Shown: positions 1-64,000 of the stretch, in pieces
Layout of the letters: each line of letters begins with the position of its first letter
How positions within the stretch are numbered: position 1 is the first letter of the stretch
Origin: a virus
Lineage: Duplodnaviria > Caudoviricetes
Virus record (IMG/VR): IMGVR_UViG_3300020576_006644
Span: 32,001 to 96,000 of that record
Direction: 5' to 3' (one strand)
DNA: 64,000 nucleotides
Notes under the pieces: model-generated
What the model was told of the DNA's origin: nothing
The model's input: the letters and a program-made list of their open reading frames with translations, nothing else
Database searches by the model: none
Translations under genes and position numbers: made by a program

Positions 1-2
1 CA

Positions 3-152
3 ACACCGTCTGGAAATTTTGCGGAGGGGACAGTCTATTCCGACGTGATCGTGCAGAGCACGACATGGGACCCCATTGCGCAGGAGTTCATCAATCCGCC
101 TGCTGGGATCACCCCGATCACATATTATTTCACCGTAGACCTGTTCTACTGA
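3..152 (+). CDS. 3' end of an ORF running in from upstream (probably tail/structural)
   Basis: Open frame TPSGNFAEGTVYSDVIVQSTTWDPIAQEFINPPAGITPITYYFTVDLFY ending TGA at 150-152. Confidence 0.55.
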   Translation, partial: TPSGNFAEGTVYSDVIVQSTTWDPIAQEFINPPAGITPITYYFTVDLFY

Positions 153-155
153 ACG

Positions 156-860
156 CTACTCCGGCGTACCCGGGTTGACGGGCTCGGCGAACGTGCTGAG
201 CGGAACCTCGTCTCCGATCTCGTAGAAGCTGAGCGTGTCGTTGATGTCGTCCCAGGCCTTGGTGCAGTACTTGCCGGGGATGTAGACCCATACGTCGGTG
301 TGGACGGGGATCTTCTTGTAGGCGCGGAAGCCCTTGGCCTGGGTGTCGTACACGACGAGGTAGGGCTGCAGGTTGGACTCGTTGGCGGCCTTGGGGAGGG
401 CCTGCACCCAGCTGTCGCGCGGGACGAGCGGGCACGTCCAGCTCCCGGTCTCGTAGTAGCCGTTGAGCGGCAGGCTCGCCTTGAACTGCGCCCAGCCGGG
501 GAGGCAGCGCCACTTCTGGTCGGCGGTCCAGTAGAAGAGGCACTTGGCGCGGAGCTGGTTGTCGAAGTGGGGCTTGTAGCCGCTCGGCTCGGAGTTCTCC
601 CACATCCACAGCGGGCCGTTGAGGTAGGTCGCGTAGTCCGGCTCGCCGGGGCTGTTGGGGTTGGACCACCACCAGAACTCCACGTCGTCGAGCTTGCTGA
701 TCCGCACCGGCGGCTTGGTGATCATGTCCGGCGGCGGCTGCAGGTCTGGGGTAATCGCCATGTCGGCGACCTGCTGGGGCGGCCCATCGGTGAAGTGGAC
801 GGTCGGCGCGCAGCCGACGAGAAGGACCGTAAGGAGGGCGGGAAGATTCAAGACGTGCAT
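156..860 (-). CDS. Lipoprotein (myxobacterial Cys-containing type), candidate superinfection exclusion
   Basis: AAGGAG RBS then MHVLNLPALLTVLLVGC (lipobox LVGC); Pro/Asp linker DMAITPDLQPPPDM; antisense to tail genes. Confidence 0.7.
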   Translation of the reverse strand: MHVLNLPALLTVLLVGCAPTVHFTDGPPQQVADMAITPDLQPPPDMITKPPVRISKLDDVEFWWWSNPNSPGEPDYATYLNGPLWMWENSEPSGYKPHFDNQLRAKCLFYWTADQKWRCLPGWAQFKASLPLNGYYETGSWTCPLVPRDSWVQALPKAANESNLQPYLVVYDTQAKGFRAYKKIPVHTDVWVYIPGKYCTKAWDDINDTLSFYEIGDEVPLSTFAEPVNPGTPE

Positions 861-954
861 AGTAGTTCTCCTTTTCGCGTGTCTCGCAGATGATTCCGCT
901 GCTTGGAGAACTACTAGTGCTTTTGCGTGCTGCGGCGCAATCCCTGACGTTTGT

Positions 955-1623
955 TCAGGGTGTTTGATCGTACGTGCTGATGTATGACACAGGCCCGGTG
1001 GCCGGAGATGTGACAACCGTAGCCGCGTACACATCCCCCATCTGCACGTACTTGAACGCCGTGCAGATGCCGCCCATGGGTGTGCGGTAGTAGACGGTCG
1101 CCCCGGCGGCGGGCTTTGTCGATATGCTCCCGCGCGTGTAGTAGCGGCCGTCCCCGCCGATGAACTTGGCGAGGCCCCCGGACAGCGGGTTCATGGACAA
1201 GCCGTCGTCGCCACTGGTCAAGATCACCCGCGGGATCGTGCAGGACGAGTCGGTGAAGAAGACCTGATAGGCCTTGGGGGCGCAGTGGCCGGCGGCGAGC
1301 GTGCAGTAGAAGCCCCGGCAGGCGTCAAACCAAGTGTCGTTGAAGCCGCCGGCGCGCACCGTCCCGTCGGAGAAAAGCAGCCACTGCTGCCGGAGACACA
1401 CCCCGTTTCGCGGCTGCTGCAGCGGGATCTGGGTGGGGATCAGGTCCGGCGGCGGGGTGAGGTCGGCCAGCGCCAGGTCTCGGCCGGCGAGGTCGATGGA
1501 GGTGATGAGCGGGTGGACGCCGACCGCGGCGGCGCGGGCGCGGATGGCCGGCGAGTCTTCGCGGTGGCAGCCGACAAGGGCGGCGAGCAGCGGCAGGGCC
1601 AGGAGCAGGTGCGGGGTCTTCAT
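955..1623 (-). CDS. Lipoprotein, probable paralog of 156..860
   Basis: MKTPHLLLALPLLAALVGC lipobox; DLAGRDLALADLTPPPDL linker; Cys-rich body. Confidence 0.75.
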   Translation of the reverse strand: MKTPHLLLALPLLAALVGCHREDSPAIRARAAAVGVHPLITSIDLAGRDLALADLTPPPDLIPTQIPLQQPRNGVCLRQQWLLFSDGTVRAGGFNDTWFDACRGFYCTLAAGHCAPKAYQVFFTDSSCTIPRVILTSGDDGLSMNPLSGGLAKFIGGDGRYYTRGSISTKPAAGATVYYRTPMGGICTAFKYVQMGDVYAATVVTSPATGPVSYISTYDQTP

Positions 1624-1658
1624 GAGGGTCTCCTTAAAGTGGCTGTAGGATACACAGC

Positions 1659-2468
1659 ATGCCCACCGCCTCCATTCTGGTCAACGCGCTGGCGACCCCG
1701 CGGGCGGTGCCGGTCAACTCCGTCGTCACCCTGTCCGAGGCTGCCGGTGGGTGGCTGAGCTACAACTGGACTCTGCTGGACCAGCCCGAGGGGGCGGCGG
1801 ACGCGCTGGTGGGCCCGACCACGGCCACCCCGACCATCACCCCCAAGAAGGAGGGAACCTACCTCATCCTCTTGGTGGTGAACGCCGGGACCAACACCGA
1901 GCAGCGGGTGATGGCTGTCTTCTACGTGCTGCGGCTGCTCGACGGGCGCCGCAACCCCGCCGCCGGCGAGACGCTTGAGCAGAACATGGTCCGCGGGTGG
2001 GCGGAGAACGTCAACCAGCAGCTCACCGACATATCGGACCTGCGCAAGGACGCCGGGCGCCAGGCCGGGGTCATCAACTTCAACGGCTCGGCGGCCAACA
2101 GCTCGGTCCTGTATGTCGCCGGGACCCAGCAGCTGCTCGCCACGCTCCCCGGCTCGTTCTACCTGCCGACCATGGGCAAGGCACTCGCGAACTCCGCCGC
2201 CACCCTGCACGGGGACCTGTACCTGCTCGACCGCGGGGTCATAAACCTCACGGCGCCGGTGGCAGGCGAGGTGATCTGGGCCCGCATCCACGGGGTGGCT
2301 TACAACGTGCCTATAGGCGGCACCACCTTCGGGGACCCCATCTACCTCTCCAACACCGGGCTCCTCGACACCGCTCCCGGCGCCACCTCCAGGCAGGTCG
2401 GCATCGTGGTGCAGGCGCGCCTTGGGGACTGCGACGTGGAGTTCGACGGTCACAGGCAGGGGTTCTGA
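1659..2468 (+). CDS. Putative virion structural protein (Ig/PKD-like N-terminus)
   Basis: SYNWTLLDQPEG...PKKEGTYLILLVVN resembles a PKD/Ig-like strand pattern; Gly/Thr-rich C-terminus. Confidence 0.55.
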   Translation: MPTASILVNALATPRAVPVNSVVTLSEAAGGWLSYNWTLLDQPEGAADALVGPTTATPTITPKKEGTYLILLVVNAGTNTEQRVMAVFYVLRLLDGRRNPAAGETLEQNMVRGWAENVNQQLTDISDLRKDAGRQAGVINFNGSAANSSVLYVAGTQQLLATLPGSFYLPTMGKALANSAATLHGDLYLLDRGVINLTAPVAGEVIWARIHGVAYNVPIGGTTFGDPIYLSNTGLLDTAPGATSRQVGIVVQARLGDCDVEFDGHRQGF

Positions 2469-2890
2469 TGCCCATCTTCCGCCGCATCGCTGTGCTGCAG
2501 CGCGCCAGCGCCCACCTGCCGCTGAACGCCCCTCCCGACCCGCGCCGCACCATCGAGGTCCGGGCTGGGGAGGACAGCGATTTCTACTTCGAGTTGCTCG
2601 ATGATGGCGGCACCCCGGTGCAGACCGTCACCGGCGACGCCGTGCAGATCACCGTACGACCGACCCCCACCGTCGACGATGAGCGCGTCTTTCGCATCGA
2701 CCTTGCCCCGGCACCGCTGGAGGGCCCCAACATCTGGCACCTGCTCCTGGCCGCCGAGCTGACCCGTCGGAAGTCGACGGAATTTACCCGCGGCTTCTAC
2801 GCTCTCACCCGCATAGCCAGCGACGGGAGACGCGACTACATCATCGAGACGAGCCCCTTCCGCCTCTTCGGTTCGCCCGGGGCCCGCTAG
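2468..2890 (+). CDS. Putative structural protein (BppU N-terminal-like)
   Basis: ATG overlaps the upstream TGA; IEVRAGEDSDFYFELLDDGGTPV...AVQITVR pattern. Confidence 0.5.
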   Translation: MPIFRRIAVLQRASAHLPLNAPPDPRRTIEVRAGEDSDFYFELLDDGGTPVQTVTGDAVQITVRPTPTVDDERVFRIDLAPAPLEGPNIWHLLLAAELTRRKSTEFTRGFYALTRIASDGRRDYIIETSPFRLFGSPGAR

Positions 2891-3420
2891 TCCTCCTCGG
2901 GCTTGGGCCTCCGGTGCGCCCGCGGCTGGGTGGTTCCCCAGGGGCTCGCCAAGACCTTGGGCAGCTTCTCCCCGGGCTTTCTCGACATTCCGCGCTGGAA
3001 GGCCTCGACCGCCCGCAGCTCCAGCTGGCGAATCCTCTCGCGGGTGACGCCGAAAAAGGGCGACAGCGACCGCAGGATCATGGTCCGGTCCCCGGAGTCC
3101 ACGACCTCGGCCACGTCCAGCGCACAGCTGTAGGGGAGCTCGGCCGGGTCCTCGGCGGTCTGCCGCACCTCGGCTGTCTCGCAGTCGATGTCGACGAGCA
3201 AACTGTGGCGGCATGTCGCATAGCGACAAGGGCGGGCGGCGTTCTTGCCGCCGGGCATGCAGTCCGCCCTTGTCGTGGGTCGCCAAACAGGAAGCCGCCG
3301 CCGCGGCTTGGCGGCGGTAGGTGGCGGCGCTGGCGGAGCCCGGCGGCGGACCGGCCGGCGCGTGGACAGGCCGGACCGGCGAACGAGGATGATGACGTAG
3401 GAGGGCTCGGGCTCTTGCAT
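2887..3420 (-). CDS. Sigma-70 region-4-like HTH protein with Cys-rich N-terminal part
   Basis: FGVTRERIRQLELRAV = sigma70 r4 helix; preceded by RPTTRADC...RPC..ATCRHSL..SCALDVAE. Confidence 0.75.
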   Translation of the reverse strand: MQEPEPSYVIILVRRSGLSTRRPVRRRAPPAPPPTAAKPRRRLPVWRPTTRADCMPGGKNAARPCRYATCRHSLLVDIDCETAEVRQTAEDPAELPYSCALDVAEVVDSGDRTMILRSLSPFFGVTRERIRQLELRAVEAFQRGMSRKPGEKLPKVLASPWGTTQPRAHRRPKPEED

Positions 3421-3474
3421 GAGCCCAGAGGATGCGATGCGCAGGCTGTAGGGTCAACGTGCGCGTGAGATGGC

Positions 3475-4419
3475 TTACCCGCGCGTGGTGCCCAGCGCCG
3501 CAGCCACGCGGCCCGGATCTACCATCTGCAGGAGCAGAGAGATTTTGTCAGTCACGGTCATTCCGCTAGAGAACTCTCGGGCCACCTCGGGGAAGTAGTC
3601 GATGCACAGCGCCACGAGATCTGAATCCCTGACCTGCTCAAGTCGCCTGCGAAGGGCAGGGCGGTCCAACCTAGCTATCGGGGCTGGCACCGGCGAAGGA
3701 TTGTCACCCGCGGGCTGCGCAAACGCCTCAGCCACGGGCTCAATAAAAAGCCGCTCAGCCGCAGCCGCCTTCTCGACGTGGCTTGCTTGCGCAAAGCTGG
3801 CCTCCAGGCGCCGCCACTGCACCGACACCTCGGGCTCCGCCAGCTCCTTGGCCGCCCGCGCCGGGTCGCTGACCGCGTAGGCTGGGATCAGGCTCCGCGG
3901 GCCGTGGGCCAGCCACAGGATGCGGCTGTTGCCGCGCTCCACCCAGATGCCGGACCAGTCAGCCCCGGTCACACCGTCGACCAGCTTGCCGTCATAGTCG
4001 TCGAGCACGTTCCCGGTGATCTGACACCGGGGCAGCTTAGCGGTCGACGAGGAGATGGCGGCCGGCTGCACCACCAAAAGCCCCTTCCAGGTCGAGCGCT
4101 GGGCGGGCCGCTCCTTGAGGTCCTTGACGAGCGCCCGCGTCTCCGCCAGATCCGGCTGGCCGTTGCGCAGGACCACCCACGGCATCCCGCGGACGATCCG
4201 GCTCACCGCTGCGCGGGCGTCGGAGTCACCGGCCAGTGCCCGCTCCACCTCGTCGGCCTTGGCACCGCCGCCCTTGCACTCGGCGATGATGGTGGCGGCG
4301 CGCCCGATGGGGATGCCGAGCGCCTCCCCCAGGTCCTTGGCGCCGACGTGCGCCGCGCCCTCCGGGGTCCAGCCCTGCTTCTCCCACGCCTCTTTCTCTT
4401 TTTCGTTCAGGTCGAGCAT
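3475..4419 (-). CDS. Hypothetical protein with C-terminal effector-associated-domain (EAD)-like module
   Basis: C-terminal LRRRLEQVRDSDLVALCIDYFPEVAREFSSGMTVTDKISLLL. Confidence 0.55.
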   Translation of the reverse strand: MLDLNEKEKEAWEKQGWTPEGAAHVGAKDLGEALGIPIGRAATIIAECKGGGAKADEVERALAGDSDARAAVSRIVRGMPWVVLRNGQPDLAETRALVKDLKERPAQRSTWKGLLVVQPAAISSSTAKLPRCQITGNVLDDYDGKLVDGVTGADWSGIWVERGNSRILWLAHGPRSLIPAYAVSDPARAAKELAEPEVSVQWRRLEASFAQASHVEKAAAAERLFIEPVAEAFAQPAGDNPSPVPAPIARLDRPALRRRLEQVRDSDLVALCIDYFPEVAREFSSGMTVTDKISLLLQMVDPGRVAAALGTTRG

Positions 4420-4576
4420 CTGTGATCTCCTTGTGTGCGTTCAATAAAACCCTTGGATTGGAGCGCCATGCCATACCCGGCCAAGCCTCGCCGGGCCGTA
4501 CGTAACCCAACAGCAGCCCACCTCAACGATCTCTACCTACGCCGGGTGCAAGTAGCGCGCAATACCAGACGTTTGT

Positions 4577-5074
4577 TCAGCGCGGAGCACGCTCCCCGAC
4601 CTCATCGACGGTCCACCGCGGGGCCTTGAGCGAACTGCCCTTAGCAAGGCGCACGATCAGAAACCTGTACGGGTGCATCTCGACGGCGATCTTGAGCTTC
4701 GCCCAGCTGTCGTCGCGGAGGAAACCCTTGACCTCGTGAAATTCGATGATACCAGCGACGGTGACGACCCTAAAATCGGGGACGTAGAACGTGGAGTCGG
4801 CGAGTCGCAGGTGCTCAGGGTGTGCGTCTACGCGCCGAAACTCGCCGATGCGCTGCCGCGCCTTCAGGTGCTCAAAGTACGCGGCCTCGGTCTTGTTCAG
4901 CTTCGAGGGGCGCTCGTAGGCGATCACAGGGGGCGCCTGCATGATCTCAGCGAGCGGTGCCGGCTCCTGCTTTCGCTGGGTAGGGCAGGGGCTGTGGACC
5001 GCCGCTCCGCTCAGCATCACCGTGCTGTCCCCGGTCTTGAACGGCTGACCGCACAGCCCGCAATGCGTGTTCAC
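4577..5074 (-). CDS. PD-(D/E)xK nuclease (DUF1064-like)
   Basis: YVPDFRV...FHEVKG catalytic signature; N-terminal CxxC...HxxC. Confidence 0.75.
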   Translation of the reverse strand: MNTHCGLCGQPFKTGDSTVMLSGAAVHSPCPTQRKQEPAPLAEIMQAPPVIAYERPSKLNKTEAAYFEHLKARQRIGEFRRVDAHPEHLRLADSTFYVPDFRVVTVAGIIEFHEVKGFLRDDSWAKLKIAVEMHPYRFLIVRLAKGSSLKAPRWTVDEVGERAPR

Positions 5075-5442
5075 CGGCGCACCCCCAGCTTCCGGGTGAC
5101 GAGCCCCGACTGAAACAGCGTCAGGTCGTTGCGGATGACGGGGATGCCGAGCCGCTCGGCCTCGGCCAGTTCAGCCAGGGTCCCCTTGCTCGTCTCCCAC
5201 CCGGGGCAGGCGTAGACGACATCGCACCGCCTCATGAGCTCCAGCGTCCCGGCGTACATCCCGGCCTCGTCGATGCCGTTTTCGGCGGGGCCACCCAGCT
5301 TGTGCGGGATGACCGGGAAGACGTTCTTCCCGCAGGCGGCGAGCTGCACCCCGACCTCGCGGGCGATGCGGCAGTTCTCCTCGACGCCGGCTGGGGTGGG
5401 GGCCGTGTAGCGGCCGGCGACGTAGACCAAGATCATCTTCAT
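5071..5442 (-). CDS. DUF4406 / nucleoside 2-deoxyribosyltransferase-like protein
   Basis: VYVAGRYT...LMRRCDVVYACPGWETSKGTLAELAEAERLGIPV. Confidence 0.75.
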   Translation of the reverse strand: MKMILVYVAGRYTAPTPAGVEENCRIAREVGVQLAACGKNVFPVIPHKLGGPAENGIDEAGMYAGTLELMRRCDVVYACPGWETSKGTLAELAEAERLGIPVIRNDLTLFQSGLVTRKLGVRR

Positions 5443-7127
5443 TTTTGGGCTCCGAGCTGGATGTGTTGATCGAAGGGTATCCCCCTCGACATCTTCTCGT
5501 CGTGCGAGAGAACAACCACCAAATTGTCCTTGGCTTCCTCGACGAGCAAAGCGGCTATCCCGTCAAGGCCTTCATCGTCTAAACCATTAAGCGCCTCGTC
5601 GATGACGAGGTAGGGCAGCGCCAGCCGGTTCCGGTCCGAAGCGGCCAGAACCTGCCGCCGGGCCAGCAGCAGAGCCAGGTCGACCCGCCGCAGCTGCCCG
5701 GTGGAGTAGCGCCCGACCTCCGCCATCTCCTCCGGGCCTTCGTCCGGCCGCGCGCCGAGCACCCGCGAGACCTCGCGGACCTTGCCGCCGGCGGTCTCCG
5801 AGGTCCTGGCGATCTGGATGCGGGAGCCCGGCCATGCCCGCGCCAGCTTGGCGTTGGCCAGCTGCTCGACCACCTGGAAGGCCCGCTCAAGGAGGCCGGC
5901 ACGAGCACCGCGGGGACCGAGCATCCGCTCGGCCAGCTCCAGCGCCTGCCGCTCCTCATCCGCCCGGGCGAGATCCTGCTCGACCAGCTCCAGCCCAACC
6001 CTGGTCTGCTCGACCTTCTCCCGCGCCTGCGCCTCGGTCGCCCCCAGCCGCTGCCGCTCCTCGGCCGTAGCGATGCGGCGGGTAAGGTCCTTGACGGCGG
6101 CGTCTGCGGCGTCCCAGCGGCGCCGGAGGTCGGCTATCTCGGCGCGCAACTCGGCGCCGCGGATCTCCTGGTCGGAGGCGGCGCGGGCGCGCAGGGCCTG
6201 GACCTCGACGGCGAGCTGGTCGCTCAGCCTGCCGGCCTCTTCCCGGCGGCTGAGGATCTCGGCGCGGGCGCGTGCTGCCTCTGCCGGGTCCCCGAGCGGC
6301 CGGCGGCAGGTCGGGCAGGTCCCGTCCCCGCAGCGGCGCAGCTCGTCCGAGGCCTGCTGCTCCCGATAGCGGGCGTCCCGCAGCTGCTGCTCGACCGCCT
6401 GCAGCTCTGGACACGCCACCGGCGTCCGCAGCTGCTGATCCAGCTGGGCGACCCGCTGGTGGAGCGCCGCTCGCCGGCTCTCCAGCTTGACGCACTCCCC
6501 GCGCAGCACCGCCGGGTCATCCGCGGTGTCCGGCAGCGCCAGCACCCGCTGCAGCTCCTGCTCGGCCAGCTCAAGGTCGCGAGTCGCTCCGCTGTGGCGC
6601 GCGGCGGCGACGCGGAGTTCCCCCGCTTCATGCGCCTTTTGCCTGAACCGGCAGAGTGTCAGTCCATCGTCGAAGCCGGCGAGCGTGGGGACGAGCAGCT
6701 CGGTCAGGCGCTTGCGCTCCGCGTCGGTCCCGCAGCTGTAGGCGCTCGGGTCGTCGTGGCGCCACACGAGTAGGTCCGCCCACAGCTCCGCCGGCCCGTA
6801 CCGCTCGACCATGTAGGCCTCGGCCTTGGTCGCCGAGTCGCAGTCCACCTTCTTACCGGCGAGCGCCAGCGCCACCCGCACCTGCTGCCCAGCCTTCCCG
6901 CGGGACCGGACCGCCCGCAGGTCTCCCAGCTCGAAGTCCACCTCGCCACCCTGGCGCAGCGCGTCCCCGCGCGAGCCGGTGTGGCCGAACATGGCCAGCA
7001 GCGGGGCGTCGGCCGCCATAGATGTCTTAGCGCAGCCGTTCGGCCCGGTTAGAAGCACCAGCCCGCGCTCCGGCAGCTCAAGGCTGCGCGTGACCTTCCC
7101 GCCGTAGTTTTTGACCTCAATTCGCAT
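5439..7127 (-). CDS. sbcC: SbcC/Rad50-like ATPase (recombination nuclease subunit)
   Basis: Walker A GPNGCAKTS, coiled coils with CPTC zinc hook, signature YSTGQ, Walker B LVIDE, H-loop LSH. Confidence 0.9.
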   Translation of the reverse strand: MRIEVKNYGGKVTRSLELPERGLVLLTGPNGCAKTSMAADAPLLAMFGHTGSRGDALRQGGEVDFELGDLRAVRSRGKAGQQVRVALALAGKKVDCDSATKAEAYMVERYGPAELWADLLVWRHDDPSAYSCGTDAERKRLTELLVPTLAGFDDGLTLCRFRQKAHEAGELRVAAARHSGATRDLELAEQELQRVLALPDTADDPAVLRGECVKLESRRAALHQRVAQLDQQLRTPVACPELQAVEQQLRDARYREQQASDELRRCGDGTCPTCRRPLGDPAEAARARAEILSRREEAGRLSDQLAVEVQALRARAASDQEIRGAELRAEIADLRRRWDAADAAVKDLTRRIATAEERQRLGATEAQAREKVEQTRVGLELVEQDLARADEERQALELAERMLGPRGARAGLLERAFQVVEQLANAKLARAWPGSRIQIARTSETAGGKVREVSRVLGARPDEGPEEMAEVGRYSTGQLRRVDLALLLARRQVLAASDRNRLALPYLVIDEALNGLDDEGLDGIAALLVEEAKDNLVVVLSHDEKMSRGIPFDQHIQLGAQK

Positions 7128-7218
7128 CGAAGAAACCCATCCTGTACAGACCCCACATTCCCGCGAGGGTAGCCACGCCAGCACCCGTCAAGTAGCCGAG
7201 CCAAAAGTCATGGCTCAC
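7117..7218 (-). CDS. 33-aa membrane peptide between sbcD and sbcC
   Basis: GTG overlaps the sbcD TGA; MSHDFWLGYLTGAGVATLAGMWGLYRMGFFDAN, one hydrophobic helix. Confidence 0.5.
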   Translation of the reverse strand: MSHDFWLGYLTGAGVATLAGMWGLYRMGFFDAN

Positions 7219-8324
7219 CGCAGGCACTCCAGAGCGATCTGCACCGCTCGAACCTTGACCGCCTGGCTCACCCCCGGCTGCGCCGACGCCCACTCCTGCA
7301 GCGCATCCTCGACCTGCACGGCCCCCTGGACTGCCTCCACCACCTCGGTCTGCTGCTTGACGGTGGAGACCAGCTCGGTCTTCCAGCCGACTACACCCTC
7401 CCACTCGGAGATAATCGTTTCCGCCTCGCGCTGTTCGGCTTCGCTCATACAGCGGATGCTGAAAAACAGATCACAAGCGTCCAGTTCTTCCCGCGTATTG
7501 AGGTAGGTGAAGCCCTCTTCCCCGCCGTATTCGACTCGCTTCAGCTCCGCTAAGTCCTCAGTAATGAAACGTGGCCCCGGTACGTCGTGAAACTCGGTGA
7601 TTCCGCCTCCGTCAAGCACACACAGCTTGCCGACCTCCGGCTGGTCGCCAAAGTTTGCCTGGCACAGTGCGCCCACTTGTACGATGTTGATAACCCCTAA
7701 CACGCCTTCATGAATTACGTGCTGGTGGAAGTCACCACTTGCGAACACACGTAAATTGCAGTTCTTGGGAGCTTTTAGGCCAAGCTCGAAAATCTGCTCC
7801 ACGCTAATGATGTTTCGCCCGCTGGTCAAAAACGGCGATGTGCCTGGACCAACGATGCCGACATGCCCCAGGATTGACCAGTCACCCTTCCCGGCGCGCT
7901 CCAGCAGCTCGGTGAAGTACTCCACCGGAGGGCGGGGTGAGAACGGCGCCAGGATCACCCCGTCTTCCAGGTAGGTCGGTTCGTCCACCACGATGCAGTT
8001 CTTGGTCCCGACGAGCGCAGCAAGGGCGTTGTTGCCGGGTTCGTCGCTGCTCCGGTCGTGGTTGCCGGGGATGACGTAGACCGGGACCGGAGATCCGGCG
8101 ATGGCGTCGGCCGCCACCCCGATCACCTCGGGACTCGGCTTGCCGGTGTTGAACAGGTCCCCGAGCACCGCCACCCGGTCGCAGCCGATCTTGCCGGCGA
8201 GCTGCAGCCCGCGAGCGAAGGTGTCCCCGACCAGTCGGCAACGGAGGTTCACCCCGGCGGTGACGGGTCCGCCAAGCACTCGGTGGTTTTCTAGATGTAC
8301 ATCGCTAAGGAGCGCGATCCGCAA
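7215..8324 (-). CDS. sbcD: SbcD/Mre11 metallophosphoesterase nuclease
   Basis: SDVHL, GDLF, GNHD, GH, GDFH motifs; TTG start after AAGGGAG RBS. Confidence 0.9.
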   Translation of the reverse strand: MRIALLSDVHLENHRVLGGPVTAGVNLRCRLVGDTFARGLQLAGKIGCDRVAVLGDLFNTGKPSPEVIGVAADAIAGSPVPVYVIPGNHDRSSDEPGNNALAALVGTKNCIVVDEPTYLEDGVILAPFSPRPPVEYFTELLERAGKGDWSILGHVGIVGPGTSPFLTSGRNIISVEQIFELGLKAPKNCNLRVFASGDFHQHVIHEGVLGVINIVQVGALCQANFGDQPEVGKLCVLDGGGITEFHDVPGPRFITEDLAELKRVEYGGEEGFTYLNTREELDACDLFFSIRCMSEAEQREAETIISEWEGVVGWKTELVSTVKQQTEVVEAVQGAVQVEDALQEWASAQPGVSQAVKVRAVQIALECLR

Positions 8325-9027
8325 GGTAGTATTCTCCCTTTTTGCGATCAAATTTTACTAAACCGGACGCATACATTTTAATTACTAACCTAAATGCAGA
8401 TTCGTGGGCTATTCGATGGGTAGAGCTGTTGCACTTCCATAGGTTTACAATCCTATTATCTTTTTTAATTCCATTAATGTGGTGTATAACTTCTTTCCTA
8501 TCTATGTATCTTCCTAAATACTCTTCCATAACCAAAATATGCTCATACACATAACCACTTCTATGCGCTCTAGGGTGTGAACGATCTAATATAGCGGTAT
8601 AGCCATTAGAATCAGTGCGTCCTCCCTTCCACTGTGTCGCCATCGACTTGTATTTCCCGAAAGCGGGATTTTTGCTACCTTTTTTTGCTAACGCACCTTT
8701 CGGGCATTTAGTGCCTAAGCGTGGGTTAGGATTGTTGGCGAAAAATTCTTTGACTCTAATGCTTTGGGCTGTTTTTTGTTCTTCAGTCCGTGGGCTTTTC
8801 CAACCTTTTGAATGACCCTTTATCCATATATTCCACACCCGTCCCCTTTTTGATACATTTGAACCACACCCACATTTACAAAGAGGAGGTGGACCAATAG
8901 ACGGATAACGATGTCCTCGCACAAAAAGTAAATAACCGGGAGACTTTTTATCTTTTGGCGTAAATTCACCACACCCGCATGCGCATAGGCGTGGTTCGTG
9001 TGATTTACGACGAGTAGAAGCTAACAT
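8305..9027 (-). CDS. HNH homing endonuclease
   Basis: EHILVMEEYLGR...IHHINGIKKDNRIVNL; two CxCGC knuckles; sharply lower GC than flanks. Confidence 0.88.
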   Translation of the reverse strand: MLASTRRKSHEPRLCACGCGEFTPKDKKSPGYLLFVRGHRYPSIGPPPLCKCGCGSNVSKRGRVWNIWIKGHSKGWKSPRTEEQKTAQSIRVKEFFANNPNPRLGTKCPKGALAKKGSKNPAFGKYKSMATQWKGGRTDSNGYTAILDRSHPRAHRSGYVYEHILVMEEYLGRYIDRKEVIHHINGIKKDNRIVNLWKCNSSTHRIAHESAFRLVIKMYASGLVKFDRKKGEYYLADRAP

Positions 9028-9079
9028 TTGAAAAAATTACATTCACATTGAAAACCAATGCAAGCAAAAAGGGAGAAAA

Positions 9080-9224
9080 CGCCGCCGCGCGCCTTCCTGG
9101 GCTCCTGTCAGCCCTTTCCAGCGCAGGCGGCGAGTGTCAGAGGATCGGCGGTGATTCATGAGGGCCCAACTGAAAACCCCGTCCCGGTGCATCCACCGGG
9201 CACCACGCCCGCCGACCCCCTGAC
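9080..9224 (-). ncRNA. Candidate structured intergenic RNA
   Basis: 16-bp stem 9136-9151/9209-9224 that pairs fully only on the minus strand (two G-U pairs), inner hairpin CCCGGUG-GAUG-CACCGGG, second branched hairpin 9080-9132. Confidence 0.45.
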
Positions 9225-9234
9225 TGCAGGCCGG

Positions 9235-10113
9235 CTAGACGCCGACTGACATCTCCGGCGGCGGCGCGCCCTGCCACACCTTGACCTCGGCGTCCTTCTC
9301 CAGCTCGGCGACCATCATCCCGAACTCCTCAGTGATGAGCCGGTCGAGGTCGTGGATGTTCAGCTCGAAGAGGAAGGACCCGCCGACCTTGACGAGCTTG
9401 AGCCGCACCTCGACCTCGCGCTCCGGGCGGCCCTCGATGAGCGGCAGCCGGACCTTGAACCGCGGGTAGATGGTGGTCTTGGCGGTCGCGCCCTCCTTGA
9501 GCTGCGCCGTGAACAGCCGGGTCTTCGGGTCGCGGGAGACCTTGAGCACCCGGTTCTCCTCGATCTCCAGGTCGCTGGCCATGGCCAGGAGGTTCGCCGC
9601 CGTGGCGTCACCCGAGGGGACTACCCGGTCGGCCCAGTCGTCAATGAGGTCGGCGAACTCGTTCTGCCCGACCTGCTGGTTCCACAGCCGGACATCGGCA
9701 CTGCGGGCACAGGCGACGAACGCCCGGTGCCGGTTCCACCCCAGGCTCTCGGAATTCTCGCTGAAGTCCACGACGGTAGTGAAGCCGATGTCGCCGAGCC
9801 CCGAGGTCGGGGAGACGGCAAAGATCACCGTCCCCGGTAGCGCGAAGCGCTTGGTGAACTCGGCGAGGTCCTGCACGCGGGCGAGCTTGAGCGAGGCGCG
9901 GGCGACCAGCGGCCGCTTGTATGCCTTGCGCTCCGCGCTGGTCAGCTCCATGTGCCACTCCACGCCCCCGTGCCGGCCGATGGCCCGGACGATGGGCTCC
10001 TGCATCGAGGAGTCGATGTCCACGCGCTTGTCGATGGAGACGGAAAAGATGCCGGCATCGACCAGGGCCTTGGCCCCGGTCTCGGTCGTCTCGACGGTGT
10101 TGATCTGGGTCAT
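9235..10113 (-). CDS. DUF2303 (YfdQ-like) family protein
   Basis: GWNRHRA, QNEFADLIDDW, PRFKVRLPLIEG..VEVRLK pattern; preceded by the usual small partner gene. Confidence 0.7.
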   Translation of the reverse strand: MTQINTVETTETGAKALVDAGIFSVSIDKRVDIDSSMQEPIVRAIGRHGGVEWHMELTSAERKAYKRPLVARASLKLARVQDLAEFTKRFALPGTVIFAVSPTSGLGDIGFTTVVDFSENSESLGWNRHRAFVACARSADVRLWNQQVGQNEFADLIDDWADRVVPSGDATAANLLAMASDLEIEENRVLKVSRDPKTRLFTAQLKEGATAKTTIYPRFKVRLPLIEGRPEREVEVRLKLVKVGGSFLFELNIHDLDRLITEEFGMMVAELEKDAEVKVWQGAPPPEMSVGV

Positions 10114-10153
10114 GCTGTCCTTGTTCGAAATGTTCTAGGGGTTGAGGTAGCGG

Positions 10154-10504
10154 CTACTCGCCGGCTTCGAGGCGGGAGACGCTGGCGAGCCGCCCGCCCT
10201 TCTTGGCGACCTTCTCGCCGAACACGGCGATCTTGCCGGTGGGGGCGAAGACCGAGACGATGGCGGCGGCGCCGGAGACCTTGGGCAGGGTGGCGTTGAA
10301 GCTGGTCGCGAGGTCCGCCCGCTCCTGCTCAAGGTTGGGGATGATGCCGATGGTGATGCTGACGCTGGCGGCGGCGTCCTGCTTCATGGCCATCTGCATG
10401 GCGAGCTCGATGCGCTCGTCGAGCTGCTGGCGGCGGTCGGGGGAAAGGGTGCGGAGCCACACAAGCGTGGCGCTGTCCTCGGGGATGTTCACTTCGGTGG
10501 GCAT
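10154..10504 (-). CDS. Small partner protein of DUF2303
   Basis: 116-aa ORF with RBS; ASVSITIGI...NATLPK pattern; position. Confidence 0.55.
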   Translation of the reverse strand: MPTEVNIPEDSATLVWLRTLSPDRRQQLDERIELAMQMAMKQDAAASVSITIGIIPNLEQERADLATSFNATLPKVSGAAAIVSVFAPTGKIAVFGEKVAKKGGRLASVSRLEAGE

Positions 10505-10524
10505 GGTTCCTCACTCGGATCGGC

Positions 10525-10632
10525 AAAAAGGCGCTCCCGAAGGAGCAGGAGAAGGGCAGCCGCGCCACCGGCGACCGGCAGGCGACAAGGAGGGAAACGC
10601 CACCCGGAGGCCCCTGGCGGCGCGGCTGCCCT
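10525..10632 (-). ncRNA. Long rod-like hairpin followed by a UUCG hairpin and U-run (possible terminator/sRNA)
   Basis: 14-bp perfect stem 10553-10566/10619-10632 extended by G-U-rich helices; then GCUCC-UUCG-GGAGC..UUUUU. Confidence 0.5.
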
Positions 10633-10643
10633 AGGTGGAGATG

Positions 10644-11480
10644 CTACACCGGGCCGTCGTCGGCCGGGCCCACGCTGCGAGCCGGCAGCGTGCGGGCGGC
10701 CACCTGGCGGGGAGCGGCGGCGTGGGTCGTGGCTGCGACGTGCTGCACCGGGGCTGCCTGCGCGGGCGGGAAGCTGCCGCGGTCGAGCGCCTTCTGGTAG
10801 GCCTTCTCCTGCTGATCGTAGGTCAGGCAGCGGGCCTCGGCCGCGAGGTCCGGGGCGTTGGCGATCCAGTCGGCGACCTGCTGCGGGTCGGTGTGCAGCG
10901 GCGAGGGGCGGAGCCGGTTCTTGTACTCCCAGCGCTTGCCGCTGCCCTTGGGCGGGACGCTGATCGAAAGGTCGAAGCCGGCAGCGCTCGGGTCGAAGCT
11001 GTTGACCCCCTGCGCCAGCATGTCGCGGCTGTGCTTGGCGAAGGCGTAGTTGGCCTCGTGGATGACCGGCCCGCGCTCCTCGTCGTTGCGGAGGATGAGA
11101 CAGACGAGGTCCACCTGCCGAGCCTCCATCTGCTTGACGATCTCCAGGTCGAGCGGGTTTCCCTGGGCGATGTCGCGCATCTGCTCGTGGACGAGGCACC
11201 GCCCGCCCGGCACCCGCATCTCCAGGGGGCACAAGATGCCGAACCACTGCCCGTTGGGGAGCTGGTAGAGGTGGCGGGAGATCTTCACCATGGGCTTGCG
11301 GCCCTGCGGCGCGGGCAGCGGGCGCCCGACGAACTCGTAGACGCCGGGGTAGTCGGGGTTCTTCCCGCCGGTGCGCCAGTACTTCTTGGCGCTGCTCGTG
11401 GCGCTGGACTCGAAGTCCGCGGCGTCCGGCAGGGCGTAGGCAGTGAGGTCTGTTCCGGGGCTCTGATTTTCTTGGGTCAC
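10644..11480 (-). CDS. Single-stranded DNA-binding protein (gp32-like)
   Basis: H...ILCP....RCLVHE metal motif, FDPSAAGFDLSI, low-complexity tail ending DDGPV; replication context. Confidence 0.7.
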   Translation of the reverse strand: MTQENQSPGTDLTAYALPDAADFESSATSSAKKYWRTGGKNPDYPGVYEFVGRPLPAPQGRKPMVKISRHLYQLPNGQWFGILCPLEMRVPGGRCLVHEQMRDIAQGNPLDLEIVKQMEARQVDLVCLILRNDEERGPVIHEANYAFAKHSRDMLAQGVNSFDPSAAGFDLSISVPPKGSGKRWEYKNRLRPSPLHTDPQQVADWIANAPDLAAEARCLTYDQQEKAYQKALDRGSFPPAQAAPVQHVAATTHAAAPRQVAARTLPARSVGPADDGPV

Positions 11481-11517
11481 GTTGGTCTCCTGATCTTCCT
11501 GATTGCTGATCGGCCCT

Positions 11518-12150
11518 CTAGACGGGGCCCTCATCCTCGGCGTTGCCGCCGAGTCCTGTTGTAATCGTCCGCTGTGACGGCGCGCGGGTGTCCGGAGGGG
11601 CGAAGCCGCTGAAGCGCGGGTCAGCCGGCAGCAGCTGCTCCTGCCGCACCCCGCCACTCGGCCAGCTGCGCCCGAGCTGCGCCAGCCGCACCGTGGGGTC
11701 CAGGTTCTGCAGCTCCTGCCGCGTGTTCCGGGCGGACTCGGCCACCATGTCGGCCTCGGTGCAGACGGCGCGGTAGTCCGCCCGCAGGGCCTCGTAGCGG
11801 GCCTCCGCCATGGCCTCCTGCATCACCGCGGCATCCCGGCGCGGGGCCAGCACCTCGTCGGTCCGCATGAGCGCCTGCACCTGCGCCTCGGTCGGAGGCT
11901 TGGGGTCCTTGAGGTTACCCTTGGCATCCTTGACCGGCTCCGCCCCCTCCTCCAGCTGCAGCCGGGCGGCCTGGTAGAGGAACGCCTCCTCCTTCTCCCG
12001 GTGTTCCTTGGCGGCGGCAAACAGGAACTGCGCCTCGGCGAGCTGGCGCCCGACCTCACTTATGCGAGCCGGCACAGACATGAGGGCGGCGCCGATCTGG
12101 GTGTGGTCGAGCCACTGCGGCGCGGGCGGGAGCTGGGGGGTCTGGCTCAT
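11518..12150 (-). CDS. UvsY-like recombination mediator (helical)
   Basis: Long amphipathic helices with KPPTEAQVQALM motif; adjacent to SSB. Confidence 0.5.
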   Translation of the reverse strand: MSQTPQLPPAPQWLDHTQIGAALMSVPARISEVGRQLAEAQFLFAAAKEHREKEEAFLYQAARLQLEEGAEPVKDAKGNLKDPKPPTEAQVQALMRTDEVLAPRRDAAVMQEAMAEARYEALRADYRAVCTEADMVAESARNTRQELQNLDPTVRLAQLGRSWPSGGVRQEQLLPADPRFSGFAPPDTRAPSQRTITTGLGGNAEDEGPV

Positions 12151-12215
12151 CTGCGGTCTCCTTGTGTGAGCTGTACCTAGAGGGTTTTCAAAATCCTGCA
12201 ATCCTGGACGTTCGT

Positions 12216-15020
12216 TCAGGCCGTGAGCAGCCCCATCCGGCCCCGCCGCGGGTCGCGGCGAGCCTCCAGCAGCCCCAGCTTCTTAGACTCGGCGAGCGCC
12301 GCCGCCAGGGTCTCGGGGGGCTTGTACTTCTTGGCAAGACCAAGGTTCGGACCGGCCTTGCAGTCGGCCTGCAGCGGGAACACGCGACCGTCCGGCAGCC
12401 GCCCAATCTCCCAGCTGGTCATCACGTCCTCGGTCATCCGCGCCGCCAGCGGGAGGATGGACTTGTGAACGACCGATATGATGGAGTCGTATATGCAGAT
12501 AACGGGGCGCCAGAGGTGCTGCAGATTCTCCCGCAGGATGTACTCAGTAATCTTCGCGTGCGACGCAAGAACCAGCAGCCCAGAATAGCTTCCTTGCACA
12601 ACTGTGTTGAAAACACCGTTCTCCGCCTTGCGCCTCTGCCGGTTATCCCGCGAGTCCAGGTTCCACAGCGGGCGCTTCTGCGCTACGCGCCCCTTCCAGA
12701 TGTTGTAGGTGTATCCGGTACGCCTCGCCCGCTCCAGCATCTCCCGCTTCTTCGCGTTCACCCTCGGGTAGCGACTCTCAATGGAGTCGAAGATGATCTT
12801 CCCCTCTTCCGGCGGCAGCTTGAGTCTCGTCGCAAAGGTGAAGTCGGTCCCCCCGTACGGAATCATGAAGTTGCCGACCTTTGCCTGTCGCCGCGGGATG
12901 CGCTTGCCGGCTTTCTCTAATACGAAGTCGATAGTCCCCTGGTGGATATCCCGGCCGTTCACATAGGCGTCAATCAAGACCGGCTCATCGCACAAAACGG
13001 CCATCCCGCGCATCTCTATCTGGCTGAGGTCCGTCTCCTTTATGAGGTAGTCCTCTGGGGCGGCGATGCAGGCGCGGATGCGGCGGCTCTCCTCGTCGGT
13101 TCCATACCAGTCGCAGGCGGCGCAGCCCTTCCCGTGGCACTCGTCGCAGTCCTCGGGGGACTTGAGCGAAAACAGGTTCGGCCGCACGCACGCTGGCCTT
13201 CCGGTCTCCGCCCCGTCGAGGAGATAGGACGGGTGGACGCAGTTGTCGGCGCGCAGGTAGGTGAGAAACTCCTCCCCCTTCTCAAGGGGCACGTCCTGCG
13301 CCGTAAACGACTGGTACAGCGCCGCGCAGGGGTGGAGGTGCGCGATGGCGTCGACCGCCTCCTTATCCAGGGCGTCTTTATTGTGCTTGGTCTTCTTAGG
13401 GACCGGGAGCCCCAGGCCGCCAAGCTCGCGCGGGGTGTAGAAGAACCGGGCCACTTGGTCGCGGCTGCCGAAGTCCAGCTTCTCGAACTCCGGGGTGAGG
13501 TGCGCCCGCAGCTGCGGCTCGATCTGCGCCTTACACGATTTGGCGTAGCCGATGAGTCCCTCGATCGCCGGCCGCGCCATGGGGACCCCCCAATGCTCGC
13601 TGCGGGCGTAGCTGCGGCTCGCCGGTCCCGTCACCTCTTCGTAAAGGAGATCCAGGCCCGGGTCCGCCACGATCTGCGGCCAGAGCAGCTCGTCGAGAAG
13701 CCCCGTAGCCACGCAGTCGCGGGCGTTGTAGAGCGAGAGGCGGTGCCGCGGGACCAGGGCGTAGCGGTAGCTGTCCTCCCCGTCGTCGATGAGGCGGTTA
13801 TCCTTGGAGTCGTAAATCTCCCGCAGCTTCTTGCGGGCGTAGGGGTCGGGGCAGTCGTCAAAGAGCGCCAGCTGGGTAGGCTTCCAGGCCCTGACCTGCT
13901 TCTTGACCGCCTCCAGCTCTCCGGCGAACTCGTCCTTGTAGCCACCCATCCCCACCATCTCGCTCATGGTGTCGAGGTTGGCCTTGGGGACGGCGCAGTC
14001 GAGCAGCTTCCGCGGCAGCCGCACGTCGCGGCGGTCCCCGGCGATCGGGGTCCCGAAATAGCACATGGCGGCCCGCTCATCGTAACTCCCCTGCTCGATG
14101 AACAGCATGGCCGGGTCGCGCAGCAGGCCTACCATCTCGGCCTGCATTTCCGGCTTCTCGCAGGCGGGGCGGTCCCACACGAACGCCTCGTTGCTGCCCC
14201 GCACGCATGCCGCCGCCGAGATGACCCGGAAGTCGTCGTCGTGCAGCTTCCCGCGACTCTCCACGTCCCAGGAGACGCCGCGGCGCTCCATCCGGCCGCC
14301 GACATCGACGAGTGATAGGCTGCCCTCGTGCAGCACCCGTGCCGCCTCTGCGGCTTCCTCCGCGCTGGCGATGACCGAGTAGGTCCCCGCCTCAAGGAAC
14401 TTGAGCCGCTCCTCGAAGAAGCTGTCCGACGTCGTCAGCGCCCACGCAAGATCGGTCTCCCACGCGGCCCTGGCGTGCCGGCCGTCGAGCTGCGCCGGGT
14501 TCATGAGGATCAGCGCCGGCACCCGCCCGTGGGGCAGGCGCACCCAGGCAAAGCCCCGGCGGACCGAGCGGGTGGATACGGCCCGCCCCAGCACCCCCCA
14601 GCACGCCAGCTCCCCGAGCAGCAAGATGCGAGACGGGGCGATCTGTTCGGCGTAGCTGCGCAGGTACGGCCTGCACGAGGCCGCGTGCTTCGGCTCCGCC
14701 CGGTCCTCCCCGTCCGGCCCCGGGTAGCAGCCCACCGCGTAGGCGCTAGCCACCGGCCCCGTCCAGTGCTTGCGCACCGACCGCAGGAGGTTCGCCCCGC
14801 GGGGACCGTCGGCGATGACCTTCCCGGTGATGTTCTCCAGCTGGCTCGGGTGCGAGCCGACCGTGAGGAGACCCCCCGCTTCCCCGGCCGGCGGCAGGCA
14901 GCGGTTTGTCGTCCGCTCCCCGAGCTGGCAGCGGCTGCACTGCGGATTTCGCCGCAGCGGGCCGGCGAGGTCCAGCGCCTGCGGCGGCAGCCCGGTGGGG
15001 AACAGCGGAAGGGTCTTCAC
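12216..15020 (-). CDS. polA: Family A DNA polymerase with N-terminal UDG-like domain and 3'-5' exonuclease
   Basis: CSRCQL...C...CRPYL family-4 UDG-like; ExoI WDVES, ExoIII YNARD; motif A DLSQIEMR, motif B RRQAKVGNFMIPYG, motif C IYDS. Confidence 0.93.
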   Translation of the reverse strand: MKTLPLFPTGLPPQALDLAGPLRRNPQCSRCQLGERTTNRCLPPAGEAGGLLTVGSHPSQLENITGKVIADGPRGANLLRSVRKHWTGPVASAYAVGCYPGPDGEDRAEPKHAASCRPYLRSYAEQIAPSRILLLGELACWGVLGRAVSTRSVRRGFAWVRLPHGRVPALILMNPAQLDGRHARAAWETDLAWALTTSDSFFEERLKFLEAGTYSVIASAEEAAEAARVLHEGSLSLVDVGGRMERRGVSWDVESRGKLHDDDFRVISAAACVRGSNEAFVWDRPACEKPEMQAEMVGLLRDPAMLFIEQGSYDERAAMCYFGTPIAGDRRDVRLPRKLLDCAVPKANLDTMSEMVGMGGYKDEFAGELEAVKKQVRAWKPTQLALFDDCPDPYARKKLREIYDSKDNRLIDDGEDSYRYALVPRHRLSLYNARDCVATGLLDELLWPQIVADPGLDLLYEEVTGPASRSYARSEHWGVPMARPAIEGLIGYAKSCKAQIEPQLRAHLTPEFEKLDFGSRDQVARFFYTPRELGGLGLPVPKKTKHNKDALDKEAVDAIAHLHPCAALYQSFTAQDVPLEKGEEFLTYLRADNCVHPSYLLDGAETGRPACVRPNLFSLKSPEDCDECHGKGCAACDWYGTDEESRRIRACIAAPEDYLIKETDLSQIEMRGMAVLCDEPVLIDAYVNGRDIHQGTIDFVLEKAGKRIPRRQAKVGNFMIPYGGTDFTFATRLKLPPEEGKIIFDSIESRYPRVNAKKREMLERARRTGYTYNIWKGRVAQKRPLWNLDSRDNRQRRKAENGVFNTVVQGSYSGLLVLASHAKITEYILRENLQHLWRPVICIYDSIISVVHKSILPLAARMTEDVMTSWEIGRLPDGRVFPLQADCKAGPNLGLAKKYKPPETLAAALAESKKLGLLEARRDPRRGRMGLLTA

Positions 15021-15023
15021 GGC

Positions 15024-15266
15024 CTAGCTCTCGCTGTACCCGCGCTCGATAGCACGGCGCTTCCACTCGGCGGCGTCCACGATGAACTCGGCGATCATGC
15101 GTTCAATGGGGGCGTGCCGATCTGGAGTCACGAGGACAATTTCATCCGCAGACAGCTGAACCCCACGGGTCACAATCTTCCAGATCTTGTCCTGAAGGAC
15201 AGCGGCGATCTCAGCCTCGCGAATCGCCGTCTCCCCCACCCGCCGGCGCTGCTCGTCGGTCAGCAT
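15024..15266 (-). CDS. Hypothetical protein
   Basis: 80-aa ORF packed in the operon. Confidence 0.6.
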   Translation of the reverse strand: MLTDEQRRRVGETAIREAEIAAVLQDKIWKIVTRGVQLSADEIVLVTPDRHAPIERMIAEFIVDAAEWKRRAIERGYSES

Positions 15267-15269
15267 GGG

Positions 15270-16547
15270 CTACCGCCGCCCGGCCAGCGCCGCCGCCTGC
15301 GCCTCGCGCCGCGCCCGCACCTTGACAACCGAGGCCTCGATCACCTCGGGCAGCTCCCCGAGCCCGAAGAACAGGTCCAGCTGCGGGATGGCGACCCCGC
15401 GGAGGCCGGCGCGCTCATGGATCTTGGCCATCCACTGCACCGCCGCGACCACCCCCTCGTCGGTCCGCAGGTTGACCCCCGGCGCCGGCGGGTTGCCCGG
15501 CTTGAACTTGGGGTCCTTGGCGTACTCCTCGACGAGCGGGTAGCCGTAGTAGAGGCGGATGTGCGCCGAGTCGAGGAACTGAGCGTCGCTGGGATTGCGC
15601 TTGCTGTCGAGAGGGTGGATGTCGACCGGCATCGGCGGGTTGCTCAGCAGGTCCACCATTTCGTCGAGCGCATCCCCGGTCGGCTCCACGCGCTGCTCGG
15701 GCTGCTGCACCGCGGTGGCCGGTGGCTTGACCTGCACGATCGAGGCCTTGGGCAGCTCGTCGATCTTCCCGCTGAGCGCCGCCATGTCAGCCTGGAACGC
15801 CGCGGTAGCCACCGGGTCCGGGGTCGTCGGCTGCGCCGGGAGCATGCCCGCCTTGGCGAGAGCCGCCTGCCCCACCGCCTTGACATACGCTTCTTCTGGG
15901 GACAGCTGCTGCGCCGCCTGCTTGACCGCTGCAGCCGCAGCCTCATCCGCCGCGATCTGCTCCCGGGTGCGCCGCTTGCGCTTGGGCTGCTCGGGCTGCG
16001 CTTGCGCCACCGGCACGCCGGCGATGGTGGCCGGCTTGGGCTCGCTGAGGAGCGGGTCGCTGCTGGTCGGCTGCGGCTCGTTCTTGAACGGTGAAGTCGG
16101 CCCCTTGTCGTCCAGCGGGCGCAGCTCGGCGGCCTGCGCGCCCGTCACCTGCTCGCCGATCTGGAGCAGGACGTTCTGCACGATGGAAAAGGCGTCCGGG
16201 TCACCAGGGTTCAGCAGCTCGGGAACCTCGATGTCCAGCTTCCCGGCGATGCTGAGGATGTCTCCCGACAGGTCGCGGACCCGCTTGCGGAGCGTCTCCT
16301 CGCGCTGACTGGTCGGCTGCCCGCAATCCTGCCCCGCACCCAGCAGCGATTGGTCGAACTCAACCTGCAGACCACCGCCGAGGAGATCGACGAGCATCGC
16401 CACCAGGGACGTTCCGTTGCCCCCGCCGATGATCTCGACCGCCATACCGTCAACGTGCTGCCGCCACTTGAGCCGGGTCTCCAGCTGGCCACCGGCCACC
16501 AGCTTGGTGAGAATAAAGCCCCCATCGGGGTGAAGAGTAATCGCCAT
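15270..16547 (-). CDS. Hypothetical protein with Pro/Ala/Gln linker
   Basis: 425-aa ORF, GGAGG RBS, first gene after an SOS-box promoter. Confidence 0.7.
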   Translation of the reverse strand: MAITLHPDGGFILTKLVAGGQLETRLKWRQHVDGMAVEIIGGGNGTSLVAMLVDLLGGGLQVEFDQSLLGAGQDCGQPTSQREETLRKRVRDLSGDILSIAGKLDIEVPELLNPGDPDAFSIVQNVLLQIGEQVTGAQAAELRPLDDKGPTSPFKNEPQPTSSDPLLSEPKPATIAGVPVAQAQPEQPKRKRRTREQIAADEAAAAAVKQAAQQLSPEEAYVKAVGQAALAKAGMLPAQPTTPDPVATAAFQADMAALSGKIDELPKASIVQVKPPATAVQQPEQRVEPTGDALDEMVDLLSNPPMPVDIHPLDSKRNPSDAQFLDSAHIRLYYGYPLVEEYAKDPKFKPGNPPAPGVNLRTDEGVVAAVQWMAKIHERAGLRGVAIPQLDLFFGLGELPEVIEASVVKVRARREAQAAALAGRR

Positions 16548-16619
16548 GTTCTAGTCCTCCTGTTTGTTTAACCGTTCCCTATGTTTTCAGGGCTGCAGTT
16601 CGCAATCCCTGACGTTTGT

Positions 16620-17519
16620 TCAGTGCTTCGCCGCCTCACGAGCCGCCTCGAAGAGGCGGTCGGGGTCTATCTCGTCTGGGTCCGTCCCGCCCGGCAGCCG
16701 CAGGGCCGAGAATCTTCCGCTGCCGCCCTGACACAGGGACAGCATGCGGAGCTGCTGGGCAAGCCCCCAGCCGGCCAGCCACGCATCTCCGTCCAGCGCG
16801 AAGACGACTGGGCGCCGGGCCTCCAGCAGCATGAGCTGTTGTTCCGAGCTCGGCATACCTAGCGCGCCAGCGGCGTCCCCGCGGTCCATGAGGAACATCG
16901 CGTCCATGGACCCCTCGACGATGACCAGCGGCTCCTCGGTCTCCCGGTGCAGGTGCTCCCCGCCGAAAAGGAGTAAGCCCCTTTGCAGTCCGGTACTATA
17001 AAGGTAAGGAAGCGGGTGCTTCTTCTGCCAGCTCCTGCCGATGAAGCCGAGAAGCTGTCCGTCCGGCGCCCGCAGCGGGATGATCACCCGCCCGTACCAC
17101 TTGCTCCCAGGTACCAACACCGCCCCGATCCCGTACCGGCGGCGCTTGGGTTCGTCTATCCCGCGCCGGTTGAGGAACGCCCGCGCCTCCGCGCCGTTCC
17201 GTGATGACTTCCCCGGCTCCTCGTCGAGCAGGTAGAAGCCGGCAGGCAGCTCGGTAGACTCCTTCGCCCCGTCGTCCGCTAGGTGGTCGAGCTGCCTCCG
17301 CACCGGATCGTCGATGAGGTCGAGATAGCCAGCGGCCCGCCCGCGCAGCCCGCAGCGCTTGCAGTGATAGAAGCCGGTGGGGGAGTGGAAACTCCAGCTT
17401 TTTTTGGTGTCTGTCTTGCCCGCTCGCTCGGGGCAGGCCAGACAATTAGCGCGCAGCCAACGCGAGTTTCCGCTGGCCTTAGCGTCTGCAACCATTGAGG
17501 CGACGAGGGGGTGGCTCAT
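16620..17519 (-). CDS. DnaG-type primase (zinc finger + TOPRIM)
   Basis: CLAC...CKRC zinc finger; GRVIIP...GFIGR; IVEGSMDA; ALDGD; DPDE. Confidence 0.88.
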   Translation of the reverse strand: MSHPLVASMVADAKASGNSRWLRANCLACPERAGKTDTKKSWSFHSPTGFYHCKRCGLRGRAAGYLDLIDDPVRRQLDHLADDGAKESTELPAGFYLLDEEPGKSSRNGAEARAFLNRRGIDEPKRRRYGIGAVLVPGSKWYGRVIIPLRAPDGQLLGFIGRSWQKKHPLPYLYSTGLQRGLLLFGGEHLHRETEEPLVIVEGSMDAMFLMDRGDAAGALGMPSSEQQLMLLEARRPVVFALDGDAWLAGWGLAQQLRMLSLCQGGSGRFSALRLPGGTDPDEIDPDRLFEAAREAAKH

Positions 17520-18145
17520 ATCGGCCCTTGAAGCGCTGTTCGGGCGATTCCAAGCAGAAGATCGCGAAAGGGAATCGGGGTGGCAGCTCGCTGCCACCCG
17601 CTCATGCGCTGGCAGATACCCGTTTTGACGGCCCGCCGCCGCTCCTCCGTGCTGTGAAAGCCCTGATCGAGTCTCACTGTCGCGGCTGATTTTCCCCACA
17701 GGAGTTCAGGCAGCTCACACCACGCGGAATAGAGCCACGTCGCCTTACGTGCTTTATGGCCGTAGTGCCCTTGTTCAACACAGCAAGTCCAGCCGATCCC
17801 GTCGCCTGCCGGAACCCAGCCGCCAATACGCGGTGGTTTGTCTAACTTAAACGCGGGCCACGCAGCCGAGGCCTCGGGATGCTCAAGAACACCACCCCAC
17901 TTGCGCACGGCATCCAGCGCCGACGCAAAACAACCTCCGTCGTCGCCCTTAATCTTCCGCACCTTGCAAGACGGACCGCCGTACCAATACCGACCCCAAC
18001 GCTGGCAGGGCGAGTGACAAACCACCGGATGGGGTCCCGCATACCGTCGCGCGTCTCGCTTTTCGTCCCACGGGTCTACGTCATCGAGGCCTATGTAGCA
18101 CCCGTTCGGCTGGACGTACAGAGCTGCGACAATAGGGTGGCTCAC
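17516..18145 (-). CDS. Short C5-cytosine methyltransferase-like protein
   Basis: VAALYV start, HSPCQRW (motif IV-like), VLEHP (motif VI-like), GH..RKATW; lower GC than flanks. Confidence 0.6.
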   Translation of the reverse strand: MSHPIVAALYVQPNGCYIGLDDVDPWDEKRDARRYAGPHPVVCHSPCQRWGRYWYGGPSCKVRKIKGDDGGCFASALDAVRKWGGVLEHPEASAAWPAFKLDKPPRIGGWVPAGDGIGWTCCVEQGHYGHKARKATWLYSAWCELPELLWGKSAATVRLDQGFHSTEERRRAVKTGICQRMSGWQRAATPIPFRDLLLGIARTALQGPI

Positions 18146-18324
18146 GCCTGTTTCTCCGCCGCCTTCTTATCGCGGTAGCGCTTCTGCTGCCGGGCCAGCT
18201 TCTCCCTGTATTTCTTGTCCTCGCACTCGTGGCAACGCTTGGGAAGAACCCCGGACGGCTTGTGAATGACATTCCGCGGACGGGAAGGTCTCCCGCAATT
18301 TTCGATACACATCTGCACGGTCAC
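18142..18324 (-). CDS. Small zinc-finger basic protein
   Basis: CIENC...RCHEC followed by basic helix; GTGA overlaps at both ends. Confidence 0.55.
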   Translation of the reverse strand: MTVQMCIENCGRPSRPRNVIHKPSGVLPKRCHECEDKKYREKLARQQKRYRDKKAAEKQA

Positions 18325-19805
18325 ACCCCCGGCCAGAACTGGTGCTGCTTGGTTTTCCACCCGCGAGGATTCTCCACCCACGGGTAGGGGTCGTCCTTGA
18401 TGCGGACCACCTGCGCGCACTCGTAATATTTGGGGAGCGCTGGAGTAGAGCTGCCCATCTGCCCCCCCTGGCGCCCCTTGTCGAAGTAGTAGACGTTCCC
18501 GTGCTGGATGGGGTGCCAGTTGAGGGTCAAGCACCAGTCCGCGATCCGTTTCTTGCGAACAGAATCCGCTGCCTCCTCCCCGGTGAGCACCTTGAACCGT
18601 GCCATGTTCCGGGCGCCCTTGGCCTGGCTGAGCGTGGCCACCACCCGGCAGAGGCTCGGGTTCTCCGTCGGGTCCTCCTGTCCCCCTTTTGCCTGGAAGG
18701 CGAAGTAGGCGTACAGGAGCCCGAAGCCCTGGTAGGTGTTCTGCGTGTCCTTCTTGGCCAGCTTGTCGAGGCCCGGGAAGTCGATCTTGGTGTAGTTGAC
18801 GTGCTCGTCGGCGTCGATGTAGATGAGGTCCGCACGCTGCCCGGCCCGCCGCTCCTCCTCCGCCACGATCTCGAACAGCTCGTTGGCCGTCGTCACCGTC
18901 GACTTGAAGTGGTGGAGCTTCGGGGCCACGATCTGCTTGTTGTCGAGCAGCCACTTGTACCGGACCTGCATCTCCTCGTCCCATTCGGGCTGATCCACCG
19001 CCGCGTCCATCGGCACCCCGGTGAGGTTCGACACCATGCGCAGCACCTCGTCGCCGCGGACCACCTCCCCTGTGAGGTAGATCGCGAACTGCTTGCGCCG
19101 GGCGGCCGAGCAGGCGTGGTGGTTTGCGAGCATGCTCTTGCCCTCCCCCGAGTATCCGACGGCGAAGCCGAACTTTCCCTTCTGCGGACCCCCTCGCATG
19201 AGGCCGTCGAGCTCCGGCACCCCGAACGGCACGCGCGGGAGCCGAGCCAGCGCCAGGGCCCGGCCGATGTCGTCGACAGTGACCGAGCTGTCCCCGAAGG
19301 TAGCCTTCCCGACGCCGACCACGTCCAGCGCCGCGGTCGCGGCTCGCAGCTTGGCGTCGGCGATGTCCCGCCTCTCGGGGTCGTTCGTGGAGCTGGCCTC
19401 CACGGCGTGCTTGACCTGCAGCTGCCGCAGCTGCCGCTTGATGCTGGGTGCCACCTCGGCGACCGCCTGGTCCTCGGCCACCTCGCACGGGGCCGAGACG
19501 AGGTAGTCGTAGCAGGCCGCGGCCCTGGCCCTGGTGATGCGACCCGCCTCGGTGCTCTTTCGCTGCACGCGCTGCAGCACGATCGTGATCCCCCCGCACC
19601 GAGCCGGGTGCCGCCCCTCCTTGGCTATCTCCCCCACCGCCTCGACGATGAGCCGCGCCTCGTCGGCCCCGAGCAGTTCCGCCACCCAGAACTTCCCCGC
19701 CCGCTCCCAAAAGGTCTCGGAGACCACGGCGAGCCGCACCGCCTCGCGCTCCAGCTCGGGGCGCAGCTCGTAGGGGATGCGGGTTGGGTCGGCGGTGAGG
19801 CTCAT
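18321..19805 (-). CDS. DnaB-like replicative helicase
   Basis: VPFGVPELDGLMRGG, Walker A GYSGEGKS, YLTGE, LIYID, TLSQ, ADS..K.RIAD. Confidence 0.88.
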   Translation of the reverse strand: MSLTADPTRIPYELRPELEREAVRLAVVSETFWERAGKFWVAELLGADEARLIVEAVGEIAKEGRHPARCGGITIVLQRVQRKSTEAGRITRARAAACYDYLVSAPCEVAEDQAVAEVAPSIKRQLRQLQVKHAVEASSTNDPERRDIADAKLRAATAALDVVGVGKATFGDSSVTVDDIGRALALARLPRVPFGVPELDGLMRGGPQKGKFGFAVGYSGEGKSMLANHHACSAARRKQFAIYLTGEVVRGDEVLRMVSNLTGVPMDAAVDQPEWDEEMQVRYKWLLDNKQIVAPKLHHFKSTVTTANELFEIVAEEERRAGQRADLIYIDADEHVNYTKIDFPGLDKLAKKDTQNTYQGFGLLYAYFAFQAKGGQEDPTENPSLCRVVATLSQAKGARNMARFKVLTGEEAADSVRKKRIADWCLTLNWHPIQHGNVYYFDKGRQGGQMGSSTPALPKYYECAQVVRIKDDPYPWVENPRGWKTKQHQFWPGV

Positions 19806-19809
19806 GAGG

Positions 19810-20673
19810 TCAGCGCACCATACCCGCGTGGGCCGCCAAAGAACGAGGCTTGACTTCTGCTGGCTTGAGCCAGCAGCCCCACACCCAGGTCCCTTGCTCG
19901 GCCATGGTCGCCATCCGCCGCTCGATGCCCGCCGCCGCGGTTCGCTCCCGCAGGTCCAGCGCTCGCAGGTCTTCGCCGGCAAGGCACGCACCCACCGACC
20001 CGATCGCCCGCTCGCAGCTCTCCCGGTTCGAGAAGCCCAGCCGGTAGATCGCCGCCTCCCGGGCCTTGGCCGCGTCGTAGGCCGGGGTGATGCCTAACTT
20101 CTTCGCCCAGGTCTCCCCAGGCCGGGCGGCGCCGGCGGTGAGGTCTGCGGCGGTGTGGCTGTACACGCGCAGGGTATCCGCCCGCAGGAGCCGACCCGGG
20201 TTAAAGATCGCGCCGATCGCCGGGAAGCTGCCGGAGGGCCGCCAGCTCGTCGCGCCCATCACCCCGAGCTTGGCCGCCACCGACCAGAGCAGCCAGCTGT
20301 GCGGGGCGACCTCGCGCGGCAGCTTCCCACCGCCGACAACTTCCTCCAGCTCGCCCCACGCCTCCCCGGCCATCACCGCAGCGGCGGCCACCAGCTTCCC
20401 GCGCTCGGCCGCCGCCCGGCCCTCCCCCTTCCGGGCGGCCAGGGCCATCATCCGCACGCGCGGCAGGAGCAGCGGCGGGCAGTGCAGCTGCGCGAAGCTG
20501 AGGTATGCCTCGACGAGGAAGGCCACCCGCTGCCCCTCGGTCCAGCTCCTGTCCAGCATCGGTGGGTGCGGGGCGCGGACCACCACCGGGTGCAGCTCAG
20601 GAAGAAGGTCCGGCCAGTGCGCGCGGGCGTACAGCACGGCGTCGGCCCCGACGAGGCGGCTAGAAGTCGTCAT
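19810..20673 (-). CDS. Hypothetical protein
   Basis: Long ORF immediately upstream of the helicase. Confidence 0.6.
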   Translation of the reverse strand: MTTSSRLVGADAVLYARAHWPDLLPELHPVVVRAPHPPMLDRSWTEGQRVAFLVEAYLSFAQLHCPPLLLPRVRMMALAARKGEGRAAAERGKLVAAAAVMAGEAWGELEEVVGGGKLPREVAPHSWLLWSVAAKLGVMGATSWRPSGSFPAIGAIFNPGRLLRADTLRVYSHTAADLTAGAARPGETWAKKLGITPAYDAAKAREAAIYRLGFSNRESCERAIGSVGACLAGEDLRALDLRERTAAAGIERRMATMAEQGTWVWGCWLKPAEVKPRSLAAHAGMVR

Positions 20674-21115
20674 CGTCAAAGTCCTCATCGCTGTCGTCCA
20701 ACTCCCCGTCGTCCTCTAGATCGTCCTCTAGATCGTCGTCTTCATCTTCATCGTCCCAGAGATCGTCGTCGTTGAGCAGGCAGGTGTTGCACTTACTGGA
20801 CATGATGCACCCACCACATACCTCGTCGTCGCAGACACTGCAGACCTCGGTATCCTCATCGTCAAGAAGTTTCTCCCCGCAGCAGTCGCAGTATCTTCCA
20901 GGTTCATCCGTCTCGTCGTCGTCAGCTATTTCCTCGTCTGGGTCTTCGCAGTCCTTGCACTCCCCGAGTGCGCAGCAGCCACGGCAGCAGACCCCGCCGC
21001 ACTCGTGGCACGTCTCAGCCTCCCCCTCTTCGAGGATGTCGCGGCAGCAGGCGCAGGTGGTCGGCTCCCGCTTGCTATTATCGGTGGCCAGCTCCTGACT
21101 CTCCCCGCCGCTCAC
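20660..21115 (-). CDS. Very acidic Cys-rich protein with duplicated zinc-binding unit
   Basis: Two CxxC-x10/11-CxxC-x3-CxxC-x4-CxxC units, each followed by an Asp/Glu tract. Confidence 0.7.
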   Translation of the reverse strand: MSGGESQELATDNSKREPTTCACCRDILEEGEAETCHECGGVCCRGCCALGECKDCEDPDEEIADDDETDEPGRYCDCCGEKLLDDEDTEVCSVCDDEVCGGCIMSSKCNTCLLNDDDLWDDEDEDDDLEDDLEDDGELDDSDEDFDDDDF

Positions 21116-21672
21116 AAGGCACCCCCCTCGACGCTGCGCAGCTTGGCGAAGTGCTTCCAGGCTACCTCCTGCAAAATGACCGCCACCAGTAACTCCGGGC
21201 AGCCTACGGGAACAAAGGACAAGATCCCACCCTCGGAACGGCCGACGAACCACTTTGGGACGGCGCGGCGGCGGGTAGGGCCGCTCGACTTCCCTTCATT
21301 GGGACGCACGTCTTCGATCCGCACGTAGCGGCAGTCGGAGCTGCCGTAGTAGCCCTTGACCACCGGGAGCGCAAGCCGCAGCCGCGCGAGCCGGGGCTTG
21401 GCAGCTGCCGGGTCGACATCGCACAGCCCGCCGGTGACGAGCCGGTTGAAGGCCCGCTCGGTGGTGCGAGCGGAGAAGGCGGCCTTGGCCGACAGCTGCC
21501 CCAGGTCGTAGGTCCCGCCGTCGCGCCAGGCCAGGGCGAAGGCGTCGCACTGCAGCTTCTCGTTGGCGGCCTTGTCGAAGCCTCGCGAGAGCAGGTACTC
21601 CCGCGCCTGCCGCCGCGTCCCGGCCGACAGCCGGAAGCTGACCCCGTTTGTCTTTCCCGTGTACCCGTTCAT
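21112..21672 (-). CDS. Hypothetical protein, possible winged HTH
   Basis: LGQLSAKAAFSARTTERAFNRLVTGGL; AAGGAGG RBS. Confidence 0.55.
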   Translation of the reverse strand: MNGYTGKTNGVSFRLSAGTRRQAREYLLSRGFDKAANEKLQCDAFALAWRDGGTYDLGQLSAKAAFSARTTERAFNRLVTGGLCDVDPAAAKPRLARLRLALPVVKGYYGSSDCRYVRIEDVRPNEGKSSGPTRRRAVPKWFVGRSEGGILSFVPVGCPELLVAVILQEVAWKHFAKLRSVEGGAL

Positions 21673-21683
21673 CGTCCCCTCCT

Positions 21684-23153
21684 TTATCTGGAAAACAGCT
21701 CGCAGTTGTCGCAGTTCCCGCAGGGCTTTCCGGCCTCCTCGCTGAAGTAGGAGCGCAGGAGCTGCGAGCGGCACCTTCGGGAGCGCAGGAACTCGTCGAG
21801 CTGCCGCAGGAGCCCGAGCTGCCGCTCCTTGCTCTGCTCGAACTTGTCCTCGGTAAACCCGTACCTCTCGGAGTACCTGTTCTGGGTGAGGTCCTTCCCC
21901 GAGGTGATGAGCCACTTGCGGGTCCGGTAGTCCTTCCCCGAGTCGTACAGCGCCACGGCCACCGACGGCTTGCCATCCCGGCCCCCGCGCCCGGCCATCT
22001 GGTAGAAGTCCTCGATGCTCTTGGGCAGCCCGTGCATGACGACCACTCGCACGTCGCTCCGGTCCACCCCCATCCCGAAGGCGCAGGTGGCCACCACCAC
22101 GTCGAGCTTCTTGCCGAAGAACAGCTCCTCGACCTCCCGCCGCTGACCCTTGCCCGTCATCCCGGCGTGGTAGTGTCGCGCCTCCCGGCCCTGCCGACGC
22201 AGGTAGTCGGCGATGTCCTCAGCATCCTGGCGCCGGAGCGTGTAGACGATCCCCGCCCCGCCGGCCGCAAGGTGCTTGTCGAGCAGGTTCCGAACCGCGA
22301 TGATCTTGCTGCCCCCCTCGCAAGCGCGGACGCGGTAGCTGAGGTTTGGGCGGTCGCAGGACAGTCGGATCACCCGCGCGTTGCGCATCCTGAAGCGCTC
22401 GCGGATGTCTTCGACGGTGTCCTCTGTGGCGCTCGCCGTCATGGCGATCCACTGCGTCTGCATTCCGATGTTGCGCCGGTCGAGCAGGTCGCGGGCGAAG
22501 CGATAGGCCGGACGGTACGATAACCCGGCCTCATGCCCAGCAACGTGGCACTCATCCAGAGCGACGAGCCACGGGGGGTTCGCTCGAAGTTGCGCGGCAA
22601 AGCGCGGGTCGTCGAAGCGCTCCGGCGCCGCGTAGATGAGGGAAGCCCCCGGCATGGCGGCAATGGCGACAGTCAGCTCTCCTGGGGTGTACTGCGAGGT
22701 GATGGCGATTGCCGGGATGCCACGGTCTAGCGCCTGCGTCACCTGATCCCGCATGAGCGAGATGAGCGGGGACATCACCAAAACTGGCCTGTCCACCCGC
22801 ATCACCGATGGCACCTGGAAGCAGGCCGTCTTGCCAAACGATGTGGGCGCTATGCCTACAATGTCCTCACCCGCCACCACGGCGTCGATGATCTGCTGCT
22901 GCCCCGGCCGGAACCGGGGGAAGCCCCACACACTGCGCAGCGCCGACAGCGGATCGGAGAACGGTCCCGGCTTTGGCGGCAGCTCCAGCGAGAAAACCGG
23001 CTCCGCTGGTGGCGCTGCCGCCGCTTTCTTGGCCTTCGGTGCCTTGACCGCCAAGCCCGACCCGCCGCAGGCCGGGCAGCTCGCCATGAGCAGGGGGTTC
23101 CCCGCACACTGGAGGCATTTTTTGCGGGAGGCTGCTGGCTTGGTGGCGGTCAC
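21684..23153 (-). CDS. recQ: RecQ helicase
   Basis: FRPGQ, PTSFGKT, DECH, TASA, AFGMGVDRSDVR, YQMAGRGGRDG, C-terminal CR...CGNCDNC. Confidence 0.95.
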   Translation of the reverse strand: MTATKPAASRKKCLQCAGNPLLMASCPACGGSGLAVKAPKAKKAAAAPPAEPVFSLELPPKPGPFSDPLSALRSVWGFPRFRPGQQQIIDAVVAGEDIVGIAPTSFGKTACFQVPSVMRVDRPVLVMSPLISLMRDQVTQALDRGIPAIAITSQYTPGELTVAIAAMPGASLIYAAPERFDDPRFAAQLRANPPWLVALDECHVAGHEAGLSYRPAYRFARDLLDRRNIGMQTQWIAMTASATEDTVEDIRERFRMRNARVIRLSCDRPNLSYRVRACEGGSKIIAVRNLLDKHLAAGGAGIVYTLRRQDAEDIADYLRRQGREARHYHAGMTGKGQRREVEELFFGKKLDVVVATCAFGMGVDRSDVRVVVMHGLPKSIEDFYQMAGRGGRDGKPSVAVALYDSGKDYRTRKWLITSGKDLTQNRYSERYGFTEDKFEQSKERQLGLLRQLDEFLRSRRCRSQLLRSYFSEEAGKPCGNCDNCELFSR

Positions 23154-23161
23154 AGTTGTCC

Positions 23162-23419
23162 CTATTTATTCAGCAGCAAGCAGATTCGTTTACTAATCCA
23201 CATAGAGCTGACTCGCCGCCATCCGCTGGACTTGTACTTTTCAATCAACAGATCGGCCATTTTTTCATCGGTTGAAGCGAGAGAGACAGTCCGTTTACCC
23301 AGCGCGAGGGCCTTGTTAACGCGCGCTATTTCTTCGTTTATCCGCTTGCTAGAAACGGCTGCTTTCTCTGCCGCGTCCGGTGAATACGCAGCCACCTTTT
23401 TCACACGTTTTGGGGTCAT
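23162..23419 (-). CDS. Hypothetical protein
   Basis: 85-aa basic ORF after an SOS box. Confidence 0.55.
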   Translation of the reverse strand: MTPKRVKKVAAYSPDAAEKAAVSSKRINEEIARVNKALALGKRTVSLASTDEKMADLLIEKYKSSGWRRVSSMWISKRICLLLNK

Positions 23420-23476
23420 CGAGTTCCAGCTATCTCATCCGATCGCCACGACCCGCAAGCCGGGACGTTTGTTCAG

Positions 23477-23878
23477 CTACCAGCAACCGCCGGTGCAAAC
23501 CGAAGGATTCTTAGCCTTGCAGTAAGGGCGGTGATTCACGGCGATATCGTCATCCCGCCGCTTCTTCAGCTCCGCCAAGCAGGCCCCACACTTAGTGACC
23601 GCGTCCTTCCCGCCGATCAGGTCCGCCAGCTTGTGGCCACAGGGAAGCCCGGTCCCTTCCAGCTTGGTCAGCCACTCGTCGGCGATCTTGATAATGGATT
23701 CCGGGGTCTTCTTCTGCAGATCGACAATCTCGTTTTCTAAAGCGAGAATTTCGCAGTCGGCGTGATGTGGGAATGGATCTGGCTGCGGGTGTACTGCACC
23801 AGTTAGCTTCCGACACACCGTGCACAAGTACCCGCGGAAGTCACCACTTCCCCACCGGGTTTCTACAACGATCTTCAT
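23477..23878 (-). CDS. Hypothetical Cys/His-rich protein
   Basis: 133-aa ORF with RBS. Confidence 0.55.
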   Translation of the reverse strand: MKIVVETRWGSGDFRGYLCTVCRKLTGAVHPQPDPFPHHADCEILALENEIVDLQKKTPESIIKIADEWLTKLEGTGLPCGHKLADLIGGKDAVTKCGACLAELKKRRDDDIAVNHRPYCKAKNPSVCTGGCW

Positions 23879-23889
23879 GAGTCGAACTC

Positions 23890-24729
23890 CTATACAAGCC
23901 CCGGCGGCAGCTCGACGACCACATCCTCACCTTCGAGGAAGTCCAGGTTGAACAGACCCCACGGGGCGTAGACCGCGAGATTTATCTTCGCGATGATGAC
24001 CATCACCTCGTCGATGTCCTGCCCGTACAGGCGCAAGCAGCGGTTGCTCGCGTGCAGCAGCATCCGGGCCGAGCCCATGGCCGGGTCGCAGACGCTCTTG
24101 GGTCGCGTGTCCTCCCGGCCGCCGATCTGCGTCCGCACCATGAGCTCGCAGATGGGATGCGGGGTCGGGAAGAACTTGTGCGGGCCGCCGCCGTAGCGGA
24201 TGGCGCCGAGCTCACCCAGGTAGTCGCTCGGCCGGCGCAGCCATTGCCCGAGGTCCACCTGACGGTACAGCTGCTCGGACAGATCGTCGGAGAGCCCAGG
24301 GTCCGCGCTGTGGACGCCCAGACCCCAGCCGAGGAACCGGGCGAAGTCCCGGTAGCTCGTCCACTGCCCGCCGCTCTTGTCGCACAGCTCCAGCCACTTT
24401 TCCGTCTGCCGCAGCACCGCAGGGTCGGCGTTATCAAAGTCGACCTGCGGGATGGGGTCGCCGGGCAGTCCGCGCAGATCGACGACCCGGGCGAGGTAGC
24501 CCCACCTGTCGGGGAAGCCGGTCTGGCTCCCGGCCTCGGCGTGCAGCGCCTGGACCAGCAGCCGCAGCCACCCCTTGAGCCGCCAGGGCTTCACCTCGTC
24601 GCCGATCATCGGCATGCGCCCGGTCCGCAGGAGGTGCCCGACGGCAGATAAGGGGTCCGCGCCGAGAGCAATTGCTGTGGCGGTCAGCTGGGCCTGGGCG
24701 GTGATCTGCTCAATCATTTCTCCGCGCAC
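23890..24729 (-). CDS. N6-adenine methyltransferase-like protein (HsdM-like, lacks NPPY)
   Basis: FFPTP, VCDPAMGSARML, LYGQDID; ORF ends before motif IV. Confidence 0.65.
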   Translation of the reverse strand: MRGEMIEQITAQAQLTATAIALGADPLSAVGHLLRTGRMPMIGDEVKPWRLKGWLRLLVQALHAEAGSQTGFPDRWGYLARVVDLRGLPGDPIPQVDFDNADPAVLRQTEKWLELCDKSGGQWTSYRDFARFLGWGLGVHSADPGLSDDLSEQLYRQVDLGQWLRRPSDYLGELGAIRYGGGPHKFFPTPHPICELMVRTQIGGREDTRPKSVCDPAMGSARMLLHASNRCLRLYGQDIDEVMVIIAKINLAVYAPWGLFNLDFLEGEDVVVELPPGLV

Positions 24730-24980
24730 CCTTCTGCCGGCAGCGCCGGCGCCTGCTTGAAAGCCACCCCGGCCTTTATCCCCTCGCGGCCCGCAAGAAA
24801 GATGTCCATCTCCCTTAAGACCGTCTCCTCCATCTCTCCGTGGCAGTAGGCCCGAAAGACGTAGGTAGTCCGCAGGATTCCAGCCGCATGCTGGGTGAAC
24901 AGGTCGACCTGCCTCCCGCAGCGCCCGCAGGTCGGGATAGGGAGCATGCAGCTCTCGGGGAGCGGTTCGAGGTGGAGCAT
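24714..24980 (-). CDS. Hypothetical protein
   Basis: CxxC...CHG; packed in operon. Confidence 0.5.
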   Translation of the reverse strand: MLHLEPLPESCMLPIPTCGRCGRQVDLFTQHAAGILRTTYVFRAYCHGEMEETVLREMDIFLAGREGIKAGVAFKQAPALPAEGCAEK

Positions 24981-24984
24981 CGGG

Positions 24985-25362
24985 CTACTTGACCTCGGCC
25001 CCCAGCTTGAACTCCACCGCATGCTCGGTCACTTTCCCGTCCACCACGCGCAACCCGCTGTGGCTGTCTCCGTCCTCCCAGGTCAGCAGCAGGTCTGCCG
25101 AACCCCAGGTGGCGGCGAGCGCCTTGCGCAGGTTGTCCTCGCTGCGGCCAGAACCCTCGCCGCGCCAGCGCACCCGGGTTATCTCCAGCTCCTCGGTCCG
25201 CCCCGGCAGTTCTTCGACCTCTATGACGCTTCCATCGTCCTCAAGGAAGTTTGCCTCGGGCAGCTGGCCCTCCAGCTCGTCACGCAACTTTTTGCGTACC
25301 TGCGCGTTTATGCGCAGCCGCTCCTCGCCCAGGTAGTCGATGCTTCCGATGTTGTAGGCCAT
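24985..25362 (-). CDS. Hypothetical protein
   Basis: 125-aa ORF with AAGGAG RBS. Confidence 0.65.
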   Translation of the reverse strand: MAYNIGSIDYLGEERLRINAQVRKKLRDELEGQLPEANFLEDDGSVIEVEELPGRTEELEITRVRWRGEGSGRSEDNLRKALAATWGSADLLLTWEDGDSHSGLRVVDGKVTEHAVEFKLGAEVK

Positions 25363-25376
25363 GGCCTTCTCCTTGT

Positions 25377-25958
25377 TCAGAACAGGTTCTGCTGCGCTGG
25401 CGCCGGCTTCTGCAGCTCGCCAATCGGGATGTGGATTTTTATCGGCGCTGCCGAGTTCCGCCAGGTGTGAGCCGTGCCCCCGTCTGCAGGAACCGACCCG
25501 CGGCCGAAGGTCTGAGCAATTACAATGTCAACCACACCCACTCGAAGGTTGCGCGCGTAAAAGCCATCATCGTGGAAAAACTGTGCGCCATTCTCATCGG
25601 CGTCAGAAAGATCCTCAAAGCTGCTCTGCCGACCCACCGCTTGCAGGACATGCGAAAAGTTCTTGTGATAGTAGGTCGCCGTGTTGCCCACGTCGGTATT
25701 TGGATAACTGACGGTCCCGCGCGAACCCCACACCGCGCACGGGAACCACAGCGTCAAGCTGTCCACCTCCCCCGCGAGCCACAAGTCTACAGCGCAGTGG
25801 TCCCCATAAGGAGCGCCGCCGCTCACCAGATCCCACGGGCGCGGGATGTTTTGCAGCTGCTGGCGGACCACATCTACCATCCCGAGATAGATCGGGTAGC
25901 TGAGCCGCGCCGCATCCGTCTTCCGCCCCGCGGTGCCAATGACAGCTACGCGGGTCAT
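25377..25958 (-). CDS. SLOG-superfamily (DprA/YspA-like Rossmannoid) protein
   Basis: RVAVIGTAGR, LVSGGAPYGD, YARN, GGTAHT. Confidence 0.7.
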   Translation of the reverse strand: MTRVAVIGTAGRKTDAARLSYPIYLGMVDVVRQQLQNIPRPWDLVSGGAPYGDHCAVDLWLAGEVDSLTLWFPCAVWGSRGTVSYPNTDVGNTATYYHKNFSHVLQAVGRQSSFEDLSDADENGAQFFHDDGFYARNLRVGVVDIVIAQTFGRGSVPADGGTAHTWRNSAAPIKIHIPIGELQKPAPAQQNLF

Positions 25959-26197
25959 GAGTTCGGCACTTCCGGCGCGTCAGCCCTCCGGGACGGCACC
26001 ACGCGCAGCCGCAGCTTGCACGGGCCGCCATGCGCTCCAGCTGGTATCGACATGTTGACGAACCCGTGGTAGCGGCGGAACTTCCACCAGTGCAGCCAGC
26101 GGCCGAGCTGCCACCACCGCGGCTCCCAGACCTGGACCCGCTGCGGACCCGACCCGGTGAGCAGCTCTACACCGTCCCAATCGGTTTTCTTGGTCAC
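25955..26197 (-). CDS. Hypothetical Trp-rich protein
   Basis: GTGA/ATGA overlaps with neighbours. Confidence 0.5.
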   Translation of the reverse strand: MTKKTDWDGVELLTGSGPQRVQVWEPRWWQLGRWLHWWKFRRYHGFVNMSIPAGAHGGPCKLRLRVVPSRRADAPEVPNS

Positions 26198-26724
26198 TTC
26201 CAATCCTCCGGCGGCGGAACGGGACCAAACCACGGCCCGCTGACATCTTCCACGGACCGCACGACACCGCCATGCAGGAAGACGAGTCGGTTGCTGGACG
26301 GGGCAACCTCCCAAAGCCGGTGCTGCCGCCAGTACCAGCCCGCTTCGGTCGGCACCTCGACGCGCGGGTAGAGCGGCTTCTCATACTGCACCACGACCTT
26401 GGGCACCTCCCCGGTCAGCTTCTTCTCGACCCGATCGAGCGCCTCCATGAACGTGGCGATGGCACCGGGATTACGGAAAGCCAGCACCACGAGAGGACTG
26501 TGCGAGGAGGTTGCTTCTCGGGGTACTAGTTTGCCGGGCTCTCCTGGTTCGCGGAGCGGGACCAGCTCAACACCTGGAATCTGCGGCGCGTTCTCCGGGT
26601 CGAGCGGGTCCTTGCACCAGCAGTTACCGACGCGAACCATCCGGTCGCCAAGGATGACGACAACCCCGACGAGATCACCGCCGTCCTCCTTACCGCCGAC
26701 GAAGAAAGTGGGCGGAACGGTCAC
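26194..26724 (-). CDS. Hypothetical protein
   Basis: C-terminal PTEAGWYW...GPWFGPVPPP motif common in phage ORFs. Confidence 0.65.
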   Translation of the reverse strand: MTVPPTFFVGGKEDGGDLVGVVVILGDRMVRVGNCWCKDPLDPENAPQIPGVELVPLREPGEPGKLVPREATSSHSPLVVLAFRNPGAIATFMEALDRVEKKLTGEVPKVVVQYEKPLYPRVEVPTEAGWYWRQHRLWEVAPSSNRLVFLHGGVVRSVEDVSGPWFGPVPPPEDWK

Positions 26725-27071
26725 GACGACTTCCTTTTTATGGCGGTTATTCCGCGACCAACAGGCACGCCGCGAAGCTGCGCAGAGAAGCCGGCCATCA
26801 GACGGTCAACCGAGGCGTCCGCTTCTTCTGCAATCTTGTTGAGCCCAGCGTCGTCCGCCACGTCCTTGTAATCCCGCTCCAGCTTCTTGAGAGGAACGCT
26901 GCGGCGGACATTGACGCGGCCGACGCGCCGCAGCCGCACCACATCCCCCTTACGGCTGGTGTCCAGGGCGTAGACGTACCAGACGAGCCCTTGCAGGTCT
27001 TCCTTGTACTTACCCAAATGCTTCTGGGCCGCCGGGTCCTTGGCGAGCCACGCCGGGCTAGAGCTTTCCAT
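26721..27071 (-). CDS. Hypothetical protein
   Basis: 116-aa ORF in operon. Confidence 0.6.
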   Translation of the reverse strand: MESSSPAWLAKDPAAQKHLGKYKEDLQGLVWYVYALDTSRKGDVVRLRRVGRVNVRRSVPLKKLERDYKDVADDAGLNKIAEEADASVDRLMAGFSAQLRGVPVGRGITAIKRKSS

Positions 27072-27390
27072 CGCGAATCTCCTGGGCGAGCTGGGCCTGC
27101 AGCATCATCTCGATGGCGCTGAAGTCGGTCTCCATGACGACCTTCCCCACAAAGCGGTCGACGCCCGGATCGAACCCAGGAACGAAGAGGCCGCCCTTGA
27201 GGCGGAGTTGGTCGATCGGTAGGTACTGACGGACCACGGCCTCCTTGGTCGTGAACCGGCTCGCCAGCGCCGCCCGCACCCGGGCAGCGATTGCCGGGTC
27301 CTGGTAGGCGACCCAATACGTGGTTCCCACGAACAGCTCGACCGCGCCGGGCCGACAGAGCGTCCCGACCGGATAGTGCATCACCTGCAT
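27058..27390 (-). CDS. Hypothetical protein with PolA motif-A-like C-terminal segment
   Basis: RBS AGGAGG; VVMETDFSAIEMML. Confidence 0.6.
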   Translation of the reverse strand: MQVMHYPVGTLCRPGAVELFVGTTYWVAYQDPAIAARVRAALASRFTTKEAVVRQYLPIDQLRLKGGLFVPGFDPGVDRFVGKVVMETDFSAIEMMLQAQLAQEIRDGKL

Positions 27391-27454
27391 GGTTTGTCCC
27401 TCCTGGGGAAGATCTGCTCAGATCACGGTCGGGCTGGCAATACTGGACGTTCGG

Positions 27455-27991
27455 TCAGGCCTGACTGTTCGGCGGGGCCCATACCAAGGCGAAAGAGTCA
27501 AGTGCCTGCGCCTGCCTGTCGGTGGTCTTACCTGCGCAGGCTGAGTGCATCCGATAAAAGGCGCAGCGCACACGGATAGCAGGATCATGTGGGGTGACGG
27601 ACACAGTACGAACAGGCTTATCGCGCAACGGCAATGCGCACACCGGACACGCGCCGTCTAATCCCGGTTCATGGGTCGGAACTTCCTGATCAGGGCAGTC
27701 AAAATAGCCGATACTCGGCTCGACCTTGTAGGGTTTGGTCAAAAGGATCGAGGTCAGCACGTAACCTTTGCCGTTTTGCTCCAAGCCCCAACTCAAGCTG
27801 TCGTTGTCGAGCACTACTTCAGTGTAGTGTCCGCACTCATCGGCTTTAATGCGGTCAGTCCTGGTGCCCGACCACCACCGCCCGCGAGCACGCCAGAAGA
27901 CGTACTCACTGTTCGCCACCGCCCGTAAATGGTCCTCTATTTTGTGCTGCCTTTTGGGTCCGAAATAATTCTCCACATACGCGCAAGCCAT
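27455..27991 (-). CDS. Hypothetical protein
   Basis: 178-aa ORF, lower GC, CPVC...HSAC. Confidence 0.55.
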   Translation of the reverse strand: MACAYVENYFGPKRQHKIEDHLRAVANSEYVFWRARGRWWSGTRTDRIKADECGHYTEVVLDNDSLSWGLEQNGKGYVLTSILLTKPYKVEPSIGYFDCPDQEVPTHEPGLDGACPVCALPLRDKPVRTVSVTPHDPAIRVRCAFYRMHSACAGKTTDRQAQALDSFALVWAPPNSQA

Positions 27992-28062
27992 GGTTCACCT
28001 CTGGATGTTAAGGACGCGATCGGGGCAGAAATTGGCGAAAATATTTTAGTGATCTCGTTCGG

Positions 28063-28539
28063 TCAGGCCGGGCGGCGCTCCGCGTCCCAGCTGAAGAACT
28101 CCACCCGACCGTTGACGGTAAGCCGACAACGGAACCGCTCGTCAAAGCCGCGCGGCAGGCTGTCACCCTCCACCACGATGAGGTCCGACCGCAGTCCCGC
28201 CACCGCACCGCACTGTCTCGTGACGGTCAGAGTCGGGTTGGTCTTGTCCCACCCAGCGACGCACAGCCGCACGCGAGTGACCGATTCCAGGAGGCCATCG
28301 GGTAGCTTTTCGCACACCGACTGTAGGAAGCGCTCTGCCGCCCGCGGGAAATTCTGAGCGATGAACAGCACCCGCAGCTTGGGGTTCTTGACGATCTCGT
28401 TGGCGATCTGCTGGAGGGTCACGGTTCGTTCCTTTACCCACGCCTTGAATTTACTTTGCACTGCGGCCAGCTCCGCACGTGCAGCGTCGTTCTCTTCCAC
28501 CAGGGCTACAAGATCTTGAACAGAAATTTCTTCACTCAC
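28063..28539 (-). CDS. Hypothetical protein
   Basis: GTGA overlap with upstream gene. Confidence 0.5.
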   Translation of the reverse strand: MSEEISVQDLVALVEENDAARAELAAVQSKFKAWVKERTVTLQQIANEIVKNPKLRVLFIAQNFPRAAERFLQSVCEKLPDGLLESVTRVRLCVAGWDKTNPTLTVTRQCGAVAGLRSDLIVVEGDSLPRGFDERFRCRLTVNGRVEFFSWDAERRPA

Positions 28540-29150
28540 CGCTTCTCCTCCCGCTTCGCCGCCGCCAGCGCCTGCCGGTGCGCACAGACCTCGCAACCTT
28601 CACCCTGACCCATCTTGTGGCCGTGCATCTTCTCCGAGACCCGGATCGCCAGCTCGTACACGGTGCCTTCGCCGATCAGGTCAAACGTGAGCCCCGCCTC
28701 GGCTGGCGTGCGAGCGGCGCGGAAGATGTGATCCCACACCCGCTTGCGCAGCGCCCACTCCTTGGCCGGGACAGCAGTGTCCGACGAGTTCTGGTAGTGG
28801 AAGTCCCTGAACTTGGTCTTCGGGAGCAGCTTGTCGAGGGTGTCGCCGCCGAAACCGAAGAACTGCACGAGCAGCACGTCCTCCCGATCGATCTGCGTCG
28901 GGTAGACAACGGCGCTGCAGGCCGGGTTCTCCAGGGCCGCGCCGTCGATCACGGCGAACCGCTCCCCACGCTTGAACATCTCGCGGAGGCCGTCGGTAAA
29001 CGCGCCGAAGTCGAAGTCCTTCGGAGACCACTCCGCAGCAACATTCGAGATGAACTCGTCCCACAGGTGCTTTCGCATCCGGCCGAGGAACGGCAGGAGC
29101 TGGTGGAGCGTCCCCTTGTAGAGGTAGGCGTCGTAGATCTTGGTGCTCAT
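28536..29150 (-). CDS. Hypothetical phage protein
   Basis: MSTKIYDAY...DFHYQNSSD..EWALRKRVWD. Confidence 0.7.
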   Translation of the reverse strand: MSTKIYDAYLYKGTLHQLLPFLGRMRKHLWDEFISNVAAEWSPKDFDFGAFTDGLREMFKRGERFAVIDGAALENPACSAVVYPTQIDREDVLLVQFFGFGGDTLDKLLPKTKFRDFHYQNSSDTAVPAKEWALRKRVWDHIFRAARTPAEAGLTFDLIGEGTVYELAIRVSEKMHGHKMGQGEGCEVCAHRQALAAAKREEKR

Positions 29151-29638
29151 GGAAAACAACCCATCTTCATTTGACTAGCGATAACCATGTCGGTTATTTC
29201 AAACCACTTGTCTAACATCCCATTATCGTCTTGTTGATGTCTGAATGCGCGTATCATCCCTGAGTCGCTAACAGCATCAAACTTCTTGGCATCAAAAGCA
29301 CCCATCTTCATGGCGTTATACGCTTGAATTTCGTTAAGCAACATATAGGCCCTAGGCTTATTTATGTCTCTGTACCTAGTAATCCCATATTGGCATACAT
29401 CCACTACACACGCTTCTTGTTCAAGGCGTATCATGAGGACTTTATGGTCCCCCTTGGACATAGCGATAACCCCCGCAAGCCATTTGCGTGCTTTGGCCTC
29501 TTGTCCTTTACAACTTGCTAGAAAGTAACTCGCTATGGCCGGACCAGCCCAGCAGTTGTTTGCAATTTCGTGCTCTTGAGCTGTCTCATAAGCCTTACAT
29601 TCCCTCCGTTCTTTAGCGGAATAAAACTCTTCAAGCAT
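29147..29638 (-). CDS. Hypothetical protein (low-GC insert)
   Basis: 163-aa ORF, AT-richer than flanks. Confidence 0.6.
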   Translation of the reverse strand: MLEEFYSAKERRECKAYETAQEHEIANNCWAGPAIASYFLASCKGQEAKARKWLAGVIAMSKGDHKVLMIRLEQEACVVDVCQYGITRYRDINKPRAYMLLNEIQAYNAMKMGAFDAKKFDAVSDSGMIRAFRHQQDDNGMLDKWFEITDMVIASQMKMGCFP

Positions 29639-29650
29639 AGCTGCAATCCC

Positions 29651-31396
29651 TTAGTTAAAGTAGAACGGTAGACCCTGCTGTAACCACTTGATAGTGACCT
29701 CGTCGGCTTGCTCTCCTTCGCGCATCGCGTCGAATGACACCTTGCAGCGGCCAAAACCCCCGGCTTCCTTCATCCCCTCCTCCATCGCGCGGCAGACCTT
29801 TTCGACCAGGGCGAAATTCGTCTTCTTCTGCCCGATGCGCTTGATGGCGAAACCGTCGGAGAGATCGAAATAGAGCCGCAGCTTTCCAGCGCACTTGTCC
29901 CGCAGGAAGTCCTGACCGGCCACGATACCGGCACCCTCGATGTGGTCCAGGGCGAGGTAGATCGCCTTGCGCGCCTTCTTCTCCGCGGTCTGAAGGGTGT
30001 CCTGGGGATCGATGACGACGCGCAGCTCAGTGCCGTTGGCCGCCGCTACCTTGCCGCGGGCGATCAGCTTCCGGGCGAGGCCGCCGTTGCCGTCCGCGCC
30101 GAACAGCGCCACCGGGATGTCAGCGATCGGGTGCGCGAGGACCTGCTCAACGAAGCCGGCAACTTGCCGCTTGGTGTTGCCGACCGGGTACTCTAGCGGC
30201 GCCGCCGGGTAGGGACTCGGCTTGGCTCCGCCGAGCAGCGGTGTCAGTGTTTTTTTGACCAGCTTGCGGGCCGCCGGGAGCATCGTCGGCTGCTTGAGCT
30301 GCGTGGCCACCGGCACACCAGCAGCGGCCAGGGCCTCGCTGGCGATCATCATGTAGGGGTCGAGGCCGCGGGCGGCCCAGCCTTGCAGCAGATCCCGAGC
30401 CCGCGGCGCGTCGGCGATCATGGCGGCGTTGTGAAGATTGCAGGCCACCATGTCCAGCTCCACCGCGTCGGGGAGCACCATGTGGCGGTAGCGCGCTTTG
30501 ATGTTTCCCGGGGAGCTGAGGGCACCGACACGGGTGGACTCGCTGTCCGGCCTGCCGCCGACCAGGGACCGCCCGACCGCGGCGACCTTGGCGATGGTGG
30601 CGGCACTCTTGAGGTCCTTGTCCGCGAGCGCCTGGGTGATAGCGGCTTTGGCCGGCTCGGCGATCTGCGCCTTAAAGGAGGGGAGTGGGCGGTACGCCTG
30701 CATACGGCGCTTGCGCACCGGGTTCCTGCAGGCGGCGATCTGGGCGTCCACCTGATCGAGCAGCTTCTGGACCTTCTCCACTGGGAGCGTCTTTCTCGGC
30801 TTGCCGGTGGGGCTGTCGATGCGGACCGGCTGGTCGATGACCCCGCGCTTGAGCTTCTCCCGAAACAGCTTGATCTCCGCCACCAGCGCCTCGTTCCAGG
30901 ACAACGCACCAGACCGGCACCACCCGTGCTGCCCGAACATCGGCTGCTCATAGTCCTTCACGTCGAGCTTGAGCCCGGCCACCTCTAACTCGCCGGCGAG
31001 CTTGGCGAGGGCTGCGGCCGGGCTCGGCTCACTGAGCAGCGGCGACAGGTAGCTGAGCCCCTGCATTCGCATGTAGCCCTTGTGCCTGCGGCAAGCCGAT
31101 CGCCCGTAGATCATGTCCTGGACGAAGTACAACCTCGCCCTGGCGGCATCGGTAGTGGTTCGCCACGTCTTACCCACCCCGAGAAACAGGAGCGGATAGA
31201 AGGTGTGGAGCATCTGCCACAGGTCTGAGTTGATGAACAGCTTTCGGTGGCGGGTGAATAGTTTCTCTCGCGTGTCGGCGCGCTTCTGCGCGGCCTCGGC
31301 GAGGTCTTTTTGACGCTTAGTTCGGTCTTCTCCAGCGACTACAAAACACACCGCTGGCATTGACCCGTTGACAGCAGGGTCCAGGTTCGAGTACAT
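29651..31396 (-). CDS. Large protein with divergent family-A polymerase / T7-RNAP-like motifs
   Basis: AVELDMVAC (motif A-like), DPYMMIA, RKLVKKTLTPLLGG (motif B-like), YFDLSDGFAI (motif C-like), in the expected order. Confidence 0.5.
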   Translation of the reverse strand: MYSNLDPAVNGSMPAVCFVVAGEDRTKRQKDLAEAAQKRADTREKLFTRHRKLFINSDLWQMLHTFYPLLFLGVGKTWRTTTDAARARLYFVQDMIYGRSACRRHKGYMRMQGLSYLSPLLSEPSPAAALAKLAGELEVAGLKLDVKDYEQPMFGQHGWCRSGALSWNEALVAEIKLFREKLKRGVIDQPVRIDSPTGKPRKTLPVEKVQKLLDQVDAQIAACRNPVRKRRMQAYRPLPSFKAQIAEPAKAAITQALADKDLKSAATIAKVAAVGRSLVGGRPDSESTRVGALSSPGNIKARYRHMVLPDAVELDMVACNLHNAAMIADAPRARDLLQGWAARGLDPYMMIASEALAAAGVPVATQLKQPTMLPAARKLVKKTLTPLLGGAKPSPYPAAPLEYPVGNTKRQVAGFVEQVLAHPIADIPVALFGADGNGGLARKLIARGKVAAANGTELRVVIDPQDTLQTAEKKARKAIYLALDHIEGAGIVAGQDFLRDKCAGKLRLYFDLSDGFAIKRIGQKKTNFALVEKVCRAMEEGMKEAGGFGRCKVSFDAMREGEQADEVTIKWLQQGLPFYFN

Positions 31397-31542
31397 CTTT
31401 ACCTACGAGGCAGCGGGTCGGAATCTACCAAGATCTTCGGCTCGGTGTAAAGGGTCAAACGACCAAAAGTCCCCTTCAGCAAGGGCAGCGGTTATGGCCC
31501 CGGCGGTAGCGCGAGTTGCCGCCGGGGCTGATCGCCTCCCTC

Positions 31543-32301
31543 CTAGGGCTTGGTCCAGGTGATGAGTACCGTCGAAACGTCGGTCCCCTCCTTGGAGAAG
31601 GTCCCCGCCGGCAGCTCCTCGATTTCCCCGCCGATCGCCAGGGCCTCGCGCAGCCCCTTATAAAGGGCGGTCTCGCGGAAGGTCACGCCGGCCGAGGCAA
31701 TTGCAGCCAGCCGGCCACCGGGGCGGAGGAACTTCATCGCGTGCAGGATGTGGCGAGCCTCCTGCCCCTTGGAGAACGGCGGGTTCATGACCACCGCGTC
31801 GTAGGTCGCCTCTGGCATCTTTTGAAGAAAATCGCCGCCTTGCGTGCAGAACCCCGCCACGATTAACTTTGCGGCCCGAGCTGGGTCCTGCTCGTAGCAA
31901 TAAACCTGAGGGGTGATCGCCTTCGCCTCCGCCGCGATGCGGCCAAGCCCGGCGGACGGCTCCAGCACAAGATCGCCTGCCCGAACAGCCCAGGCCACCA
32001 TTCGCTTGGCCAGCTCGGGCGGCGTCTGGAAGAAGTCCCCGGCGAACTTGGTCTTGAACTCCCCGGTGAGGAGCAGCGCCTCGATCTCGTCTGTCGGATC
32101 GTGATCGAACAGGTGCCCCTTCACCTTCTTGTTCCAGCTGCCACCCAGGGCCTCCACCGCCTCGTTGAAGGCCACGTAGACCTTGCGGTCTAGCTGCCCA
32201 TCGGTGATCCGCGCCACCCAGCACATCGGACCCTGCTCTACCACCAGCCGGCTCAGCACACCCAGGACTTCCGGGGTTAGCTTCTTAATCGACTTCGCCA
32301 T
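31543..32301 (-). CDS. Amino (N6-A/N4-C) DNA methyltransferase
   Basis: DFFQTP, VLEPSAGLG (SAM binding), VVMNPPF (motif IV), F.KEGT.V.T. Confidence 0.88.
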   Translation of the reverse strand: MAKSIKKLTPEVLGVLSRLVVEQGPMCWVARITDGQLDRKVYVAFNEAVEALGGSWNKKVKGHLFDHDPTDEIEALLLTGEFKTKFAGDFFQTPPELAKRMVAWAVRAGDLVLEPSAGLGRIAAEAKAITPQVYCYEQDPARAAKLIVAGFCTQGGDFLQKMPEATYDAVVMNPPFSKGQEARHILHAMKFLRPGGRLAAIASAGVTFRETALYKGLREALAIGGEIEELPAGTFSKEGTDVSTVLITWTKP

Positions 32302-32861
32302 GTTCACGATCTCCACGTTCAAAGGTTGAGCACCCACCAAATCTGATTACCCACCCGATCGCAATCCTGAACATCCACCCAGCCGAGCCGTTCCCACAGG
32401 TACGACCACGGGTACAAAAATCCTGGTCAAACTAAAATCTCCGACGGAACTACCGGAAAAGAAGTCACACACTAAACGGGGGTGGTGGGTGGTATCTAGG
32501 GGGACTAGGGCGGGCAAGGGGCCGGAGGCGCGGCGGGCAGCCGGCAGGGCGTTTTAAGGGCTGCAGAGCCCGGTGGCCGAGTTTTAGGGTGTCTGGGTCT
32601 CCGGTTTTTGTGTCTCGCCTTACATTTTGGACTCCTGTCCCCTGCGGTTTGGGGCTCTAACCACCCTGCCGGCTGCACCCCAACCACCACCTCGTCCCGT
32701 TTAGTAGGGTGACTTCTTTTTGGATGTCCCCGTCGGTGAGTTTTGCGTGACCACGATCTTTTGTGTGTCTGGGTGGGTTTGTGTCCAATCTGGGTAAGCT
32801 GGGATGCTGACCAAACGTCCAGGATTGCCTTGGCTGATCGGGCGGCTGTAGCGTCCAGCTC
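32302..32861. other. Non-coding divergent strand-switch region (origin/terminus or control region candidate)
   Basis: ~560 bp without a credible ORF; G/T-skewed tracts; SOS-like boxes at both ends. Confidence 0.5.
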
Positions 32862-33920
32862 ATGAAACCGACCCACTACCAGATCCTGGGGATCGCCAAG
32901 ACCGCTGCGGCTGAGGAGGTGAAGGCCGCCTTTCGCAGGCTGGCCCGGCTGAACCACCCCGATCGAAACCCGGGTGACAGGGCAGCCGAGGAGCGGTTCA
33001 AGCTGGCCGCTGCAGCCTACGAGGTGCTGTCCGACCCCGCCAAGCGTCAGCACTACGATCGCTTCGGCACCGCGGCCCCGATCGTCATCCCCAGCCGCAA
33101 GGGCCGCTACCTGATAGAGGGCCAGATCGCCTCCGGGGACCTCGCCGACATCTACAAGGCCAAGCGCGAGGCGGACGGGTGGCAGGTCGTCCTCAAGGTC
33201 GCCCGGTCGCCCGCGGTGAACGACCTCCTGGCGGCCGAGGCTGCGCGGCTGAAGGACCTGTTCCCGATCGCTGCCTCACCGATGGGGCCCGGGGTCCGCT
33301 ACCTGCCCAAGTTTTACGACAGCTTCCAGGTGGATGACGGGACGCGGCGGCAGGTGCTGGTGCTGGACTACCTCGCCGACTTCGCCACCTTCGAGCAGGT
33401 TCGGTCGCACTTCCCCGCCGGGGTGGCCCTGGAGCATGGGGTCTGGATGTTCAACCGCCTGCTGGAGGGCCTCGACTATGCGCACCGCCAGGGGCACGTT
33501 CACGGGGCGCTCGTGCCGTCGAACGCCATGGTTTGGCTCGACCCCATGGGGCACCTGTGCAAGATCATCGACTGGAGCTACGCCGGCAAGGTCGGCGAGC
33601 GCGTCAAGGCGATTTCCCCGAGCTGGCGGTCGTTTTACCCGCCCGAGGTCCTGGGGAAGCAGCCGGCCACCGCGGCGACCGACATCTATATGGCGGCCAA
33701 GCTCGTCGGCTACGTCCTGGGTGGCACCGAGGCGAGTCACTGGCTCCCGTCGGCCGCCCCCGACTACTTGCGGCGGTTCTTGACGGGCTGCTGTCTGCCG
33801 GACCCGCGGCAGCGCCCCCAGGGCGCCTGGGCCGCCCACGAAGAGTTCCGCGCCTACATGCAGGCGCATTACGGGCCGAAGAAGTTCGTGCCCTTTACCA
33901 ACCCGGGCTGGGCCCGGTAG
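32862..33920 (+). CDS. J-domain fused to protein-kinase-like (pseudokinase) domain
   Basis: HYQILG...HPDRNPGD J-domain; [13 protein letters not shown] (catalytic Asp absent), IIDWSY, YPPE, TDIY. Confidence 0.88.
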
Positions 33921-33939
33921 ACGACAAGGAGAAGATGCC

Positions 33940-34962
33940 ATGGGATACGCAAACTACAGCGACGATGCGGCGGCGGCACGGGTGACGAGCCGGGTGGCGG
34001 ATGGCAAGCCGGCGGTGGCCAGCTACACGGCGGACGTGCGCAGCGGCGCCGCGCCGGCCAAGGCGCACAAGGACCTCGACCCCAAGGGGATGCTGTTTCG
34101 CGAGAGCCGCGACAGCGCCAACCACCCCGAGTCGGTGCCGGTGATCATTGGCCTGGACCAGACCGGGTCCATGGGCCGGGTGGTCAAGCAGATTCAGAAG
34201 TCGATCACCCCGATCATGAAGCTGCTGGTGGACAAGGGCTACCTGCCCCACCCCCACATCATGGTGATCGGTATCGGTGACAGCCCCAACATGGAGGCGG
34301 CCCCGCTGCAGGTCAGCCAGTTTGAGAGCGACGACAAGATCGAGGCGTGCATCGACAGCATCTACATCGAGGGCAACGGCGGCGGCCAGAACAAGGAGAG
34401 CTACCAGAACGCCGCCTACGTCGCCGGCTTCAAGACCCGGACCGACCACTTCGAGAAGCGCGGGCAGAAGGGCTACTTCTTCATCATCGGCGACGAGATG
34501 AACCACCGCTTCGAGCGGCAGGAGCTTATCGACCTCATCGGGACGGCGGACGAGCGGGGCCTCTCCGAGGAGCTGACCACCCAGCAGGTCTACGAGCGGG
34601 CCAAGGAGCGGTATCACATCTTCTTCGTCCTCCCCAAGAACGCCCAGAACGGCGGCAACCCGGGTATCAAGAACCACTGGAAGGTGCTGCTCGGGGAGGA
34701 GAATGTGCTGGAGCTGGCGGACGAGAACGCCGCCGGTGAGTTTATCGCCGCCCAGATCGGCCTGTGCGAGGACCGCACGGACCTGGACACCATCGCCCGC
34801 GACATCGTGGATATCCACGGCGCCGGTGCGCACTCCCACGCGCTCGTGGCCGCCGTGACGGGCGGCGTGTCGACCACCTACAAGGGGCAGACGCTGGCGC
34901 GTGTTCCGGCCGGCAGCCTCACCCCGTCCACCAACAACCCGGTCAGCATCGACCGTTTGTAA
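33940..34962 (+). CDS. von Willebrand factor A (vWA) domain protein
   Basis: IIGLDQTGSMG MIDAS-like, GIGD, EGNGGGQNKESY, FFIIGDE. Confidence 0.85.
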   Translation: MGYANYSDDAAAARVTSRVADGKPAVASYTADVRSGAAPAKAHKDLDPKGMLFRESRDSANHPESVPVIIGLDQTGSMGRVVKQIQKSITPIMKLLVDKGYLPHPHIMVIGIGDSPNMEAAPLQVSQFESDDKIEACIDSIYIEGNGGGQNKESYQNAAYVAGFKTRTDHFEKRGQKGYFFIIGDEMNHRFERQELIDLIGTADERGLSEELTTQQVYERAKERYHIFFVLPKNAQNGGNPGIKNHWKVLLGEENVLELADENAAGEFIAAQIGLCEDRTDLDTIARDIVDIHGAGAHSHALVAAVTGGVSTTYKGQTLARVPAGSLTPSTNNPVSIDRL

Positions 34963-34971
34963 GGGCGAAGC

Positions 34972-35008
34972 GGTGCGCGGATCTTCATCTTTGGGAGATC
35001 CGCGCACC
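34972..35008 (+). promoter_or_regulatory. 15-bp stem-loop directly 5' of the purA-like RBS
   Basis: GGTGCGCGGATCTTC-ATCTTTG-GGAGATCCGCGCACC followed by CACAAGGAGG. Confidence 0.6.
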
Positions 35009-35023
35009 CACAAGGAGGCGCTC

Positions 35024-36394
35024 ATGCTCAGAAAAACTTTGGCACCCCAGGTCGTTCTGCTCTGTGGCCTCGGGTTCGGCGACGAGGGGAAGGGTACGAC
35101 GGTGGATTTTTTGACCGAGCAGCTCGGAGCACACACCGTCGTTCGCTATAACGGCGGCCCACAGGCGGCGCACACCGTCGTGGAGAAGGGCCGGCACCAC
35201 GTCTTTGCGCAGTTCGGCTCAGGGACGCTGCTGGGTGCACGGACCTACCTCAGCAGCCACATGCTGGTTTGCCCGTTCCGCCTGCAGTCTGAGGCCGCCG
35301 CGCTGGACGCGATCGGCATCCGTCGGTCCCTCGACATGGTGGCGATCGACCGGGCGGCGCCGCTGGTGACGCCGGTGCACAAACTGGCCTGCCAGGTGCG
35401 GGAGCTGGCGCGCCAGGACCGGCATGGCTCCTGCGGGATGGGCATCTGGGAGACAACGCGGATCGCTCGGCAGAACCCCAAGATCGCCCCGCGGGTTGGG
35501 GACTTGGAGGACATCGACCTTCTCATGGAGAAGATTGAAGCCCTGCGCCTGGAGATGCTGTACGACGTGTGCGACGACGTGGTGGCAGCAAGGGAGACGC
35601 CCCGGCACGCCGCAGCTCAGAAGGTCTATCAGGAACTCGACGACCTGGACCTGCCCGCGCTGCGCCAGCGATACGCGGAGATCGGTAAGGAAACCACCCT
35701 TGGAAAGTACGGCCTGGTCGACAGCGGGTACTTGGGTGATCGTCTCCAGTCTGGCACCACGATCTTCGAAGGGGCACAGGGTGTGTTGCTCGACGAGACG
35801 TGGGGATTCCACCCGCACACGACGGGCAGCACGACCACCTTCGCTAACGCCGAGGACATCCTGTCGGACCTGGGGTACGGCGGGGAAAAGTACCGGATCG
35901 GGGTTCTGCGCAGCTACATGACGCGGCATGGCCAGGGTCCGATGCCGACGGAGCTGCGCACCCTGGCGTCCGAGGAGGTCCACAACAAGACGACCCCATG
36001 GGCAGGGGACTTCAGGCACGGGATACTCGATTTGGTCCTCCTCCGCTACGCCATTTCCGTGGTCGGCGGTATCGACTCGCTGGCGCTCACCCACGCGGAC
36101 CGCTGGTCGAAATACGGGACCGCCTGCGTGTCGTACTCCCCGGTGTCGCAGCGCTATTTCCAGCTCGGCGGTGCGCTGTTGCGCCGGTCGGAGTGCCCAG
36201 ACCTCGGTTACCAAGAGGGGCTGGGTCGTGCGGTCGCGGCTGCCCATCCGGTGTGCAAGTCGGGAGATCTCATCGAGATCGTCGAGGATCAGCTGCAGGT
36301 CGATGTTTCCGTCTTGTCGAGCGGCCCTGGGCGCGGCGACAAGTGCTGGCTGAACAAACGCGCCGGATTGCCGGCCGCGGCTGCCTGCGGGTAA
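35024..36394 (+). CDS. Divergent adenylosuccinate synthetase-like (PurA family) protein
   Basis: GFGDEGKG, RYNGGPQAAHT, FEGAQGVLLD, HPHTT, TRHGQGPMPTE; substrate loop and TKLD motif divergent. Confidence 0.88.
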   Translation: MLRKTLAPQVVLLCGLGFGDEGKGTTVDFLTEQLGAHTVVRYNGGPQAAHTVVEKGRHHVFAQFGSGTLLGARTYLSSHMLVCPFRLQSEAAALDAIGIRRSLDMVAIDRAAPLVTPVHKLACQVRELARQDRHGSCGMGIWETTRIARQNPKIAPRVGDLEDIDLLMEKIEALRLEMLYDVCDDVVAARETPRHAAAQKVYQELDDLDLPALRQRYAEIGKETTLGKYGLVDSGYLGDRLQSGTTIFEGAQGVLLDETWGFHPHTTGSTTTFANAEDILSDLGYGGEKYRIGVLRSYMTRHGQGPMPTELRTLASEEVHNKTTPWAGDFRHGILDLVLLRYAISVVGGIDSLALTHADRWSKYGTACVSYSPVSQRYFQLGGALLRRSECPDLGYQEGLGRAVAAAHPVCKSGDLIEIVEDQLQVDVSVLSSGPGRGDKCWLNKRAGLPAAAACG

Positions 36395-36419
36395 CGTCCC
36401 TCGTTACAAGGAGGTTGAG

Positions 36420-36587
36420 ATGGACCAGATCGTTGAGCGGTTTGACGACAGCCCGGCCAGCAAGCTGAGGCAGTACCTGGAGGACAATCTGCACCTGCGC
36501 GTTGTCGCCATGACCGGCTGGGTGGCGACCGATGGCGAGGAGTGCTTGATCGCTGTGTTCGAACCCAAGTCGCGGGTGGCGTTGTGA
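36420..36587 (+). CDS. Small hypothetical protein
   Basis: AAGGAGG RBS, 55 aa (MDQIVERFDD...). Confidence 0.6.
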   Translation: MDQIVERFDDSPASKLRQYLEDNLHLRVVAMTGWVATDGEECLIAVFEPKSRVAL

Positions 36588-37228
36588 CAGACGGCAGCGA
36601 GTTCGACTGCAAGGGTGGGTGCCGTCGGCGCACCGCCAACCTGAGCGGGACCTGTACCGACTGCCGGCGCGAGGGCTGCGGTCGGATCGTGATGGGTCAG
36701 AGCGGAGACTGCGTCTGCCCGAGCCTTGAGCATCACGATCACCTTGTCGCGCAGGGCCGGCTGCGCTTCGACAAAGTTCAAGGCCGGCTCATCCCGCCGC
36801 TCCGCGTCGAGCATCCCTTCAGCCTCGATGTCCCGGTCTACGCCCCCGAGCACCTGGAGTCGCGCATCGCCGCTATCGTCAAGGGCTTCGACGCCGAGCG
36901 GGTTCACAAGGTGATGACGATGCTCGACTGGCGCTGGGGCGGCAGTGACATGCCGGTGGGTGGCGTCCCCACGGTCGAGCAGATCAGGGAGAAGGCCGCC
37001 GGACTGCTGCGCTGCACCGTCTCCGACTTCGCCTCTGGCAAGATCGGCGCTGGCGGCGGCTGGGGCACCGGCGGCCTCAAGACCATCATCTCGGAGCGCG
37101 GGGAGCTGGCTGTCACCTTCGAGCTGTGTGACGCCTTCGAGCAGCTGCAGCACTGCGACGAGGGGGGTGCGCCGCTGCCGGCCGGCTACCTGTGCGTCGG
37201 GGACCCCAGGACCTGGAGGAACACCTAA
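36584..37228 (+). CDS. Hypothetical protein, Cys-rich N-terminus
   Basis: FDAERVHKVMTMLDWRW...TGGL phage-type domain. Confidence 0.6.
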   Translation: MTDGSEFDCKGGCRRRTANLSGTCTDCRREGCGRIVMGQSGDCVCPSLEHHDHLVAQGRLRFDKVQGRLIPPLRVEHPFSLDVPVYAPEHLESRIAAIVKGFDAERVHKVMTMLDWRWGGSDMPVGGVPTVEQIREKAAGLLRCTVSDFASGKIGAGGGWGTGGLKTIISERGELAVTFELCDAFEQLQHCDEGGAPLPAGYLCVGDPRTWRNT

Positions 37229-37626
37229 TGGGCAAGTGGAGACTCTACAAGCACCACCTGGGCGACTACATGCGCCGGTGGATCTTCCAAACCCCATGGG
37301 GCACCATCCACCTTCACCACATCCTGCGCAGTGACGGTGATAGGGCGTTCCATGATCACCCCTGGAACTTCACCAGCAACCTGCTCTCCGGTGGCTACAC
37401 CGAGCTGCGACCCGCCGGGTACAACGCGACCACAATGCGGGTCTGGCCCCGCTGGAGCATTGTTCGCCGCAAGGCGACTGATCTACACCGCTTGATTCTC
37501 GACAAGCCCGTCTGGACGCTGGTTTTCACCTCTAAGAAGCTGCGGGAGTGGGGCTTCGTCGAGGACGGCAAGTGGACTCACTGGCGCGAGTACGAGAAGC
37601 GCTACACCTCAAAGGCCCTCACATGA
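37228..37626 (+). CDS. Cupin-like phage protein
   Basis: HLHHILRSD...HDHPWNF...GGYTE...HRL...WTLV...WGF. Confidence 0.75.
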   Translation: MGKWRLYKHHLGDYMRRWIFQTPWGTIHLHHILRSDGDRAFHDHPWNFTSNLLSGGYTELRPAGYNATTMRVWPRWSIVRRKATDLHRLILDKPVWTLVFTSKKLREWGFVEDGKWTHWREYEKRYTSKALT

Positions 37627-37973
37627 CCACCTGGAAGAAGACCAAGAAGCGGCGGGCGCAGAAGGCCCAAGAGCAGAGGCAGGCGACGGCTTCGGCAGCT
37701 CGCCACGAAGAGAATCTGCGGGCCCGCCAATCTGCCGAGGAGGCCAGCTGGCAGCGCCAGCGCGAGATGATAGAGGCCCGGCGAGCCGCCAATCTCGCGG
37801 CCCGGGTGGAGAAGGCCGACGAGGCGCTAAAGCCGGAGGCCCCATCGCCGCCGCGACCTGCACTCCAGCTTCGCCGCCGGCCGCTGCACCTCATGAGCAT
37901 GTTGCTGGCCCCGCTGCTGCTCGGGGCGGGGATAAACGCGCTGTTGGAGCCACCACCCAAGGAGAAGCCGTGA
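37623..37973 (+). CDS. Hypothetical protein with C-terminal hydrophobic segment
   Basis: ATGA overlap with upstream gene. Confidence 0.55.
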   Translation: MTTWKKTKKRRAQKAQEQRQATASAARHEENLRARQSAEEASWQRQREMIEARRAANLAARVEKADEALKPEAPSPPRPALQLRRRPLHLMSMLLAPLLLGAGINALLEPPPKEKP

Positions 37974-38356
37974 GCGAGCCCAAGCTGCTGTTCTGTGGGG
38001 TCCGCGACGGCGGGGACTTCTGGCATCTGGAGTGCCGCTTCGCCGACGGGCAGAAGTTTGCCGCGGTCCAGGTGGACAAGGACCACGAGAAGCTGGCTGA
38101 CGAGATCGCGGCCTACCTCAACACCCGTAAAGAGAAGGAGCAGGCGCTGGGCCTCGCCGAGATCCGCATCCGGCAGCTCGGGGAGCAGCTGGCGGCATGC
38201 GAAAAGGCCCTAGCCGAGCGGGATGTGCGAGTCCTCGTTCTGACCCGGTTTGTCCTCAATATCCGCGACGGGTGGGACTGCGACGAGGACGCTCACCGTC
38301 ATCGGACGCCTTGCCGCTGCTGCGAGGCTGAGAAGCTAGTCGGCCCCGCCTCGTGA
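37970..38356 (+). CDS. Hypothetical coiled-coil protein
   Basis: GTGA overlap, RBS. Confidence 0.6.
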   Translation: MSEPKLLFCGVRDGGDFWHLECRFADGQKFAAVQVDKDHEKLADEIAAYLNTRKEKEQALGLAEIRIRQLGEQLAACEKALAERDVRVLVLTRFVLNIRDGWDCDEDAHRHRTPCRCCEAEKLVGPAS

Positions 38357-38665
38357 ATTGATCCGCTTCTTCATCCGCTCCCGCTGCACCCACGGCCTGT
38401 CCCGCCTCCAGTAGATCTCCACCGGCTCCGCCCGCTGCAGCGCCGCCCTCAGTTCCGGGGTGGCGTGCAGCACGAGTAGCAGCGCCTCCAGGTTTAGCCG
38501 CCCATCCGCGAGGCAGATCCGCCGCTTCCCCGTCTCGATGAGGGAAAGCAGCGTGTGGCTGCACCCGGCCACCCGCGCCGCAGCTCGCAGCTTGACGCCG
38601 GCGGCGATGCGAGCCCGGTGCAGGAGCAGCCCCGGGTAGGGGGGTGGCTCAGGCGCGATCGCCAT
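38336..38665 (-). CDS. XRE-family HTH regulator
   Basis: LLHRARIAAGVKLRAAARVAGCSHTLLSLIETGKRR. Confidence 0.8.
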   Translation of the reverse strand: MAIAPEPPPYPGLLLHRARIAAGVKLRAAARVAGCSHTLLSLIETGKRRICLADGRLNLEALLLVLHATPELRAALQRAEPVEIYWRRDRPWVQRERMKKRINSRGGAD

Positions 38666-39134
38666 TTTCCCTGGAAATGGCTACCGGCCGGCTGTCCCCG
38701 CGCACCCTGACCAAGACCGGCTGCCCCCACCTGAAGGGGTAGAGCACCGAGTCGTTGAGCAGGTGGACGAGGCACAGCCCCTCCTTTAGCTCCCCGGTGG
38801 CCCAGATCGACTCGGTGTTTCCGTCCCAGTCGCGGAGAGCTACCTTGAACTCCCCGTGCTGCGCCCGGAGGGTGTCGATGAACGCCTTGTCGGGGTGCAG
38901 CGGCGCGCGGATCGAGAAGGGCGGCGGGTCGTCCTCGGGTTTCCACGATGATCCTGGCGAGGGGACCATCCGGCGGCGCTCTTTGAACAGCGGCGGCAGC
39001 TTCTCCTTGTGTTGGTCGCAGTAGTAGGCGTCCCCGGCGTAGTCTTTGTTGGAGATGTGTAGGTAAGGGTCGACCAGCACCACGCGGGTGGTCGCGGGGT
39101 CAGGACATCCGATCTCTGCACATTGGGTCTTCAT
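38649..39134 (-). CDS. Hypothetical protein with CxxxxC...YCxxH zinc motif
   Basis: ATGA overlap with the transporter stop. Confidence 0.6.
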   Translation of the reverse strand: MKTQCAEIGCPDPATTRVVLVDPYLHISNKDYAGDAYYCDQHKEKLPPLFKERRRMVPSPGSSWKPEDDPPPFSIRAPLHPDKAFIDTLRAQHGEFKVALRDWDGNTESIWATGELKEGLCLVHLLNDSVLYPFRWGQPVLVRVRGDSRPVAISRENGDRA

Positions 39135-40519
39135 GCCGCCCTCTTCATCTTGGGGACCAGCCGCAGCTTGGCGATCTGCTTGCCGGCCGCCTCCCACCGC
39201 TGCACGGCCTCCAGCTCCTTGGGTGGCTGCCCCGAGCCGACGAGCCTGGACAGCGGGCGCCACAGGAGCGCCACCAGCGCGGCGCCGGAGAGGCCTACCC
39301 CGGCCAGCACGGCGAAGTAGCCCGAGTGCGACAGCGCCGGCCACGCCACCCGGCCGATCTGCCCGGAGACGAAGCCGCCGACCGAGCTCGAAAGTAGCCA
39401 CACGCCGAGCAGGAACCCACGCAGCCGCTGCGGGGCGAGCCGCGCCACCAGCGCCGTTCCGATGGGGCTCACGAGCAGCTCTCCGATGGTGATGAGCAGG
39501 TAGAAGCCGAGGAGCCACGCGATGCTGACGCCCTTGGCGCTGCCGGCCGCCCCGACCCGCAGGAGCGCCGCCGCCGCCGCGGACAGCAGCAACCCGGCGA
39601 GCAGCATGTGGATGGGGCCGATCGGTGCGCCCTGCCGCCGCCGGTTCAGGGCCTTGACTGCCCACTCGATGACCGGGGTGAGCACCAGGATGCCGATCGG
39701 GTTGATGGCGTTCGTCAGCGTCGCGTACTCGGCTAGCCCGGCGACGCACTCTTTCGCCCAGAGCGTCAGCGACCCGCCGTCGGCGAGGTATACCGCCCAG
39801 AAGAGAGACGCCACCACGGAGACCGCCACGATCGCGGCCACGCGCCGCCCGGTGTCCGCTGGGTACGAGCCACGGTTCTCGCTGGTGGCGTCGGTGTCGA
39901 GTGGCTGGTCGAGGGCCTGGGCGAGAGGGGAGCGGTTGTCGACGAGGTGCCGGCGGAAGGTCCAGAAGGTGGCAAGGCCGATGCAGTGCCCGACAGCCGC
40001 CGACCCGAAGGCGAAGCCCCACCCGAGCCGGGTGACCATGACGGTCCCGAGGAGCGGCGCCACCATGGCCCCCAGGTTCACCGCCAGGTAGTAGCGGCTG
40101 AAGGCCTGCTCGTGCCGCGGGTCGCCCTCCTTATAGAGGGCGGAGAGCAGCGACTGCATGTTCGGCTTGAAAAGCCCATTGCCGACGACGATGAACCCCA
40201 TCGCTAGGATGAGCGCTGTCCGTGACTCCACCGTCATGATGAGGTGGCCGGCGGCGATGACGCACCCGCCTATGAGCACGGCCCGCTTGAGCCCGAGCAC
40301 CCGGTCGGCCAGCAGCCCGCCAAAGGGCGGCGTGAGGTAGACAAACCCCTGGAATGTGCCGAACATCTCCAGCGCCTGCGCGTCCGTCATCCCGAGGCGC
40401 TTGGTCATGTAGACAACGAGCAGCGCCCGCAGCAGGTAGTAGCCGAACCGTTCCCACAGCTCGGTAAAAAATAGGACGAGGAAACCTGGAGGGTGACGGT
40501 TTGGCAGCTGCTGCGGCAT
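39131..40519 (-). CDS. Proton-dependent oligopeptide transporter (POT/PTR, MFS)
   Basis: FFTELWERFGYY (ExxERFxYY), GGLLADRVLG, GNGLFKPN, FSRYYLAVNLGA, IGELLVSPIG; multiple TM helices. Confidence 0.92.
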   Translation of the reverse strand: MPQQLPNRHPPGFLVLFFTELWERFGYYLLRALLVVYMTKRLGMTDAQALEMFGTFQGFVYLTPPFGGLLADRVLGLKRAVLIGGCVIAAGHLIMTVESRTALILAMGFIVVGNGLFKPNMQSLLSALYKEGDPRHEQAFSRYYLAVNLGAMVAPLLGTVMVTRLGWGFAFGSAAVGHCIGLATFWTFRRHLVDNRSPLAQALDQPLDTDATSENRGSYPADTGRRVAAIVAVSVVASLFWAVYLADGGSLTLWAKECVAGLAEYATLTNAINPIGILVLTPVIEWAVKALNRRRQGAPIGPIHMLLAGLLLSAAAAALLRVGAAGSAKGVSIAWLLGFYLLITIGELLVSPIGTALVARLAPQRLRGFLLGVWLLSSSVGGFVSGQIGRVAWPALSHSGYFAVLAGVGLSGAALVALLWRPLSRLVGSGQPPKELEAVQRWEAAGKQIAKLRLVPKMKRAA

Positions 40520-40687
40520 GTTGGGCTCCTTTTGGGTGATCGCTTCCTCAAGGGTTTGTTGACGATCACAAGCACAACACGGGTGCTGCCGAGCTGGCAA
40601 TGCTGAATGTGGGAGCAGCGCTTGACGCACGTTCAGTATTGCGGCGAGGGCGGAGATCTGGGCGAATGGTGGGAAAGGAGAAATTGT

Positions 40688-40885
40688 ATGGAAGAGGAAC
40701 TTGTAAAATTACGCGCGTGGGCGTCACAAGCGGCACCGATTATTGAAGCGCTAAGGGAAGTTGAAGAATTGCGAAGGGCTTGGAAACAAGCCCCTGACCA
40801 TGAGAAAAGAGAGCGGTTTGCGGCGCTTATTTTGAAGGAAATATCAATCGTGAGCATCCCGCTTCCACCGAAAGGAACACCATGA
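40688..40885 (+). CDS. Hypothetical protein
   Basis: AAGGAG RBS; downstream of SOS box 40621. Confidence 0.6.
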   Translation: MEEELVKLRAWASQAAPIIEALREVEELRRAWKQAPDHEKRERFAALILKEISIVSIPLPPKGTP

Positions 40886-41523
40886 CTCCCATCCAGTCAC
40901 TCATCCTCAAGGCCGTCTGCATCAACGTCCCGATCGGCATCCTGCTGCTCGGGCCGAAGGACGCGGTGCTCAAGTACATCTGGGCGCACCGCCACGACGA
41001 TAAGCCCAGCCTTCGCATGTGGCACTACGAGACCTTGGCGGTCTGCGCGCTTGTCGCCGCGGTCGTCCTCCTGTCGGGCAACGACCCGGTGGAGTGGGTC
41101 GGCTTCGCCGCGCTGACGCTGGCCCACGGGCGGAACTCGGTGATGTTCCGGCTCACTGAGGCGCAGCAGCACTCAAACCCCGTCGACCCGCACCATGTGG
41201 AGTGCTGGCGGTGGAACACCATCTACTTCCTGCTGGCTGAATGCTTCTGGGCGGCCTACTTCGTCCTGCACCGGAGCTGGGCGGCGCTGGCCGGGGTGGT
41301 GATCTTCGTCGGCTACGGGCAGTGGAGGCGGTGGTATGGAAGGCGCTCGCTGAAGTGGTTGGAGAAGGCCTTCCCGAGAGGCGGCTACCGCGAGCTGCCG
41401 ATCGACCCAGCGAAGATCAAGCCCGCGCAGGTCAAGGTCGTGATCGGTTCAATCGACAGTACATGTGACCACGGTTATGCCGACCGGGGCTTCTGTGCGA
41501 TTTGCCGTCCTCCTGAGACCTAG
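40882..41523 (+). CDS. Membrane protein
   Basis: Several hydrophobic helices. Confidence 0.65.
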   Translation: MTPIQSLILKAVCINVPIGILLLGPKDAVLKYIWAHRHDDKPSLRMWHYETLAVCALVAAVVLLSGNDPVEWVGFAALTLAHGRNSVMFRLTEAQQHSNPVDPHHVECWRWNTIYFLLAECFWAAYFVLHRSWAALAGVVIFVGYGQWRRWYGRRSLKWLEKAFPRGGYRELPIDPAKIKPAQVKVVIGSIDSTCDHGYADRGFCAICRPPET

Positions 41524-43019
41524 ATCTCCCCGATCCCCACGATCTCCGCTCGCATCCCCTTCTCTTCGTAAGCCCTCCTCCTCGCCTCCGCGTGTCGGCG
41601 CAGCCACTGCCCCGGCAGCGTGAGGCTGCGCCGCTTGGCCGCCTCCGCCTTCGAGTCCTCGTCGGCGAAGTCGAATATCGTCACCGACTCCTTCTTCCCC
41701 ATCTCCGCGCAGCGCCGGCAGTTCTCGGTGCGGCAGATGCGCCCCCCGCGCCCCCCGCGCTGGATGGCCTCGATGGGGCTGCGCCCAGAGGCAGCGTTTA
41801 TGCACCAGTAGGCGTGGATGATGTCGGTGTTCTGCTTGAAGATCTTTGAGCAGATGATGTTGTCGATCTCCCCGCGCTCGAAGCGCTCAATGAGGTCCTT
41901 GCGTGCCTCCGAGCTGTCATCCCCGAAGACGAAGGCGGACTTTATCCCGACGTGTTCGGCGATCTTGGCGAGGTAGCGCCCGTGGTCGATGTCGCGGACG
42001 AAGGTGAGGATGCCCGTCTTCTTGCGGCGCCAGATCTCGGCGACGAGCGCGTTCCGAGCCTTGGACAGCGACACGGCTCGCTGGTAGCCGTCGGAGCTGT
42101 AGTGCGGGGTATCCGGCTGGTCGCAGCGGACCATGACCACCCGGCACTCGGAGATGATCCCCTGCGACTCCAGCTCCGCTCGCGGCACCCGGTAGACGAT
42201 CGGTCCGAACTGCGCTCGAACCGCCGCGTCCCGGTTGTCGCTGCGCCCCCCGACGGTGGCGGATAGCCCGATGCGGACGACGCAGCGGGGCATCGCCCGC
42301 AGGATGCGCTGGCTGCGCGGCGAGCCGCTCATCTGCACCTCGTCGTACAGCACCCAGCCGACCTGCCCGAGGAGCTCTAGAGCCTTTGGCGACCACCTGT
42401 CCCCGTCAAACTGTTGGTCGATGGTGGCGGGGCTGGCGACCGTGATTCGCCGGTCCCCTTGCCACAGCCCGTCACCGATGAGGCCAGGATCTTCCCCGCT
42501 GCGCAGCGCGATGCGGCCGGGCTTTGGTGATTTTGTGCGCCCATCACCGTCGAGTATTGCGCGGGAGTCGTATTTTGGCAGCGGGTCGCCGAGTTGGTGG
42601 ACGCCGCCGATGTCGTCGCAGAGGACCAGCCCGCGGCCGAGCAGCGACATGGCCAGGGCCGCGATGATCTCACCCTTGCCGCCGGCGGTGGGCACGTCGA
42701 TGCAGCCGACGACAGCTCGCAGCGCTGCCTCGACGGCCTCGCGCTGGTGGGGGAGCAGCCAGGCGAGCGGCAGTTGCCGCCGCCCAGGGAGGGTGCGGAA
42801 GTCGTTTCTGGCAGCGCCGACCCCACGCGAGCGCAGCGCCGACTCAGCCTCCTGCAGCAGCCCGATCGGGAAGCTGCGGGTCATGGGGTCGTACAGGCAC
42901 ATTCGCTCGGGCCGCCCGCGGCGCTTGCCGAGGTCGTAGGTCAGCTCCTCGTGCAGCGCCTGCAGCTCTTCGGGACTGCCGACGGCGCGGACGATCGCGG
43001 GGTGGACCTGGAGAATCAC
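41520..43019 (-). CDS. SF2 helicase (UvsW/Rad25-like)
   Basis: LLPHQ, PTAGGKG, DEVQ, GLSAT, IQRGGRGGR. Confidence 0.88.
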   Translation of the reverse strand: MILQVHPAIVRAVGSPEELQALHEELTYDLGKRRGRPERMCLYDPMTRSFPIGLLQEAESALRSRGVGAARNDFRTLPGRRQLPLAWLLPHQREAVEAALRAVVGCIDVPTAGGKGEIIAALAMSLLGRGLVLCDDIGGVHQLGDPLPKYDSRAILDGDGRTKSPKPGRIALRSGEDPGLIGDGLWQGDRRITVASPATIDQQFDGDRWSPKALELLGQVGWVLYDEVQMSGSPRSQRILRAMPRCVVRIGLSATVGGRSDNRDAAVRAQFGPIVYRVPRAELESQGIISECRVVMVRCDQPDTPHYSSDGYQRAVSLSKARNALVAEIWRRKKTGILTFVRDIDHGRYLAKIAEHVGIKSAFVFGDDSSEARKDLIERFERGEIDNIICSKIFKQNTDIIHAYWCINAASGRSPIEAIQRGGRGGRICRTENCRRCAEMGKKESVTIFDFADEDSKAEAAKRRSLTLPGQWLRRHAEARRRAYEEKGMRAEIVGIGEI

Positions 43020-43312
43020 AGGCCCTCAGAGGTGACTGGCGCCGGGCCACGGAGGATGATCTCTTGAACGTAGACCCCGTCTCCCTCGGTGGGTGTCCAC
43101 ATCCATCCGGTCTCGACGTACTTGCGCACTACCTGATGAAGCAGTGCTACACGGGTTTTTATCGGGAGGTCTACATGTACGACATCGCCAAACCCTTTGA
43201 ATTTGGCTCGGAGTTGGTCGTCGATGTGCTTCTCAAGGGCGGCAATTTTTGCGTCTCGTCTGGCGTGTTCGGCCGCTGCTAGCTCGGCGCGTAGCTGGGT
43301 GGGAGTGACCAT
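43016..43312 (-). CDS. Hypothetical protein
   Basis: Follows SOS box 43344. Confidence 0.6.
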   Translation of the reverse strand: MVTPTQLRAELAAAEHARRDAKIAALEKHIDDQLRAKFKGFGDVVHVDLPIKTRVALLHQVVRKYVETGWMWTPTEGDGVYVQEIILRGPAPVTSEGL

Positions 43313-43361
43313 GCACCGACGTAAGCACCATCGGCGGGGGAGGGCAAGCCTGAACGTGCGG

Positions 43362-43916
43362 TCAGGGCAGCGTAGCCTTGAGCCAGTCAAGCACGCGGCT
43401 GGCCCGGTGGTAGTGCGGCGAGGTCGGGTCCTCGTAGTACATGATGATGTCGGCCATCTTCTCGATGTCTTCGCGCGGGAGCGGCGGCACCGCTTTGTCG
43501 GTGAGCCGGTAGCCGCAGCTCTTGTACCGCCCGCCGGCCTTCTCGATGTAGCCGTGGTGGGTGAGGACCTTGATGTGGTCGTTGACCCCGTTGGTAGAGC
43601 GGGCACCGAGGGCTGCGCCCAGGTCGCGCAGGGTCGGGGGTTTGCCGCCGCTCTGCCGCGTGAGCTCGATGATCTTGCGGAGGTAGATGGCGGCCCTCGG
43701 CGCCAGATCCGGGTAGGCGGGGTCAGGACTGACCGAATCCCGTCGCGGGTGCCACGTTTTGGCCGCTTCGGGGACCGGGCACCAGGCGTACAGTGTCTGT
43801 GTGGTGACGCCGAGCTGGCGGGCGGCGGCGCAGTAGTTGCCGTACTTCTTGCGGATCCCCTCGTAGCCGAGCGCTGTCGTCTCGGCCCGCATCGGGTGGT
43901 GCTTGTACTTGTTCAT
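43362..43916 (-). CDS. HTH + LexA N-terminal DNA-binding domain protein lacking the S24 autoprotease domain
   Basis: NYCAAARQLGVTTQTLYAW HTH; GKPPTLRDLGAALGARSTNGVNDHIKVLTHHGYIEK resembles myxobacterial LexA DBD; no Ser-Lys peptidase domain. Confidence 0.82.
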   Translation of the reverse strand: MNKYKHHPMRAETTALGYEGIRKKYGNYCAAARQLGVTTQTLYAWCPVPEAAKTWHPRRDSVSPDPAYPDLAPRAAIYLRKIIELTRQSGGKPPTLRDLGAALGARSTNGVNDHIKVLTHHGYIEKAGGRYKSCGYRLTDKAVPPLPREDIEKMADIIMYYEDPTSPHYHRASRVLDWLKATLP

Positions 43917-44009
43917 GCTCGGCAACATGCCCGCAGCCGCCGCCGGGGGCAATCAGGAACGTATGTTCAGGATTGCAATCTCAAGCCGGGCCAAGTTTCA
44001 ATGCGGCGT

Positions 44010-44870
44010 ATGGGATACCTACACATTGAAAACTTGTATAAGTCGCAGGACATCTTGCTCTTTCGGGAGTGCTACGCCCTGGAGAAAGTCCACGGCACGA
44101 GCGCTCACGTCAAGTGGAGCGAGGGCTGCGTCCTTAATTTCTTCTCGGGTGGTGAGTCGCACGAGAGGTTCAAGGCCCTCTTCGATCAGAATGATCTGAC
44201 GAATCGCCTCCGGGCGCTCACGCATCCAGACATCACCATCTTTGGTGAGGCATACGGCGGCAAGTGCCAGGGTATGTCCGCGACTTACGGTCCCGAGCTG
44301 CGCTTTATCGCCTTTGACGTGAAGGTTGGCGAGTATTGGCTATCGGTGCCCGATGCGGAGCAGGTCGCTACAGCTCTCGGGCTGGAGTTCGTCCCATACG
44401 TCCGCTTACCGACCGACCTCTCCAACCTAGATTGGTGTCGGGATGCCCCATCGATCCTGGCGGCGAATCGCGGATGTGGGTTAGATAAGAAGAAAGAGGG
44501 TGTCGTTCTCCGCCCGCTTGTTGAGCTGACCAAGAACAACGGCGACCGGATCATCGCCAAGCACAAGCGGGACGAGTTCCGTGAGCGCGCCACACCGCAA
44601 AAGGTCATCGACCCGGACAAGCTGAAGGTTCTCGCCGATGCGGACGCCATCGCCGCCGAGTGGGTGACGGAGATGCGGCTGGCGCACGTCATCGACAAGA
44701 TCTGCCCCGTACCCGACATTGGAGCCACCCCCAAAGTAATCGCCGCGATGGTGGAGGACGTGGAGCGCGAGGCGGCGGGCGAGATCGTCGTCAGCAAGGA
44801 GGCCCGTGCCGCCATCGGCCGCCGCACGGCGCAGCTCTTTAAGGCGCGGATCGCCACCATCCTCCGCTAG
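44010..44870 (+). CDS. RNA ligase (Rnl2-like nucleotidyltransferase)
   Basis: Motif I EKVHGT, IFGEAYG, FIAFDV, KEGVVLR, IIAKHK. Confidence 0.82.
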   Translation: MGYLHIENLYKSQDILLFRECYALEKVHGTSAHVKWSEGCVLNFFSGGESHERFKALFDQNDLTNRLRALTHPDITIFGEAYGGKCQGMSATYGPELRFIAFDVKVGEYWLSVPDAEQVATALGLEFVPYVRLPTDLSNLDWCRDAPSILAANRGCGLDKKKEGVVLRPLVELTKNNGDRIIAKHKRDEFRERATPQKVIDPDKLKVLADADAIAAEWVTEMRLAHVIDKICPVPDIGATPKVIAAMVEDVEREAAGEIVVSKEARAAIGRRTAQLFKARIATILR

Positions 44871-45577
44871 TTCTCCCCCAGCGCCTCCTTCAGCGCCCAC
44901 CGCAGTCCCGCCTCCAGCTTGAACTTCCCTCGGGCCCCGGCCCGCTTGCAGGCTCGCGACAACAGCGCCTTCAGCTCCCGCTGCCCGGCCGCCGTCGAGC
45001 AGCTCACCTCCAGCAGCGGCGACTGCTCGCTGCGCTCCGCCGGCGCGTCAGCGTCTCTCGAGCCGCTCCCGGCGTCCGGGTCCGGCAGGTCGGGCAGCTG
45101 CGCGCCGGCGCCGTCGGTTCCCGGCTCCACCCCGAGCAGCAGGTCCATGTCGGCGCGGTCCCAGCCGGCCGCGGCGTACAGGTCCTCGCGCGACCAACCC
45201 TCCCCGTGGAGGAACTTGAGGTCGGCGGCCACCACGTCCTGCCGCGGCTCCCCGCGCCAGCGGTTCAGCGCCAGCCGCAGCGCCCGGAGCTGTGCGTCGG
45301 TCATCGACTCGGGGTAAACGAGCGCCGGCAGCTCGACAAGGCCAGCCACCCGGGCAGCTCGGAGGCGGTGGTTGCCGTCGACGATGTCGTACTGCTTGCC
45401 GGGTAGGGCTCGGAGGGTGATCGCCTGAGCGAAGTCGAGCCGCCGCACCGCCTCACATAGACCGGCGAAGGATGCCTCATCCATCGAATTGGGATTTTCG
45501 TCCGTCGGTGTGTCTTGGCAATCAGCGACGGGGACTACGAGCTGGATGGGGCGGGGCGGGGCTTTCGAGGGGGACAT
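44867..45577 (-). CDS. ParB/Srx-like N-terminal domain protein
   Basis: ENPNSM, YDIVDGNHRLRAA, LALNRWRG. Confidence 0.8.
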   Translation of the reverse strand: MSPSKAPPRPIQLVVPVADCQDTPTDENPNSMDEASFAGLCEAVRRLDFAQAITLRALPGKQYDIVDGNHRLRAARVAGLVELPALVYPESMTDAQLRALRLALNRWRGEPRQDVVAADLKFLHGEGWSREDLYAAAGWDRADMDLLLGVEPGTDGAGAQLPDLPDPDAGSGSRDADAPAERSEQSPLLEVSCSTAAGQRELKALLSRACKRAGARGKFKLEAGLRWALKEALGEN

Positions 45578-45645
45578 GCGCCGCAGGGTAGCGCGGGCGG
45601 GCTATCCTCTCCAGAACAAACCCCCTAGAGGAGAGGCGCAAGCCC

Positions 45646-46056
45646 ATGTCGAACAAGACCGCGACGATGACCTTCCAGCTCACCTACGTCGGCCCCGACG
45701 GCGACCAGGTGGTGATGCCCCAGCGAGCCATCCAGTCGAGCTACCAGGCCCAGGAGCACGGCTCCATCGACATCCCCGACGCCACGGCTGCCGCCACCGT
45801 CTACAACGTCCCCTTCGGCGGGATCACCGTGGACGCCGAGGCGGGCCTCATCGAGAACCGGACCGGGCAGCCGCTGGAGGTGAAGATCAACGGCGCCGCA
45901 GCGACCAGCCAGACCATTCCGAACGGGGGCGTGTTCGCCTGGGCCAATCCCGTGGCGAGCGGCGGCACCCCGATCCTAGCTATCTCGCTCAAGACCACGG
46001 CGATGCAGGCCGGGGTCGGCTACATCAACTATCACCTGTTCGGGGACCCGACTTAA
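45646..46056 (+). CDS. Putative virion structural protein
   Basis: Beta-rich Ala/Thr/Gly composition; GAGGAG RBS. Confidence 0.55.
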   Translation: MSNKTATMTFQLTYVGPDGDQVVMPQRAIQSSYQAQEHGSIDIPDATAAATVYNVPFGGITVDAEAGLIENRTGQPLEVKINGAAATSQTIPNGGVFAWANPVASGGTPILAISLKTTAMQAGVGYINYHLFGDPT

Positions 46057-46258
46057 TCAGGGCGGCCCGCCGCACCCAGCGGTCCTTGGACTTGTGCCGC
46101 TGGCATTCGAGGCAGGGCGGGCAGCGGCGCTTCCCAGGAGCGGGAGGCGAGCCGCAGCCGGCCTCGACGCAGAGACCGGCTGCTACCCGGGCCGCGTAGG
46201 CAGAGGAGGCCCAGGCGGCGCGGCAGGCCTTCTTGTTCGGGTTGCGGGGGCGGGACAC
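46025..46258 (-). CDS. Small basic zinc-finger protein
   Basis: GLCVEAGC...RRCPPCLE. Confidence 0.45.
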   Translation of the reverse strand: MSRPRNPNKKACRAAWASSAYAARVAAGLCVEAGCGSPPAPGKRRCPPCLECQRHKSKDRWVRRAALIKSGPRTGDS

Positions 46259-46277
46259 GGTGCCGATCGTAGACGAT

Positions 46278-46904
46278 CTAGTCCCAATAGGCAGAGGTGC
46301 TGCGCCAGTCGGGGTAGTGCTCCCCGAGCCACGCCTCACACTGCTTCTGCGCCACCTCCCGCTTGCTGGGCGTCTCCACGCCGGTTTCCTTGTCGCGGCA
46401 GCCGTAGCGGTCTGCGTCGGTCAGCATCTCGATCCGATCGCTGGTGAACACCACCTTGTCCCCGTCCTTGACGACGCACATGGCGATTTTCTCGTAGTCG
46501 GGGTGTCCGTAGCTGTCGGTGCTGAAGCGGGTGTCCATGTGCAAGCGCGCCCCGCGGTCGTAGAAGGCGGCCTTGTAGAAGATGCTGGCCCGCTTGCGGC
46601 CCTTGTCGTCCAGGAGGTTCGACCACATGGAATGGTCCGTCCGCTTGATCGACCACCCGGCCGGCAGCTCGGCGCGCTGAAAGAGGTCGTCACCGTCGAC
46701 CGGGCCGAGGCGCATGACACCGGCCTTTTCGAGCTCGTCCCACGGCGAGCGGGTGGGGAGCTGGGCGCTTCCGGTGGCTGCTGCAGCAGCCAGCTCGGCC
46801 TGCCCGCGCGCCTCCTGCGCTTCGATGGCGGCGGACGGGTGCTTACCCTCCATGTTAAAGAGCATGGCTTCGAGCAGGATGCTTTCGGGACTGGACTGGT
46901 TCAT
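46278..46904 (-). CDS. Conserved phage hypothetical protein
   Basis: LPAGWSIKRTDHSMWSNLLDDKGRKRASIFYKAAFYDR; ends YWD. Confidence 0.75.
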   Translation of the reverse strand: MNQSSPESILLEAMLFNMEGKHPSAAIEAQEARGQAELAAAAATGSAQLPTRSPWDELEKAGVMRLGPVDGDDLFQRAELPAGWSIKRTDHSMWSNLLDDKGRKRASIFYKAAFYDRGARLHMDTRFSTDSYGHPDYEKIAMCVVKDGDKVVFTSDRIEMLTDADRYGCRDKETGVETPSKREVAQKQCEAWLGEHYPDWRSTSAYWD

Positions 46905-46984
46905 GGGGGCGATCTCCTTGTTTGGTGAGCAAGGAGATCGTGTAGGAGGGTGGGGTCGGCTGTCCAGACTGGACGTTTGGTCAG

Positions 46985-47497
46985 CTAGACCGGGCCGGCG
47001 GCGGCGAGCTTCTGCTCGATGTCGTCCTGCGCCTGCTTGGCCTTCTGCGGGTCGCTGGTCAGCATGCGCGAGGTGGCGACGGCGACCTGCCCGGTGGGGA
47101 GCTTGACCTTGACCCACCCGCCGGTGACGCCGAGCACCTCGCCCTGGGCCTGGGCGACCTTGGGCCCGTGCAGCACCGAGGCGCGCTCGTACTCGCTGCC
47201 GACGAGGAAGACTTTCGCTCCCTTGTCGAGGACCGGGCCGATCCCGCGCCCGCGGCGGGGGCTCTGCAGCGAGTCGATGCCTGAGTGGCTGCGATAGGGG
47301 GCCTTCCACTGCTGGAGCAGCTTGTCGGCCGCCTGGTGCAGAGCGGCAAAGCCCTTGTCTTTGGTCTCGGCGGCGGCGTGGGCGAGCAGGCTCGCGAGCC
47401 CGGCGGTGTGGAGGTCCATGCGCTCGCGGAAGCGCTCCGGGTAGGGGCGGGTGATCTTCTTGGCGGGCGCGGGGGTGGTGGTGGGGATGCGGGCCAT
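46985..47497 (-). CDS. Hypothetical protein with SH3-like C-terminal half
   Basis: GAKVFLV...GEVLGVTGGWVKVKLPTGQV. Confidence 0.6.
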   Translation of the reverse strand: MARIPTTTPAPAKKITRPYPERFRERMDLHTAGLASLLAHAAAETKDKGFAALHQAADKLLQQWKAPYRSHSGIDSLQSPRRGRGIGPVLDKGAKVFLVGSEYERASVLHGPKVAQAQGEVLGVTGGWVKVKLPTGQVAVATSRMLTSDPQKAKQAQDDIEQKLAAAGPV

Positions 47498-47650
47498 GTG
47501 AAACCTCTTATTTACGTTGTTTTGAGCTGCGAAAGTGCGGCTCTCGTGTGTGGGGGAAGTTAGACCTTGCGGTTTGCGGTGGCAAGGGCAAACCACTGAA
47601 CGAACGTCAGGTATTTACTTTGGGTGGCTGGTGGTGTTTGAGTCTTAGCC

Positions 47651-48583
47651 ATGGACAAAGACATAAAAGCCGCCGTTGACTACGTGATGAACCTTGTTGG
47701 CGACAAGAGCATCCCGCTGGACGCGCTTCGGATGATGATCGAGGATCGCATTCGTATGGCATGCGCCGACACCCTCCGCTGGCAGGCCGGTATGCTTCAG
47801 ACTGCGGCTGGTAATTTGACGGCCCGTAAATGACAGGTGTTTGGCAGTGGCTGACCACTGCGCCTAATCCAAGATCACCTCGTACCGGGTACGACGCTGG
47901 CCAGCGTAGTTGGCGCCTGCACGCTGTTGATGCCCTGGACACGGAGAAGTTTGCCGAGATCAGGGATCGGAAATCGGCTTGCGGTATCACTCCGTCTCAT
48001 GGGTGGTCGCTTGACTTATTTATCGAGGATAAGTGTGAGCGCTGTCTTAAAAAGGTGGACCCGCGTGCTTATGCAGATGTGTTGATGGTCCAGAGACGGC
48101 GTGCAAAGCAACCCGGTTGGCTGAAACCGGCATAAAGGGTGACAAATGGCCGACTATCCAGTGATCCACTCGCGGGAGCGGGTGACTAACCAAGCCGAGT
48201 GTGACCTGCGGGACGCGGTCCACGCGGTCGTCTTCGACAAGGCGCGGGATCTCACGTTCGGGGCGCTGGGCAAGGTTCGCAAGACGTTTGGGCTGAAAGG
48301 GTAAATCATGGCTATTCGCTCTCCGATGGTTGATGTTCCAGGTCCTAAAGTGATGCACCCGCAGGTGTTTGCCCTGACTCGCAAGGCGGACGAGACGGGT
48401 GTGAGCGGGACCGGGATCGTCCTTGATGGGATCGTGTTCCCGTCCGGTGACTGCGTGGTCCGCTGGCGCGGCGCCACCCCGTGCATCCAGGTATGGCCCT
48501 CTTTCGAGGCGTTCAAGCGCGTTCACATCGATCCGCACCCGGACAACAAGACCGAGGTGGAGTGGTATCACGTCCAAAAGTAG
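47651..48583 (+). CDS. Cluster of small hypothetical genes (47651-47833, 47830-48135, 48308-48583 and probably one between)
   Basis: Overlapping start/stop codons; the last has the common phage motif DETGVSGTGIVLDGIVFPSG. Confidence 0.6.
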
Positions 48584-48649
48584 CGTGCGGGCGCTTCCTT
48601 TTAGGAAGCAGTAACCGCTAGGTATGGAACTGATGAGGAAAAAAATTGT

Positions 48650-48976
48650 ATGCGTTATTACGTGTACGTTCTTAAAGATCCCCGTTTTATTGGGATCGAG
48701 GCTATCAGGTACGTTGGTTCAACAACTGTCAGTAAATTCAAAAGACGGTTGGAAGGGCACGTCTCTGGAGCAAGAACAAATTCAGGTGCTAGGCGAGATC
48801 CCTGGATAAGGGAACTTCTAGCGTGTGGGTTGAAGCCGACCATACATGAAGTTGGGCAGGCCGCTGACAAGCAGCACATGCAACGCATGGAACGTCAAGT
48901 CGTTCATGCTTATTTATCGGCCGGTTGTGACTTGCTCAATGTTTCGCTGATGAAATACCCACCTAAGGAAGACTGA
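48650..48976 (+). CDS. GIY-YIG nuclease-like protein
   Basis: YYVYVLKDP..IRYVGST...RRLEGH...E...LLN; lower GC. Confidence 0.75.
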   Translation: MRYYVYVLKDPRFIGIEAIRYVGSTTVSKFKRRLEGHVSGARTNSGARRDPWIRELLACGLKPTIHEVGQAADKQHMQRMERQVVHAYLSAGCDLLNVSLMKYPPKED

Positions 48977-48978
48977 TC

Positions 48979-49496
48979 ATGCGCATCCGAGTCCTCAAGG
49001 CCCAGGTCGGGCTGACCATCAACACCGGCAACTTCAACAGCACCCGCATCGACCTCGGTGCCGAGGCTGACGTGGACCACCTCACCCTGGAGCAGTCGGC
49101 GTCGCCGCACGCCCAGCTCACCGAGGCGCTCAAGCAGCGCATGGTGGTGCAGGTCCCGTCGCTGAAGACCATCTCCAAGCAGGCTGGAGGCTGACCATGT
49201 CCGACGAGACCCGTAAGAAGCTGGCCGAGCAGTTCATGAACGCCGGCAAGACCGAGGAGCAGCTACGGAGGGACAGGAGCGCTTCGTTCTTCGAGGAGCT
49301 TCTCCGGGGCACCAAGGCGGCCGATCCGTTTTACGGCATGCCGTTTCCGTCGGTGAGTCAGCCTGAGCCAAAGAAGCCGCCCGGCGATATCGTCGTCTGC
49401 AAGGGCTGCGGGCAGAAGAACCGGGTCAACTGTACCGTCGGTGAGCTGCTCCGCGGGAAGAAGCCCGTCTGCGGGAAGTGCAAGGGGGAGCTGTGA
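48979..49496 (+). CDS. Two small genes (48979-49194; 49197-49496 with zinc ribbon CKGCGQKNRV...CGKC)
   Basis: RBSs present; zinc ribbon like the thioredoxin-2 N-terminus. Confidence 0.6.
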
Positions 49497-49699
49497 GCGG
49501 CCACGGCACCCGCTACCGAGGGAAGCGCTGCGGCAAGCAGTCGCTGTACTTCCCCGAGGAGATGCTCGCCGAGCTGCAGGCCGAGGCCCAGCGCCTCGAC
49601 AGGTCGGTAGCGTGGCTCGTCGAGAGGGCCTGGAAGATAGCCAAGCGGCAGGTGATGTCCCTGTCGACGGAGAAGGAGGTAGAGGATGGACCCGGATAA
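49493..49699 (+). CDS. CdbA/CdbB-like (TIGR04563, MXAN_4361/4362 family) ribbon-helix-helix protein
   Basis: KQSLYFPEEMLAELQAEAQRLDRSVAWLVERAWKIAK. Confidence 0.85.
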   Translation: MSGHGTRYRGKRCGKQSLYFPEEMLAELQAEAQRLDRSVAWLVERAWKIAKRQVMSLSTEKEVEDGPG

Positions 49700-50192
49700 G
49701 CTGAGGAAAGCGGCGCTCGATTTAGGAGCCAGCGACGGAAGGCTCCTTCTGCAGATGGGCATTTATGGCGCGGTGCAGGTGGCGAAGGAGGCGCTTGGGC
49801 GGCTAGCGAACATCGAAGAGGTTCGGTTGCCATCCTACTTCGCTACCGTCGATGACATCCATGAGCGGGACCGCCACATGAGCGGCGTACCGAGTCAGAT
49901 GGGGCGAGAGACGGCGGAGAAGTTGATCCGCGCACACAAGCACCGCGGGGAGTTGCTTGACGGTATCAAGGCGTGGGTAGCCGATATGGAAGTGGCTCGC
50001 GCCGAAGGTGCCCAGGAGCTGGCAACGGCGCTGGCGAAGATCAGGCAGCTGGAGGTGGGTATCGCCGCCTACCGGAAGCGCAGCGCCGAGATCAACAAGC
50101 TGCTCTCCCGTCAGGACCGCGACCTCGACGACGCTGACGCTTGGGAGGCCAGCCTCATCGACGTGGACGGTAAGCCGCCGCAGAACTCCTAG
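49686..50192 (+). CDS. Hypothetical coiled-coil protein
   Basis: 168-aa ORF with RBS. Confidence 0.6.
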   Translation: MDPDKLRKAALDLGASDGRLLLQMGIYGAVQVAKEALGRLANIEEVRLPSYFATVDDIHERDRHMSGVPSQMGRETAEKLIRAHKHRGELLDGIKAWVADMEVARAEGAQELATALAKIRQLEVGIAAYRKRSAEINKLLSRQDRDLDDADAWEASLIDVDGKPPQNS

Positions 50193-50227
50193 ACGCCGCC
50201 TACCCCGCGGCGCTACGCTCCGCGGCC

Positions 50228-51097
50228 ATGCCGCCGAGAAAGACCGCCGACAAGCCCGCCACCGAAGCCGTCCCCGTCGCTGCATCCACCGAGAGCAAGG
50301 AGCCGAAGAAGGCCCGGCTCCAGCGCCCCCCGCCCCCCGCCGTCGCCGACCTGCCGACAGCTGCGGCACCGCTCACTCGCTACGAGGCGTTCACCCCAGC
50401 TCGCGTGGACCGGGCCAGTGTGAAGGATGCCCCCTACAACCCGCGCATCATCGACCGGGCCGCCCGCGACCGGCTAGAGGAGAGCCTGAAGAAGGGGCTC
50501 TGGCAGCCGATCGTGTGGAACAAGCGGACGGGGAACCTCGTCGGTGGTCACCAGCGACTGAGCGTGCTCGACGACCTGCACGGGGGCAAGCCCTACTCCA
50601 TCACGGCGGCGGTGATTGATGTGGACAGCGCCGAGGAGAAGCGCATCAACATCGAGCTCAACAGCCGCGACCTCATGGGGGACTACGACTGGGCCCGCGT
50701 CGAGGACATGATGCGGGAGCGGGCCGCCGAGATGCCCGGCGCCGACCTGGAGCGAGACTTCGGCCTCTCGTGGGCGACGCTGGAGCAGGCAAATGTCAGC
50801 CCCGAGCTGTACCTGCCTCCCGAGGACAGCGCCGAGGTGGTGGAGGTGCTGGAGGACGAGGAGAAGATCAAGGCCCTCAAGGACGTGAAGGCCGACCACA
50901 AGAAGAAGGCGCGCCTGAAAGCCGAGCGAGAGATCCTGCGGCAGATCGCTTTTGTATTGCCGGACACAAAGGGGATGGTGGAGGTGCGGCGGCAGATCAT
51001 GGGCAAGCTGGGGATGCCGCTCGACCACGGGGAGCCGTTTGTCGACGCCTGGCGCCTTTTGCGAGCGCTCGGCATCGAGGTGGCGGACGAGGAGTAG
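50228..51097 (+). CDS. ParB-like N-terminal domain protein
   Basis: APYNPRII, GLWQPIVWNKRTGNLVGGHQRL, EEKRINIELN..MGDYD. Confidence 0.85.
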   Translation: MPPRKTADKPATEAVPVAASTESKEPKKARLQRPPPPAVADLPTAAAPLTRYEAFTPARVDRASVKDAPYNPRIIDRAARDRLEESLKKGLWQPIVWNKRTGNLVGGHQRLSVLDDLHGGKPYSITAAVIDVDSAEEKRINIELNSRDLMGDYDWARVEDMMRERAAEMPGADLERDFGLSWATLEQANVSPELYLPPEDSAEVVEVLEDEEKIKALKDVKADHKKKARLKAEREILRQIAFVLPDTKGMVEVRRQIMGKLGMPLDHGEPFVDAWRLLRALGIEVADEE

Positions 51098-51179
51098 GCG
51101 CGGCGGGCAGCGCGGGGGTATCTTGAATCAGAACCTCGTATCAACCCATCGCCGCCTCGGGCGGCAAGGAGCAAGGAAC

Positions 51180-51383
51180 ATGGCAGAGTCTGGTGTTGCC
51201 GCTGCGGCGGCTCGTCGGGGAACCCCCAAGGCGGTGGCCGGTCGTCTTCAGCGCGTGCAGGAGGCCCTGGGCCGCGCCGCCGGTCGCGCCGTCTCGGCTG
51301 GCCGCCGGGGCGCGGGTCGCCTGAAGCAGGTCATCGGCCGCTTCGGCAAGGCCCAGGGAGCCGCCGAGCGCTCCATCCGCTAA
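51180..51383 (+). CDS. Small Arg/Ala/Gly-rich basic protein
   Basis: AAGGA RBS; 67 aa. Confidence 0.6.
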   Translation: MAESGVAAAAARRGTPKAVAGRLQRVQEALGRAAGRAVSAGRRGAGRLKQVIGRFGKAQGAAERSIR

Positions 51384-51422
51384 CCCGTTGACCGGCGCGG
51401 CCCCGAGGCTGCATCCTGAGGC

Positions 51423-52295
51423 ATGACCTCGACCGCCCGGCTTCCCTCCCCCGCGACGCGCGCCCTGGCCCTGCTGGAGCGCGCGTTTCGCATTTCCCCC
51501 TACTTCCTCATCATGGCCAGCGGCGGGAAGGACAGCAACGTCCTCTTCCCCCTCATGCAGAAGCTGCAAGCCAAGCACCCGTCGGTGAGGCTCGGCGCCT
51601 GCCACTGGTACCTCCCGGTGCCGGGCCTTGACTGCGTGGAGCGGCCCATCCACGTCCTTCGTCGGCGGTTCAAGGACTGCCCCATCTTCTACGTCCCCCA
51701 CTACACGCTCCCCGACCACCTGTGGCTCGGGGACATGCGGCCGAGGACCCGGGAGACGGGCCCCAGGGCCAAGACGCTCAAGGCCACCGAGTGCGAGGAC
51801 GCTGCCAGGCTCTACTACGCCGCGCACCTGTCGGGGCTACCCGAGGAGGCCGTGAGCGCGGCTGCCAACAGCTCGCTCGATGCCACCGACGAGGACGGCA
51901 AGCGCCCGAGGGTCCATATCGAGGGGCTGTCCGTCGACCCGTGGCAGGACATCTGGGTGCTCGGCGGGCAGCGCAGCCGCGACTCGCTTGAGCGGCGGGC
52001 GATGATCAGCGGCTTCCGCAAGCAGAAGGACGCCTCGGGCATCGCCACCGGCGGCGCTGTGGGGCTCAACGTCAAGGAGCGTCGCGTCTACCCGGTCCAC
52101 GACTGGACGGCGCAGGACGTGCTCAGCTACTGCTCAGCGACGGGGGTTCTTCCCGCCGCGCCGCTCGGGGGGCTCAACACGACGAACCTCGATCCGAGCA
52201 ACCCTAAGGTGATGGCCGTCGTCCGCGATCGCTACCCCCGGGACTACGAGAAGGTGCTGGCTGTCTTCCCCGGGGCTAGGGCTGAGGGTGACTAG
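51423..52295 (+). CDS. PAPS-reductase-like (PP-loop) protein
   Basis: MASGGKDS PP-loop, GQRSRDSLERR, YPVHDWT..DV, YPRDYEKVLAVFP. Confidence 0.82.
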   Translation: MTSTARLPSPATRALALLERAFRISPYFLIMASGGKDSNVLFPLMQKLQAKHPSVRLGACHWYLPVPGLDCVERPIHVLRRRFKDCPIFYVPHYTLPDHLWLGDMRPRTRETGPRAKTLKATECEDAARLYYAAHLSGLPEEAVSAAANSSLDATDEDGKRPRVHIEGLSVDPWQDIWVLGGQRSRDSLERRAMISGFRKQKDASGIATGGAVGLNVKERRVYPVHDWTAQDVLSYCSATGVLPAAPLGGLNTTNLDPSNPKVMAVVRDRYPRDYEKVLAVFPGARAEGD

Positions 52296-52525
52296 GGCGC
52301 GCACTCGTGCTTGGCGAGGCTCGTGCCCGTCAGGTAGATCTCCGTGCAGGCGCCGCACAAGACCCCGTTACCCATGTACTTGGGCGACGGTGTCTTCCCG
52401 CCCAAGTTCGCCTTCGCGGCGGTGATCTCATCGGGGGTCAGCTTGGCTGCGCGGTGCAGTTCGTTGAGGCGATATTCGTATGCGGATTGGGGCATGCATC
52501 TATAAAACAGGTTCAGCGACGGCAA
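52292..52525 (-). CDS. Small hypothetical protein with C-terminal CxxC..HxC
   Basis: Downstream of SOS box 52527; start uncertain. Confidence 0.45.
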   Translation of the reverse strand: MPSLNLFYRCMPQSAYEYRLNELHRAAKLTPDEITAAKANLGGKTPSPKYMGNGVLCGACTEIYLTGTSLAKHECAP

Positions 52526-52588
52526 CGCAATCCTAGACGTTCGTTCAGGGTTGACAGGATGACGTTCGGTGTGGCCTATTCGAGCGAC

Positions 52589-52918
52589 ATGAGCCGGGAG
52601 CTGACCGTAGAGCGGGATGAAAATGCGTGGTCTGAGTCCATGCCTCCGCCGACGGGGCTCACCCGCGATCAGCGTCGGGAGCTGAGAGAGGCGCAGGAAC
52701 TACTGCGCAGGCAGGGGGAAGCGCTCGCCTCCGGCCGCAAGGCGAAGCGTCCTCGCCCGTTCACCTATACGTGGTCCGACCTGGAGGCGGCTTTCGGGCG
52801 CAGCAAGCGGCAGCTCCAGCGCTGGGTGGCCCGCGGCGACTTTGACCCGGCAGACTTCGCATCGGTGGCGAAGCTGCTGCGAGAGCGAGAAGCAAGTAAA
52901 CAAGAAAGGAAAGAGTAA
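52589..52918 (+). CDS. HTH DNA-binding protein
   Basis: YTWSDLEAAFGRSKRQLQRWVARG; TTGACA at 52551. Confidence 0.65.
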   Translation: MSRELTVERDENAWSESMPPPTGLTRDQRRELREAQELLRRQGEALASGRKAKRPRPFTYTWSDLEAAFGRSKRQLQRWVARGDFDPADFASVAKLLREREASKQERKE

Positions 52919-52924
52919 CTACCC

Positions 52925-53035
52925 ATGAGGATTATCATCTTTGCGTTATTGTGCGTAACTGCGTTGGCGGCCTGTGGACCGGCTCCTCGAATGCGTTATC
53001 ACCGCAGCATCGGCCCCGTTCAGCCAGAAGATTAA
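52925..53035 (+). CDS. 36-aa lipoprotein
   Basis: MRIIIFALLCVTALAAC lipobox. Confidence 0.5.
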   Translation: MRIIIFALLCVTALAACGPAPRMRYHRSIGPVQPED

Positions 53036-53092
53036 TCGCTGCGCGCACGTTCAGGATTGCCTACCGACACGATCTAGGGTTTACGTGTTTCT

Positions 53093-53199
53093 GGGAGTAG
53101 TGCTCTCGCCCGCAGAATCTGCCGATCGCGAGGTGGCAGTGGGTCCGACATACCCGTTCAGTTCTGCAGGTAGTGCGGGTTGGATTCCCGCGGCTCCCA
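53093..53199 (+). ncRNA. tRNA/tmRNA-like structured RNA
   Basis: Acceptor-like stem GGGAGU/GCUCCC-A, T-arm GCGGG-UUGGAUU-CCCGC, central GCAGAA/UUCUGC stem enclosing two hairpins. Confidence 0.55.
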
Positions 53200-53212
53200 C
53201 TAAAAGGAGGTT

Positions 53213-55980
53213 GTGATGAAGATTGATGAGATCAAAGTAGGCGATGTCCTTGTCCCGCGGCGTTGGCGCGAGGACGACTCTAGCGATCTTGTTTTCCTCG
53301 ACGCGATGGGCGAGTTCTGTGACAAGCCGCAGGTAGTGCGCGAGGTCGACAGGTGGGACGACACGATCAGCTTCGAGGGGTGCATCGTTGAGGGTTTGCA
53401 CGCTTGGTGGCCGGTCAGCTTCGTCGAAAGGGTGCGCAGCTCCCCGGCCCAGCGCCTTGCGCGTATCCAGGCGGCGGTAGGTCGTCTCGCCGCTACTGCC
53501 TCCGGCCCCGACCGGCTGCTGCAGCTCCAGCGCAGGATGGTGCGGGCGACCAAGGCGGCTGCGGATCTGGTCGTTGAGGAAGTCGCCAAGATGGGTTAGT
53601 CGTGACCGCTCGCATCATTGCTGTAGCGCTGTTCGGCGCGCTGCTCGGGTGGAACATCTCCCTTGAGCTGCGGCTGCGGGAGGTCGAGGCGGTGATCAAC
53701 GTCCCGCTGCGGGCGCTCACCTCGGTGCCCGCGGTGCTGCGAAAGCTGGTGAAGCCGTGAGGATTGCTGAGGCTGAAATACGCATTACGGAAAAACAGCG
53801 GCACCCTTTTTACATGGGAGAAGCCCGGCCTTTTGGCGAGGAATATCCAGATTCCGAACCGTGCGAGGTCATCCTCAAGATCCGTGGGACTGTCGCCGAG
53901 TGCATGACCCTGTTTCAGATGCGCGGGCAGGACATCAACCCGCCGACTCGTGCCGCCGCACCCAAGGACCGGCAGCCTCCCGAGCAGGGCGAGCCGGAGG
54001 TGGTGGCTTGCGTGGTCGAGCAGCCCAAGGCGCTGCCGCCCAGGAGGGGAAAGTGATCACCGTCGAACACGAGCCACCCGACTTGGCCGAACTGCACATC
54101 CAAGAGCGGTGCTGCTTCTGCCGGGAGTTCACTCGGTATTGGGTCGTCAACATGGACGTTGCCTGCTGCCAGCGCTGCGCCCGTTACGCCGATCCGACCG
54201 ATGTTCCTTCTAAGGAGGTGTGGTGCCGGCGGGAGCGGATCGCCACGGCGGAGGACCGGCCGAGCGGCTGTAGGGGCCCCGTCATCCCAAAGCCACCGCT
54301 GGGGAAGCTGCTGAAGTGGTGCATGAAGTGCCAGCAAAGGCCCTGCATCGGTGACGGCTGCGCCGAGCGCTACCGGCTCTTGGCCCGCTTCGGTGTTCTG
54401 CACGCCTATGCTGATCGCAGCGACATCGAGGAACGAGAGGTCCACGCCCTGCAGGCGCAGCTGGCCGCCGTGGGAGTCGACACCGGGTGGGAGATCGCGC
54501 CCAGGAGGAAGAAGTGAAGCGCGAGATCAAGCTGGGTCAAATCGGCGGTGTCCCCATTTACGCCGACCTCTGGCATCTCTTGACTGGTGCCGTAGTTGTC
54601 GGCCTCGGGCTATTGGCGATGTGGTGCTTGCCGGCCAACGCCGGACTTGGGGCTCGTTTTGCTGTCCGCACCATAACGATCGCTGCGATCTGTTTTGCTG
54701 CGAGGGATAAGTGAGCGCAGAGCACCTCCACTCCTGCCCCCGCTGCCTCGGTGTCGAGAGCTGCGCCTCGCCGACCTGCCTCATGCGGGCCGACCTGTCA
54801 GATATTGAACACTTCGGCGACCCGCGCCGCTGCGCGCCCTGCCGCCGCGCCGGCCGCAGCTTCACGGCTGCCGAGGTAGCAGCAGCTGCTGGGTGCCGCT
54901 CTGCGGACGCAGCGGCTGCGGCCAAGCGCGGGGACGTTGACCTCGGGTCGCTGTCGTCGGTCGCCAAGTGGATCGAGCAGCGCCGCGCCGAGCTCGGGAG
55001 CTACGTAACCGGCGGGCTGCAGGCAGCGCTTCGGGAGCTGCGGCTCGCTGGCGGCTGCGCCCAGGATCTGGGGTTCGGGGTCTTTATGTGGCTCCCGCAG
55101 GGCGGTGGCTATCTCTATGCCGGGGAGCTGGCCGGTCCACTCAAGGAGCTGGCGCTGTCCAAGTCCCGCAGCGTTGTCCGGCTGCCGCTGCCGCCGTTCA
55201 GCGGGCTACTCACCGAGCTGTGGCGCCGGTGCGAGACCGGGCCCGGTTATGACGCGGAGTCGGCCGCGCTTCGGCGGCGCTTGGGGGAGGTCATCGGCCA
55301 CGACGATCCGGTGCTGTGCCGCTTGCAGGTAAGGGCGGCGAGGAGAAAGTCTTGAGCAAGATATCGTTTATGTACCTTGGGATGGCTACTTACGCTCTTT
55401 TGACAGCAGCCACCACGACAACTGTAAACCCGTTTTTGGAAGTGTGTGTAGCTGTGGCGTTAATCATCGTAGCCTTTGCGCTGCGTAAGAAGGATGAGTA
55501 GAGAATGGATGAAGATCTTGACGAACTGGTTTTAGCCGCCCGCAAAAAGCGAGCCGCGACGCGCGAGAGTATCATCCCGAACGCTGATCGTTATATCGAG
55601 CAGCTCATGGACAGCGTACCCAAGGAGCCGGAGCCGAAAAGTCTCTTTGAGAAGGGACAGCGGGCGAAGTGGGCCGAGGTGCGCAGCCTCCCGGTCTACC
55701 GTAGCCGGGACTGAGCAAACTTTCAGGATTGCGCTGTAGATCGGTGTCGGGCTACACGATGATAATGAAAAACAAGCTGATCGCTTTGCTGTTAGTTTTA
55801 TGTGGCTGCCCGGAGCACGAGTACCAGTCTTCGGCTCCTGATTGCCGCGACACGGCGATCGCGATTCCCGCAAGCGGTGAAAAGGTGTCTTGCGAGCACG
55901 CTGAACAGGAGATGTCTGTGATCAAGGTAGACGGGCGGGAGTTTCTTCAGTGCATCTGCCGCCGTTACTACCGTCTTTAG
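53213..55980 (+). CDS. Cluster of small hypothetical genes (53213-53599, 53757-54056, 54053-54517, ~54514-54714, 54711-55355, ~55352-55501, 55505-55714, lipoprotein 55765-55980)
   Basis: Chain of overlapping ORFs; several Cys-rich or membrane; 55765 has MKNKLIALLLVLCGC lipobox. Confidence 0.55.
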
Positions 55981-56008
55981 AGTAAACAACCAACAAGGAG
56001 GACGAACG

Positions 56009-57031
56009 ATGTGGGTATTCGTAATTAGCAGGAAGATCACCGGGGCGTTTACGGTTGAGCAGGAGCTGAACGCGCTCAACGCCGACTTCCCCAAGAACGT
56101 GTTCAAGCACGTCGGCAAGACGCGGGCGCTGGTCATGGTGCCAGTGGATGGCGACCCCCTGATCGAGGAGATCCAGCTGCTGGCCGACAACCCCCGCCTC
56201 GTGCCGGGAGGCGCTTCGCTGGCGTGGTTCCAGGAGGACCTGCGGGAGGACATCCTGCGCACCATTGAGGAGAACGAGGTGAAGAAGAAGTCCACTGACG
56301 ACCTCAAGGAAGAGGCGATGAGTGGGTTTGCTGATCTCCTTGACGGCATGGGGACGCTGCGCGGCTTCGCGCGCCGTCTGCCCGAGGACCTCAAGCAGCA
56401 GATGCGGGACCACGCCAAGAAGTGCACGGACCCCGACTGCGGCGTTAGTCGCATCCTCGGCGAGGAGGACAAGGGCGAGAAGGCGGACGTGGCGCCGACC
56501 GGCGGCGGACCGTTCCATGTGGGCGACATCGTCCGGGTGCGGAAGTGGGAGGGTCGCGTCGAGGGCCTACTTTGGCGTGATGAAAATGGCCTGGGGATGG
56601 AGTCCCTTCTCGATAAGGACTTGATCATCTCCAGCATTCAAACGGGCGACGAGCCGGGCAAGTTCGTTGCCGACTTTGAGGGGGTTCTTCCGTACGTCAT
56701 CCCCACCTCCCAGCTCGATCTCGTCCGCCGCCCCAGCTCCGAGCCTGCGCCGGCCGCCGCCCCCGATGCGTTCTTCGCACCCGGCGACACGGTCTACGTC
56801 CGCGAATGGGAAGGGTATTGTCCGCGGGACGAGTACTTCGAGATGTCTTTTGAGCCTGACATGAAGGCCGCCATCGGATCTCCTCAGAAGGTGCAGTGTG
56901 TGACTGGAGGTGCTGTGGAGCTGGAGGGGTTCCCGAAACGTGGCTGGCCGTTTGTTCACGTCTCGAAGACCCCGTGGACCACTGAGCCCACCAACACCCC
57001 GACCACCCCCGACTCGCCGCAGCAGCCGTAA
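56009..57031 (+). CDS. Hypothetical protein with two SH3/KOW-like repeats
   Basis: FHVGDIVRVRKWEG and FAPGDTVYVREWEG. Confidence 0.7.
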   Translation: MWVFVISRKITGAFTVEQELNALNADFPKNVFKHVGKTRALVMVPVDGDPLIEEIQLLADNPRLVPGGASLAWFQEDLREDILRTIEENEVKKKSTDDLKEEAMSGFADLLDGMGTLRGFARRLPEDLKQQMRDHAKKCTDPDCGVSRILGEEDKGEKADVAPTGGGPFHVGDIVRVRKWEGRVEGLLWRDENGLGMESLLDKDLIISSIQTGDEPGKFVADFEGVLPYVIPTSQLDLVRRPSSEPAPAAAPDAFFAPGDTVYVREWEGYCPRDEYFEMSFEPDMKAAIGSPQKVQCVTGGAVELEGFPKRGWPFVHVSKTPWTTEPTNTPTTPDSPQQP

Positions 57032-57054
57032 TCCCCCTACAATTTGCGCACACC

Positions 57055-57309
57055 GTGCGCACCTTCAGCCTCCTCCCCCCTAAAACGAATCCCCGGTCCG
57101 TCATCGCCGAGCACCGCGAGCGCGGGCCGCGCCGCTACCACTACACCGCGGCGCTTGTCGCCGAGCTGGCCGGGGCGCCGCTGTCCGCTGTCCGCCGCGC
57201 CGCCGCCAAGGTCCCCGGCCGCGAGCCGCTGCTCGACTTGCGGTCGCTGCGCAGCGTCATTGCCTGGGTCTCCCGGCAGCGGGCATGCCGCGGGCTTGGT
57301 GCGCTGTGA
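57055..57309 (+). CDS. Small HTH-like protein
   Basis: YTAALVAELAGAPLSAVRRAA...LDLRSLRSVIAWV; similar segments in 52589 and 54711 ORFs. Confidence 0.5.
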   Translation: MRTFSLLPPKTNPRSVIAEHRERGPRRYHYTAALVAELAGAPLSAVRRAAAKVPGREPLLDLRSLRSVIAWVSRQRACRGLGAL

Positions 57310-58376
57310 CCGCCAGCAAGCGAGACCAGCGGGAGGAGCGGACCTTCGACAGGGCCGTGGAGCTGCTCGACACCTACCCAGGCGACTTCCCCGAGGTCAG
57401 GCGGCAGCTGCAGGCCGAGGTGCAGCGCATGCGAGGGAAGGCCGGCGAAGATCTCGACATCACCAGCGAGCAGCAGCTCAAGACTTGGTGGGAGCAGGGC
57501 CTTGTCCGCCAGGTCCGCCTGCGGGCCGTGGTCGCTCGCCCACCTATTAAGGAGACGATCGCCGACCGGCAGTTGACGGCCCGGGAGCGAACGAAGCAGC
57601 GAGTGCCGAGGACGTTCGACCGCGCTGCTGAGCTGCTCAAGCAGCAGCCAGGGCAGTTCGAGCGCGTGGCGGCGGCGCTCGGCGGCGAGCTCAAGGCCCG
57701 GGACCTGGAGCCGGTGGACGCCGAGCAGCTGCGAGCCTGGTGGGCGCGCGGGCTGCAGGAGCCGGACGGTGATGGGGGCTTCAGGCAGGTCCGGCCGCCT
57801 ATCAGCGACGAGGTGCAGAACCACATCGCCCTGCGCGAGGAGCAGGCGGACGCCGAGGCGCAGACCCTGCGGCGGCGGCTGAAGGCCGACGCGGCGCTCA
57901 ACGGGCTCAAGGCCATCGGCGTCCTGGCCATGGAGCAGGAGCAGATCCGGCGGCTGCGGGCGGAGATGACCGGCGCCGGCAACAAGGGGGTGGGTCTGGA
58001 CAAGGTGGCCCTGGCCCTCATGCGCGGCATCGCCGACGACCTGGAGGATGCGGAGCTCAGCCCCGAGAAGAAGTACGACTGGCTCATGCGAATACTCAAG
58101 CTGCAGCAGGCCCTCATGGCGGCGCAATCGAGCGTCATCACCACCGAGGCCCTCATCGGTGGCGGCGACCGGACCATGATCCTCGGTCTGTCGGTGGGCG
58201 GGATGCCGGTCGGCGGCGGCAAGGACGCCTCAAGCACAGGCAGCGACGGGGAGGCGATCTCCAGCGCGGACCTGCGGCAGCGGGCGCTGGAGGTGGCCAG
58301 CTACATGGAGGACCTGGACCGGCTGTCGCAGGGTATCGAGTCGGCGATCGAGGCGGAGGTGGCGGCGGAAGGCTAG
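57306..58376 (+). CDS. Possible terminase small subunit-like protein with tandem N-terminal repeat
   Basis: Duplicated RTFDRAxELL...QLxxWWxxGL unit, helical oligomerisation region, Gly-rich tail. Confidence 0.4.
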   Translation: MTASKRDQREERTFDRAVELLDTYPGDFPEVRRQLQAEVQRMRGKAGEDLDITSEQQLKTWWEQGLVRQVRLRAVVARPPIKETIADRQLTARERTKQRVPRTFDRAAELLKQQPGQFERVAAALGGELKARDLEPVDAEQLRAWWARGLQEPDGDGGFRQVRPPISDEVQNHIALREEQADAEAQTLRRRLKADAALNGLKAIGVLAMEQEQIRRLRAEMTGAGNKGVGLDKVALALMRGIADDLEDAELSPEKKYDWLMRILKLQQALMAAQSSVITTEALIGGGDRTMILGLSVGGMPVGGGKDASSTGSDGEAISSADLRQRALEVASYMEDLDRLSQGIESAIEAEVAAEG

Positions 58377-58594
58377 TTCTCGAAACCGAGCGCCTTGCGG
58401 ATCTTGCGCTTTGTGGACTCGGGCGGGGTCGGCTTACCCTTGTCCCAGCTGGCCTTGGTCCCGACCGGAGATCCTTTCGGGGCCGCTTCGATCTCGATGT
58501 ACTGCTTCTTGGCCTTGTCTTCGTTGGGTTTCTCCGCATGGACCAGAGGTAGGAGGGAAAGCAGGAGTGCGTAGACGATGATCGTTTTTTGCAT
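58373..58594 (-). CDS. Small secreted protein
   Basis: MQKTIIVYALLLSLLPLVHA signal peptide; preceded by SOS-like box. Confidence 0.6.
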   Translation of the reverse strand: MQKTIIVYALLLSLLPLVHAEKPNEDKAKKQYIEIEAAPKGSPVGTKASWDKGKPTPPESTKRKIRKALGFEN

Positions 58595-58697
58595 GGTGTG
58601 ATCCTTTCGCAAAATACATCACCCGATCTGCGTGCTGCTGGCAATCCTGAACATCCGTCTTTAGGCCGCCGGGGCGGCGCCGCCCTATCCTCGTGGC

Positions 58698-59024
58698 ATG
58701 CCGGTCTTCCAAGCGTACGTAGATGTGTCCGACGATGCCTACCCCACCGACCCGCAGGTGGTCATACCATTCACGCCCGACAGCTTCCTCTTTATTAACC
58801 AGGGAGGGAGCGACGACGGGGCGGATACCCCGAGCGTGGTGCAGATCGCCTTCGACTCGGTGCGCAGGCACCCGGACAGCAGCCTTGTCGACGACTGCAG
58901 CGTGGACGTGAGCGGCCCGGGGCAGTCGCTGGCCGTCAACGAGCGGGCGACGCGGGTGTTCCTGCGCAACGTCGACAGCGGGGCCGGTACCACCATCAAG
59001 ATCATCGCGAACAAGGCCAAGTAG
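58698..59024 (+). CDS. Putative structural protein
   Basis: Beta-rich 108-aa ORF, apparently leaderless. Confidence 0.55.
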   Translation: MPVFQAYVDVSDDAYPTDPQVVIPFTPDSFLFINQGGSDDGADTPSVVQIAFDSVRRHPDSSLVDDCSVDVSGPGQSLAVNERATRVFLRNVDSGAGTTIKIIANKAK

Positions 59025-59594
59025 ATGGCGGGCCTAGCAGAAATAGGCGGTGGTGGCGTTCCGGCGACGGGCTCCACCGTGGTGCTCGCCGGAGATGCGG
59101 TGGGGAACTCCGCCTCGAATACGGTGGTGAGGATCCGCAACAACCCGGTGGGGGCCGGCGTCCTTGGACCGGGAGATGCGGGGAAGTTCCTGCGCTGGGA
59201 CGGGGTGGAGTGGGCCGCCGCGGCCGTGGCCATCCCCGGCTTGACTGTGACCGGGGAGCTGGCCGCGCTCACCGCGCCGAACACGTTCGTGTCCCGGCTG
59301 GCTGCTGGACTTACCGCACACGACGGTACCGAGGCCAGCGCCGCCGCGCTCCTCGGCGGCGGGATGTGCGTGGTAGGGGGTGCGGCAGCGGCGACCGTTG
59401 AGTACTACCCGCCGGGCCGGCTCGCTCCGGTGGGCGCGACGGGCTGGACCCAGGATGTGCCGCTGTTTCCCAACGCTGTCGGCGGGATGGTCCCGCGCGG
59501 CGACGCCACGCTGACGGGGATCTTCAGCCGCGAGTGCGGCGTCTACGACGGGGTTTATCTGGCGGTGTCTATCGGCCAGGTGGAGGGATTTTGA
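59025..59594 (+). CDS. Putative tail-associated protein
   Basis: LAGDAVG..NTVVRIR, GKFLRWDGVEW fibre-type motifs. Confidence 0.6.
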   Translation: MAGLAEIGGGGVPATGSTVVLAGDAVGNSASNTVVRIRNNPVGAGVLGPGDAGKFLRWDGVEWAAAAVAIPGLTVTGELAALTAPNTFVSRLAAGLTAHDGTEASAAALLGGGMCVVGGAAAATVEYYPPGRLAPVGATGWTQDVPLFPNAVGGMVPRGDATLTGIFSRECGVYDGVYLAVSIGQVEGF

Positions 59595-60799
59595 TGAAAA
59601 AGCTGTTTCTAGTCGCAGCCGCCGCACTGTTCGCACTCGCTGCACCCGCAGGTGGTCAAACCATCGTGCGCTGCCGCACCTCGGGCGGCTCCGCGATCGA
59701 CTGCACGGCACCCCTCGGCAATTCCTATGTCAACTGGGCCTCCCCAGGCGCTATCGGCAGCGTGACGCCGGCGGCGGTCACAGCGACCACGTTCACAGGC
59801 AGCGGGTCCGGGCTGACCAGCGTTCCGGCTGCCTCCGTCACGGGGTCGCTGTTCGGCGTCACGATCAACTGCAGCAGCAACACCTGCAGCAACATCGCCA
59901 ACGCCTCCCTGACAAACAGCTCGATCACGCTCAGCTGCACCGGCTTGTCGGGGTGCGGGACCGTGGCGCTCGGGGCGACCATCTCGCCGGCGGTCGTCTA
60001 CGGGACCGGGAGCAACACGGCGACGCAGGGAAACGACACGCGGCTGCCTCCTGCGCCAACGGCCGCGAACAAGCTGCTTTATGATACCGGTAGCGCCTAC
60101 GCTGAGACTGCGGCCTGCAGCTCGGCCAGCACGGTCTTGGTGGGTGGGTCTCCTCCTGCCTGCGCCGCCGTCCCAGATGCAGCGCTGTCAGCAAACATCG
60201 TCACGCTGACGGGCTCGCAGATTCTCACAAACAAGACCCTGAACTGCGCTAACAACACATGCACGGTGCGGCTCGGTTCAGATGTGAGCGGCACGCTGCC
60301 GAAGGCAAACGGCGGATTCGGCCAGAGCGTCGCCTCAGGGCTTACTTTCGGGCAAGGCGTTTACGTTGACTCGTCCGGCGTACTGCAAATTGGGAATGTT
60401 CCCTTCGAGTTCGATCTCTCCTTCTACGGAGGAACCACAACCAATGAGTATGCTATCTATCCCGGCAACGGGACAACGGTTCAGCTGTCCGCGGTCGGCA
60501 CCCCGCTGTTTCAGTCCGTGGCGGCAGGAACCTGCTTTCTGCTGACCGCTCAGTCGGACACGCCGAGTAGCGGAACCGTCACCTACCGCCTTCGTAAGTC
60601 CACAAACAAAGGTGGGTCATGGAGCGACCTTTCGACCTCTGTGACCTGCAGCTACACCAACGGAACCACGACTTGCAGTGACACGACCAACCTCGGGGTT
60701 ATCGCTGCTGGCGATTGGATCCAACCCACGGTGCAATGGACCGTCTCGAATGGGCTTGGGTACTTCGGGGGGGTGCGGTTCAAATGTCGCTACAACTGA
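59594..60799 (+). CDS. Tail-fibre-like Ser/Thr/Gly/Cys-rich protein with N-terminal signal-like peptide
   Basis: TATTFTGSGSGLT, IANASLTNSSITL, TATQGNDTRL, VTLTGSQILTNKTL, VSGTLPKANGG repeats. Confidence 0.65.
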   Translation: MKKLFLVAAAALFALAAPAGGQTIVRCRTSGGSAIDCTAPLGNSYVNWASPGAIGSVTPAAVTATTFTGSGSGLTSVPAASVTGSLFGVTINCSSNTCSNIANASLTNSSITLSCTGLSGCGTVALGATISPAVVYGTGSNTATQGNDTRLPPAPTAANKLLYDTGSAYAETAACSSASTVLVGGSPPACAAVPDAALSANIVTLTGSQILTNKTLNCANNTCTVRLGSDVSGTLPKANGGFGQSVASGLTFGQGVYVDSSGVLQIGNVPFEFDLSFYGGTTTNEYAIYPGNGTTVQLSAVGTPLFQSVAAGTCFLLTAQSDTPSSGTVTYRLRKSTNKGGSWSDLSTSVTCSYTNGTTTCSDTTNLGVIAAGDWIQPTVQWTVSNGLGYFGGVRFKCRYN

Positions 60800-61365
60800 C
60801 AGTGCGCGTATCTGCGATCGTTTCATTGCTCGCAGGATGCGGAATTTACGCCCCAGACACGCTTGACGGCAGCCCGCGGTGGAGCCTTGATCGGCCCTTC
60901 TTCATCGACGTGTCCTCGACTATGCCGAAGGCGCAGTTAGTGCTGGATGGCATGCGCCGGGCCATTGGCCACGCCGGTGGCACCACCACGGTGGACGAGG
61001 GTTCCGTCCAGGTCATCACGTTGATCGACACCGACGGATCGTACTGCCAAAAGAAGGGCGTCGAGGCATTCGCCGCGCTCCCGGCGAGCGGCAAGATCTA
61101 CTTCTGTCACAGCTCGCTCGTCCTATCGAGCTATACCATCCACGAACTGGACGACATTACCACCCATGAGCTTGGGCACGTCCTGGCCAACCGCGGCTTT
61201 CACTTGGGCGGAGAGCCCGATCCGGGCGACTGCCCGTCGCACGCGATCATGGCCTCAAATCGCACCTGTCGCACTTCGGTCGAATACACCTCCGAGGATC
61301 GTGACTACATCTGCAACTCGCACAATGTCACCGGGGGAATTTGCAACCCTGGGAGGTCTACATAA
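60784..61365 (+). CDS. Zincin metallopeptidase lipoprotein
   Basis: LLAGC lipobox; TTHELGHVL..H; AIM Met-turn. Confidence 0.75.
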   Translation: MSLQLTVRVSAIVSLLAGCGIYAPDTLDGSPRWSLDRPFFIDVSSTMPKAQLVLDGMRRAIGHAGGTTTVDEGSVQVITLIDTDGSYCQKKGVEAFAALPASGKIYFCHSSLVLSSYTIHELDDITTHELGHVLANRGFHLGGEPDPGDCPSHAIMASNRTCRTSVEYTSEDRDYICNSHNVTGGICNPGRST

Positions 61366-61530
61366 GCCAGCCCTGACTGCGGGGACAGCTGGTCCCGCTT
61401 CCAGGACTTCGACATCGACACCACCTCCGGCTACACGGGCCTTGCCCAGAACGGCGGCCTCACCGTGTTCGCCGACCGCGCCGGGGAGTCCGAGATCTGG
61501 GGCTACCCGGTGAAAGGACCCCCGCTGTGA
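61366..61530 (+). pseudogene. Start-less 3' remnant of an Asp-box (BNR) repeat protein
   Basis: Open frame ASPDCGDSWSRFQ...WGYPVKGPPL*; SxDxGxSW Asp-box; strong GC3 coding bias; stop overlaps the next start. Confidence 0.5.
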
Positions 61531-61940
61531 ACCTCACCGAGCTGTTCAACTTCCTCTCGAACCTCAACCCCTGGTCGGTCCTGGGCCTGGCCATCGTGTG
61601 CGCCACCTACGCCTACACCCAGCGCTCGCGCGAGCGGCACCACGACAAGCGGCTGGCGTTCATCGCCCACCCAGGCCGGACCCCGGAGCAGCTGGCGGCC
61701 CTGGCTGGCTACCCGCTCCCGCCACCGATCAAGGAGCCGTCCAGCGGCAAGCTCGCCGCCCTCATGCTGCTCCTGTTCACCTCGGCCTTGGCCTACCGCG
61801 CTGGTGAGGGGGTGGTGCTGGCGCGGCTGCAGCAGGCGGTGCCGACTGGCCTCTTTGCCCAGAAGAAGGCTCCGATCGGCGACTTTCAAGCCGACCTTCG
61901 GCCGGACGGTTTGCCGGTCGGCACGCTGGTTAGCAGGTAG
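61527..61940 (+). CDS. Two-TM membrane protein (holin-like?)
   Basis: Two hydrophobic helices; follows tail genes. Confidence 0.5.
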   Translation: MNLTELFNFLSNLNPWSVLGLAIVCATYAYTQRSRERHHDKRLAFIAHPGRTPEQLAALAGYPLPPPIKEPSSGKLAALMLLLFTSALAYRAGEGVVLARLQQAVPTGLFAQKKAPIGDFQADLRPDGLPVGTLVSR

Positions 61941-62101
61941 ATCCGTGTGTTCAAGCAACGCGGAATGCGTAAAGCCTGCCGTATGTAGGAATGGTGTGTG
62001 TCAGACGGTAGCGGTGGAAGCGGAAGCAGACGCGGTAAAGCCTGATCCTTTGGTGTGCGAGGATCAGGCGTCGATTAAGACCGCCGATCGTGAAATTGGT
62101 C

Positions 62102-62805
62102 TTACCAGAGCTGATTTATAATCGCTTCCACAGACGATCTTTTCATACCTAAACCACCACAATCAAGAATGTAGTCAAACTGCGCCATCGCGCGGCCTAC
62201 GTCTCCTTTTTTGTTCCACACGTCAATAATGCGTTTACCTAATTCGTCGCAACTAAATCCGTTAGGATGCGACGCGAGCATGCAAAAATCGGCGCTGTCA
62301 GGATGTTTGAAGTACAGCGCGTGCGTGTCTGCTTCCTTTAGAACTCGCACCTGAAATGATCCGTTGACGTGCTCTTTTAGGCGAAGTACCTCATGGTTAT
62401 TAGAAGGAAGAATAGATCCGCCTACATTCGCTTTTGCCATAGTCCTAAGCCTTTCCTACCAGCTGAGCCGCTTCGCCTAGCTTGATTATCGCGTTCGTGA
62501 AGCCTAGCTTCATCTCCGGACCAAAACCAGCGGTTATCACGTCCTCACGCGCATCCGCCATCGCTCGCTCAGCATCCTGAACTAGGCGCAGCGCCTTAGC
62601 TCGCTTGCGGTCTATGCGGAGGACTAGAGCTCTCTGTTCTTTAGGTGTGAGCATGGTTAAGCTAGCGCTTTTTATTAGCTTGGCTGTACTTCTTAACCAT
62701 CGCTACGATAAAATCGTTTTCTTCTTTGGTAAGCGACTTTTTGGCGTCAGCCACGCGCTTAGACCAAGAATCTTCTTTGACCAGCTTGGTTTTCTTGTTC
62801 GCCAT
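62102..62805 (-). CDS. Three small minus-strand genes (62102-62440, 62445-62654, 62662-62805)
   Basis: Tightly packed ORFs; the third reads MANKKTKLVKEDSWSKRV... Confidence 0.65.
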
Positions 62806-62820
62806 GATGTCCAAACAACC

Positions 62821-62838
62821 TAGCACGCATCATGCCAG
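62821..62838 (-). promoter_or_regulatory. sigma54-like promoter
   Basis: CTGGCATG-ATGC-GTGCT with GG-N10-GC spacing, 15 nt before ATG 62805. Confidence 0.55.
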
Positions 62839-62938
62839 ATCCTAAAGTCCGCAAAGATCAAGGACTTCATCTAGTGTAGCCTGCGCAGATCCACAGTTTT
62901 CTGATACGCAACCTCAGTTTCCTAGAATCACGTCGCTG

Positions 62939-62955
62939 GTCAAATACCGTGCCAA
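62939..62955 (-). promoter_or_regulatory. sigma54-like promoter
   Basis: TTGGCACG-GTAT-TTGA. Confidence 0.5.
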
Positions 62956-63078
62956 CTTTTACACTCGGAAGTTAGGTAACTGAAACTGCGTTCAGTAGTC
63001 TCAGAAAACTGAGGATTAGCCGGTTCGTAAATGGTTGAACCTTTTGTCTAGCCGTCGGTGAGCTTGTGAAGACGTGTG

Positions 63079-63095
63079 TTGGCACGATGTCTGCT
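63079..63095 (+). promoter_or_regulatory. sigma54-like promoter
   Basis: TTGGCACG-ATGT-CTGCT, 16 nt before ATG 63112. Confidence 0.65.
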
Positions 63096-63111
63096 ATGTT
63101 GTTTGGTCATC

Positions 63112-64000
63112 ATGGCAAAGTCGCTCACACCACTAGAAGTAGAACAGATCATAAGCGGTACCTGGCGCTATCGGCAAGCCGCAAGCGAGGAAGCGCTTAA
63201 GGTGCGCCGCGAAGCGATGGCCAAGCATGAGGCACGCTTCAGTAAACTAGAGCAATTCAAGGCTTTAAGCAAGCAACGGCGTGAGGAAGTTGTGAGCGTG
63301 TTTCGCCAGACTTGCCTAGGTTGGCGCACGCCGATCGGTTACAGCGTAAACGGTAAGGTTGACCAAGCTGTCACTAGGTTGTGTGCGCAGGCTGCTAAAG
63401 GTTGGAAGTAGCATCATGACCGCCATACGTAAAACCGGCCTAGTCCACTTCTACCGCATCATAGGTACACCTACGGTAGTCGCGGAAGTCCTAGAGCCTG
63501 GCGACCTAGCCAGCACGCACAGCAGCGTTACCACGGTGAACGGCAAGTGGTACGGTACGCTAGGTACGCGTGTACTTCCGAAGGAAGTGGATGTACTGCC
63601 GTACGGTAACGAGCGCCTTGACGCTGTGATGGCTCACAGAATAAAACAAGCGGATTTTATCCGCAAGGCGCTGGCTCAGTTAGTAGATGAGGTAGCCGAG
63701 CATTTTCAACGGACTACAGCGGTATTTGATGGATACCGTTACGAGTGGTCAGACCAGATCTTCGCGGACTTCCTGTCAAGCCGCGACTCGTCGGCTAACT
63801 ACCTTCCTGTTGAGTGGACAGAGTACAAGGAGTAGTCAACATGGCAACGGTTCACACAGTCGTTTACTTCGACGAGTCGCGCGGTAGCGGTCCGGCCGGC
63901 GACTGCTCGCACACTGCGCGGTTTACCAAGATCAAGCGAGCGCAGGACTTTGCCAAAGGTAAGTTCCTGTATGGTCAGCCTGCGACCGTTGACACGGACT
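63112..64000 (+). CDS. Plus-strand genes 63112-63411, 63416-63835 and partial 63841->64000
   Basis: ORFs in series; AAGGAG RBS before 63841. Confidence 0.65.

Follow-up and report, generated by a model that had tools for sequence, protein, structure and literature searches.

The DNA analysed belongs to an uncultured phage with a record of 112,623 bp (~113 kb). The window, i.e. the whole stretch under study (64,000 nucleotides), covers bases 32001-96000 of this record, and all site coordinates refer to it. A 22-mer, CTGAAC-RNACGT-YCRG-GA-TTGC, recurs in it at intergenic positions and is oriented like the next gene, in agreement with the placement at gene boundaries, facing a downstream start, described in the original prediction. 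Sites consisting of a box, 2 nt and TTGC were termed class A. The following features were recorded in the window, with SD denoting a Shine-Dalgarno sequence:

937..958, minus strand: class A box-promoter, 33.0 bits, ahead of gene 156-860
4559..4580, minus strand: class A box-promoter, 30.8 bits, with TATTGC, ahead of gene 3475-4419
12198..12219, minus strand: top-scoring class A box-promoter (35.9 bits), situated at the 3' terminus of the DNA polymerase I gene; heads the operon of 11518-12150 and the SSB-like gene, with SD and ATG 47 nt downstream
16602..16623, minus strand: class A box-promoter, 33.0 bits, ahead of gene 15270-16547
23455..23476, minus strand: class A box-promoter (29.5 bits) preceding the RecQ helicase gene 21684-23153
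27437..27458, minus strand: class A box-promoter, 31.5 bits, ahead of gene 27058-27390
32361..32382, minus strand: class A site of lower score (23.3 bits) with a degenerate distal half, preceding the methyltransferase gene 31543-32307
32807..32828, plus strand: class A box-promoter, 32.7 bits, with a -10 TAGCGT after an 18-nt spacer; leaderless ATG of the DnaJ-kinase gene (32862-33920) 33 nt downstream, PurA next in the operon
36350..36371, plus strand: class A site, 24.9 bits, within the purA 3' end, ahead of the small gene 36420-36587
40621..40642, plus strand: class A site, 26.9 bits; weak reverse sites at 40597-40636 overlap it and face the POT transporter gene
43344..43365, minus strand: class A site (27.7 bits) that overlaps the stop codon of the LexA-domain gene; 31 nt downstream begins a leaderless ORF of 98 aa (43016-43312), followed by the helicase gene 41520-43019
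43362..43916, minus strand: gene of a truncated LexA homologue of 184 aa (Cro-like HTH at residues ~10-45, LexA winged HTH at ~73-133, two-helix tail at 148-181)
43949..43976, both strands: bidirectional node gcaatc-CTGAACATACGTTCCT-gattgc, with ATG at 32 nt on the minus side (LexA-domain gene, leaderless) and at 33 nt on the plus side (RNA-ligase gene)
46963..46984, minus strand: box that lacks an adjoining TTGC and scores 22.4 bits; gene 46278-46904 follows at 58 nt
47596..47617, plus strand: variant site with TATTTA replacing GATTGC, 27.2 bits
52527..52554, both strands: bidirectional node; minus side GATTGC, 33.3 bits, with a leaderless 67-aa ORF beginning 31 nt downstream; plus side a perfect TTGACA at the same 2-nt gap
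53039..53060, plus strand: class A site, 27.5 bits
55711..55732, plus strand: class A site, 30.9 bits, with the ATG of a short ORF 32 nt downstream; the initial residues read of this ORF (MKNKLIALLL) are hydrophobic and signal-peptide-like by eye
58641..58698, both strands: two-faced node; the minus side, a weak class A site of 21.8 bits, faces gene 58373-58594; plus side TATCCT (58686-58691) 23 nt beyond the box and the leaderless ATG 58698 of gene 58698-59024
62980..62995, plus strand: box-like palindrome CTGAAACTGCGTTCAG, abutting a TAGTCT -10 as at host lexA promoters; it sits in a 132-bp repeat with a second copy at genome position 14.6 kb

The full-genome motif scan proposed with the original prediction was done with an iterated PWM. 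In the whole record 34 sites exceeded 12 bits; 30 of these exceeded 20 bits and 26 exceeded 24 bits. Ten mononucleotide shuffles each gave 0-2 sites over 12 bits. Of the 30 sites above 20 bits, 19 are inside the window (CTGAAC ends at 958, 4580, 12219, 16623, 23476, 27458, 32382, 32807, 36350, 40621, 43365, 43955, 43970, 46984, 47596, 52548, 53039, 55711 and 58662). About 17 LexA-like boxes had been claimed; the observation held, the first and last coordinates (937 and 58662) were exact, and the TTGACA reported on the opposite flank of the site at 52527 is present. The simple pattern CTGAAC-N4-GTTCAG was matched 14 times with up to two mismatches (2.2 expected). When the 16-bp core was used alone as query, 29 boxes were retrieved (0-2 in shuffles), and 25 of them carry TTGC or TTGT/TTAC/TTTA precisely 2 nt downstream. 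The motif is genuine and far above chance.

It is also kept in the related phages G001, G003 and G004 at merely 35-65% protein identity; inner positions of the box vary, and the pattern is retained across these diverged phages. The relative L015 has the motif at syntenic places around the regulator gene, including a letter-for-letter copy of 43344..43365 and the node at 43949..43976. The TATTTA variant of 47596..47617 recurs in L015, G003 and G004.

Two promoter geometries

Class A comprises about 25 early/middle-type promoters, and the predicted location of the boxes ahead of early/middle-type operons is supported. At least eight genes are leaderless, with the ATG 31-33 nt downstream of the motif and no SD; other motif-headed genes have an SD and an ATG at 45-57 nt. 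A peak of the dinucleotide TA lies 17-18 nt past TTGCnn. Spacing and start positions fit a sigma-70/SigA-type layout with a weak -10, and TTGC appears to behave as a -35, as had been proposed. The box centre is at about -46 (-45.5 counted from the -35, -47.5 counted from the leaderless ATGs). The phage uses TTGC where the host has TTGAC, its -10 elements mostly are without the final T, and canonical TTGACn-N16-18-TAnnnT promoters occur only twice in 112.6 kb. The 22-mers are best described as putative composite promoter-operators, in which a 16-bp operator of the Myxococcota LexA type is fused 2 bp upstream of a weak TTGC -35.

The single geometry of the original prediction is incomplete, since promoters on the other face of the boxes were overlooked. 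In the structural module this other face forms about nine late-gene promoters (portal, baseplate), termed class B. They combine a strong -10 of the host type with a leaderless late gene and are devoid of a -35. Their box lies one helical turn upstream of the -10, over the -35/spacer, with its centre at about -30. Class B is a second promoter geometry that goes beyond the original prediction. Two-faced nodes join minus-strand early-type genes to plus-strand late genes.

The overlap with core promoter elements differs accordingly: class A boxes (25 of the 29) end 2 nt upstream of the -35, and class B and island boxes cover the -35/spacer. That the invariant position would also be compatible with activation had been raised as an aside. 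The fixed 2-nt upstream position next to weak core promoters does look more like activation, host lexA boxes being located in the spacer. Phage factors acting at a fixed site at or just upstream of the -35, on promoters of one temporal class without a good -35, are familiar from the middle promoters of T4 (MotA), from Mu (Mor/C) and from lambda (CII). The fixed position by the -35 and the temporal gene class would be shared with these systems; their factors have unrelated folds and other DNA motifs, and none copies the operator of a host repressor.

Operator type and the phage LexA-domain protein

The M. xanthus LexA box has the consensus CTRHAMRYBYGTTCAGS, and no more than a handful of genes are under direct repression by LexA in this species (PMC9705874). 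The copy at 12204-12220 agrees with this consensus in 16 of 17 positions, exactly as originally stated; 21 of the 30 phage sites have two mismatches or fewer, and genome-wide 11 matches with at most one mismatch were found versus 0 in shuffles. With a PWM built from only 45 Myxococcota lexA-promoter operators, the phage boxes scored 5.4 bits and the host's own operators 5.0 bits (10 unanchored positions), compared with -5.2 bits for other CTGAAC 16-mers of the phage. By this independent PWM the phage boxes are indistinguishable from host lexA operators, and in sequence they are of the Myxococcota LexA type. Like the M. xanthus SOS box they span 16 bp, of which the GTTCAG half is invariant and the other half looser, and their predicted reader protein has the same recognition helix; they are more palindromic than host boxes. 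The position differs as well. Host boxes occupy the spacer from TTGAC to TAnnCT in Myxococcota lexA promoters; those of the phage precede the -35 in class A, and in class B they are placed one helical turn before the -10.

The protein encoded at 43362-43916, with boxes at both ends of its gene, matched PF01726 (E 3.2e-8, residues 86-129). Its LexA-type winged HTH is central rather than N-terminal, and the C-terminus is a 45-aa two-helix tail. The LexA-DNA complexes 3JSP and 3JSO were the top Foldseek matches, and the fold agreed with the E. coli LexA-DNA complex at an rmsd of 1.6 A over 69 columns. In its recognition helix, RSTNGVNDHIK, the protein is identical to Myxococcus LexA, although over the entire DNA-binding domain the identity is just 35-38%. 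A profile of the phage protein family hit LexA of 337 of 401 Myxococcota genomes with ~41-57 bits, and E. coli LexA with 28-31 bits. LexA domains that lack the protease but have this recognition helix are encoded on six further viral contigs. No S24 domain (PF00717) was detected in the whole genome at E values up to 1, the LexA-domain protein included; the latter is therefore not LexA proper, and this look-alike is predicted to be uncleavable. Motif, promoter geometry and the identities with host operators and recognition helix were all read from the sequence. Because recognition helix and -10 type point to Myxococcota, the host of this uncultured phage group is probably to be sought among the myxobacteria.

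Sigma factor, integrase and S24 repressor genes were not found in the phage, nor were a serine recombinase or ParA; no lysogeny module was seen, and by its gene content this is a large phage of the lytic type. The earlier statement that no CI-type repressor is visible holds for S24 repressors, but it is too strong in view of an Xre-type HTH_31 protein at 38336-38665 and the Cro-like N-terminal HTH of the LexA-domain protein. Another factor such as this second small HTH protein might read the repeat, or the 22-mer, which acts as a single unit, might be a duplicated promoter cassette without operator function. Both are very improbable: the box fits LexA operators in detail, a LexA-type protein with the matching helix is encoded beside two boxes, and the pattern outlasts the variation of the inner positions among diverged phages.

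Candidate readers of the boxes

A precedent is given by the Bacillus thuringiensis tectivirus GIL01. Its gp6 is a LexA homologue in truncated form; it recognises a palindrome with the centre at -43.5 and activates a late promoter that host LexA represses; gp7 works with LexA (PMC6182141). Both phages encode a LexA DNA-binding domain without the S24 protease, and in both a palindrome adjoins or covers the -35, with its centre at -43.5 in GIL01 versus about -46 here, where its activity is predicted. Host LexA boxes on phage promoters are shared too, and in both cases two LexA-family proteins would act on the same promoters. GIL01, a linear plasmid prophage, has three promoters with gp6 at one of them, whereas here ~30 boxes extend over most of the 113-kb genome and no lysogeny module was found. 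The phage protein has, in addition, the Cro-like HTH and the helical tail. The gp6 site is unlike that of host LexA, and both proteins can bind together. Here, helix and box are of the host type, so that phage protein and host LexA should compete, unlike in GIL01.

We infer from these features which proteins bind the boxes and whether binding turns promoters on or off. The favoured reading, to which somewhat less than an even chance is given, regards the boxes as operators common to host LexA and the truncated phage LexA, the phage protein being a dedicated regulator and activator of weak promoters and host LexA a competing repressor. Dimers of LexA-type winged-helix proteins would read the boxes, and an infected cell would contain two such readers with the same recognition helix, the cleavable host LexA and the phage homologue without protease. 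The latter would activate the intrinsically weak box promoters, as gp6 does at one promoter; host LexA would compete for the boxes as repressor and thereby couple the programme to the state of the SOS response. Most phage genes are probably switched by a single kind of protein. Activation is suggested because core promoters are weak, class B lacks a -35 and canonical promoters are almost absent, and by analogy with gp6. Several points argue against it: the regulator's own promoter is a box promoter, so that a pure activator would need basal expression to start, and box centres at about -46 and -30 are on different faces of the DNA helix, from both of which a single protein would unusually have to activate. 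The findings in G003 and G002 described below also count against it.

The original prediction read the repeats as a regulon wired directly to SOS, which is partly supported. Its elements, Myxococcota LexA-type boxes and TTGC as -35 ahead of early/middle operons, appear sound, but a part of SOS induction is hypothetical, and the phage protein with the same recognition helix may be the reader instead. Host LexA alone might nevertheless be the master repressor, with the phage largely silent until RecA-stimulated cleavage frees the boxes and with the phage protein as an accessory. This reading is possible, at clearly lower probability than the favoured one. It agrees with box scores like those of authentic Myxococcota lexA operators, with the coverage of core elements by class B and island boxes as in host lexA promoters, and with the maintenance of GIL01 lysogeny by host LexA (PMC6182141). 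G003 keeps the same DNA box, although its LexA-domain protein consists of two winged helices in tandem whose recognition helices differ, which argues for host LexA as the conserved reader. G002, a temperate phage that is unrelated, carries an integrase gene and lacks a LexA-domain gene; its one perfect 22-mer precedes a leaderless 69-aa ORF, resembles a LexA-controlled antirepressor module and suggests that the unit works with host proteins alone. However, the absence of detected integrase, serine recombinase, ParA and S24 repressor genes and the lytic-type gene content speak against this reading. The invariant 2-nt coupling to the -35 at 25 promoters would be superfluous for a repressor, and in host promoters the box is found in the spacer instead; the core promoters are weak even unbound, and no reason would be given for the phage keeping an uncleavable protein whose recognition helix is the same.

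Alternatively, the phage LexA-domain protein itself may be a repressor at ~30 dispersed operators, for temporal shut-off or C1/CI-like maintenance, and would then be insensitive to SOS because the cleavage domain is absent. Boxes at both gene ends would mean autoregulation, which is usual for repressors, in class B and in island promoters the box overlaps core elements, and PHROG 362 ('transcriptional repressor') was weakly matched. Tens of oriented copies of one operator at gene boundaries across the genome are known for P1 C1 and for the stoperators of mycobacteriophage L5 gp71; these are dedicated temperate-phage repressors with their own motifs and no fixed coupling to the -35. Here the coupling upstream of the -35 is fixed, there is little to repress (weak cores, class B without -35, canonical promoters almost absent) and no lysogeny module was found, which makes this alternative unlikely.

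Slightly less probable still is that host LexA forms a built-in timer. Bound LexA would keep the early face of the nodes on and the late face blocked; once it is lost through SOS cleavage, titration on replicated genomes or exchange for the uncleavable phage copy, about ten two-faced nodes would flip to late genes, with nearly all transcription passing through one operator type. The narrower version, in which host LexA is co-opted as a positive factor that aids weak class A promoters and blocks class B until its loss, through cleavage or titration on replicated genomes, turns the nodes to late transcription, is doubtful. At time zero LexA would be the sole box-binding protein, box-free canonical promoters are almost lacking, and the nodes tie minus-strand early-type to plus-strand late genes; yet activation by LexA is rare, and a role for the phage LexA-domain protein would stay unexplained.

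If binding is confirmed, this phage would represent a whole-genome version of the LexA/gp6 interplay of GIL01: a large phage that copied the host SOS operator together with the reading helix of the SOS repressor and runs most of its promoters through them. It would offer a tractable case of phage capture of a host regulator's specificity, in which early and late genes are linked via single sites at the two-faced nodes. In practical terms, recognition helix and -10 type suggest a Myxococcota host for an uncultured phage group.

The repeated box and its class A promoters

The motif was modelled as a position weight matrix (PWM) iterated from the seed pattern, and the whole genome (IMG/VR record of 112,623 bp, G+C 65%, with the window at bases 32001-96000) was scanned in comparison with shuffled genomes. 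Sites scoring above 12, 20 and 24 bits numbered 34, 30 and 26, respectively, and shuffled genomes gave 0-2. The recurrence of the box within the window, as originally predicted, was confirmed by 19 sites above 20 bits at the same coordinates. The consensus was CTGAAC-(G/A)N-ACGT-(T/C)C-(A/G)G-GA-TTGC, in which CTGAAC, forming the distal half, and the ACGT at the centre were nearly invariant and the proximal half was variable. A search with the 16-bp core alone returned 29 boxes, and TTGC or a one-letter variant stood exactly 2 nt downstream in 25 of them.

The box sites are predicted to be promoters. They are located at gene boundaries and oriented toward the next gene, with a peak of the dinucleotide TA 17-18 nt past TTGCnn. 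By their spacing from the motif, start codons fell into two groups: ATG at 31-33 nt without a Shine-Dalgarno (SD) sequence, or an SD sequence followed by ATG at 45-57 nt. The former comprises at least eight genes, including those for the DnaJ-kinase, the RNA ligase and the LexA-domain protein, and a 318-aa gene 33 nt past the box at genome position 97004, outside the window. Its spacing fits predicted leaderless mRNAs that would start about 7 nt past a -10 element placed 17-18 nt from TTGCnn.

Genes referred to in the text
Window 32862-33920 (+): 352-aa protein, DnaJ domain fused to a Ser/Thr protein kinase domain; apparently leaderless, first gene in an operon with PurA
Window 38336-38665 (-): small Xre-type regulator, 109 aa, HTH_31 (E 9e-9); second candidate transcription factor
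Window 39131-40519 (-): 462-aa POT/MFS-type peptide transporter, PF00854 (E 3e-42); an auxiliary gene that is unusual in a phage
Window 43016-43312 (-): 98-aa ORF between the LexA-domain gene and a helicase gene, ATG 31 nt past a box, stop overlapping the helicase start; no family match
Window 43362-43916 (-): 184-aa LexA-domain protein
Genome 1386-1781 (-), outside the window: 132-aa gene of lower GC, preceded by a box promoter and SD sequence of its own, opposed between two structural genes

Promoters consisting of the box, 2 nt and a TTGC -35 element were termed class A. Their -35 is weak and their -10 usually lacks the last T; canonical promoters of the form TTGACn-N16-18-TAnnnT occur just twice in the genome. 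Readings of the motif as an ECF-sigma or a sigma-54 promoter were rejected because of the spacing (our reasoning from sequence), and a genome-wide 9-mer count revealed no separate late-promoter motif.

In 9 of 44 class A promoters of the phage group, GATC was located 10 or 12 nt past TTGCnn, often as GATCGGGTGA or GATCTGGGCGAAT.

Examples of GATC in class A spacers (window coordinates)
40653-40656
27422-27425
58626-58629

A k-mer test gave no enrichment of GATC in the spacers, so that the positional clustering alone remains; the tetramer may mark a methylation site or a promoter subclass.

Host operators and the second face of the boxes

Upstream of Myxococcota lexA genes, a recurrent arrangement was found, consisting of TTGACn, 1-2 nt, a 16-bp box ending in GTTCAG, and TAnnCT, in which the operator fills the promoter spacer. 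A host PWM was built from 45 such operators using the 10 positions outside the CTGAAC anchor. It scored the phage boxes at 5.4 +/- 1.6 bits, the host operators at 5.0 +/- 2.3 bits and other CTGAAC 16-mers of the phage at -5.2 +/- 5.6 bits, and 21 of 30 phage sites deviate from the published consensus by at most two mismatches. On the basis of these scores and the consensus match, the box is predicted to be the host's own operator and to be recognised by host LexA.

A second geometry, which had not been part of the original prediction, was found on the other face of the boxes. Minus-oriented boxes occur in the plus-strand structural module.

Minus-oriented boxes in the structural module (genome coordinates, all outside the window)
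4373
10164
21612
25010
27392
29770
101597
110179
1848 (looser case)

On this face, TATCCT, TAGGAT or TAGGCT follows 1-14 nt (mostly 10) past the box, with ATG 6-9 nt further on. The genes concerned encode the portal, a baseplate wedge and other structural proteins. The -10 of these class B promoters is of the same type as in host lexA promoters, and a -35 is absent because the box takes up about -38 to -23. Two related phage fragments (G003 and G004) keep the portal node (genome 101576-101621), and the node at window 58641-58698 is of the same two-faced kind. This layout predicts that a single box can belong to promoters on both strands, class A on one and class B on the opposite one.

In a third arrangement the box abuts TAGTCT, as at host lexA promoters. 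Both cases lie inside a 132-bp repeat of two low-GC, GGG-free islands. The repeat is inverted and 92% identical between its copies (window 62910-63040 and genome 14550-14690); besides CTCAG-TTTT-CTGAG hairpins, it holds the palindrome that resembles the box and abuts TAGTCT.

Genome content and host

The 'terminal repeat' of the record is just 77 bp long and represents an overlap left by the assembly of a circular or permuted genome. Encoded are DNA polymerase I, RecQ and other helicases, RNA ligase, PurA, the DnaJ-kinase fusion and a methyltransferase, and the parts of the genome outside the window encode terminase, portal and baseplate proteins. No sigma-70 region 2, tyrosine or serine recombinase, or ParA was found in the phage genome. 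The search for a T7-type RNA polymerase matched neither the phage nor the control genomes and carries no weight. The gene at genome 1386-1781 looks like a moron-type insertion, since its position is occupied by a different gene in G003.

Cultured phages yielded no near DNA match to the phage and no protein match to its LexA-domain protein, and the DNA polymerase has distant relatives only. Bacterial genomes searched with the 22-mer (box, 2 nt and TTGC) gave 14 matches, about the chance expectation. Three of these were from Eremiobacterota and all represent one homologous coding sequence, which makes them uninformative on the host. No host could be derived from the POT transporter either, because its homologues show no more than 45% identity and are scattered across taxa. 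Myxococcota are the likely host, judging by the predicted recognition of the boxes by host LexA, the G+C content and the type of -10.

The LexA-domain protein, its relatives and proposed control of the boxes

The protein encoded at 43362-43916 matches PF01726 (LexA_DNA_bind, E 3e-8) and no other family, and its gene is the sole LexA-domain gene in the genome. It is not a LexA proper, since the S24 peptidase domain was searched for and is absent from the whole genome. In the AlphaFold model (mean pLDDT 73), an N-terminal HTH of three helices is followed by a winged helix and a tail of two helices. E. coli LexA-DNA complexes were the best Foldseek matches of the winged helix; the N-terminal part gave sub-threshold HTH matches only (best P22_Cro, E 0.01). 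The conserved small protein at 45646-46056 was rejected as an alternative regulator: it has no family match and was read as beta-rich.

A Myxococcus lexA gene was located via a published M. xanthus lexA promoter oligonucleotide (PMC9705874). Its product and the phage protein share 35-38% identity over the DNA-binding domain and an unbroken RSTNGVNDH in the recognition helices. In the genome collection the pattern STNGVNDH gave at least 600 matches, and the best 80 were almost all from Myxococcota, with a few other MAGs; the helix is thus typical of Myxococcota, not proven exclusive to the phylum. Of 401 Myxococcota genomes, 337 gave one LexA-like domain at about 41-57 bits with a profile of the phage protein family; E. 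coli LexA scored 28-31 bits. The tally includes the unpublished genome G200, on which no individual claim depends. A search of viral contigs for the regulator found nothing. In six other viral contigs (IMG/VR L217-L222, 63-69% GC), encoded LexA domains that lack a protease carry the RSTNGVNDH helix followed by short helical tails, and no CTGAAC box of at least 13 bits was present in the flanks retrieved, which reached up to 4 kb to either side.

Three IMG/VR fragments, G001, G003 and G004, share 35-65% protein identity with the phage in structural genes and carry 2, 5 and 3 copies, respectively, of the identical type of 22-mer. In the metagenome contig L015, the regulator is 58% identical to that of the phage, and the motif flanks its gene at syntenic places, letter for letter, with further copies elsewhere. 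The G003 regulator (L016:1234-1959, minus strand; 242 aa) has two tandem LexA-type winged helices with other recognition helices and is a single-chain pseudo-dimer. Its promoter is a near-consensus TTGACA-N17-AGAAAT, and a box precedes it by 15 nt. Two-thirds of the G003 genome are missing from the fragment. G002, a complete temperate phage of 46.7 kb that is unrelated and encodes a tyrosine integrase, carries a single perfect intergenic 22-mer with a leaderless 69-aa ORF 33 nt downstream (L018:7836-8100), and has neither an S24 domain nor a LexA-domain gene. Its 22-mer and ORF may form a LexA-controlled antirepressor-type module. A search of the 401 Myxococcota genomes for a structural protein of G002 gave no match.

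We favour a reading in which the phage LexA-domain protein would activate the box promoters and host LexA would compete for the boxes as a repressor. Weak promoter cores combined with a rigid box position have the look of activator-dependent phage promoters. A precedent is gp6 of the Bacillus thuringiensis tectivirus GIL01, to our knowledge the one truncated LexA homologue studied. The phage protein is favoured as activator also because gp6 is one: it binds at -43.5, and host LexA represses the same promoter (PMC6182141). Against this reading stand the regulator's own promoter, which is itself a box promoter, the two box positions on different helix faces, and the retention of the box in G003 despite a regulator with other recognition helices and a TTGACA promoter. 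Together with the 22-mer of G002, which lacks a LexA-domain gene, the G003 box suggests that host proteins alone can use the box unit.

Literature searches retrieved no published genome-wide array of LexA-type boxes. With the phage protein as activator and host LexA as repressor, the system, as read here from sequence, would work like the LexA/gp6 pair of GIL01. Unlike GIL01, it would do so across an entire 113-kb genome, with a copy of the host's own specificity and with two-faced nodes.

Follow-up and report, generated by a model that had tools for sequence, protein, structure and literature searches.

A phage copy of a widespread vWA and PurA-like gene module that adjoins NAD/ADP-ribose genes in bacteria

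Three adjoining genes on the + strand of an uncultured 113-kb phage genome, encoding a J-domain pseudokinase, a vWA/MIDAS protein and a PurA-like enzyme, represent, in a phage, a module that is widespread and for which literature searches found no published description. The obligate core of this module is the pair formed by the vWA/MIDAS protein and the PurA-family enzyme, whereas the upstream partner is interchangeable, with at least three kinds known, of which the pseudokinase is one. Sequence comparisons support the view that the PurA-like enzyme is neither PurA nor PurZ and that its aspartate site is gone, and the gene neighbourhoods of bacterial copies point to NAD/ADP-ribose metabolism.

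The phage locus and its operator

The window, by which we mean the whole 64,000-nucleotide stretch of the genome that was analysed, contains the three genes as co-oriented open reading frames at 32862-33920, 33940-34962 and 34901-36394, with high third-position GC (0.81-0.93), in agreement with the original prediction. The first encodes the pseudokinase (352 aa, 32862..33920; Pfam, phrog_3043) and the second the vWA/MIDAS protein (340 aa, 33940..34962; phrog_2971, E 4.5e-49), which has AAGGAG 9 nt 5' of its ATG. The true start of the third gene is the ATG at 35024, preceded by AAGGAGG 6 nt on its 5' side, and its 456-aa product, a predicted PurA-like GTP-dependent ligase (35024..36394; PF00709, E 1.6e-55), matches the record entry.

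The genes had also been described as lying behind an SOS box. Neither an E. coli-type (CTGT-N8-ACAG) nor a Gram-positive-type (GAAC-N4-GTTC) box is present upstream of the operon, and this claim survives in a different form: an operator-like box, CTGACCAAACGTCCAG and then GATTGC, at 32807..32822 on the + strand, 40 nt 5' of the first-gene ATG, is a copy with two mismatches of a phage-wide LexA-type operator, CTGAAC-N4-GTTCAG. With up to two mismatches this operator occurs 14 times in the window against 2.19 expected, a number that 0 of 100 shuffles reached. Neither an NrtR-type GT-N7-AC core nor inverted repeats were found in 32340-32862; the phage has its own LexA-type operator copy where NrtR control, by an operator or a neighbouring nrtR gene, might have stood.

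The operon sits among replication genes and is adjoined by a DNA methyltransferase-like gene, and the two ORFs that follow it (36542-37228 and 37192-37626) do not accompany the module in relatives. A megablast search with 20 kb of the window gave no match in 50,697 phage records, and the phage DNA polymerase shares at most 26% identity with those of cultured phages; by these sequence comparisons the phage is distant from cultured phages. PADLOC returned generic kinase matches only, and none for the vWA and PurA-like proteins.

A vWA protein and a PurA-like enzyme form the core

At 37 of 40 IMG/VR phage loci the vWA gene lies directly 5' of the PurA-like gene, and the order is the same at 77 of 80 bacterial loci, where the PurA-like gene immediately follows the vWA gene. 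The two are fused in a natural 936-aa protein, P0001, which retains MGGGSY as its free N-terminus; in its AF2 model the PurA half has pLDDT >90, the vWA half does not resolve and the N-terminal tail has pLDDT 30-35. We define the module by a vWA protein with a Met-Gly N-terminus and DxTGSM, encoded directly 5' of a PurA-like enzyme whose Asp loop is shortened and which has Q38, GSCG and TRHG, a signature that the window genes carry. By tblastn the pair is present in >200 phage genome records, ~200 of them Bxz1-type mycobacteriophages, and gene order is identical in Mycobacterium phage Rizal (gp250, gp251 and gp253). Examination of bacterial loci also confirmed the earlier statement that similar clusters occur in bacteria, the pair being present in many gut, marine and ultra-small ones.

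No Pfam model, including those for vWA, matches the vWA protein. Its AF2 model (pTM 0.71) nevertheless has the Rossmann-like fold and DxSxS-type metal site of a vWA/MIDAS protein, and Foldseek matches it at probability 1.0 to integrin I domains, BatB and the vWA domain of Ku80; the MIDAS motif is DQTGSMG (nt 34156-34176), in which DxTGS is invariant. The protein also carries the family motifs SQFESD, GGGxN.ESY and GDE, and its first ~49 residues, starting with Met-Gly, are modelled as a disordered tail. The family comprises 1631 clusters (E <= 1e-10); among full-length representatives a Met-Gly start and DxTGSM are each found in 133 of 138, and in most of them the profile match starts at residue 1.

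Residues and identity of the PurA-like enzyme

We read the PurA-like enzyme against E. coli PurA and phiVC8 PurZ, and the comparison bears out the residue changes first noticed in the sequence. GDEGKG (nt 35078-35095) is kept, as is the catalytic His within QAAHT (nt 35162-35176), His50 being the equivalent of E. coli His41. GSCG, within GSCGMGIW (nt 35426-35449), replaces GTTG, and THAD (nt 36089-36100) replaces TKLD; EGAQG and TRHG lie at nt 35768-35782 and 35921-35932. The aspartate loop is remodelled and four residues shorter, with HNKTTPWAGDFR in its place (nt 35981-36031).

In E. coli numbering, the enzyme thus shares with PurA (EC 6.3.4.4; E. coli structures 1ADE and 1CG0) the PF00709 fold, matched over its full length, and Asp13, Lys16, His41, Gln224 and Thr239, together with the guanine-reading Asp333, which is kept in the clade of the window protein. 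In contrast to PurA, however, it does not retain the aspartate-loop set Thr300, Thr301, Arg303 and Arg305, the shortened loop being without Thr301, Arg303 and Arg305. The IMP 5'-phosphate ligands Asn38, Thr129, Arg143 and Thr239 correspond to Gln, Cys, Asn and Thr, so that Thr239 alone is retained, and Val273 and Lys331 are both replaced by His. These changes define a family and recur in 86 non-redundant relatives. Asp13 and Lys16 are each kept in 85 of the 86, and His41, Gln224 and Thr239 in all; Asn38 is changed to Gln and Val273 to His in 86/86, and Thr129 to Cys in 79/86. Arg303 and Arg305 are deleted in every one of the 86 as well as in the window protein.

Scores against curated families agree with this separation. 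The protein reaches 157 bits against the NCBIfam PurA cut-off of 402 (NF002223), 136 against 396 (TIGR00184) and 38.3 against the PurZ cut-off of 300. In the phylogeny against PurA and PurZ that had been proposed as a check, a quick tree in which the rows L128 and L129, labelled canonical PurA, are wrong ORFs to be disregarded, a branch with SH-aLRT 95 sets the family apart from both. Four module-bearing bacterial isolates possess a normal purA as well, and the enzyme is there a vWA-paired paralogue.

PurZ still uses aspartate, and travels with DatZ, MazZ, DUF550 or DutZ, and with DpoZ. Like the present enzyme, it is a PurA paralogue that phages carry and whose substrate specificity has changed, but Ser in place of Asp13 is a feature of PurZ that the PurA-like enzyme does not have, and the use of aspartate is one that it probably does not share. 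The P-loop is GDEGKG here and GSTGKG in phiVC8 PurZ, and all 147 phage PurZ/PurZ0 proteins have Ser at this position (PMC12884076); the earlier judgement that this is not PurZ is upheld.

The best PHROG match is phrog_1211, labelled 2-aminooxy adenylosuccinate synthetase, which lumps PurZ with other phage PurA homologues. RefSeq copies from mycobacteriophages bear this same name, and GenBank annotates relatives as PurA-like adenylosuccinate synthetase.

An interchangeable upstream partner

The first protein combines a J domain with a kinase-like domain (Pfam DnaJ, E 1e-23; Pkinase, E 5e-11). The J domain (aa 4-66) scores 83.6 bits against a PF00226 cut-off of 27.8 and contains HPD at aa 32-34 (nt 32955-32963), the two features of a J-domain co-chaperone; over residues 2-72 the protein can be aligned (E 9e-18) to the J domain of E. 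coli DnaJ (1BQZ, residues 2-72 of the chain). The kinase-like domain (aa 85-340) has the VAIK-type Lys112, Glu126, Asn221 and Asp237, but, as had been noted, HGALVPSN (aa 214-221, nt 33501-33524) replaces HRDxKxxN, which removes the catalytic Asp, and DWS (aa 237-239, nt 33570-33578) replaces DFG. The protein therefore does not have the full HRD Asp, VAIK Lys and DFG Asp set of an active Hanks-type Ser/Thr kinase. HRD is changed to HGA in the pseudokinases of the window, L005 and Rizal, and Lys112 and Asp237 are retained in the clade of the window protein only, being missing from bacterial pseudokinases.

The kinase was first thought to be an integral part of a three-gene system. This did not hold: of the loci examined, 2 of 41 in phages and 15 of 80 in bacteria have the pseudokinase, and elsewhere the upstream partner is one or other of two small, unrelated proteins. 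When the p200 partner was compared with the pseudokinase family by hhalign, no relation was seen (probability 0.1). An Hsp70 gene near one bacterial locus was judged to be a lone chance neighbour. The TerY-P triad, attributed to Anantharaman, Iyer & Aravind in 2012, reportedly consists of the vWA protein TerY, a Ser/Thr kinase and a PP2C phosphatase. The phage operon resembles it in that a vWA gene adjoins a kinase-fold gene, but the phage kinase is without its catalytic Asp and the third gene is PurA-like; a search of the phage genome for PP2C (PF13672) found none.

Bacterial neighbourhoods point to NAD/ADP-ribose metabolism

In bacteria, the neighbours of the pair include NrtR, NAMPT, PncA/PncB, NadE, Prs-like, Macro, ARH and Tpt1, and NrtR adjoins the module at 36 of 80 loci. 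A Pfam tally of 137 neighbouring ORFs gave NrtR_WHD 9, NAPRTase 7, NUDIX 6, NAD_synthase 3, and Isochorismatase, Prs-like and Tpt1 2 each; the 16 loci behind it were picked partly for a visible NrtR, NAMPT or isochorismatase gene, which biases those three counts, while NadE, PncB, Prs-like, Tpt1 and ARH had no part in the choice. One Flavobacteriaceae operon contains, in this order, NrtR, Prs-like, Macro, ARH, Tpt1, p117, vWA, PurA-like and NAMPT genes, and in a Saccharibacteria locus the vWA and PurA-like genes are followed by a NadE-NMNAT fusion and next by an isochorismatase. Among phages, a NAMPT-family gene is found in 8 of 37 module-bearing records, in 3 of them within ~4 kb of the module, and in Rhizobium phage RHph_Y65 the module is separated by 3-4 kb from NMNAT/Nudix and PRTase-like genes. 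The NAD link of the phage studied here is borrowed from such relatives, because a search of its genome found no NAPRTase/NAMPT-family, NMNAT-family or Nudix gene and its operon is without an NrtR-type operator.

Three phage pathways for NAD+ reconstitution are known, namely NARP1 (Adps and Namat), NARP2 (Nampt and Nmnat) and NARP3 (PnuC and NadR). The module is similarly phage-borne, and in relatives it adjoins NAMPT-family and Prs-like genes under NrtR, but it has no component homologous to theirs, and the family searches just given found no NARP gene in the phage studied here. We know of no NAD-forming reaction for the PurA fold, nor, to our knowledge, is any NAD/ADP-ribose intermediate an obvious 6-oxopurine substrate. 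A parallel in gene content is offered by the ARG-centred ADP-ribose-processing systems, which have Nudix/WYL regulators and in which the vWA protein was proposed to be a peptide-binding chaperone (Iyer et al. 2022, PMC9503650). In some bacterial relatives, likewise, a single operon brings a Nudix-type regulator together with a vWA protein and ARH/Macro; PMC9503650, however, mentions no PurA-like enzyme, and the phage copy is without ARH, Macro and Nudix genes.

Discussion

We suggest, from the conserved residues, that the PurA-like enzyme still phosphorylates an IMP-like substrate on its 6-oxo group at the expense of a nucleoside triphosphate, that the ribose-phosphate end of this substrate would be held differently from IMP in PurA, and that the activated group would be displaced by an amine other than aspartate. 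In this clade GTP is the probable triphosphate, since the Asp that reads guanine is retained in THAD. A non-aspartate nucleophile can fairly be inferred because the aspartate site is gone, and this part of the original proposal, the ligation of another amine to a purine nucleotide, is to that extent supported; its suggestion that the product feeds DNA modification is not. The domain families suggest that the vWA protein acts as a physically coupled partner, which may present or hold a substrate by means of its Mg2+ site or of the free glycine tail conserved at its N-terminus, and that the J domain would recruit host DnaK to the complex. From the bacterial gene neighbourhoods, the product or activity would serve the NAD+/ADP-ribose economy of the cell, and in a phage it may help to maintain or restore pools of nucleotides or NAD-linked compounds while infection proceeds, as when NAD+ is consumed by host defences. 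Taken whole, this reading, with its vWA and PurA-like core, non-aspartate ligation, swappable partner and NAD/ADP-ribose role, is tentative, and somewhat likelier to need amendment than to stand entire.

It is possible, though unlikely, that the enzyme is instead a protein-directed ligase, which would transfer an activated purine nucleotide to a protein amine, in the simplest case the free N-terminal glycine of the vWA protein, with the pseudokinase and DnaK handling the client. The nearly invariant Met-Gly start, the profile match from residue 1, the flexible tail and the free N-terminus kept in the P0001 fusion are all consistent with such a role. So is the deletion of both carboxylate-holding arginines in all relatives, which fits a peptide alpha-amine because no free carboxylates stand beside such an amine. 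The tail of the fusion model, however, has the low pLDDT given above, an N-terminal glycine may be conserved for other reasons, stability or docking among them, and this reading alone leaves the NAD neighbourhood unexplained. Its fullest form, in which a GTP-activated 6-oxopurine nucleotide would be joined to the vWA N-terminal glycine, yielding a purine-tagged protein in the phage-bacterium NAD+/ADP-ribose conflict with DnaK brought in via the pseudokinase, we consider quite unlikely.

A role in base modification, whether the enzyme supplies phage DNA with a non-canonical purine nucleotide or edits a 6-oxopurine in DNA or RNA, seems very unlikely. PurZ is a precedent for phage PurA paralogues that can feed DNA (PMC12884076), and here only one of the four IMP 5'-phosphate ligands is unchanged and the operon lies among replication genes beside a methyltransferase-like gene. 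But in many bacterial chromosomes the module is found under NrtR and beside NAD genes, not DNA-modification genes, and none of its conserved neighbours is a modification-specific polymerase or transferase. Searches of the phage genome found neither DatZ (PF12917) nor PurB, and nothing links the genes to the DNA-modification role first envisaged; a search for DUF550 gave no match either, but control genomes also gave none. Given its bacterial neighbours, the module appears likelier to concern the infected cell's NAD economy than the modification of DNA.

Equally improbable is a part in auxiliary purine metabolism, with the enzyme either a divergent true adenylosuccinate synthetase or a direct IMP-to-AMP aminase that uses ammonia, in either case boosting adenylate. 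The full-length PF00709 match, the catalytic Asp, His, Lys and Gln and the GenBank name would all agree with this, but the deleted aspartate loop, the score far below the equivalog cut-off, the obligate vWA partner, the separate canonical purA of module-bearing bacteria and the missing PurB of the phage do not. Finally, a PurZ-type pathway for 2-aminoadenine DNA, to which the phrog_1211 match and RefSeq names might point, is scarcely credible and already contradicted by the sequence, with Asp rather than Ser in the P-loop, a PurZ score far below its cut-off, no DatZ found, and a PHROG that mixes PurZ with other PurA homologues.

Re-use of PurA chemistry by phages has been seen once before, in PurZ, where it led to a new DNA base; with the aspartate site gone and a protein partner obligatory, the product of the PurA-like enzyme is also likely new. 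NAD+/ADP-ribose metabolism, where the bacterial neighbours place the module, is a field in which conflict between phages and hosts is active; the three phage pathways that rebuild NAD+ have been described since 2024. The module is numerous, as the cluster count of the vWA family and the phage records of the pair attest, and its cultivable carriers are the Bxz1-type mycobacteriophages, which grow on M. smegmatis.

Layout of the likely operon and its upstream region

The three genes and their motifs are present as originally reported, all on the + strand. The J-domain pseudokinase gene (32862-33920) is supported by its ORF call and third-position GC, and the vWA gene (33940-34962) by its ORF call and an AAGGAG 9 nt ahead of the ATG. 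The PurA-like gene lies in an ORF at 34901-36394, with its start ATG at 35024, an AAGGAGG 6 nt upstream, and a 456-aa product in public gene calls. Third-position GC across the three ORFs is 0.81-0.93. Given the intergenic gaps of 19 nt and 61 nt, the three genes likely form an operon.

The SOS box that had been placed ahead of these genes stands only as a weak copy of the phage's general operator. A search for CTGAAC-N4-GTTCAG at ≤2 mismatches recovers 14 sites in the window (further examples are at 12204, 43350 and 62980) against 2.2 expected, and none of 100 shuffles gave as many as 14; the copy at 32807-32822, CTGACCAAACGTCCAG, then GATTGC, is located 40 nt ahead of the first ATG. This box indicates nothing specific about the operon. 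Ahead of the operon, SOS boxes of the E. coli and Gram-positive types are absent, and so are the NrtR-type GT-N7-AC core and inverted repeats.

A PurA-family enzyme distinct from PurA and PurZ

PF00709 covers the PurA-like enzyme end to end (E 1.6e-55), and the NCBIfam models reject it, both as PurA (157 and 136 bits for the two equivalogs, with cut-offs of 402 and 396) and as PurZ (38 bits, cut-off 300). We aligned the enzyme with E. coli PurA, phiVC8 PurZ and 86 non-redundant relatives, over which all family counts are given here in E. coli PurA numbering; Asp13 and His41 correspond to Asp21 (within GDEGKG) and His50 of the window enzyme. The family keeps Asp13 and Lys16 (85/86 each) together with His41, Gln224 and Thr239 (86/86 each). 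Asn38 is replaced by Gln and Val273 by His in every row, Thr129 is Cys in 79/86 within the signature HGSCGMGIW, and Arg143 is not conserved. Four residues are lost from the aspartate loop, and Arg303 and Arg305 are missing in 86/86. Lys331 becomes His in 75/86; position 333 is split between Asp (37 rows) and Asn (49 rows), and the window enzyme has Asp there (THAD).

The retained P-loop Asp, together with the low PurZ score, upholds the earlier view that this is not a PurZ: the corresponding loop of phiVC8 PurZ is GSTGKG, and a 2026 NAR paper (PMC12884076) reports Ser here for each of 147 phage PurZ/PurZ0 proteins, with the remaining phage PF00709 homologues (481 in all) left uncharacterised there. 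In a quick maximum-likelihood tree, two rows of which are wrong ORFs, a branch with SH-aLRT 95 splits canonical PurA and PurZ from all vWA-linked enzymes, and the window enzyme clusters with those of IMG/VR locus L005, a Saccharibacteria MAG (L045) and Mycobacterium phage Rizal (support 97). Four bacterial isolates carry a normal purA (541-605 bits) besides the paralogue of the module (72-141 bits). Neither PurB nor DatZ was found in the window phage's own genome. The PurA-like enzyme is distinct from both PurA and PurZ, and within its conserved module it forms a new variant of the PurA family, one that depends on partners.

A conserved vWA/PurA-like unit with a replaceable partner

By tblastn, the PurA-like gene occurs in 239 phage records, including 201 Bxz1-type Mycobacterium phages, and the vWA gene in 219. 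The vWA and PurA-like genes are adjacent in 37 of the 40 IMG/VR loci that have a PurA-like relative; directly upstream of vWA lies a gene for p200, a protein of about 200 aa, in 36 (L010:4533-5117 and 35 others) and a pseudokinase gene in one (L005). Rizal, retrieved apart from these loci, likewise has a pseudokinase upstream of vWA, in the order kinase gp250, vWA gp251, a 90-aa gene and PurA-like gp253. That similar clusters exist in bacteria, as had been proposed, is confirmed by the 80 best of 187 bacterial/MAG matches to the vWA profile: the pair is adjacent in 77/80, and the gene directly upstream of vWA encodes p200 in 41 (e.g. L079:5134-5757), a pseudokinase in 15 and p117, a 117-aa protein, in 8. 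The conserved adjacency and varying upstream gene indicate that the conserved unit is vWA plus the PurA-like enzyme, with a replaceable third partner.

The N-terminal domain of p200 (120 aa) is conserved, and its tail is acidic and rich in Met and Gly; hhalign shows no relation of p200 to the pseudokinase, Pfam, PHROG and Atlas give it no name, and p117 has no family match. The two conserved partners are joined in a natural fusion, the 936-aa NCBI protein P0001, whose vWA part spans residues 1-230 (starting MGGGSY) and PurA-like part residues 499-936, the middle ~260 residues being unassigned sequence with beta strands. Full-text literature searches turned up no paper describing the module. 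A DUF2828/DUF7788 protein (phrog_850, 'RNA-binding protein') is encoded ~2 kb downstream of it in 13 phage loci, one of them at L013:8315-9910; another is at L125:11263-12771 in Vibrio phage VB_VaC_TDDLMA.

The vWA protein has no match in Pfam, NCBIfam or PADLOC and matches phrog_2971 (function unknown) in PHROGs at E 4.5e-49. Modelled with AF2 from 22 homologues, it reaches a pTM of 0.71, with residues 1-49 disordered, and Foldseek relates the model at probability 1.0 to integrin I domains, BatB, the vWA domains of Ku80 and NorD, and others. A MIDAS-type D73-x-T75-G-S77, SQFESD and GDE are invariant. A profile run against 1.84 billion representatives retrieves 1631 clusters at E ≤ 1e-10; among the 138 full-length representatives from the best 150 matches, 133 start with Met-Gly and 133 have DxTGSM. 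The N-terminus is MGYANY in the window protein and conforms to MGxGx[WFY] in 80/87 copies from bacterial loci.

Gene 1 matches Pfam DnaJ (83.6 bits) and Pkinase (42.9 bits, cut-off 31.7) as well as phrog_3043 ('kinase'). Residues 2-72, in which the HPD motif is intact, match the E. coli DnaJ J domain (E 9e-18). The kinase part retains Lys112, Glu126, Asn221 and Asp237, the last in the DWS that replaces DFG, and HGA stands in place of HRD, so the catalytic Asp is missing, as first described. The two nearest homologues, in L005 and Rizal (gp250), have the same residue pattern. Twelve bacterial homologues are more degenerate, having lost the Lys and the DFG Asp; what they conserve is limited to His214, Pro228, His231, Trp238 and a C-terminal G-x-R/K-x-F motif, and in some a Cys4 zinc-ribbon-like N-terminus replaces the J domain. 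The family is a predicted pseudokinase scaffold, and nucleotide binding may be retained in the window's clade. Five Ruminococcus/Oscillospiraceae loci (L066, L072, L081, L095 and L104) have two tandem vWA paralogues ahead of the PurA-like gene, and their pseudokinase has the Cys4 zinc-ribbon-like N-terminus and no J domain.

NAD/ADP-ribose neighborhood of the bacterial relatives

Neighboring genes of the 80 bacterial loci were clustered by blastp and then assigned by Pfam. The bacterial relatives of the module sit in an NAD/ADP-ribose neighborhood: NrtR (NUDIX + NrtR_WHD) adjoins the module in 36/80 loci, and NAMPT-type and isochorismatase (PncA-like) genes occur in six each. A Pfam tally of 137 neighboring ORFs from 16 loci contains NrtR_WHD (9 members), NAPRTase (7, four with NAMPT_N and three with NAPRTase_N), NUDIX (6), NAD_synthase (3), Isochorismatase, Pribosyltran_N and Tpt1/KptA (2 each), and ARH and NadA (1 each); its NrtR, NAMPT and isochorismatase counts are biased because the 16 loci were picked partly for those families, and the other families are independent of that selection.

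In a Flavobacteriaceae MAG (L053:1845-9697), one co-directional operon encodes NrtR, a short Prs-like protein, Macro, ADP-ribosylglycohydrolase, Tpt1/KptA, p117, vWA, PurA-like and NAMPT; L056 and L067 are further examples. The Prs-like and NAMPT pair resembles NARP1 (Adps + Namat). NARP1, NARP2 and NARP3 use enzymes other than those of the module. In the Saccharibacteria locus nearest the window enzyme, the order is vWA, PurA-like, a NadE-NMNAT fusion, one further gene and isochorismatase. Iyer et al. (2022; PMC9503650) describe ARG-centred ADP-ribose systems that include Nudix regulators and vWA chaperones, and make no mention of a PurA-like gene.

Among phages, a PRTase-like gene and an NMNAT/Nudix gene lie 3-4 kb upstream of the module in Rhizobium phage RHph_Y65, and 8/37 module-bearing phage records contain a NAMPT-family gene, within ~4 kb of the module in three. 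In the window phage itself, genes of the NAPRTase, NMNAT and Nudix families are absent from the genome, as is PP2C. The window instance is the phage form, standing by itself in a complete genome that lacks those NAD genes and NrtR.

Implications for function

The residues for gamma-phosphate transfer and for holding the 6-oxopurine are invariant, which suggests that the PurA-like enzyme probably still phosphorylates an IMP-like lactam. The loss of both aspartate-carboxylate-binding arginines points to an incoming amine other than aspartate, and changes in three of the four 5'-phosphate ligands, with the loss of two positive charges, to a substrate whose ribose-phosphate end would differ from that of IMP. 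The original prediction, a nucleotide-modification or conflict system ligating a non-aspartate amine to a purine nucleotide, is partly supported: the departure from aspartate stands. The bacterial gene neighborhood points toward the NAD+/ADP-ribose economy, with which the module's function is probably linked. We know of no NAD intermediate that is an obvious fit as substrate.

We suggest that the vWA protein would act as a bound partner and that DnaK would be recruited through the J domain. A less likely possibility is that the nucleophile in aspartate's stead is the vWA protein's own free N-terminal glycine; in the AF2 model of the fusion P0001, the PurA half is confident, and the vWA half and N-terminal tail are not. 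In phages, the module could sustain pools while host defences deplete NAD+.

Phage setting

The parent IMG/VR record, of which the window covers bases 32001-96000, is 112,623 bp with direct terminal repeats and is rated 100% complete. The window, at ~65% GC, contains no tRNAs and encodes a DNA polymerase (26% identity to its best match), primase, DnaB-like and other helicases, and SbcCD-like genes; megablast against 50,697 phage records found no near relative. Divergent from the operon is a DNA methyltransferase-like gene (31543-32340, -; MTS, N6_Mtase and several PHROG methyltransferase families), beside a gene for a 581-aa protein without family match (29651-31396, -). Downstream, a 228-aa ORF without match (36542-37228, +) overlaps and precedes that of a 144-aa protein matching phrog_4786 ('cysteine dioxygenase', E 5e-38; 37192-37626, +), and the adjacency of these two ORFs to the module is not conserved in relatives.

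Follow-up and report, generated by a model that had tools for sequence, protein, structure and literature searches.

We found that an uncultured 113-kb tailed phage encodes a truncated LexA homolog, here called mini-LexA, that lacks the S24 autoprotease domain and whose gene is bracketed by two LexA-type boxes. Based on sequence, and with only a little more than even confidence, we read mini-LexA as a RecA-insensitive, autoregulated, operator-binding regulator of a phage regulon. It would most likely act as an activator, at promoters in which a box is joined to the -35 element.

The window is the 64,000-nt stretch of DNA that we analyzed, bases 32001-96000 of an IMG/VR virus record (IMGVR_UViG_3300020576_006644) of 112,623 bp that is rated complete (65% G+C). 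An identical 77-bp repeat is present at both ends of the record, indicating that it is probably a circular assembly. Close relatives of the phage were not found among 50,697 deposited phage genomes. Genes beyond the window were called with a crude, GC3-based in-house caller.

The mini-LexA gene and its protein

The mini-LexA coding sequence occupies 43362-43928 on the minus strand, with a TGA stop codon at 43362-43364, as judged from the list of open reading frames, the translation, homologs and synteny. The open reading frame, listed as 43362-43952 (minus strand), has a high GC3 coding score. We found eight homologs (48-96% identity) in a collection of 5.8 billion proteins. All eight can be aligned through to the C-terminal end and keep the N-terminal sequence MLPSM or MLxxM, so we place the start at the ATG at 43928, giving a protein of 188 amino acids. 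The second ATG, at 43916, is a possible alternative, leaderless start. An earlier note on this DNA had drawn the gene at 43362-43976. There is a real and conserved minus-strand gene from 43362, but position 43976, and the TTG at 43952, fall in the operator and outside the gene.

Mini-LexA was modeled with AlphaFold from 11 family sequences (mean pLDDT 80). The model shows a three-helix helix-turn-helix (HTH) at aa 12-49, followed by a disordered linker, a winged helix at aa 77-142 and a hairpin of two helices at aa 152-185. The winged helix (43503-43700, minus strand) is the LexA-type head. Pfam LexA_DNA_bind (PF01726) matched it with a score of 33.7 bits (cut-off 23.7), at aa 98-141 in the numbering of the 196-aa reading, and this was the only significant Pfam match in the protein. 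The top Foldseek match was the E. coli LexA-DNA complex (3JSO; rmsd 1.5 Å over 68 columns), and VIA-align, an independent all-against-representatives alignment, put LexA from T. maritima (Z 10.7) and the DNA-binding domain of E. coli LexA (Z 10.3) at the top. A sequence search of the PDB with mini-LexA returned LexA DNA-binding domains only. The NCBIfam LexA equivalog TIGR00498 scored 26.7 bits, below its cut-off of 110.95, and matched at profile positions 16-64 only, that is, in the head.

The two other folded parts are less familiar. The N-terminal HTH (43782-43895, minus strand; helices at residues 12-29, 32-39 and 43-49, pLDDT ~86) had weak, generic Pfam matches only (P22_Cro, MerR and HTH_8; E 0.05-0.13) and no match in fold searches. 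Its motif is conserved throughout the extended family, and it could direct mini-LexA to other DNA. The C-terminal hairpin (43374-43475, minus strand; helices at residues 152-165 and 171-185, pLDDT 84-93) had neither a Pfam match nor a fold match. It is the best-conserved part of the family, with 88-92% identity in members P0003-P0006 compared to 27-56% for the N-terminal HTH, linker and winged helix.

The S24 peptidase domain, the Ala-Gly cleavage site and the Ser/Lys dyad are absent from mini-LexA, as judged from Pfam and from a C-terminus made of two helices only. Without the S24 autoprotease, mini-LexA cannot be inactivated by RecA*-stimulated self-cleavage. The conserved hairpin may replace the S24 domain as a surface for dimerization or for an effector. 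The earlier note had proposed an N-terminal HTH joined to a LexA DNA-binding domain with no S24 peptidase, and insensitivity to RecA, and both proposals are borne out: the profile search places LexA_DNA_bind above cut-off, structure prediction gives LexA as the best fold, and there is no autoprotease domain on which RecA* could act. A separate S24 gene that complements mini-LexA would have told against the proposal. We searched all 112,623 bp of the phage for Peptidase_S24 (PF00717) and found no match at E <= 1.

The recognition helix of mini-LexA, RSTNGVNDHIKVL (aa 110-122; 43563-43601, minus strand), aligns to RSPNAAEEHLKAL, residues 38-50 of E. coli LexA. E. coli LexA contacts DNA through Ser39, Asn41, Ala42, Glu44 and Glu45 (PMC3091678). 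At these positions mini-LexA has S, N, G, N and D; the Ser and Asn are kept, and all five are the residues found in LexA of the Myxococcota type. The string RSTNGVNDH is identical in abundant full-length LexAs (LexA_DNA_bind plus S24), and 114 of the 119 nearest LexAs read STNGVNDHL. Organism labels among the nearest full-length LexAs are all Myxococcales, Polyangiaceae or Deltaproteobacteria; another LexA cluster, labeled Myxococcota, has the helix RSTNGVSDH. The earlier note had called this helix myxobacterial, and the identical string in full-length LexAs labeled Myxococcales and Polyangiaceae agrees. Over the whole head, mini-LexA is ~41% identical to a Myxococcota LexA.

Because the helix is identical, the host LexA could read the same boxes, and so the boxes alone do not single out mini-LexA. 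Cross-talk of mini-LexA with host LexA and with host SOS genes would be expected. We also considered an actinobacterial host, which would fit the leaderless genes described below and a CGAAC-N4-GTTC core. The LexA of actinobacteria has a different helix, and we set this host aside because the labels on the nearest LexAs with the same helix are all Myxococcota or Deltaproteobacteria (other phyla were not surveyed).

The boxes and their putative promoters

The upstream operator of mini-LexA (43949-43976) contains a box with its core at 43955-43970, AGGAACGTATGTTCAG on the plus strand, between GCAATC (43949-43954) and GATTGC (43971-43976). The core has two mismatches to CTGAAC-N4-GTTCAG and scores 17.4 bits with a position weight matrix (PWM). 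It lies where the earlier note had described it, inside an inverted repeat common to mini-LexA and the divergent RNA ligase gene (44010-44870, plus strand; Pfam RNA_ligase PF09414, 46 bits). Two divergent promoters appear to share this operator. The putative mini-LexA promoter (43916-43952, minus strand) has a -35 element TTGCCC at 43947-43952, a 17-nt spacer and a -10-like hexamer CATGTT at 43924-43929, with the ATG at 43916 seven nt on; this geometry is common to 23 other box-flank promoters. The putative RNA ligase promoter (43973-44012, plus strand) has a -35 element TTGCAA at 43973-43978, an 18-nt spacer and a -10 element TTCAAT at 43997-44002, followed by the ATG at 44010. The RNA ligase gene is adjoined by a gene for a ParB_N-domain protein (236 aa; 44867-45577, minus strand). 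No ParA partner is encoded in the genome, and a role in partition is therefore less likely for this protein than one as a ParB-like nuclease or DNA-binding protein.

The downstream operator (43344-43365) has a core at 43350-43365 and a GCTTGC flank at 43344-43349. Its box has one mismatch to CTGAAC-N4-GTTCAG (PWM score 20.2 bits) and overlaps the end of mini-LexA, with the TGA at 43362-43364 being box positions 2-4. The earlier note had taken it as a second box of the mini-LexA gene. Its position and its overlap with the stop codon stand, but it more probably belongs to the next operon (41520-43312, minus strand) as its operator and promoter. This operon consists of a 98-aa open reading frame (43016-43312) and a 499-aa helicase (41520-43019; Pfam Helicase_C). 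The putative promoter of this operon (43310-43347, minus strand) has a -35 element TTGCCC at 43342-43347, a 17-nt spacer and a -10 element TTACGT at 43319-43324, followed by the ATG at 43310-43312. A strict sigma-70 scan of 43000-44200 found no promoter. This is consistent with, although not proof of, weak promoters that depend on a factor.

Boxes of this kind are far more frequent than expected and are confined to intergenic DNA. Allowing up to two mismatches to CTGAAC-N4-GTTCAG, there were 14 in the window compared to 2.19 expected, and none of 100 shuffled sequences reached 14. The same search found 25 in the genome. A PWM built from the palindrome sites, applied with a minimum score of 12 bits, found 29 sites genome-wide, compared to ~2 in shuffles. 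All 29 are intergenic; the sole apparent exception vanishes if the gene concerned starts at an ATG 23 nt past the box. The set of phage SOS boxes proposed in the earlier note is therefore present, and two of its members bracket the mini-LexA gene. The SOS box of M. xanthus is CTRHAMRYBYGTTCAGS, with one strong CTGAAC half (PMC9705874). The phage boxes share this form, including the strong half, and 11 sites are within one mismatch of the consensus. None of the phage sites matched the exact M. xanthus consensus perfectly.

Most boxes are joined to a -35-like element in a fixed register. Of the 29 boxes, 22 are directly adjoined by NNTTGN (usually GATTGC), which has a background of 0.7% per position; 15 of the 46 GATTGC or GCAATC hexamers in the genome touch a box. 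These 22 boxes, which we call the first type, have 24 such flanks (two boxes are bidirectional), and the box ends exactly 2 nt before a weak, putative TTGCnn -35 element. When the 24 flanks were aligned, the column 17-18 nt past TTGCnn was A in 14 of 24 (background 17.5%) and the preceding column was T-rich. These columns have the spacing expected of a -10 element and appear to be a weak signal of one. The putative first-type promoters precede early and middle genes, including mini-LexA, the RNA ligase gene and the helicase operon.

Boxes of a second type (~8) precede a TAGGAT/TATCCT hexamer, which in six cases is 9-10 nt from the box, with an ATG 6-9 nt after the hexamer. They are found before baseplate-wedge, baseplate and portal genes. 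Given these distances, the box would cover the -35 region, and the mRNAs appear to lack a leader. The center of the box would be near -45.5 in first-type promoters and near -30.5 in second-type promoters. We also tried reading the box itself as a promoter for an ECF sigma factor (GAAC...CGT), and rejected this because the elements are 2-4 nt apart rather than ~16.

Two further features of the boxes and promoters were observed. Two boxes (window 62980-62995 and G000:C1:14622-14637) lie in a near-identical repeat, CTGAAACTGCGTTCAG followed by tagtctcagaaaactgagg, in islands that are richer in A+T and without the GATTGC flank. In addition, a -10-like hexamer precedes the ATG by only 6-9 nt in many genes that lack a Shine-Dalgarno sequence (window 43310-43324, 32847-32864 and 65044-65062; contig L084 5020-5037), which suggests that leaderless mRNAs are widespread in this phage.

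The box and mini-LexA were found together in two genomes, this phage and a syntenic metagenome contig (L002). The two are 84% identical in the ParB-like protein, 81% in the helicase, 78% in a POT transporter, 86% in a 136-aa protein and 58% in mini-LexA; the RNA ligase gene is absent from L002. Six boxes are present in 14 kb of L002. Both boxes that flank mini-LexA are kept at the same places (the downstream box is identical), as are both putative promoters, almost base for base. The POT transporter, a POT/PTR2-family MFS peptide transporter of 462 aa (39131-40519, minus strand; Pfam 145 bits) in the early region, is unusual cargo for a phage. Its closest cellular homologs are 26-45% identical and come from unrelated phyla, and as a clue to the host it gave nothing beyond these matches.

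The end of the mini-LexA gene is unusually similar between the phage and L002. From the last ~46 codons through the downstream box and promoter as far as the next ATG (window ~43313-43500; L002 ~4050-4245), the DNA is 96-97% identical. Among identical residues of the tail, 38 of 41 use the same codon, compared to 65-74% in neighboring genes. This block would be either a recombination junction or block, or the region under the strongest constraint, at the level of the DNA or of a protein surface.

A more distant relative, IMGVR_UViG_3300015610_001233 (G001; L086, L088 and L089), has 31-55% protein identity over structural genes. Its 28-kb structural fragment has one box at 12 bits or more, and no LexA head was found in that fragment. 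With only one box there, the set of operators is not ancestral to the wider group but specific to the closer clade. A scan for the composite operator pattern returned two viral contigs, the G001 fragment and an unrelated 47-kb phage. The latter has no LexA head, and we dismiss its single site as a chance match. Viral contigs yielded no relatives when scanned with mini-LexA, an alignment of the family (A1), the helicase, P0011 or P0017, and a scan of genome contigs with A1 found nothing. Further relatives are present on contigs of 68-104 kb.

Probable role of mini-LexA in the phage

We propose that mini-LexA, with its Myxococcota-type head, extra N-terminal HTH and helical hairpin, serves as the phage's truncated LexA homolog and would bind CYGRAC-N4-GTTCAG boxes at ~29 phage promoters. 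These would include its own promoter, giving autoregulation, and that of the next operon. There is a precedent in the Betatectivirus GIL01, in which gp6, a truncated LexA, binds a palindrome centered at -43.5 and activates the late promoter P3 (Fornelos et al. 2018, PMC6182141). Since the box center near -45.5 is close to the gp6 arrangement, the most likely action of mini-LexA at first-type promoters, which are weak and early or middle, would be to recruit the host RNA polymerase. At the ~8 late structural promoters, bound mini-LexA would either substitute for recognition of the -35 element or repress.

The earlier note had offered three roles: shut-off of the phage regulon after induction, activation of that regulon, or silencing of the host SOS response. 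Sequence alone cannot choose among these, but promoter geometry and the gp6 precedent lead us to favor activation at most promoters. The words "after induction" presume a temperate phage. Searches of the phage genome turned up no recombinase of the tyrosine or serine family and no ParA-type ATPase, RecA, sigma-70 region 2 or S24 protein, and no phage-encoded sigma factor was detected. With none of the markers of lysogeny (integrase, ParA, S24 repressor) found, this part of the proposal is unsupported.

It is possible, although we are doubtful, that the boxes are primarily operators for the host LexA that tie phage promoters to the host SOS response, and that mini-LexA is an uncleavable competitor at phage boxes or host SOS boxes. 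Mini-LexA would then displace host LexA from phage promoters, or keep host SOS boxes (those of lexA, recA2-type genes and SOS-controlled prophages) shut during infection. In form, and also in their asymmetry, the boxes agree with the M. xanthus SOS box, shared specificity is expected from a helix identical to that of Myxococcota LexA, and in GIL01 phage promoters are controlled by the host LexA (PMC6182141). However, 22 of the 29 boxes lie beside the -35 element and not over the core promoter, which is a poor place for a classical LexA repressor, and their fixed register to the -35 and -10 suggests a positive role. The lack of detectable lysogeny genes also weighs against host LexA control. 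A variant in which mini-LexA poisons host LexA by joining it as a subunit is unlikely, since LexA dimerizes through the S24 domain that mini-LexA lacks.

A more far-reaching proposal, which we consider rather improbable, is that this phage, lacking lysogeny genes, controls almost all its promoters by means of a host LexA head that it has captured and that is uncleavable but still reads the host SOS box. If so, cleavable host LexA and mini-LexA would compete at every phage promoter and at host SOS genes, and the whole lytic program would be wired to, and would override, the host DNA-damage signal. The replacement of the -35 element by the box at late promoters would then amount to a LexA-based appropriation of promoters.

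Mini-LexA could also be a general uncleavable repressor, of the immunity type or one that delays late genes, that keeps the promoters with boxes closed, including its own, until replicating phage genomes titrate it away. Repression is the classical function of LexA heads, the box would cover the -35 region at the ~8 late promoters, and the autoregulatory placement of boxes is typical of repressors. In addition, relatives have the same boxes but differ in the N-terminal and head parts of the protein, a pattern reminiscent of immunity regions. We nevertheless consider a general repressor unlikely: most boxes are upstream of the -35, the promoters look intrinsically weak, no integrase or partition system was found that would serve lysogeny, and an operator for a repressor would not have to keep a fixed register to both -35 and -10.

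Finally, gp6 binds a palindrome different from the host LexA box despite 44% identity to the host LexA head (PMC6182141), and mini-LexA, with a second HTH and a head only ~41% identical to a Myxococcota LexA, might likewise have drifted to another DNA target or use mainly its N-terminal HTH, the nearby boxes being unrelated to it; this is very unlikely, given that the five E. coli LexA contact positions carry Myxococcota-type residues, that boxes lie on both sides of the gene in two diverged phages, and that mini-LexA is the sole LexA-type head encoded by the complete phage.

If, as we favor, mini-LexA binds the boxes, then a host repressor head minus its damage sensor would have become a master regulator of the phage with host operator specificity kept. 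It would also make for simple experiments, with one small protein, a site of 16 bp and ~29 promoters in two fixed geometries. In this system it would be possible to ask how LexA-type heads activate, and whether such mimics block the host SOS response or silence rival prophages that are SOS-inducible.

Comparison with known systems

To our knowledge, GIL01 gp6 is the only truncated LexA that has been characterized. Like mini-LexA, it is a phage-encoded LexA winged-helix head without the S24 autoprotease, and both phages carry LexA-type boxes. The gp6 palindrome lies by or over the -35 region, with its center at -43.5, and the mini-LexA boxes would lie similarly, with their center probably at about -45.5. 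There are also clear differences. Whereas gp6 is roughly the head alone, mini-LexA also has an extra HTH at its N-terminus and, at the other end, a conserved helical tail. The gp6 protein has evolved a site that is not that of the host, GaCACAC...GTGTGaC (PMC6182141), while mini-LexA keeps a host-type helix, with boxes of the SOS-box form. Finally, gp6 acts at one promoter in a 15-kb temperate tectivirus, and mini-LexA would act at ~29 promoters in a 113-kb tailed phage in which no lysogeny genes were found. A tblastn search of 50,697 phage records with mini-LexA gave one weak match (E 0.01, an unannotated gut phage) and none to tectiviruses, and the likeness to gp6 is thus one of kind and not of orthology. 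If mini-LexA binds the boxes, the gp6 case, one promoter and a changed specificity, would be extended to a genome-wide regulon.

Phage LexA heads without S24 are already common and annotated, and mini-LexA belongs to a known kind. Stand-alone heads include a 77-aa protein of Mycobacterium phage Wildcat, BFVD entries from Tectiviridae and uncultured Caudovirales, and PHROG 362 and 3502. They have the same domain, also without S24, but are mostly single-domain and uncharacterized. Small "LexA DNA-binding domain" proteins, most of them from viruses, likewise make up the closest ESM Atlas clusters and BFVD structures. When 1.84 billion representatives were searched with a profile, there were 2,303 matches, and most of the best 150 are proteins of 77-170 aa without S24 and with the helix STNGVxDH. 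The many short metagenome proteins of this kind suggest that truncated LexA is a common and unstudied strategy. Two metagenomic proteins, P0013 (162 aa) and P0018 (280 aa), have two tandem LexA_DNA_bind domains and no S24, and may be single-chain pseudo-dimers of the head. The architecture of HTH, LexA head and tail is confined to ~8 close and ~6 distant members. What is new here is the retention of a host-type helix and operator form, the two added modules, and the ~29 operators fused to promoters.

Mini-LexA and the LexA of Myxococcota share the RSTNGVNDH helix, the fold, and an operator form with a strong CTGAAC half. Unlike Myxococcota LexA, mini-LexA has no S24 domain, cleavage site or Ser/Lys dyad, and it has extra modules at both the N- and C-termini. 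The scale of the regulon also differs: M. xanthus LexA directly represses only ~five genes (PMC9705874), and the phage carries 29 sites.

Other phage regulators are similar in arrangement only. Phage repressors of the S24 type, such as those like lambda CI, combine an HTH with a self-cleaving S24 domain that mini-LexA lacks; lambda CI itself has the S24 domain and is cleaved in a RecA-dependent manner. The action of CI at OR, where it activates PRM and represses PR, is an analogy without homology: a factor bound by the -35 element activates one promoter and covers the divergent one. Middle promoters of phage T4 are a second such analogy, again without homology. There, the box bound by MotA, which needs AsiA, shows that the site of a factor can replace a -35 element.
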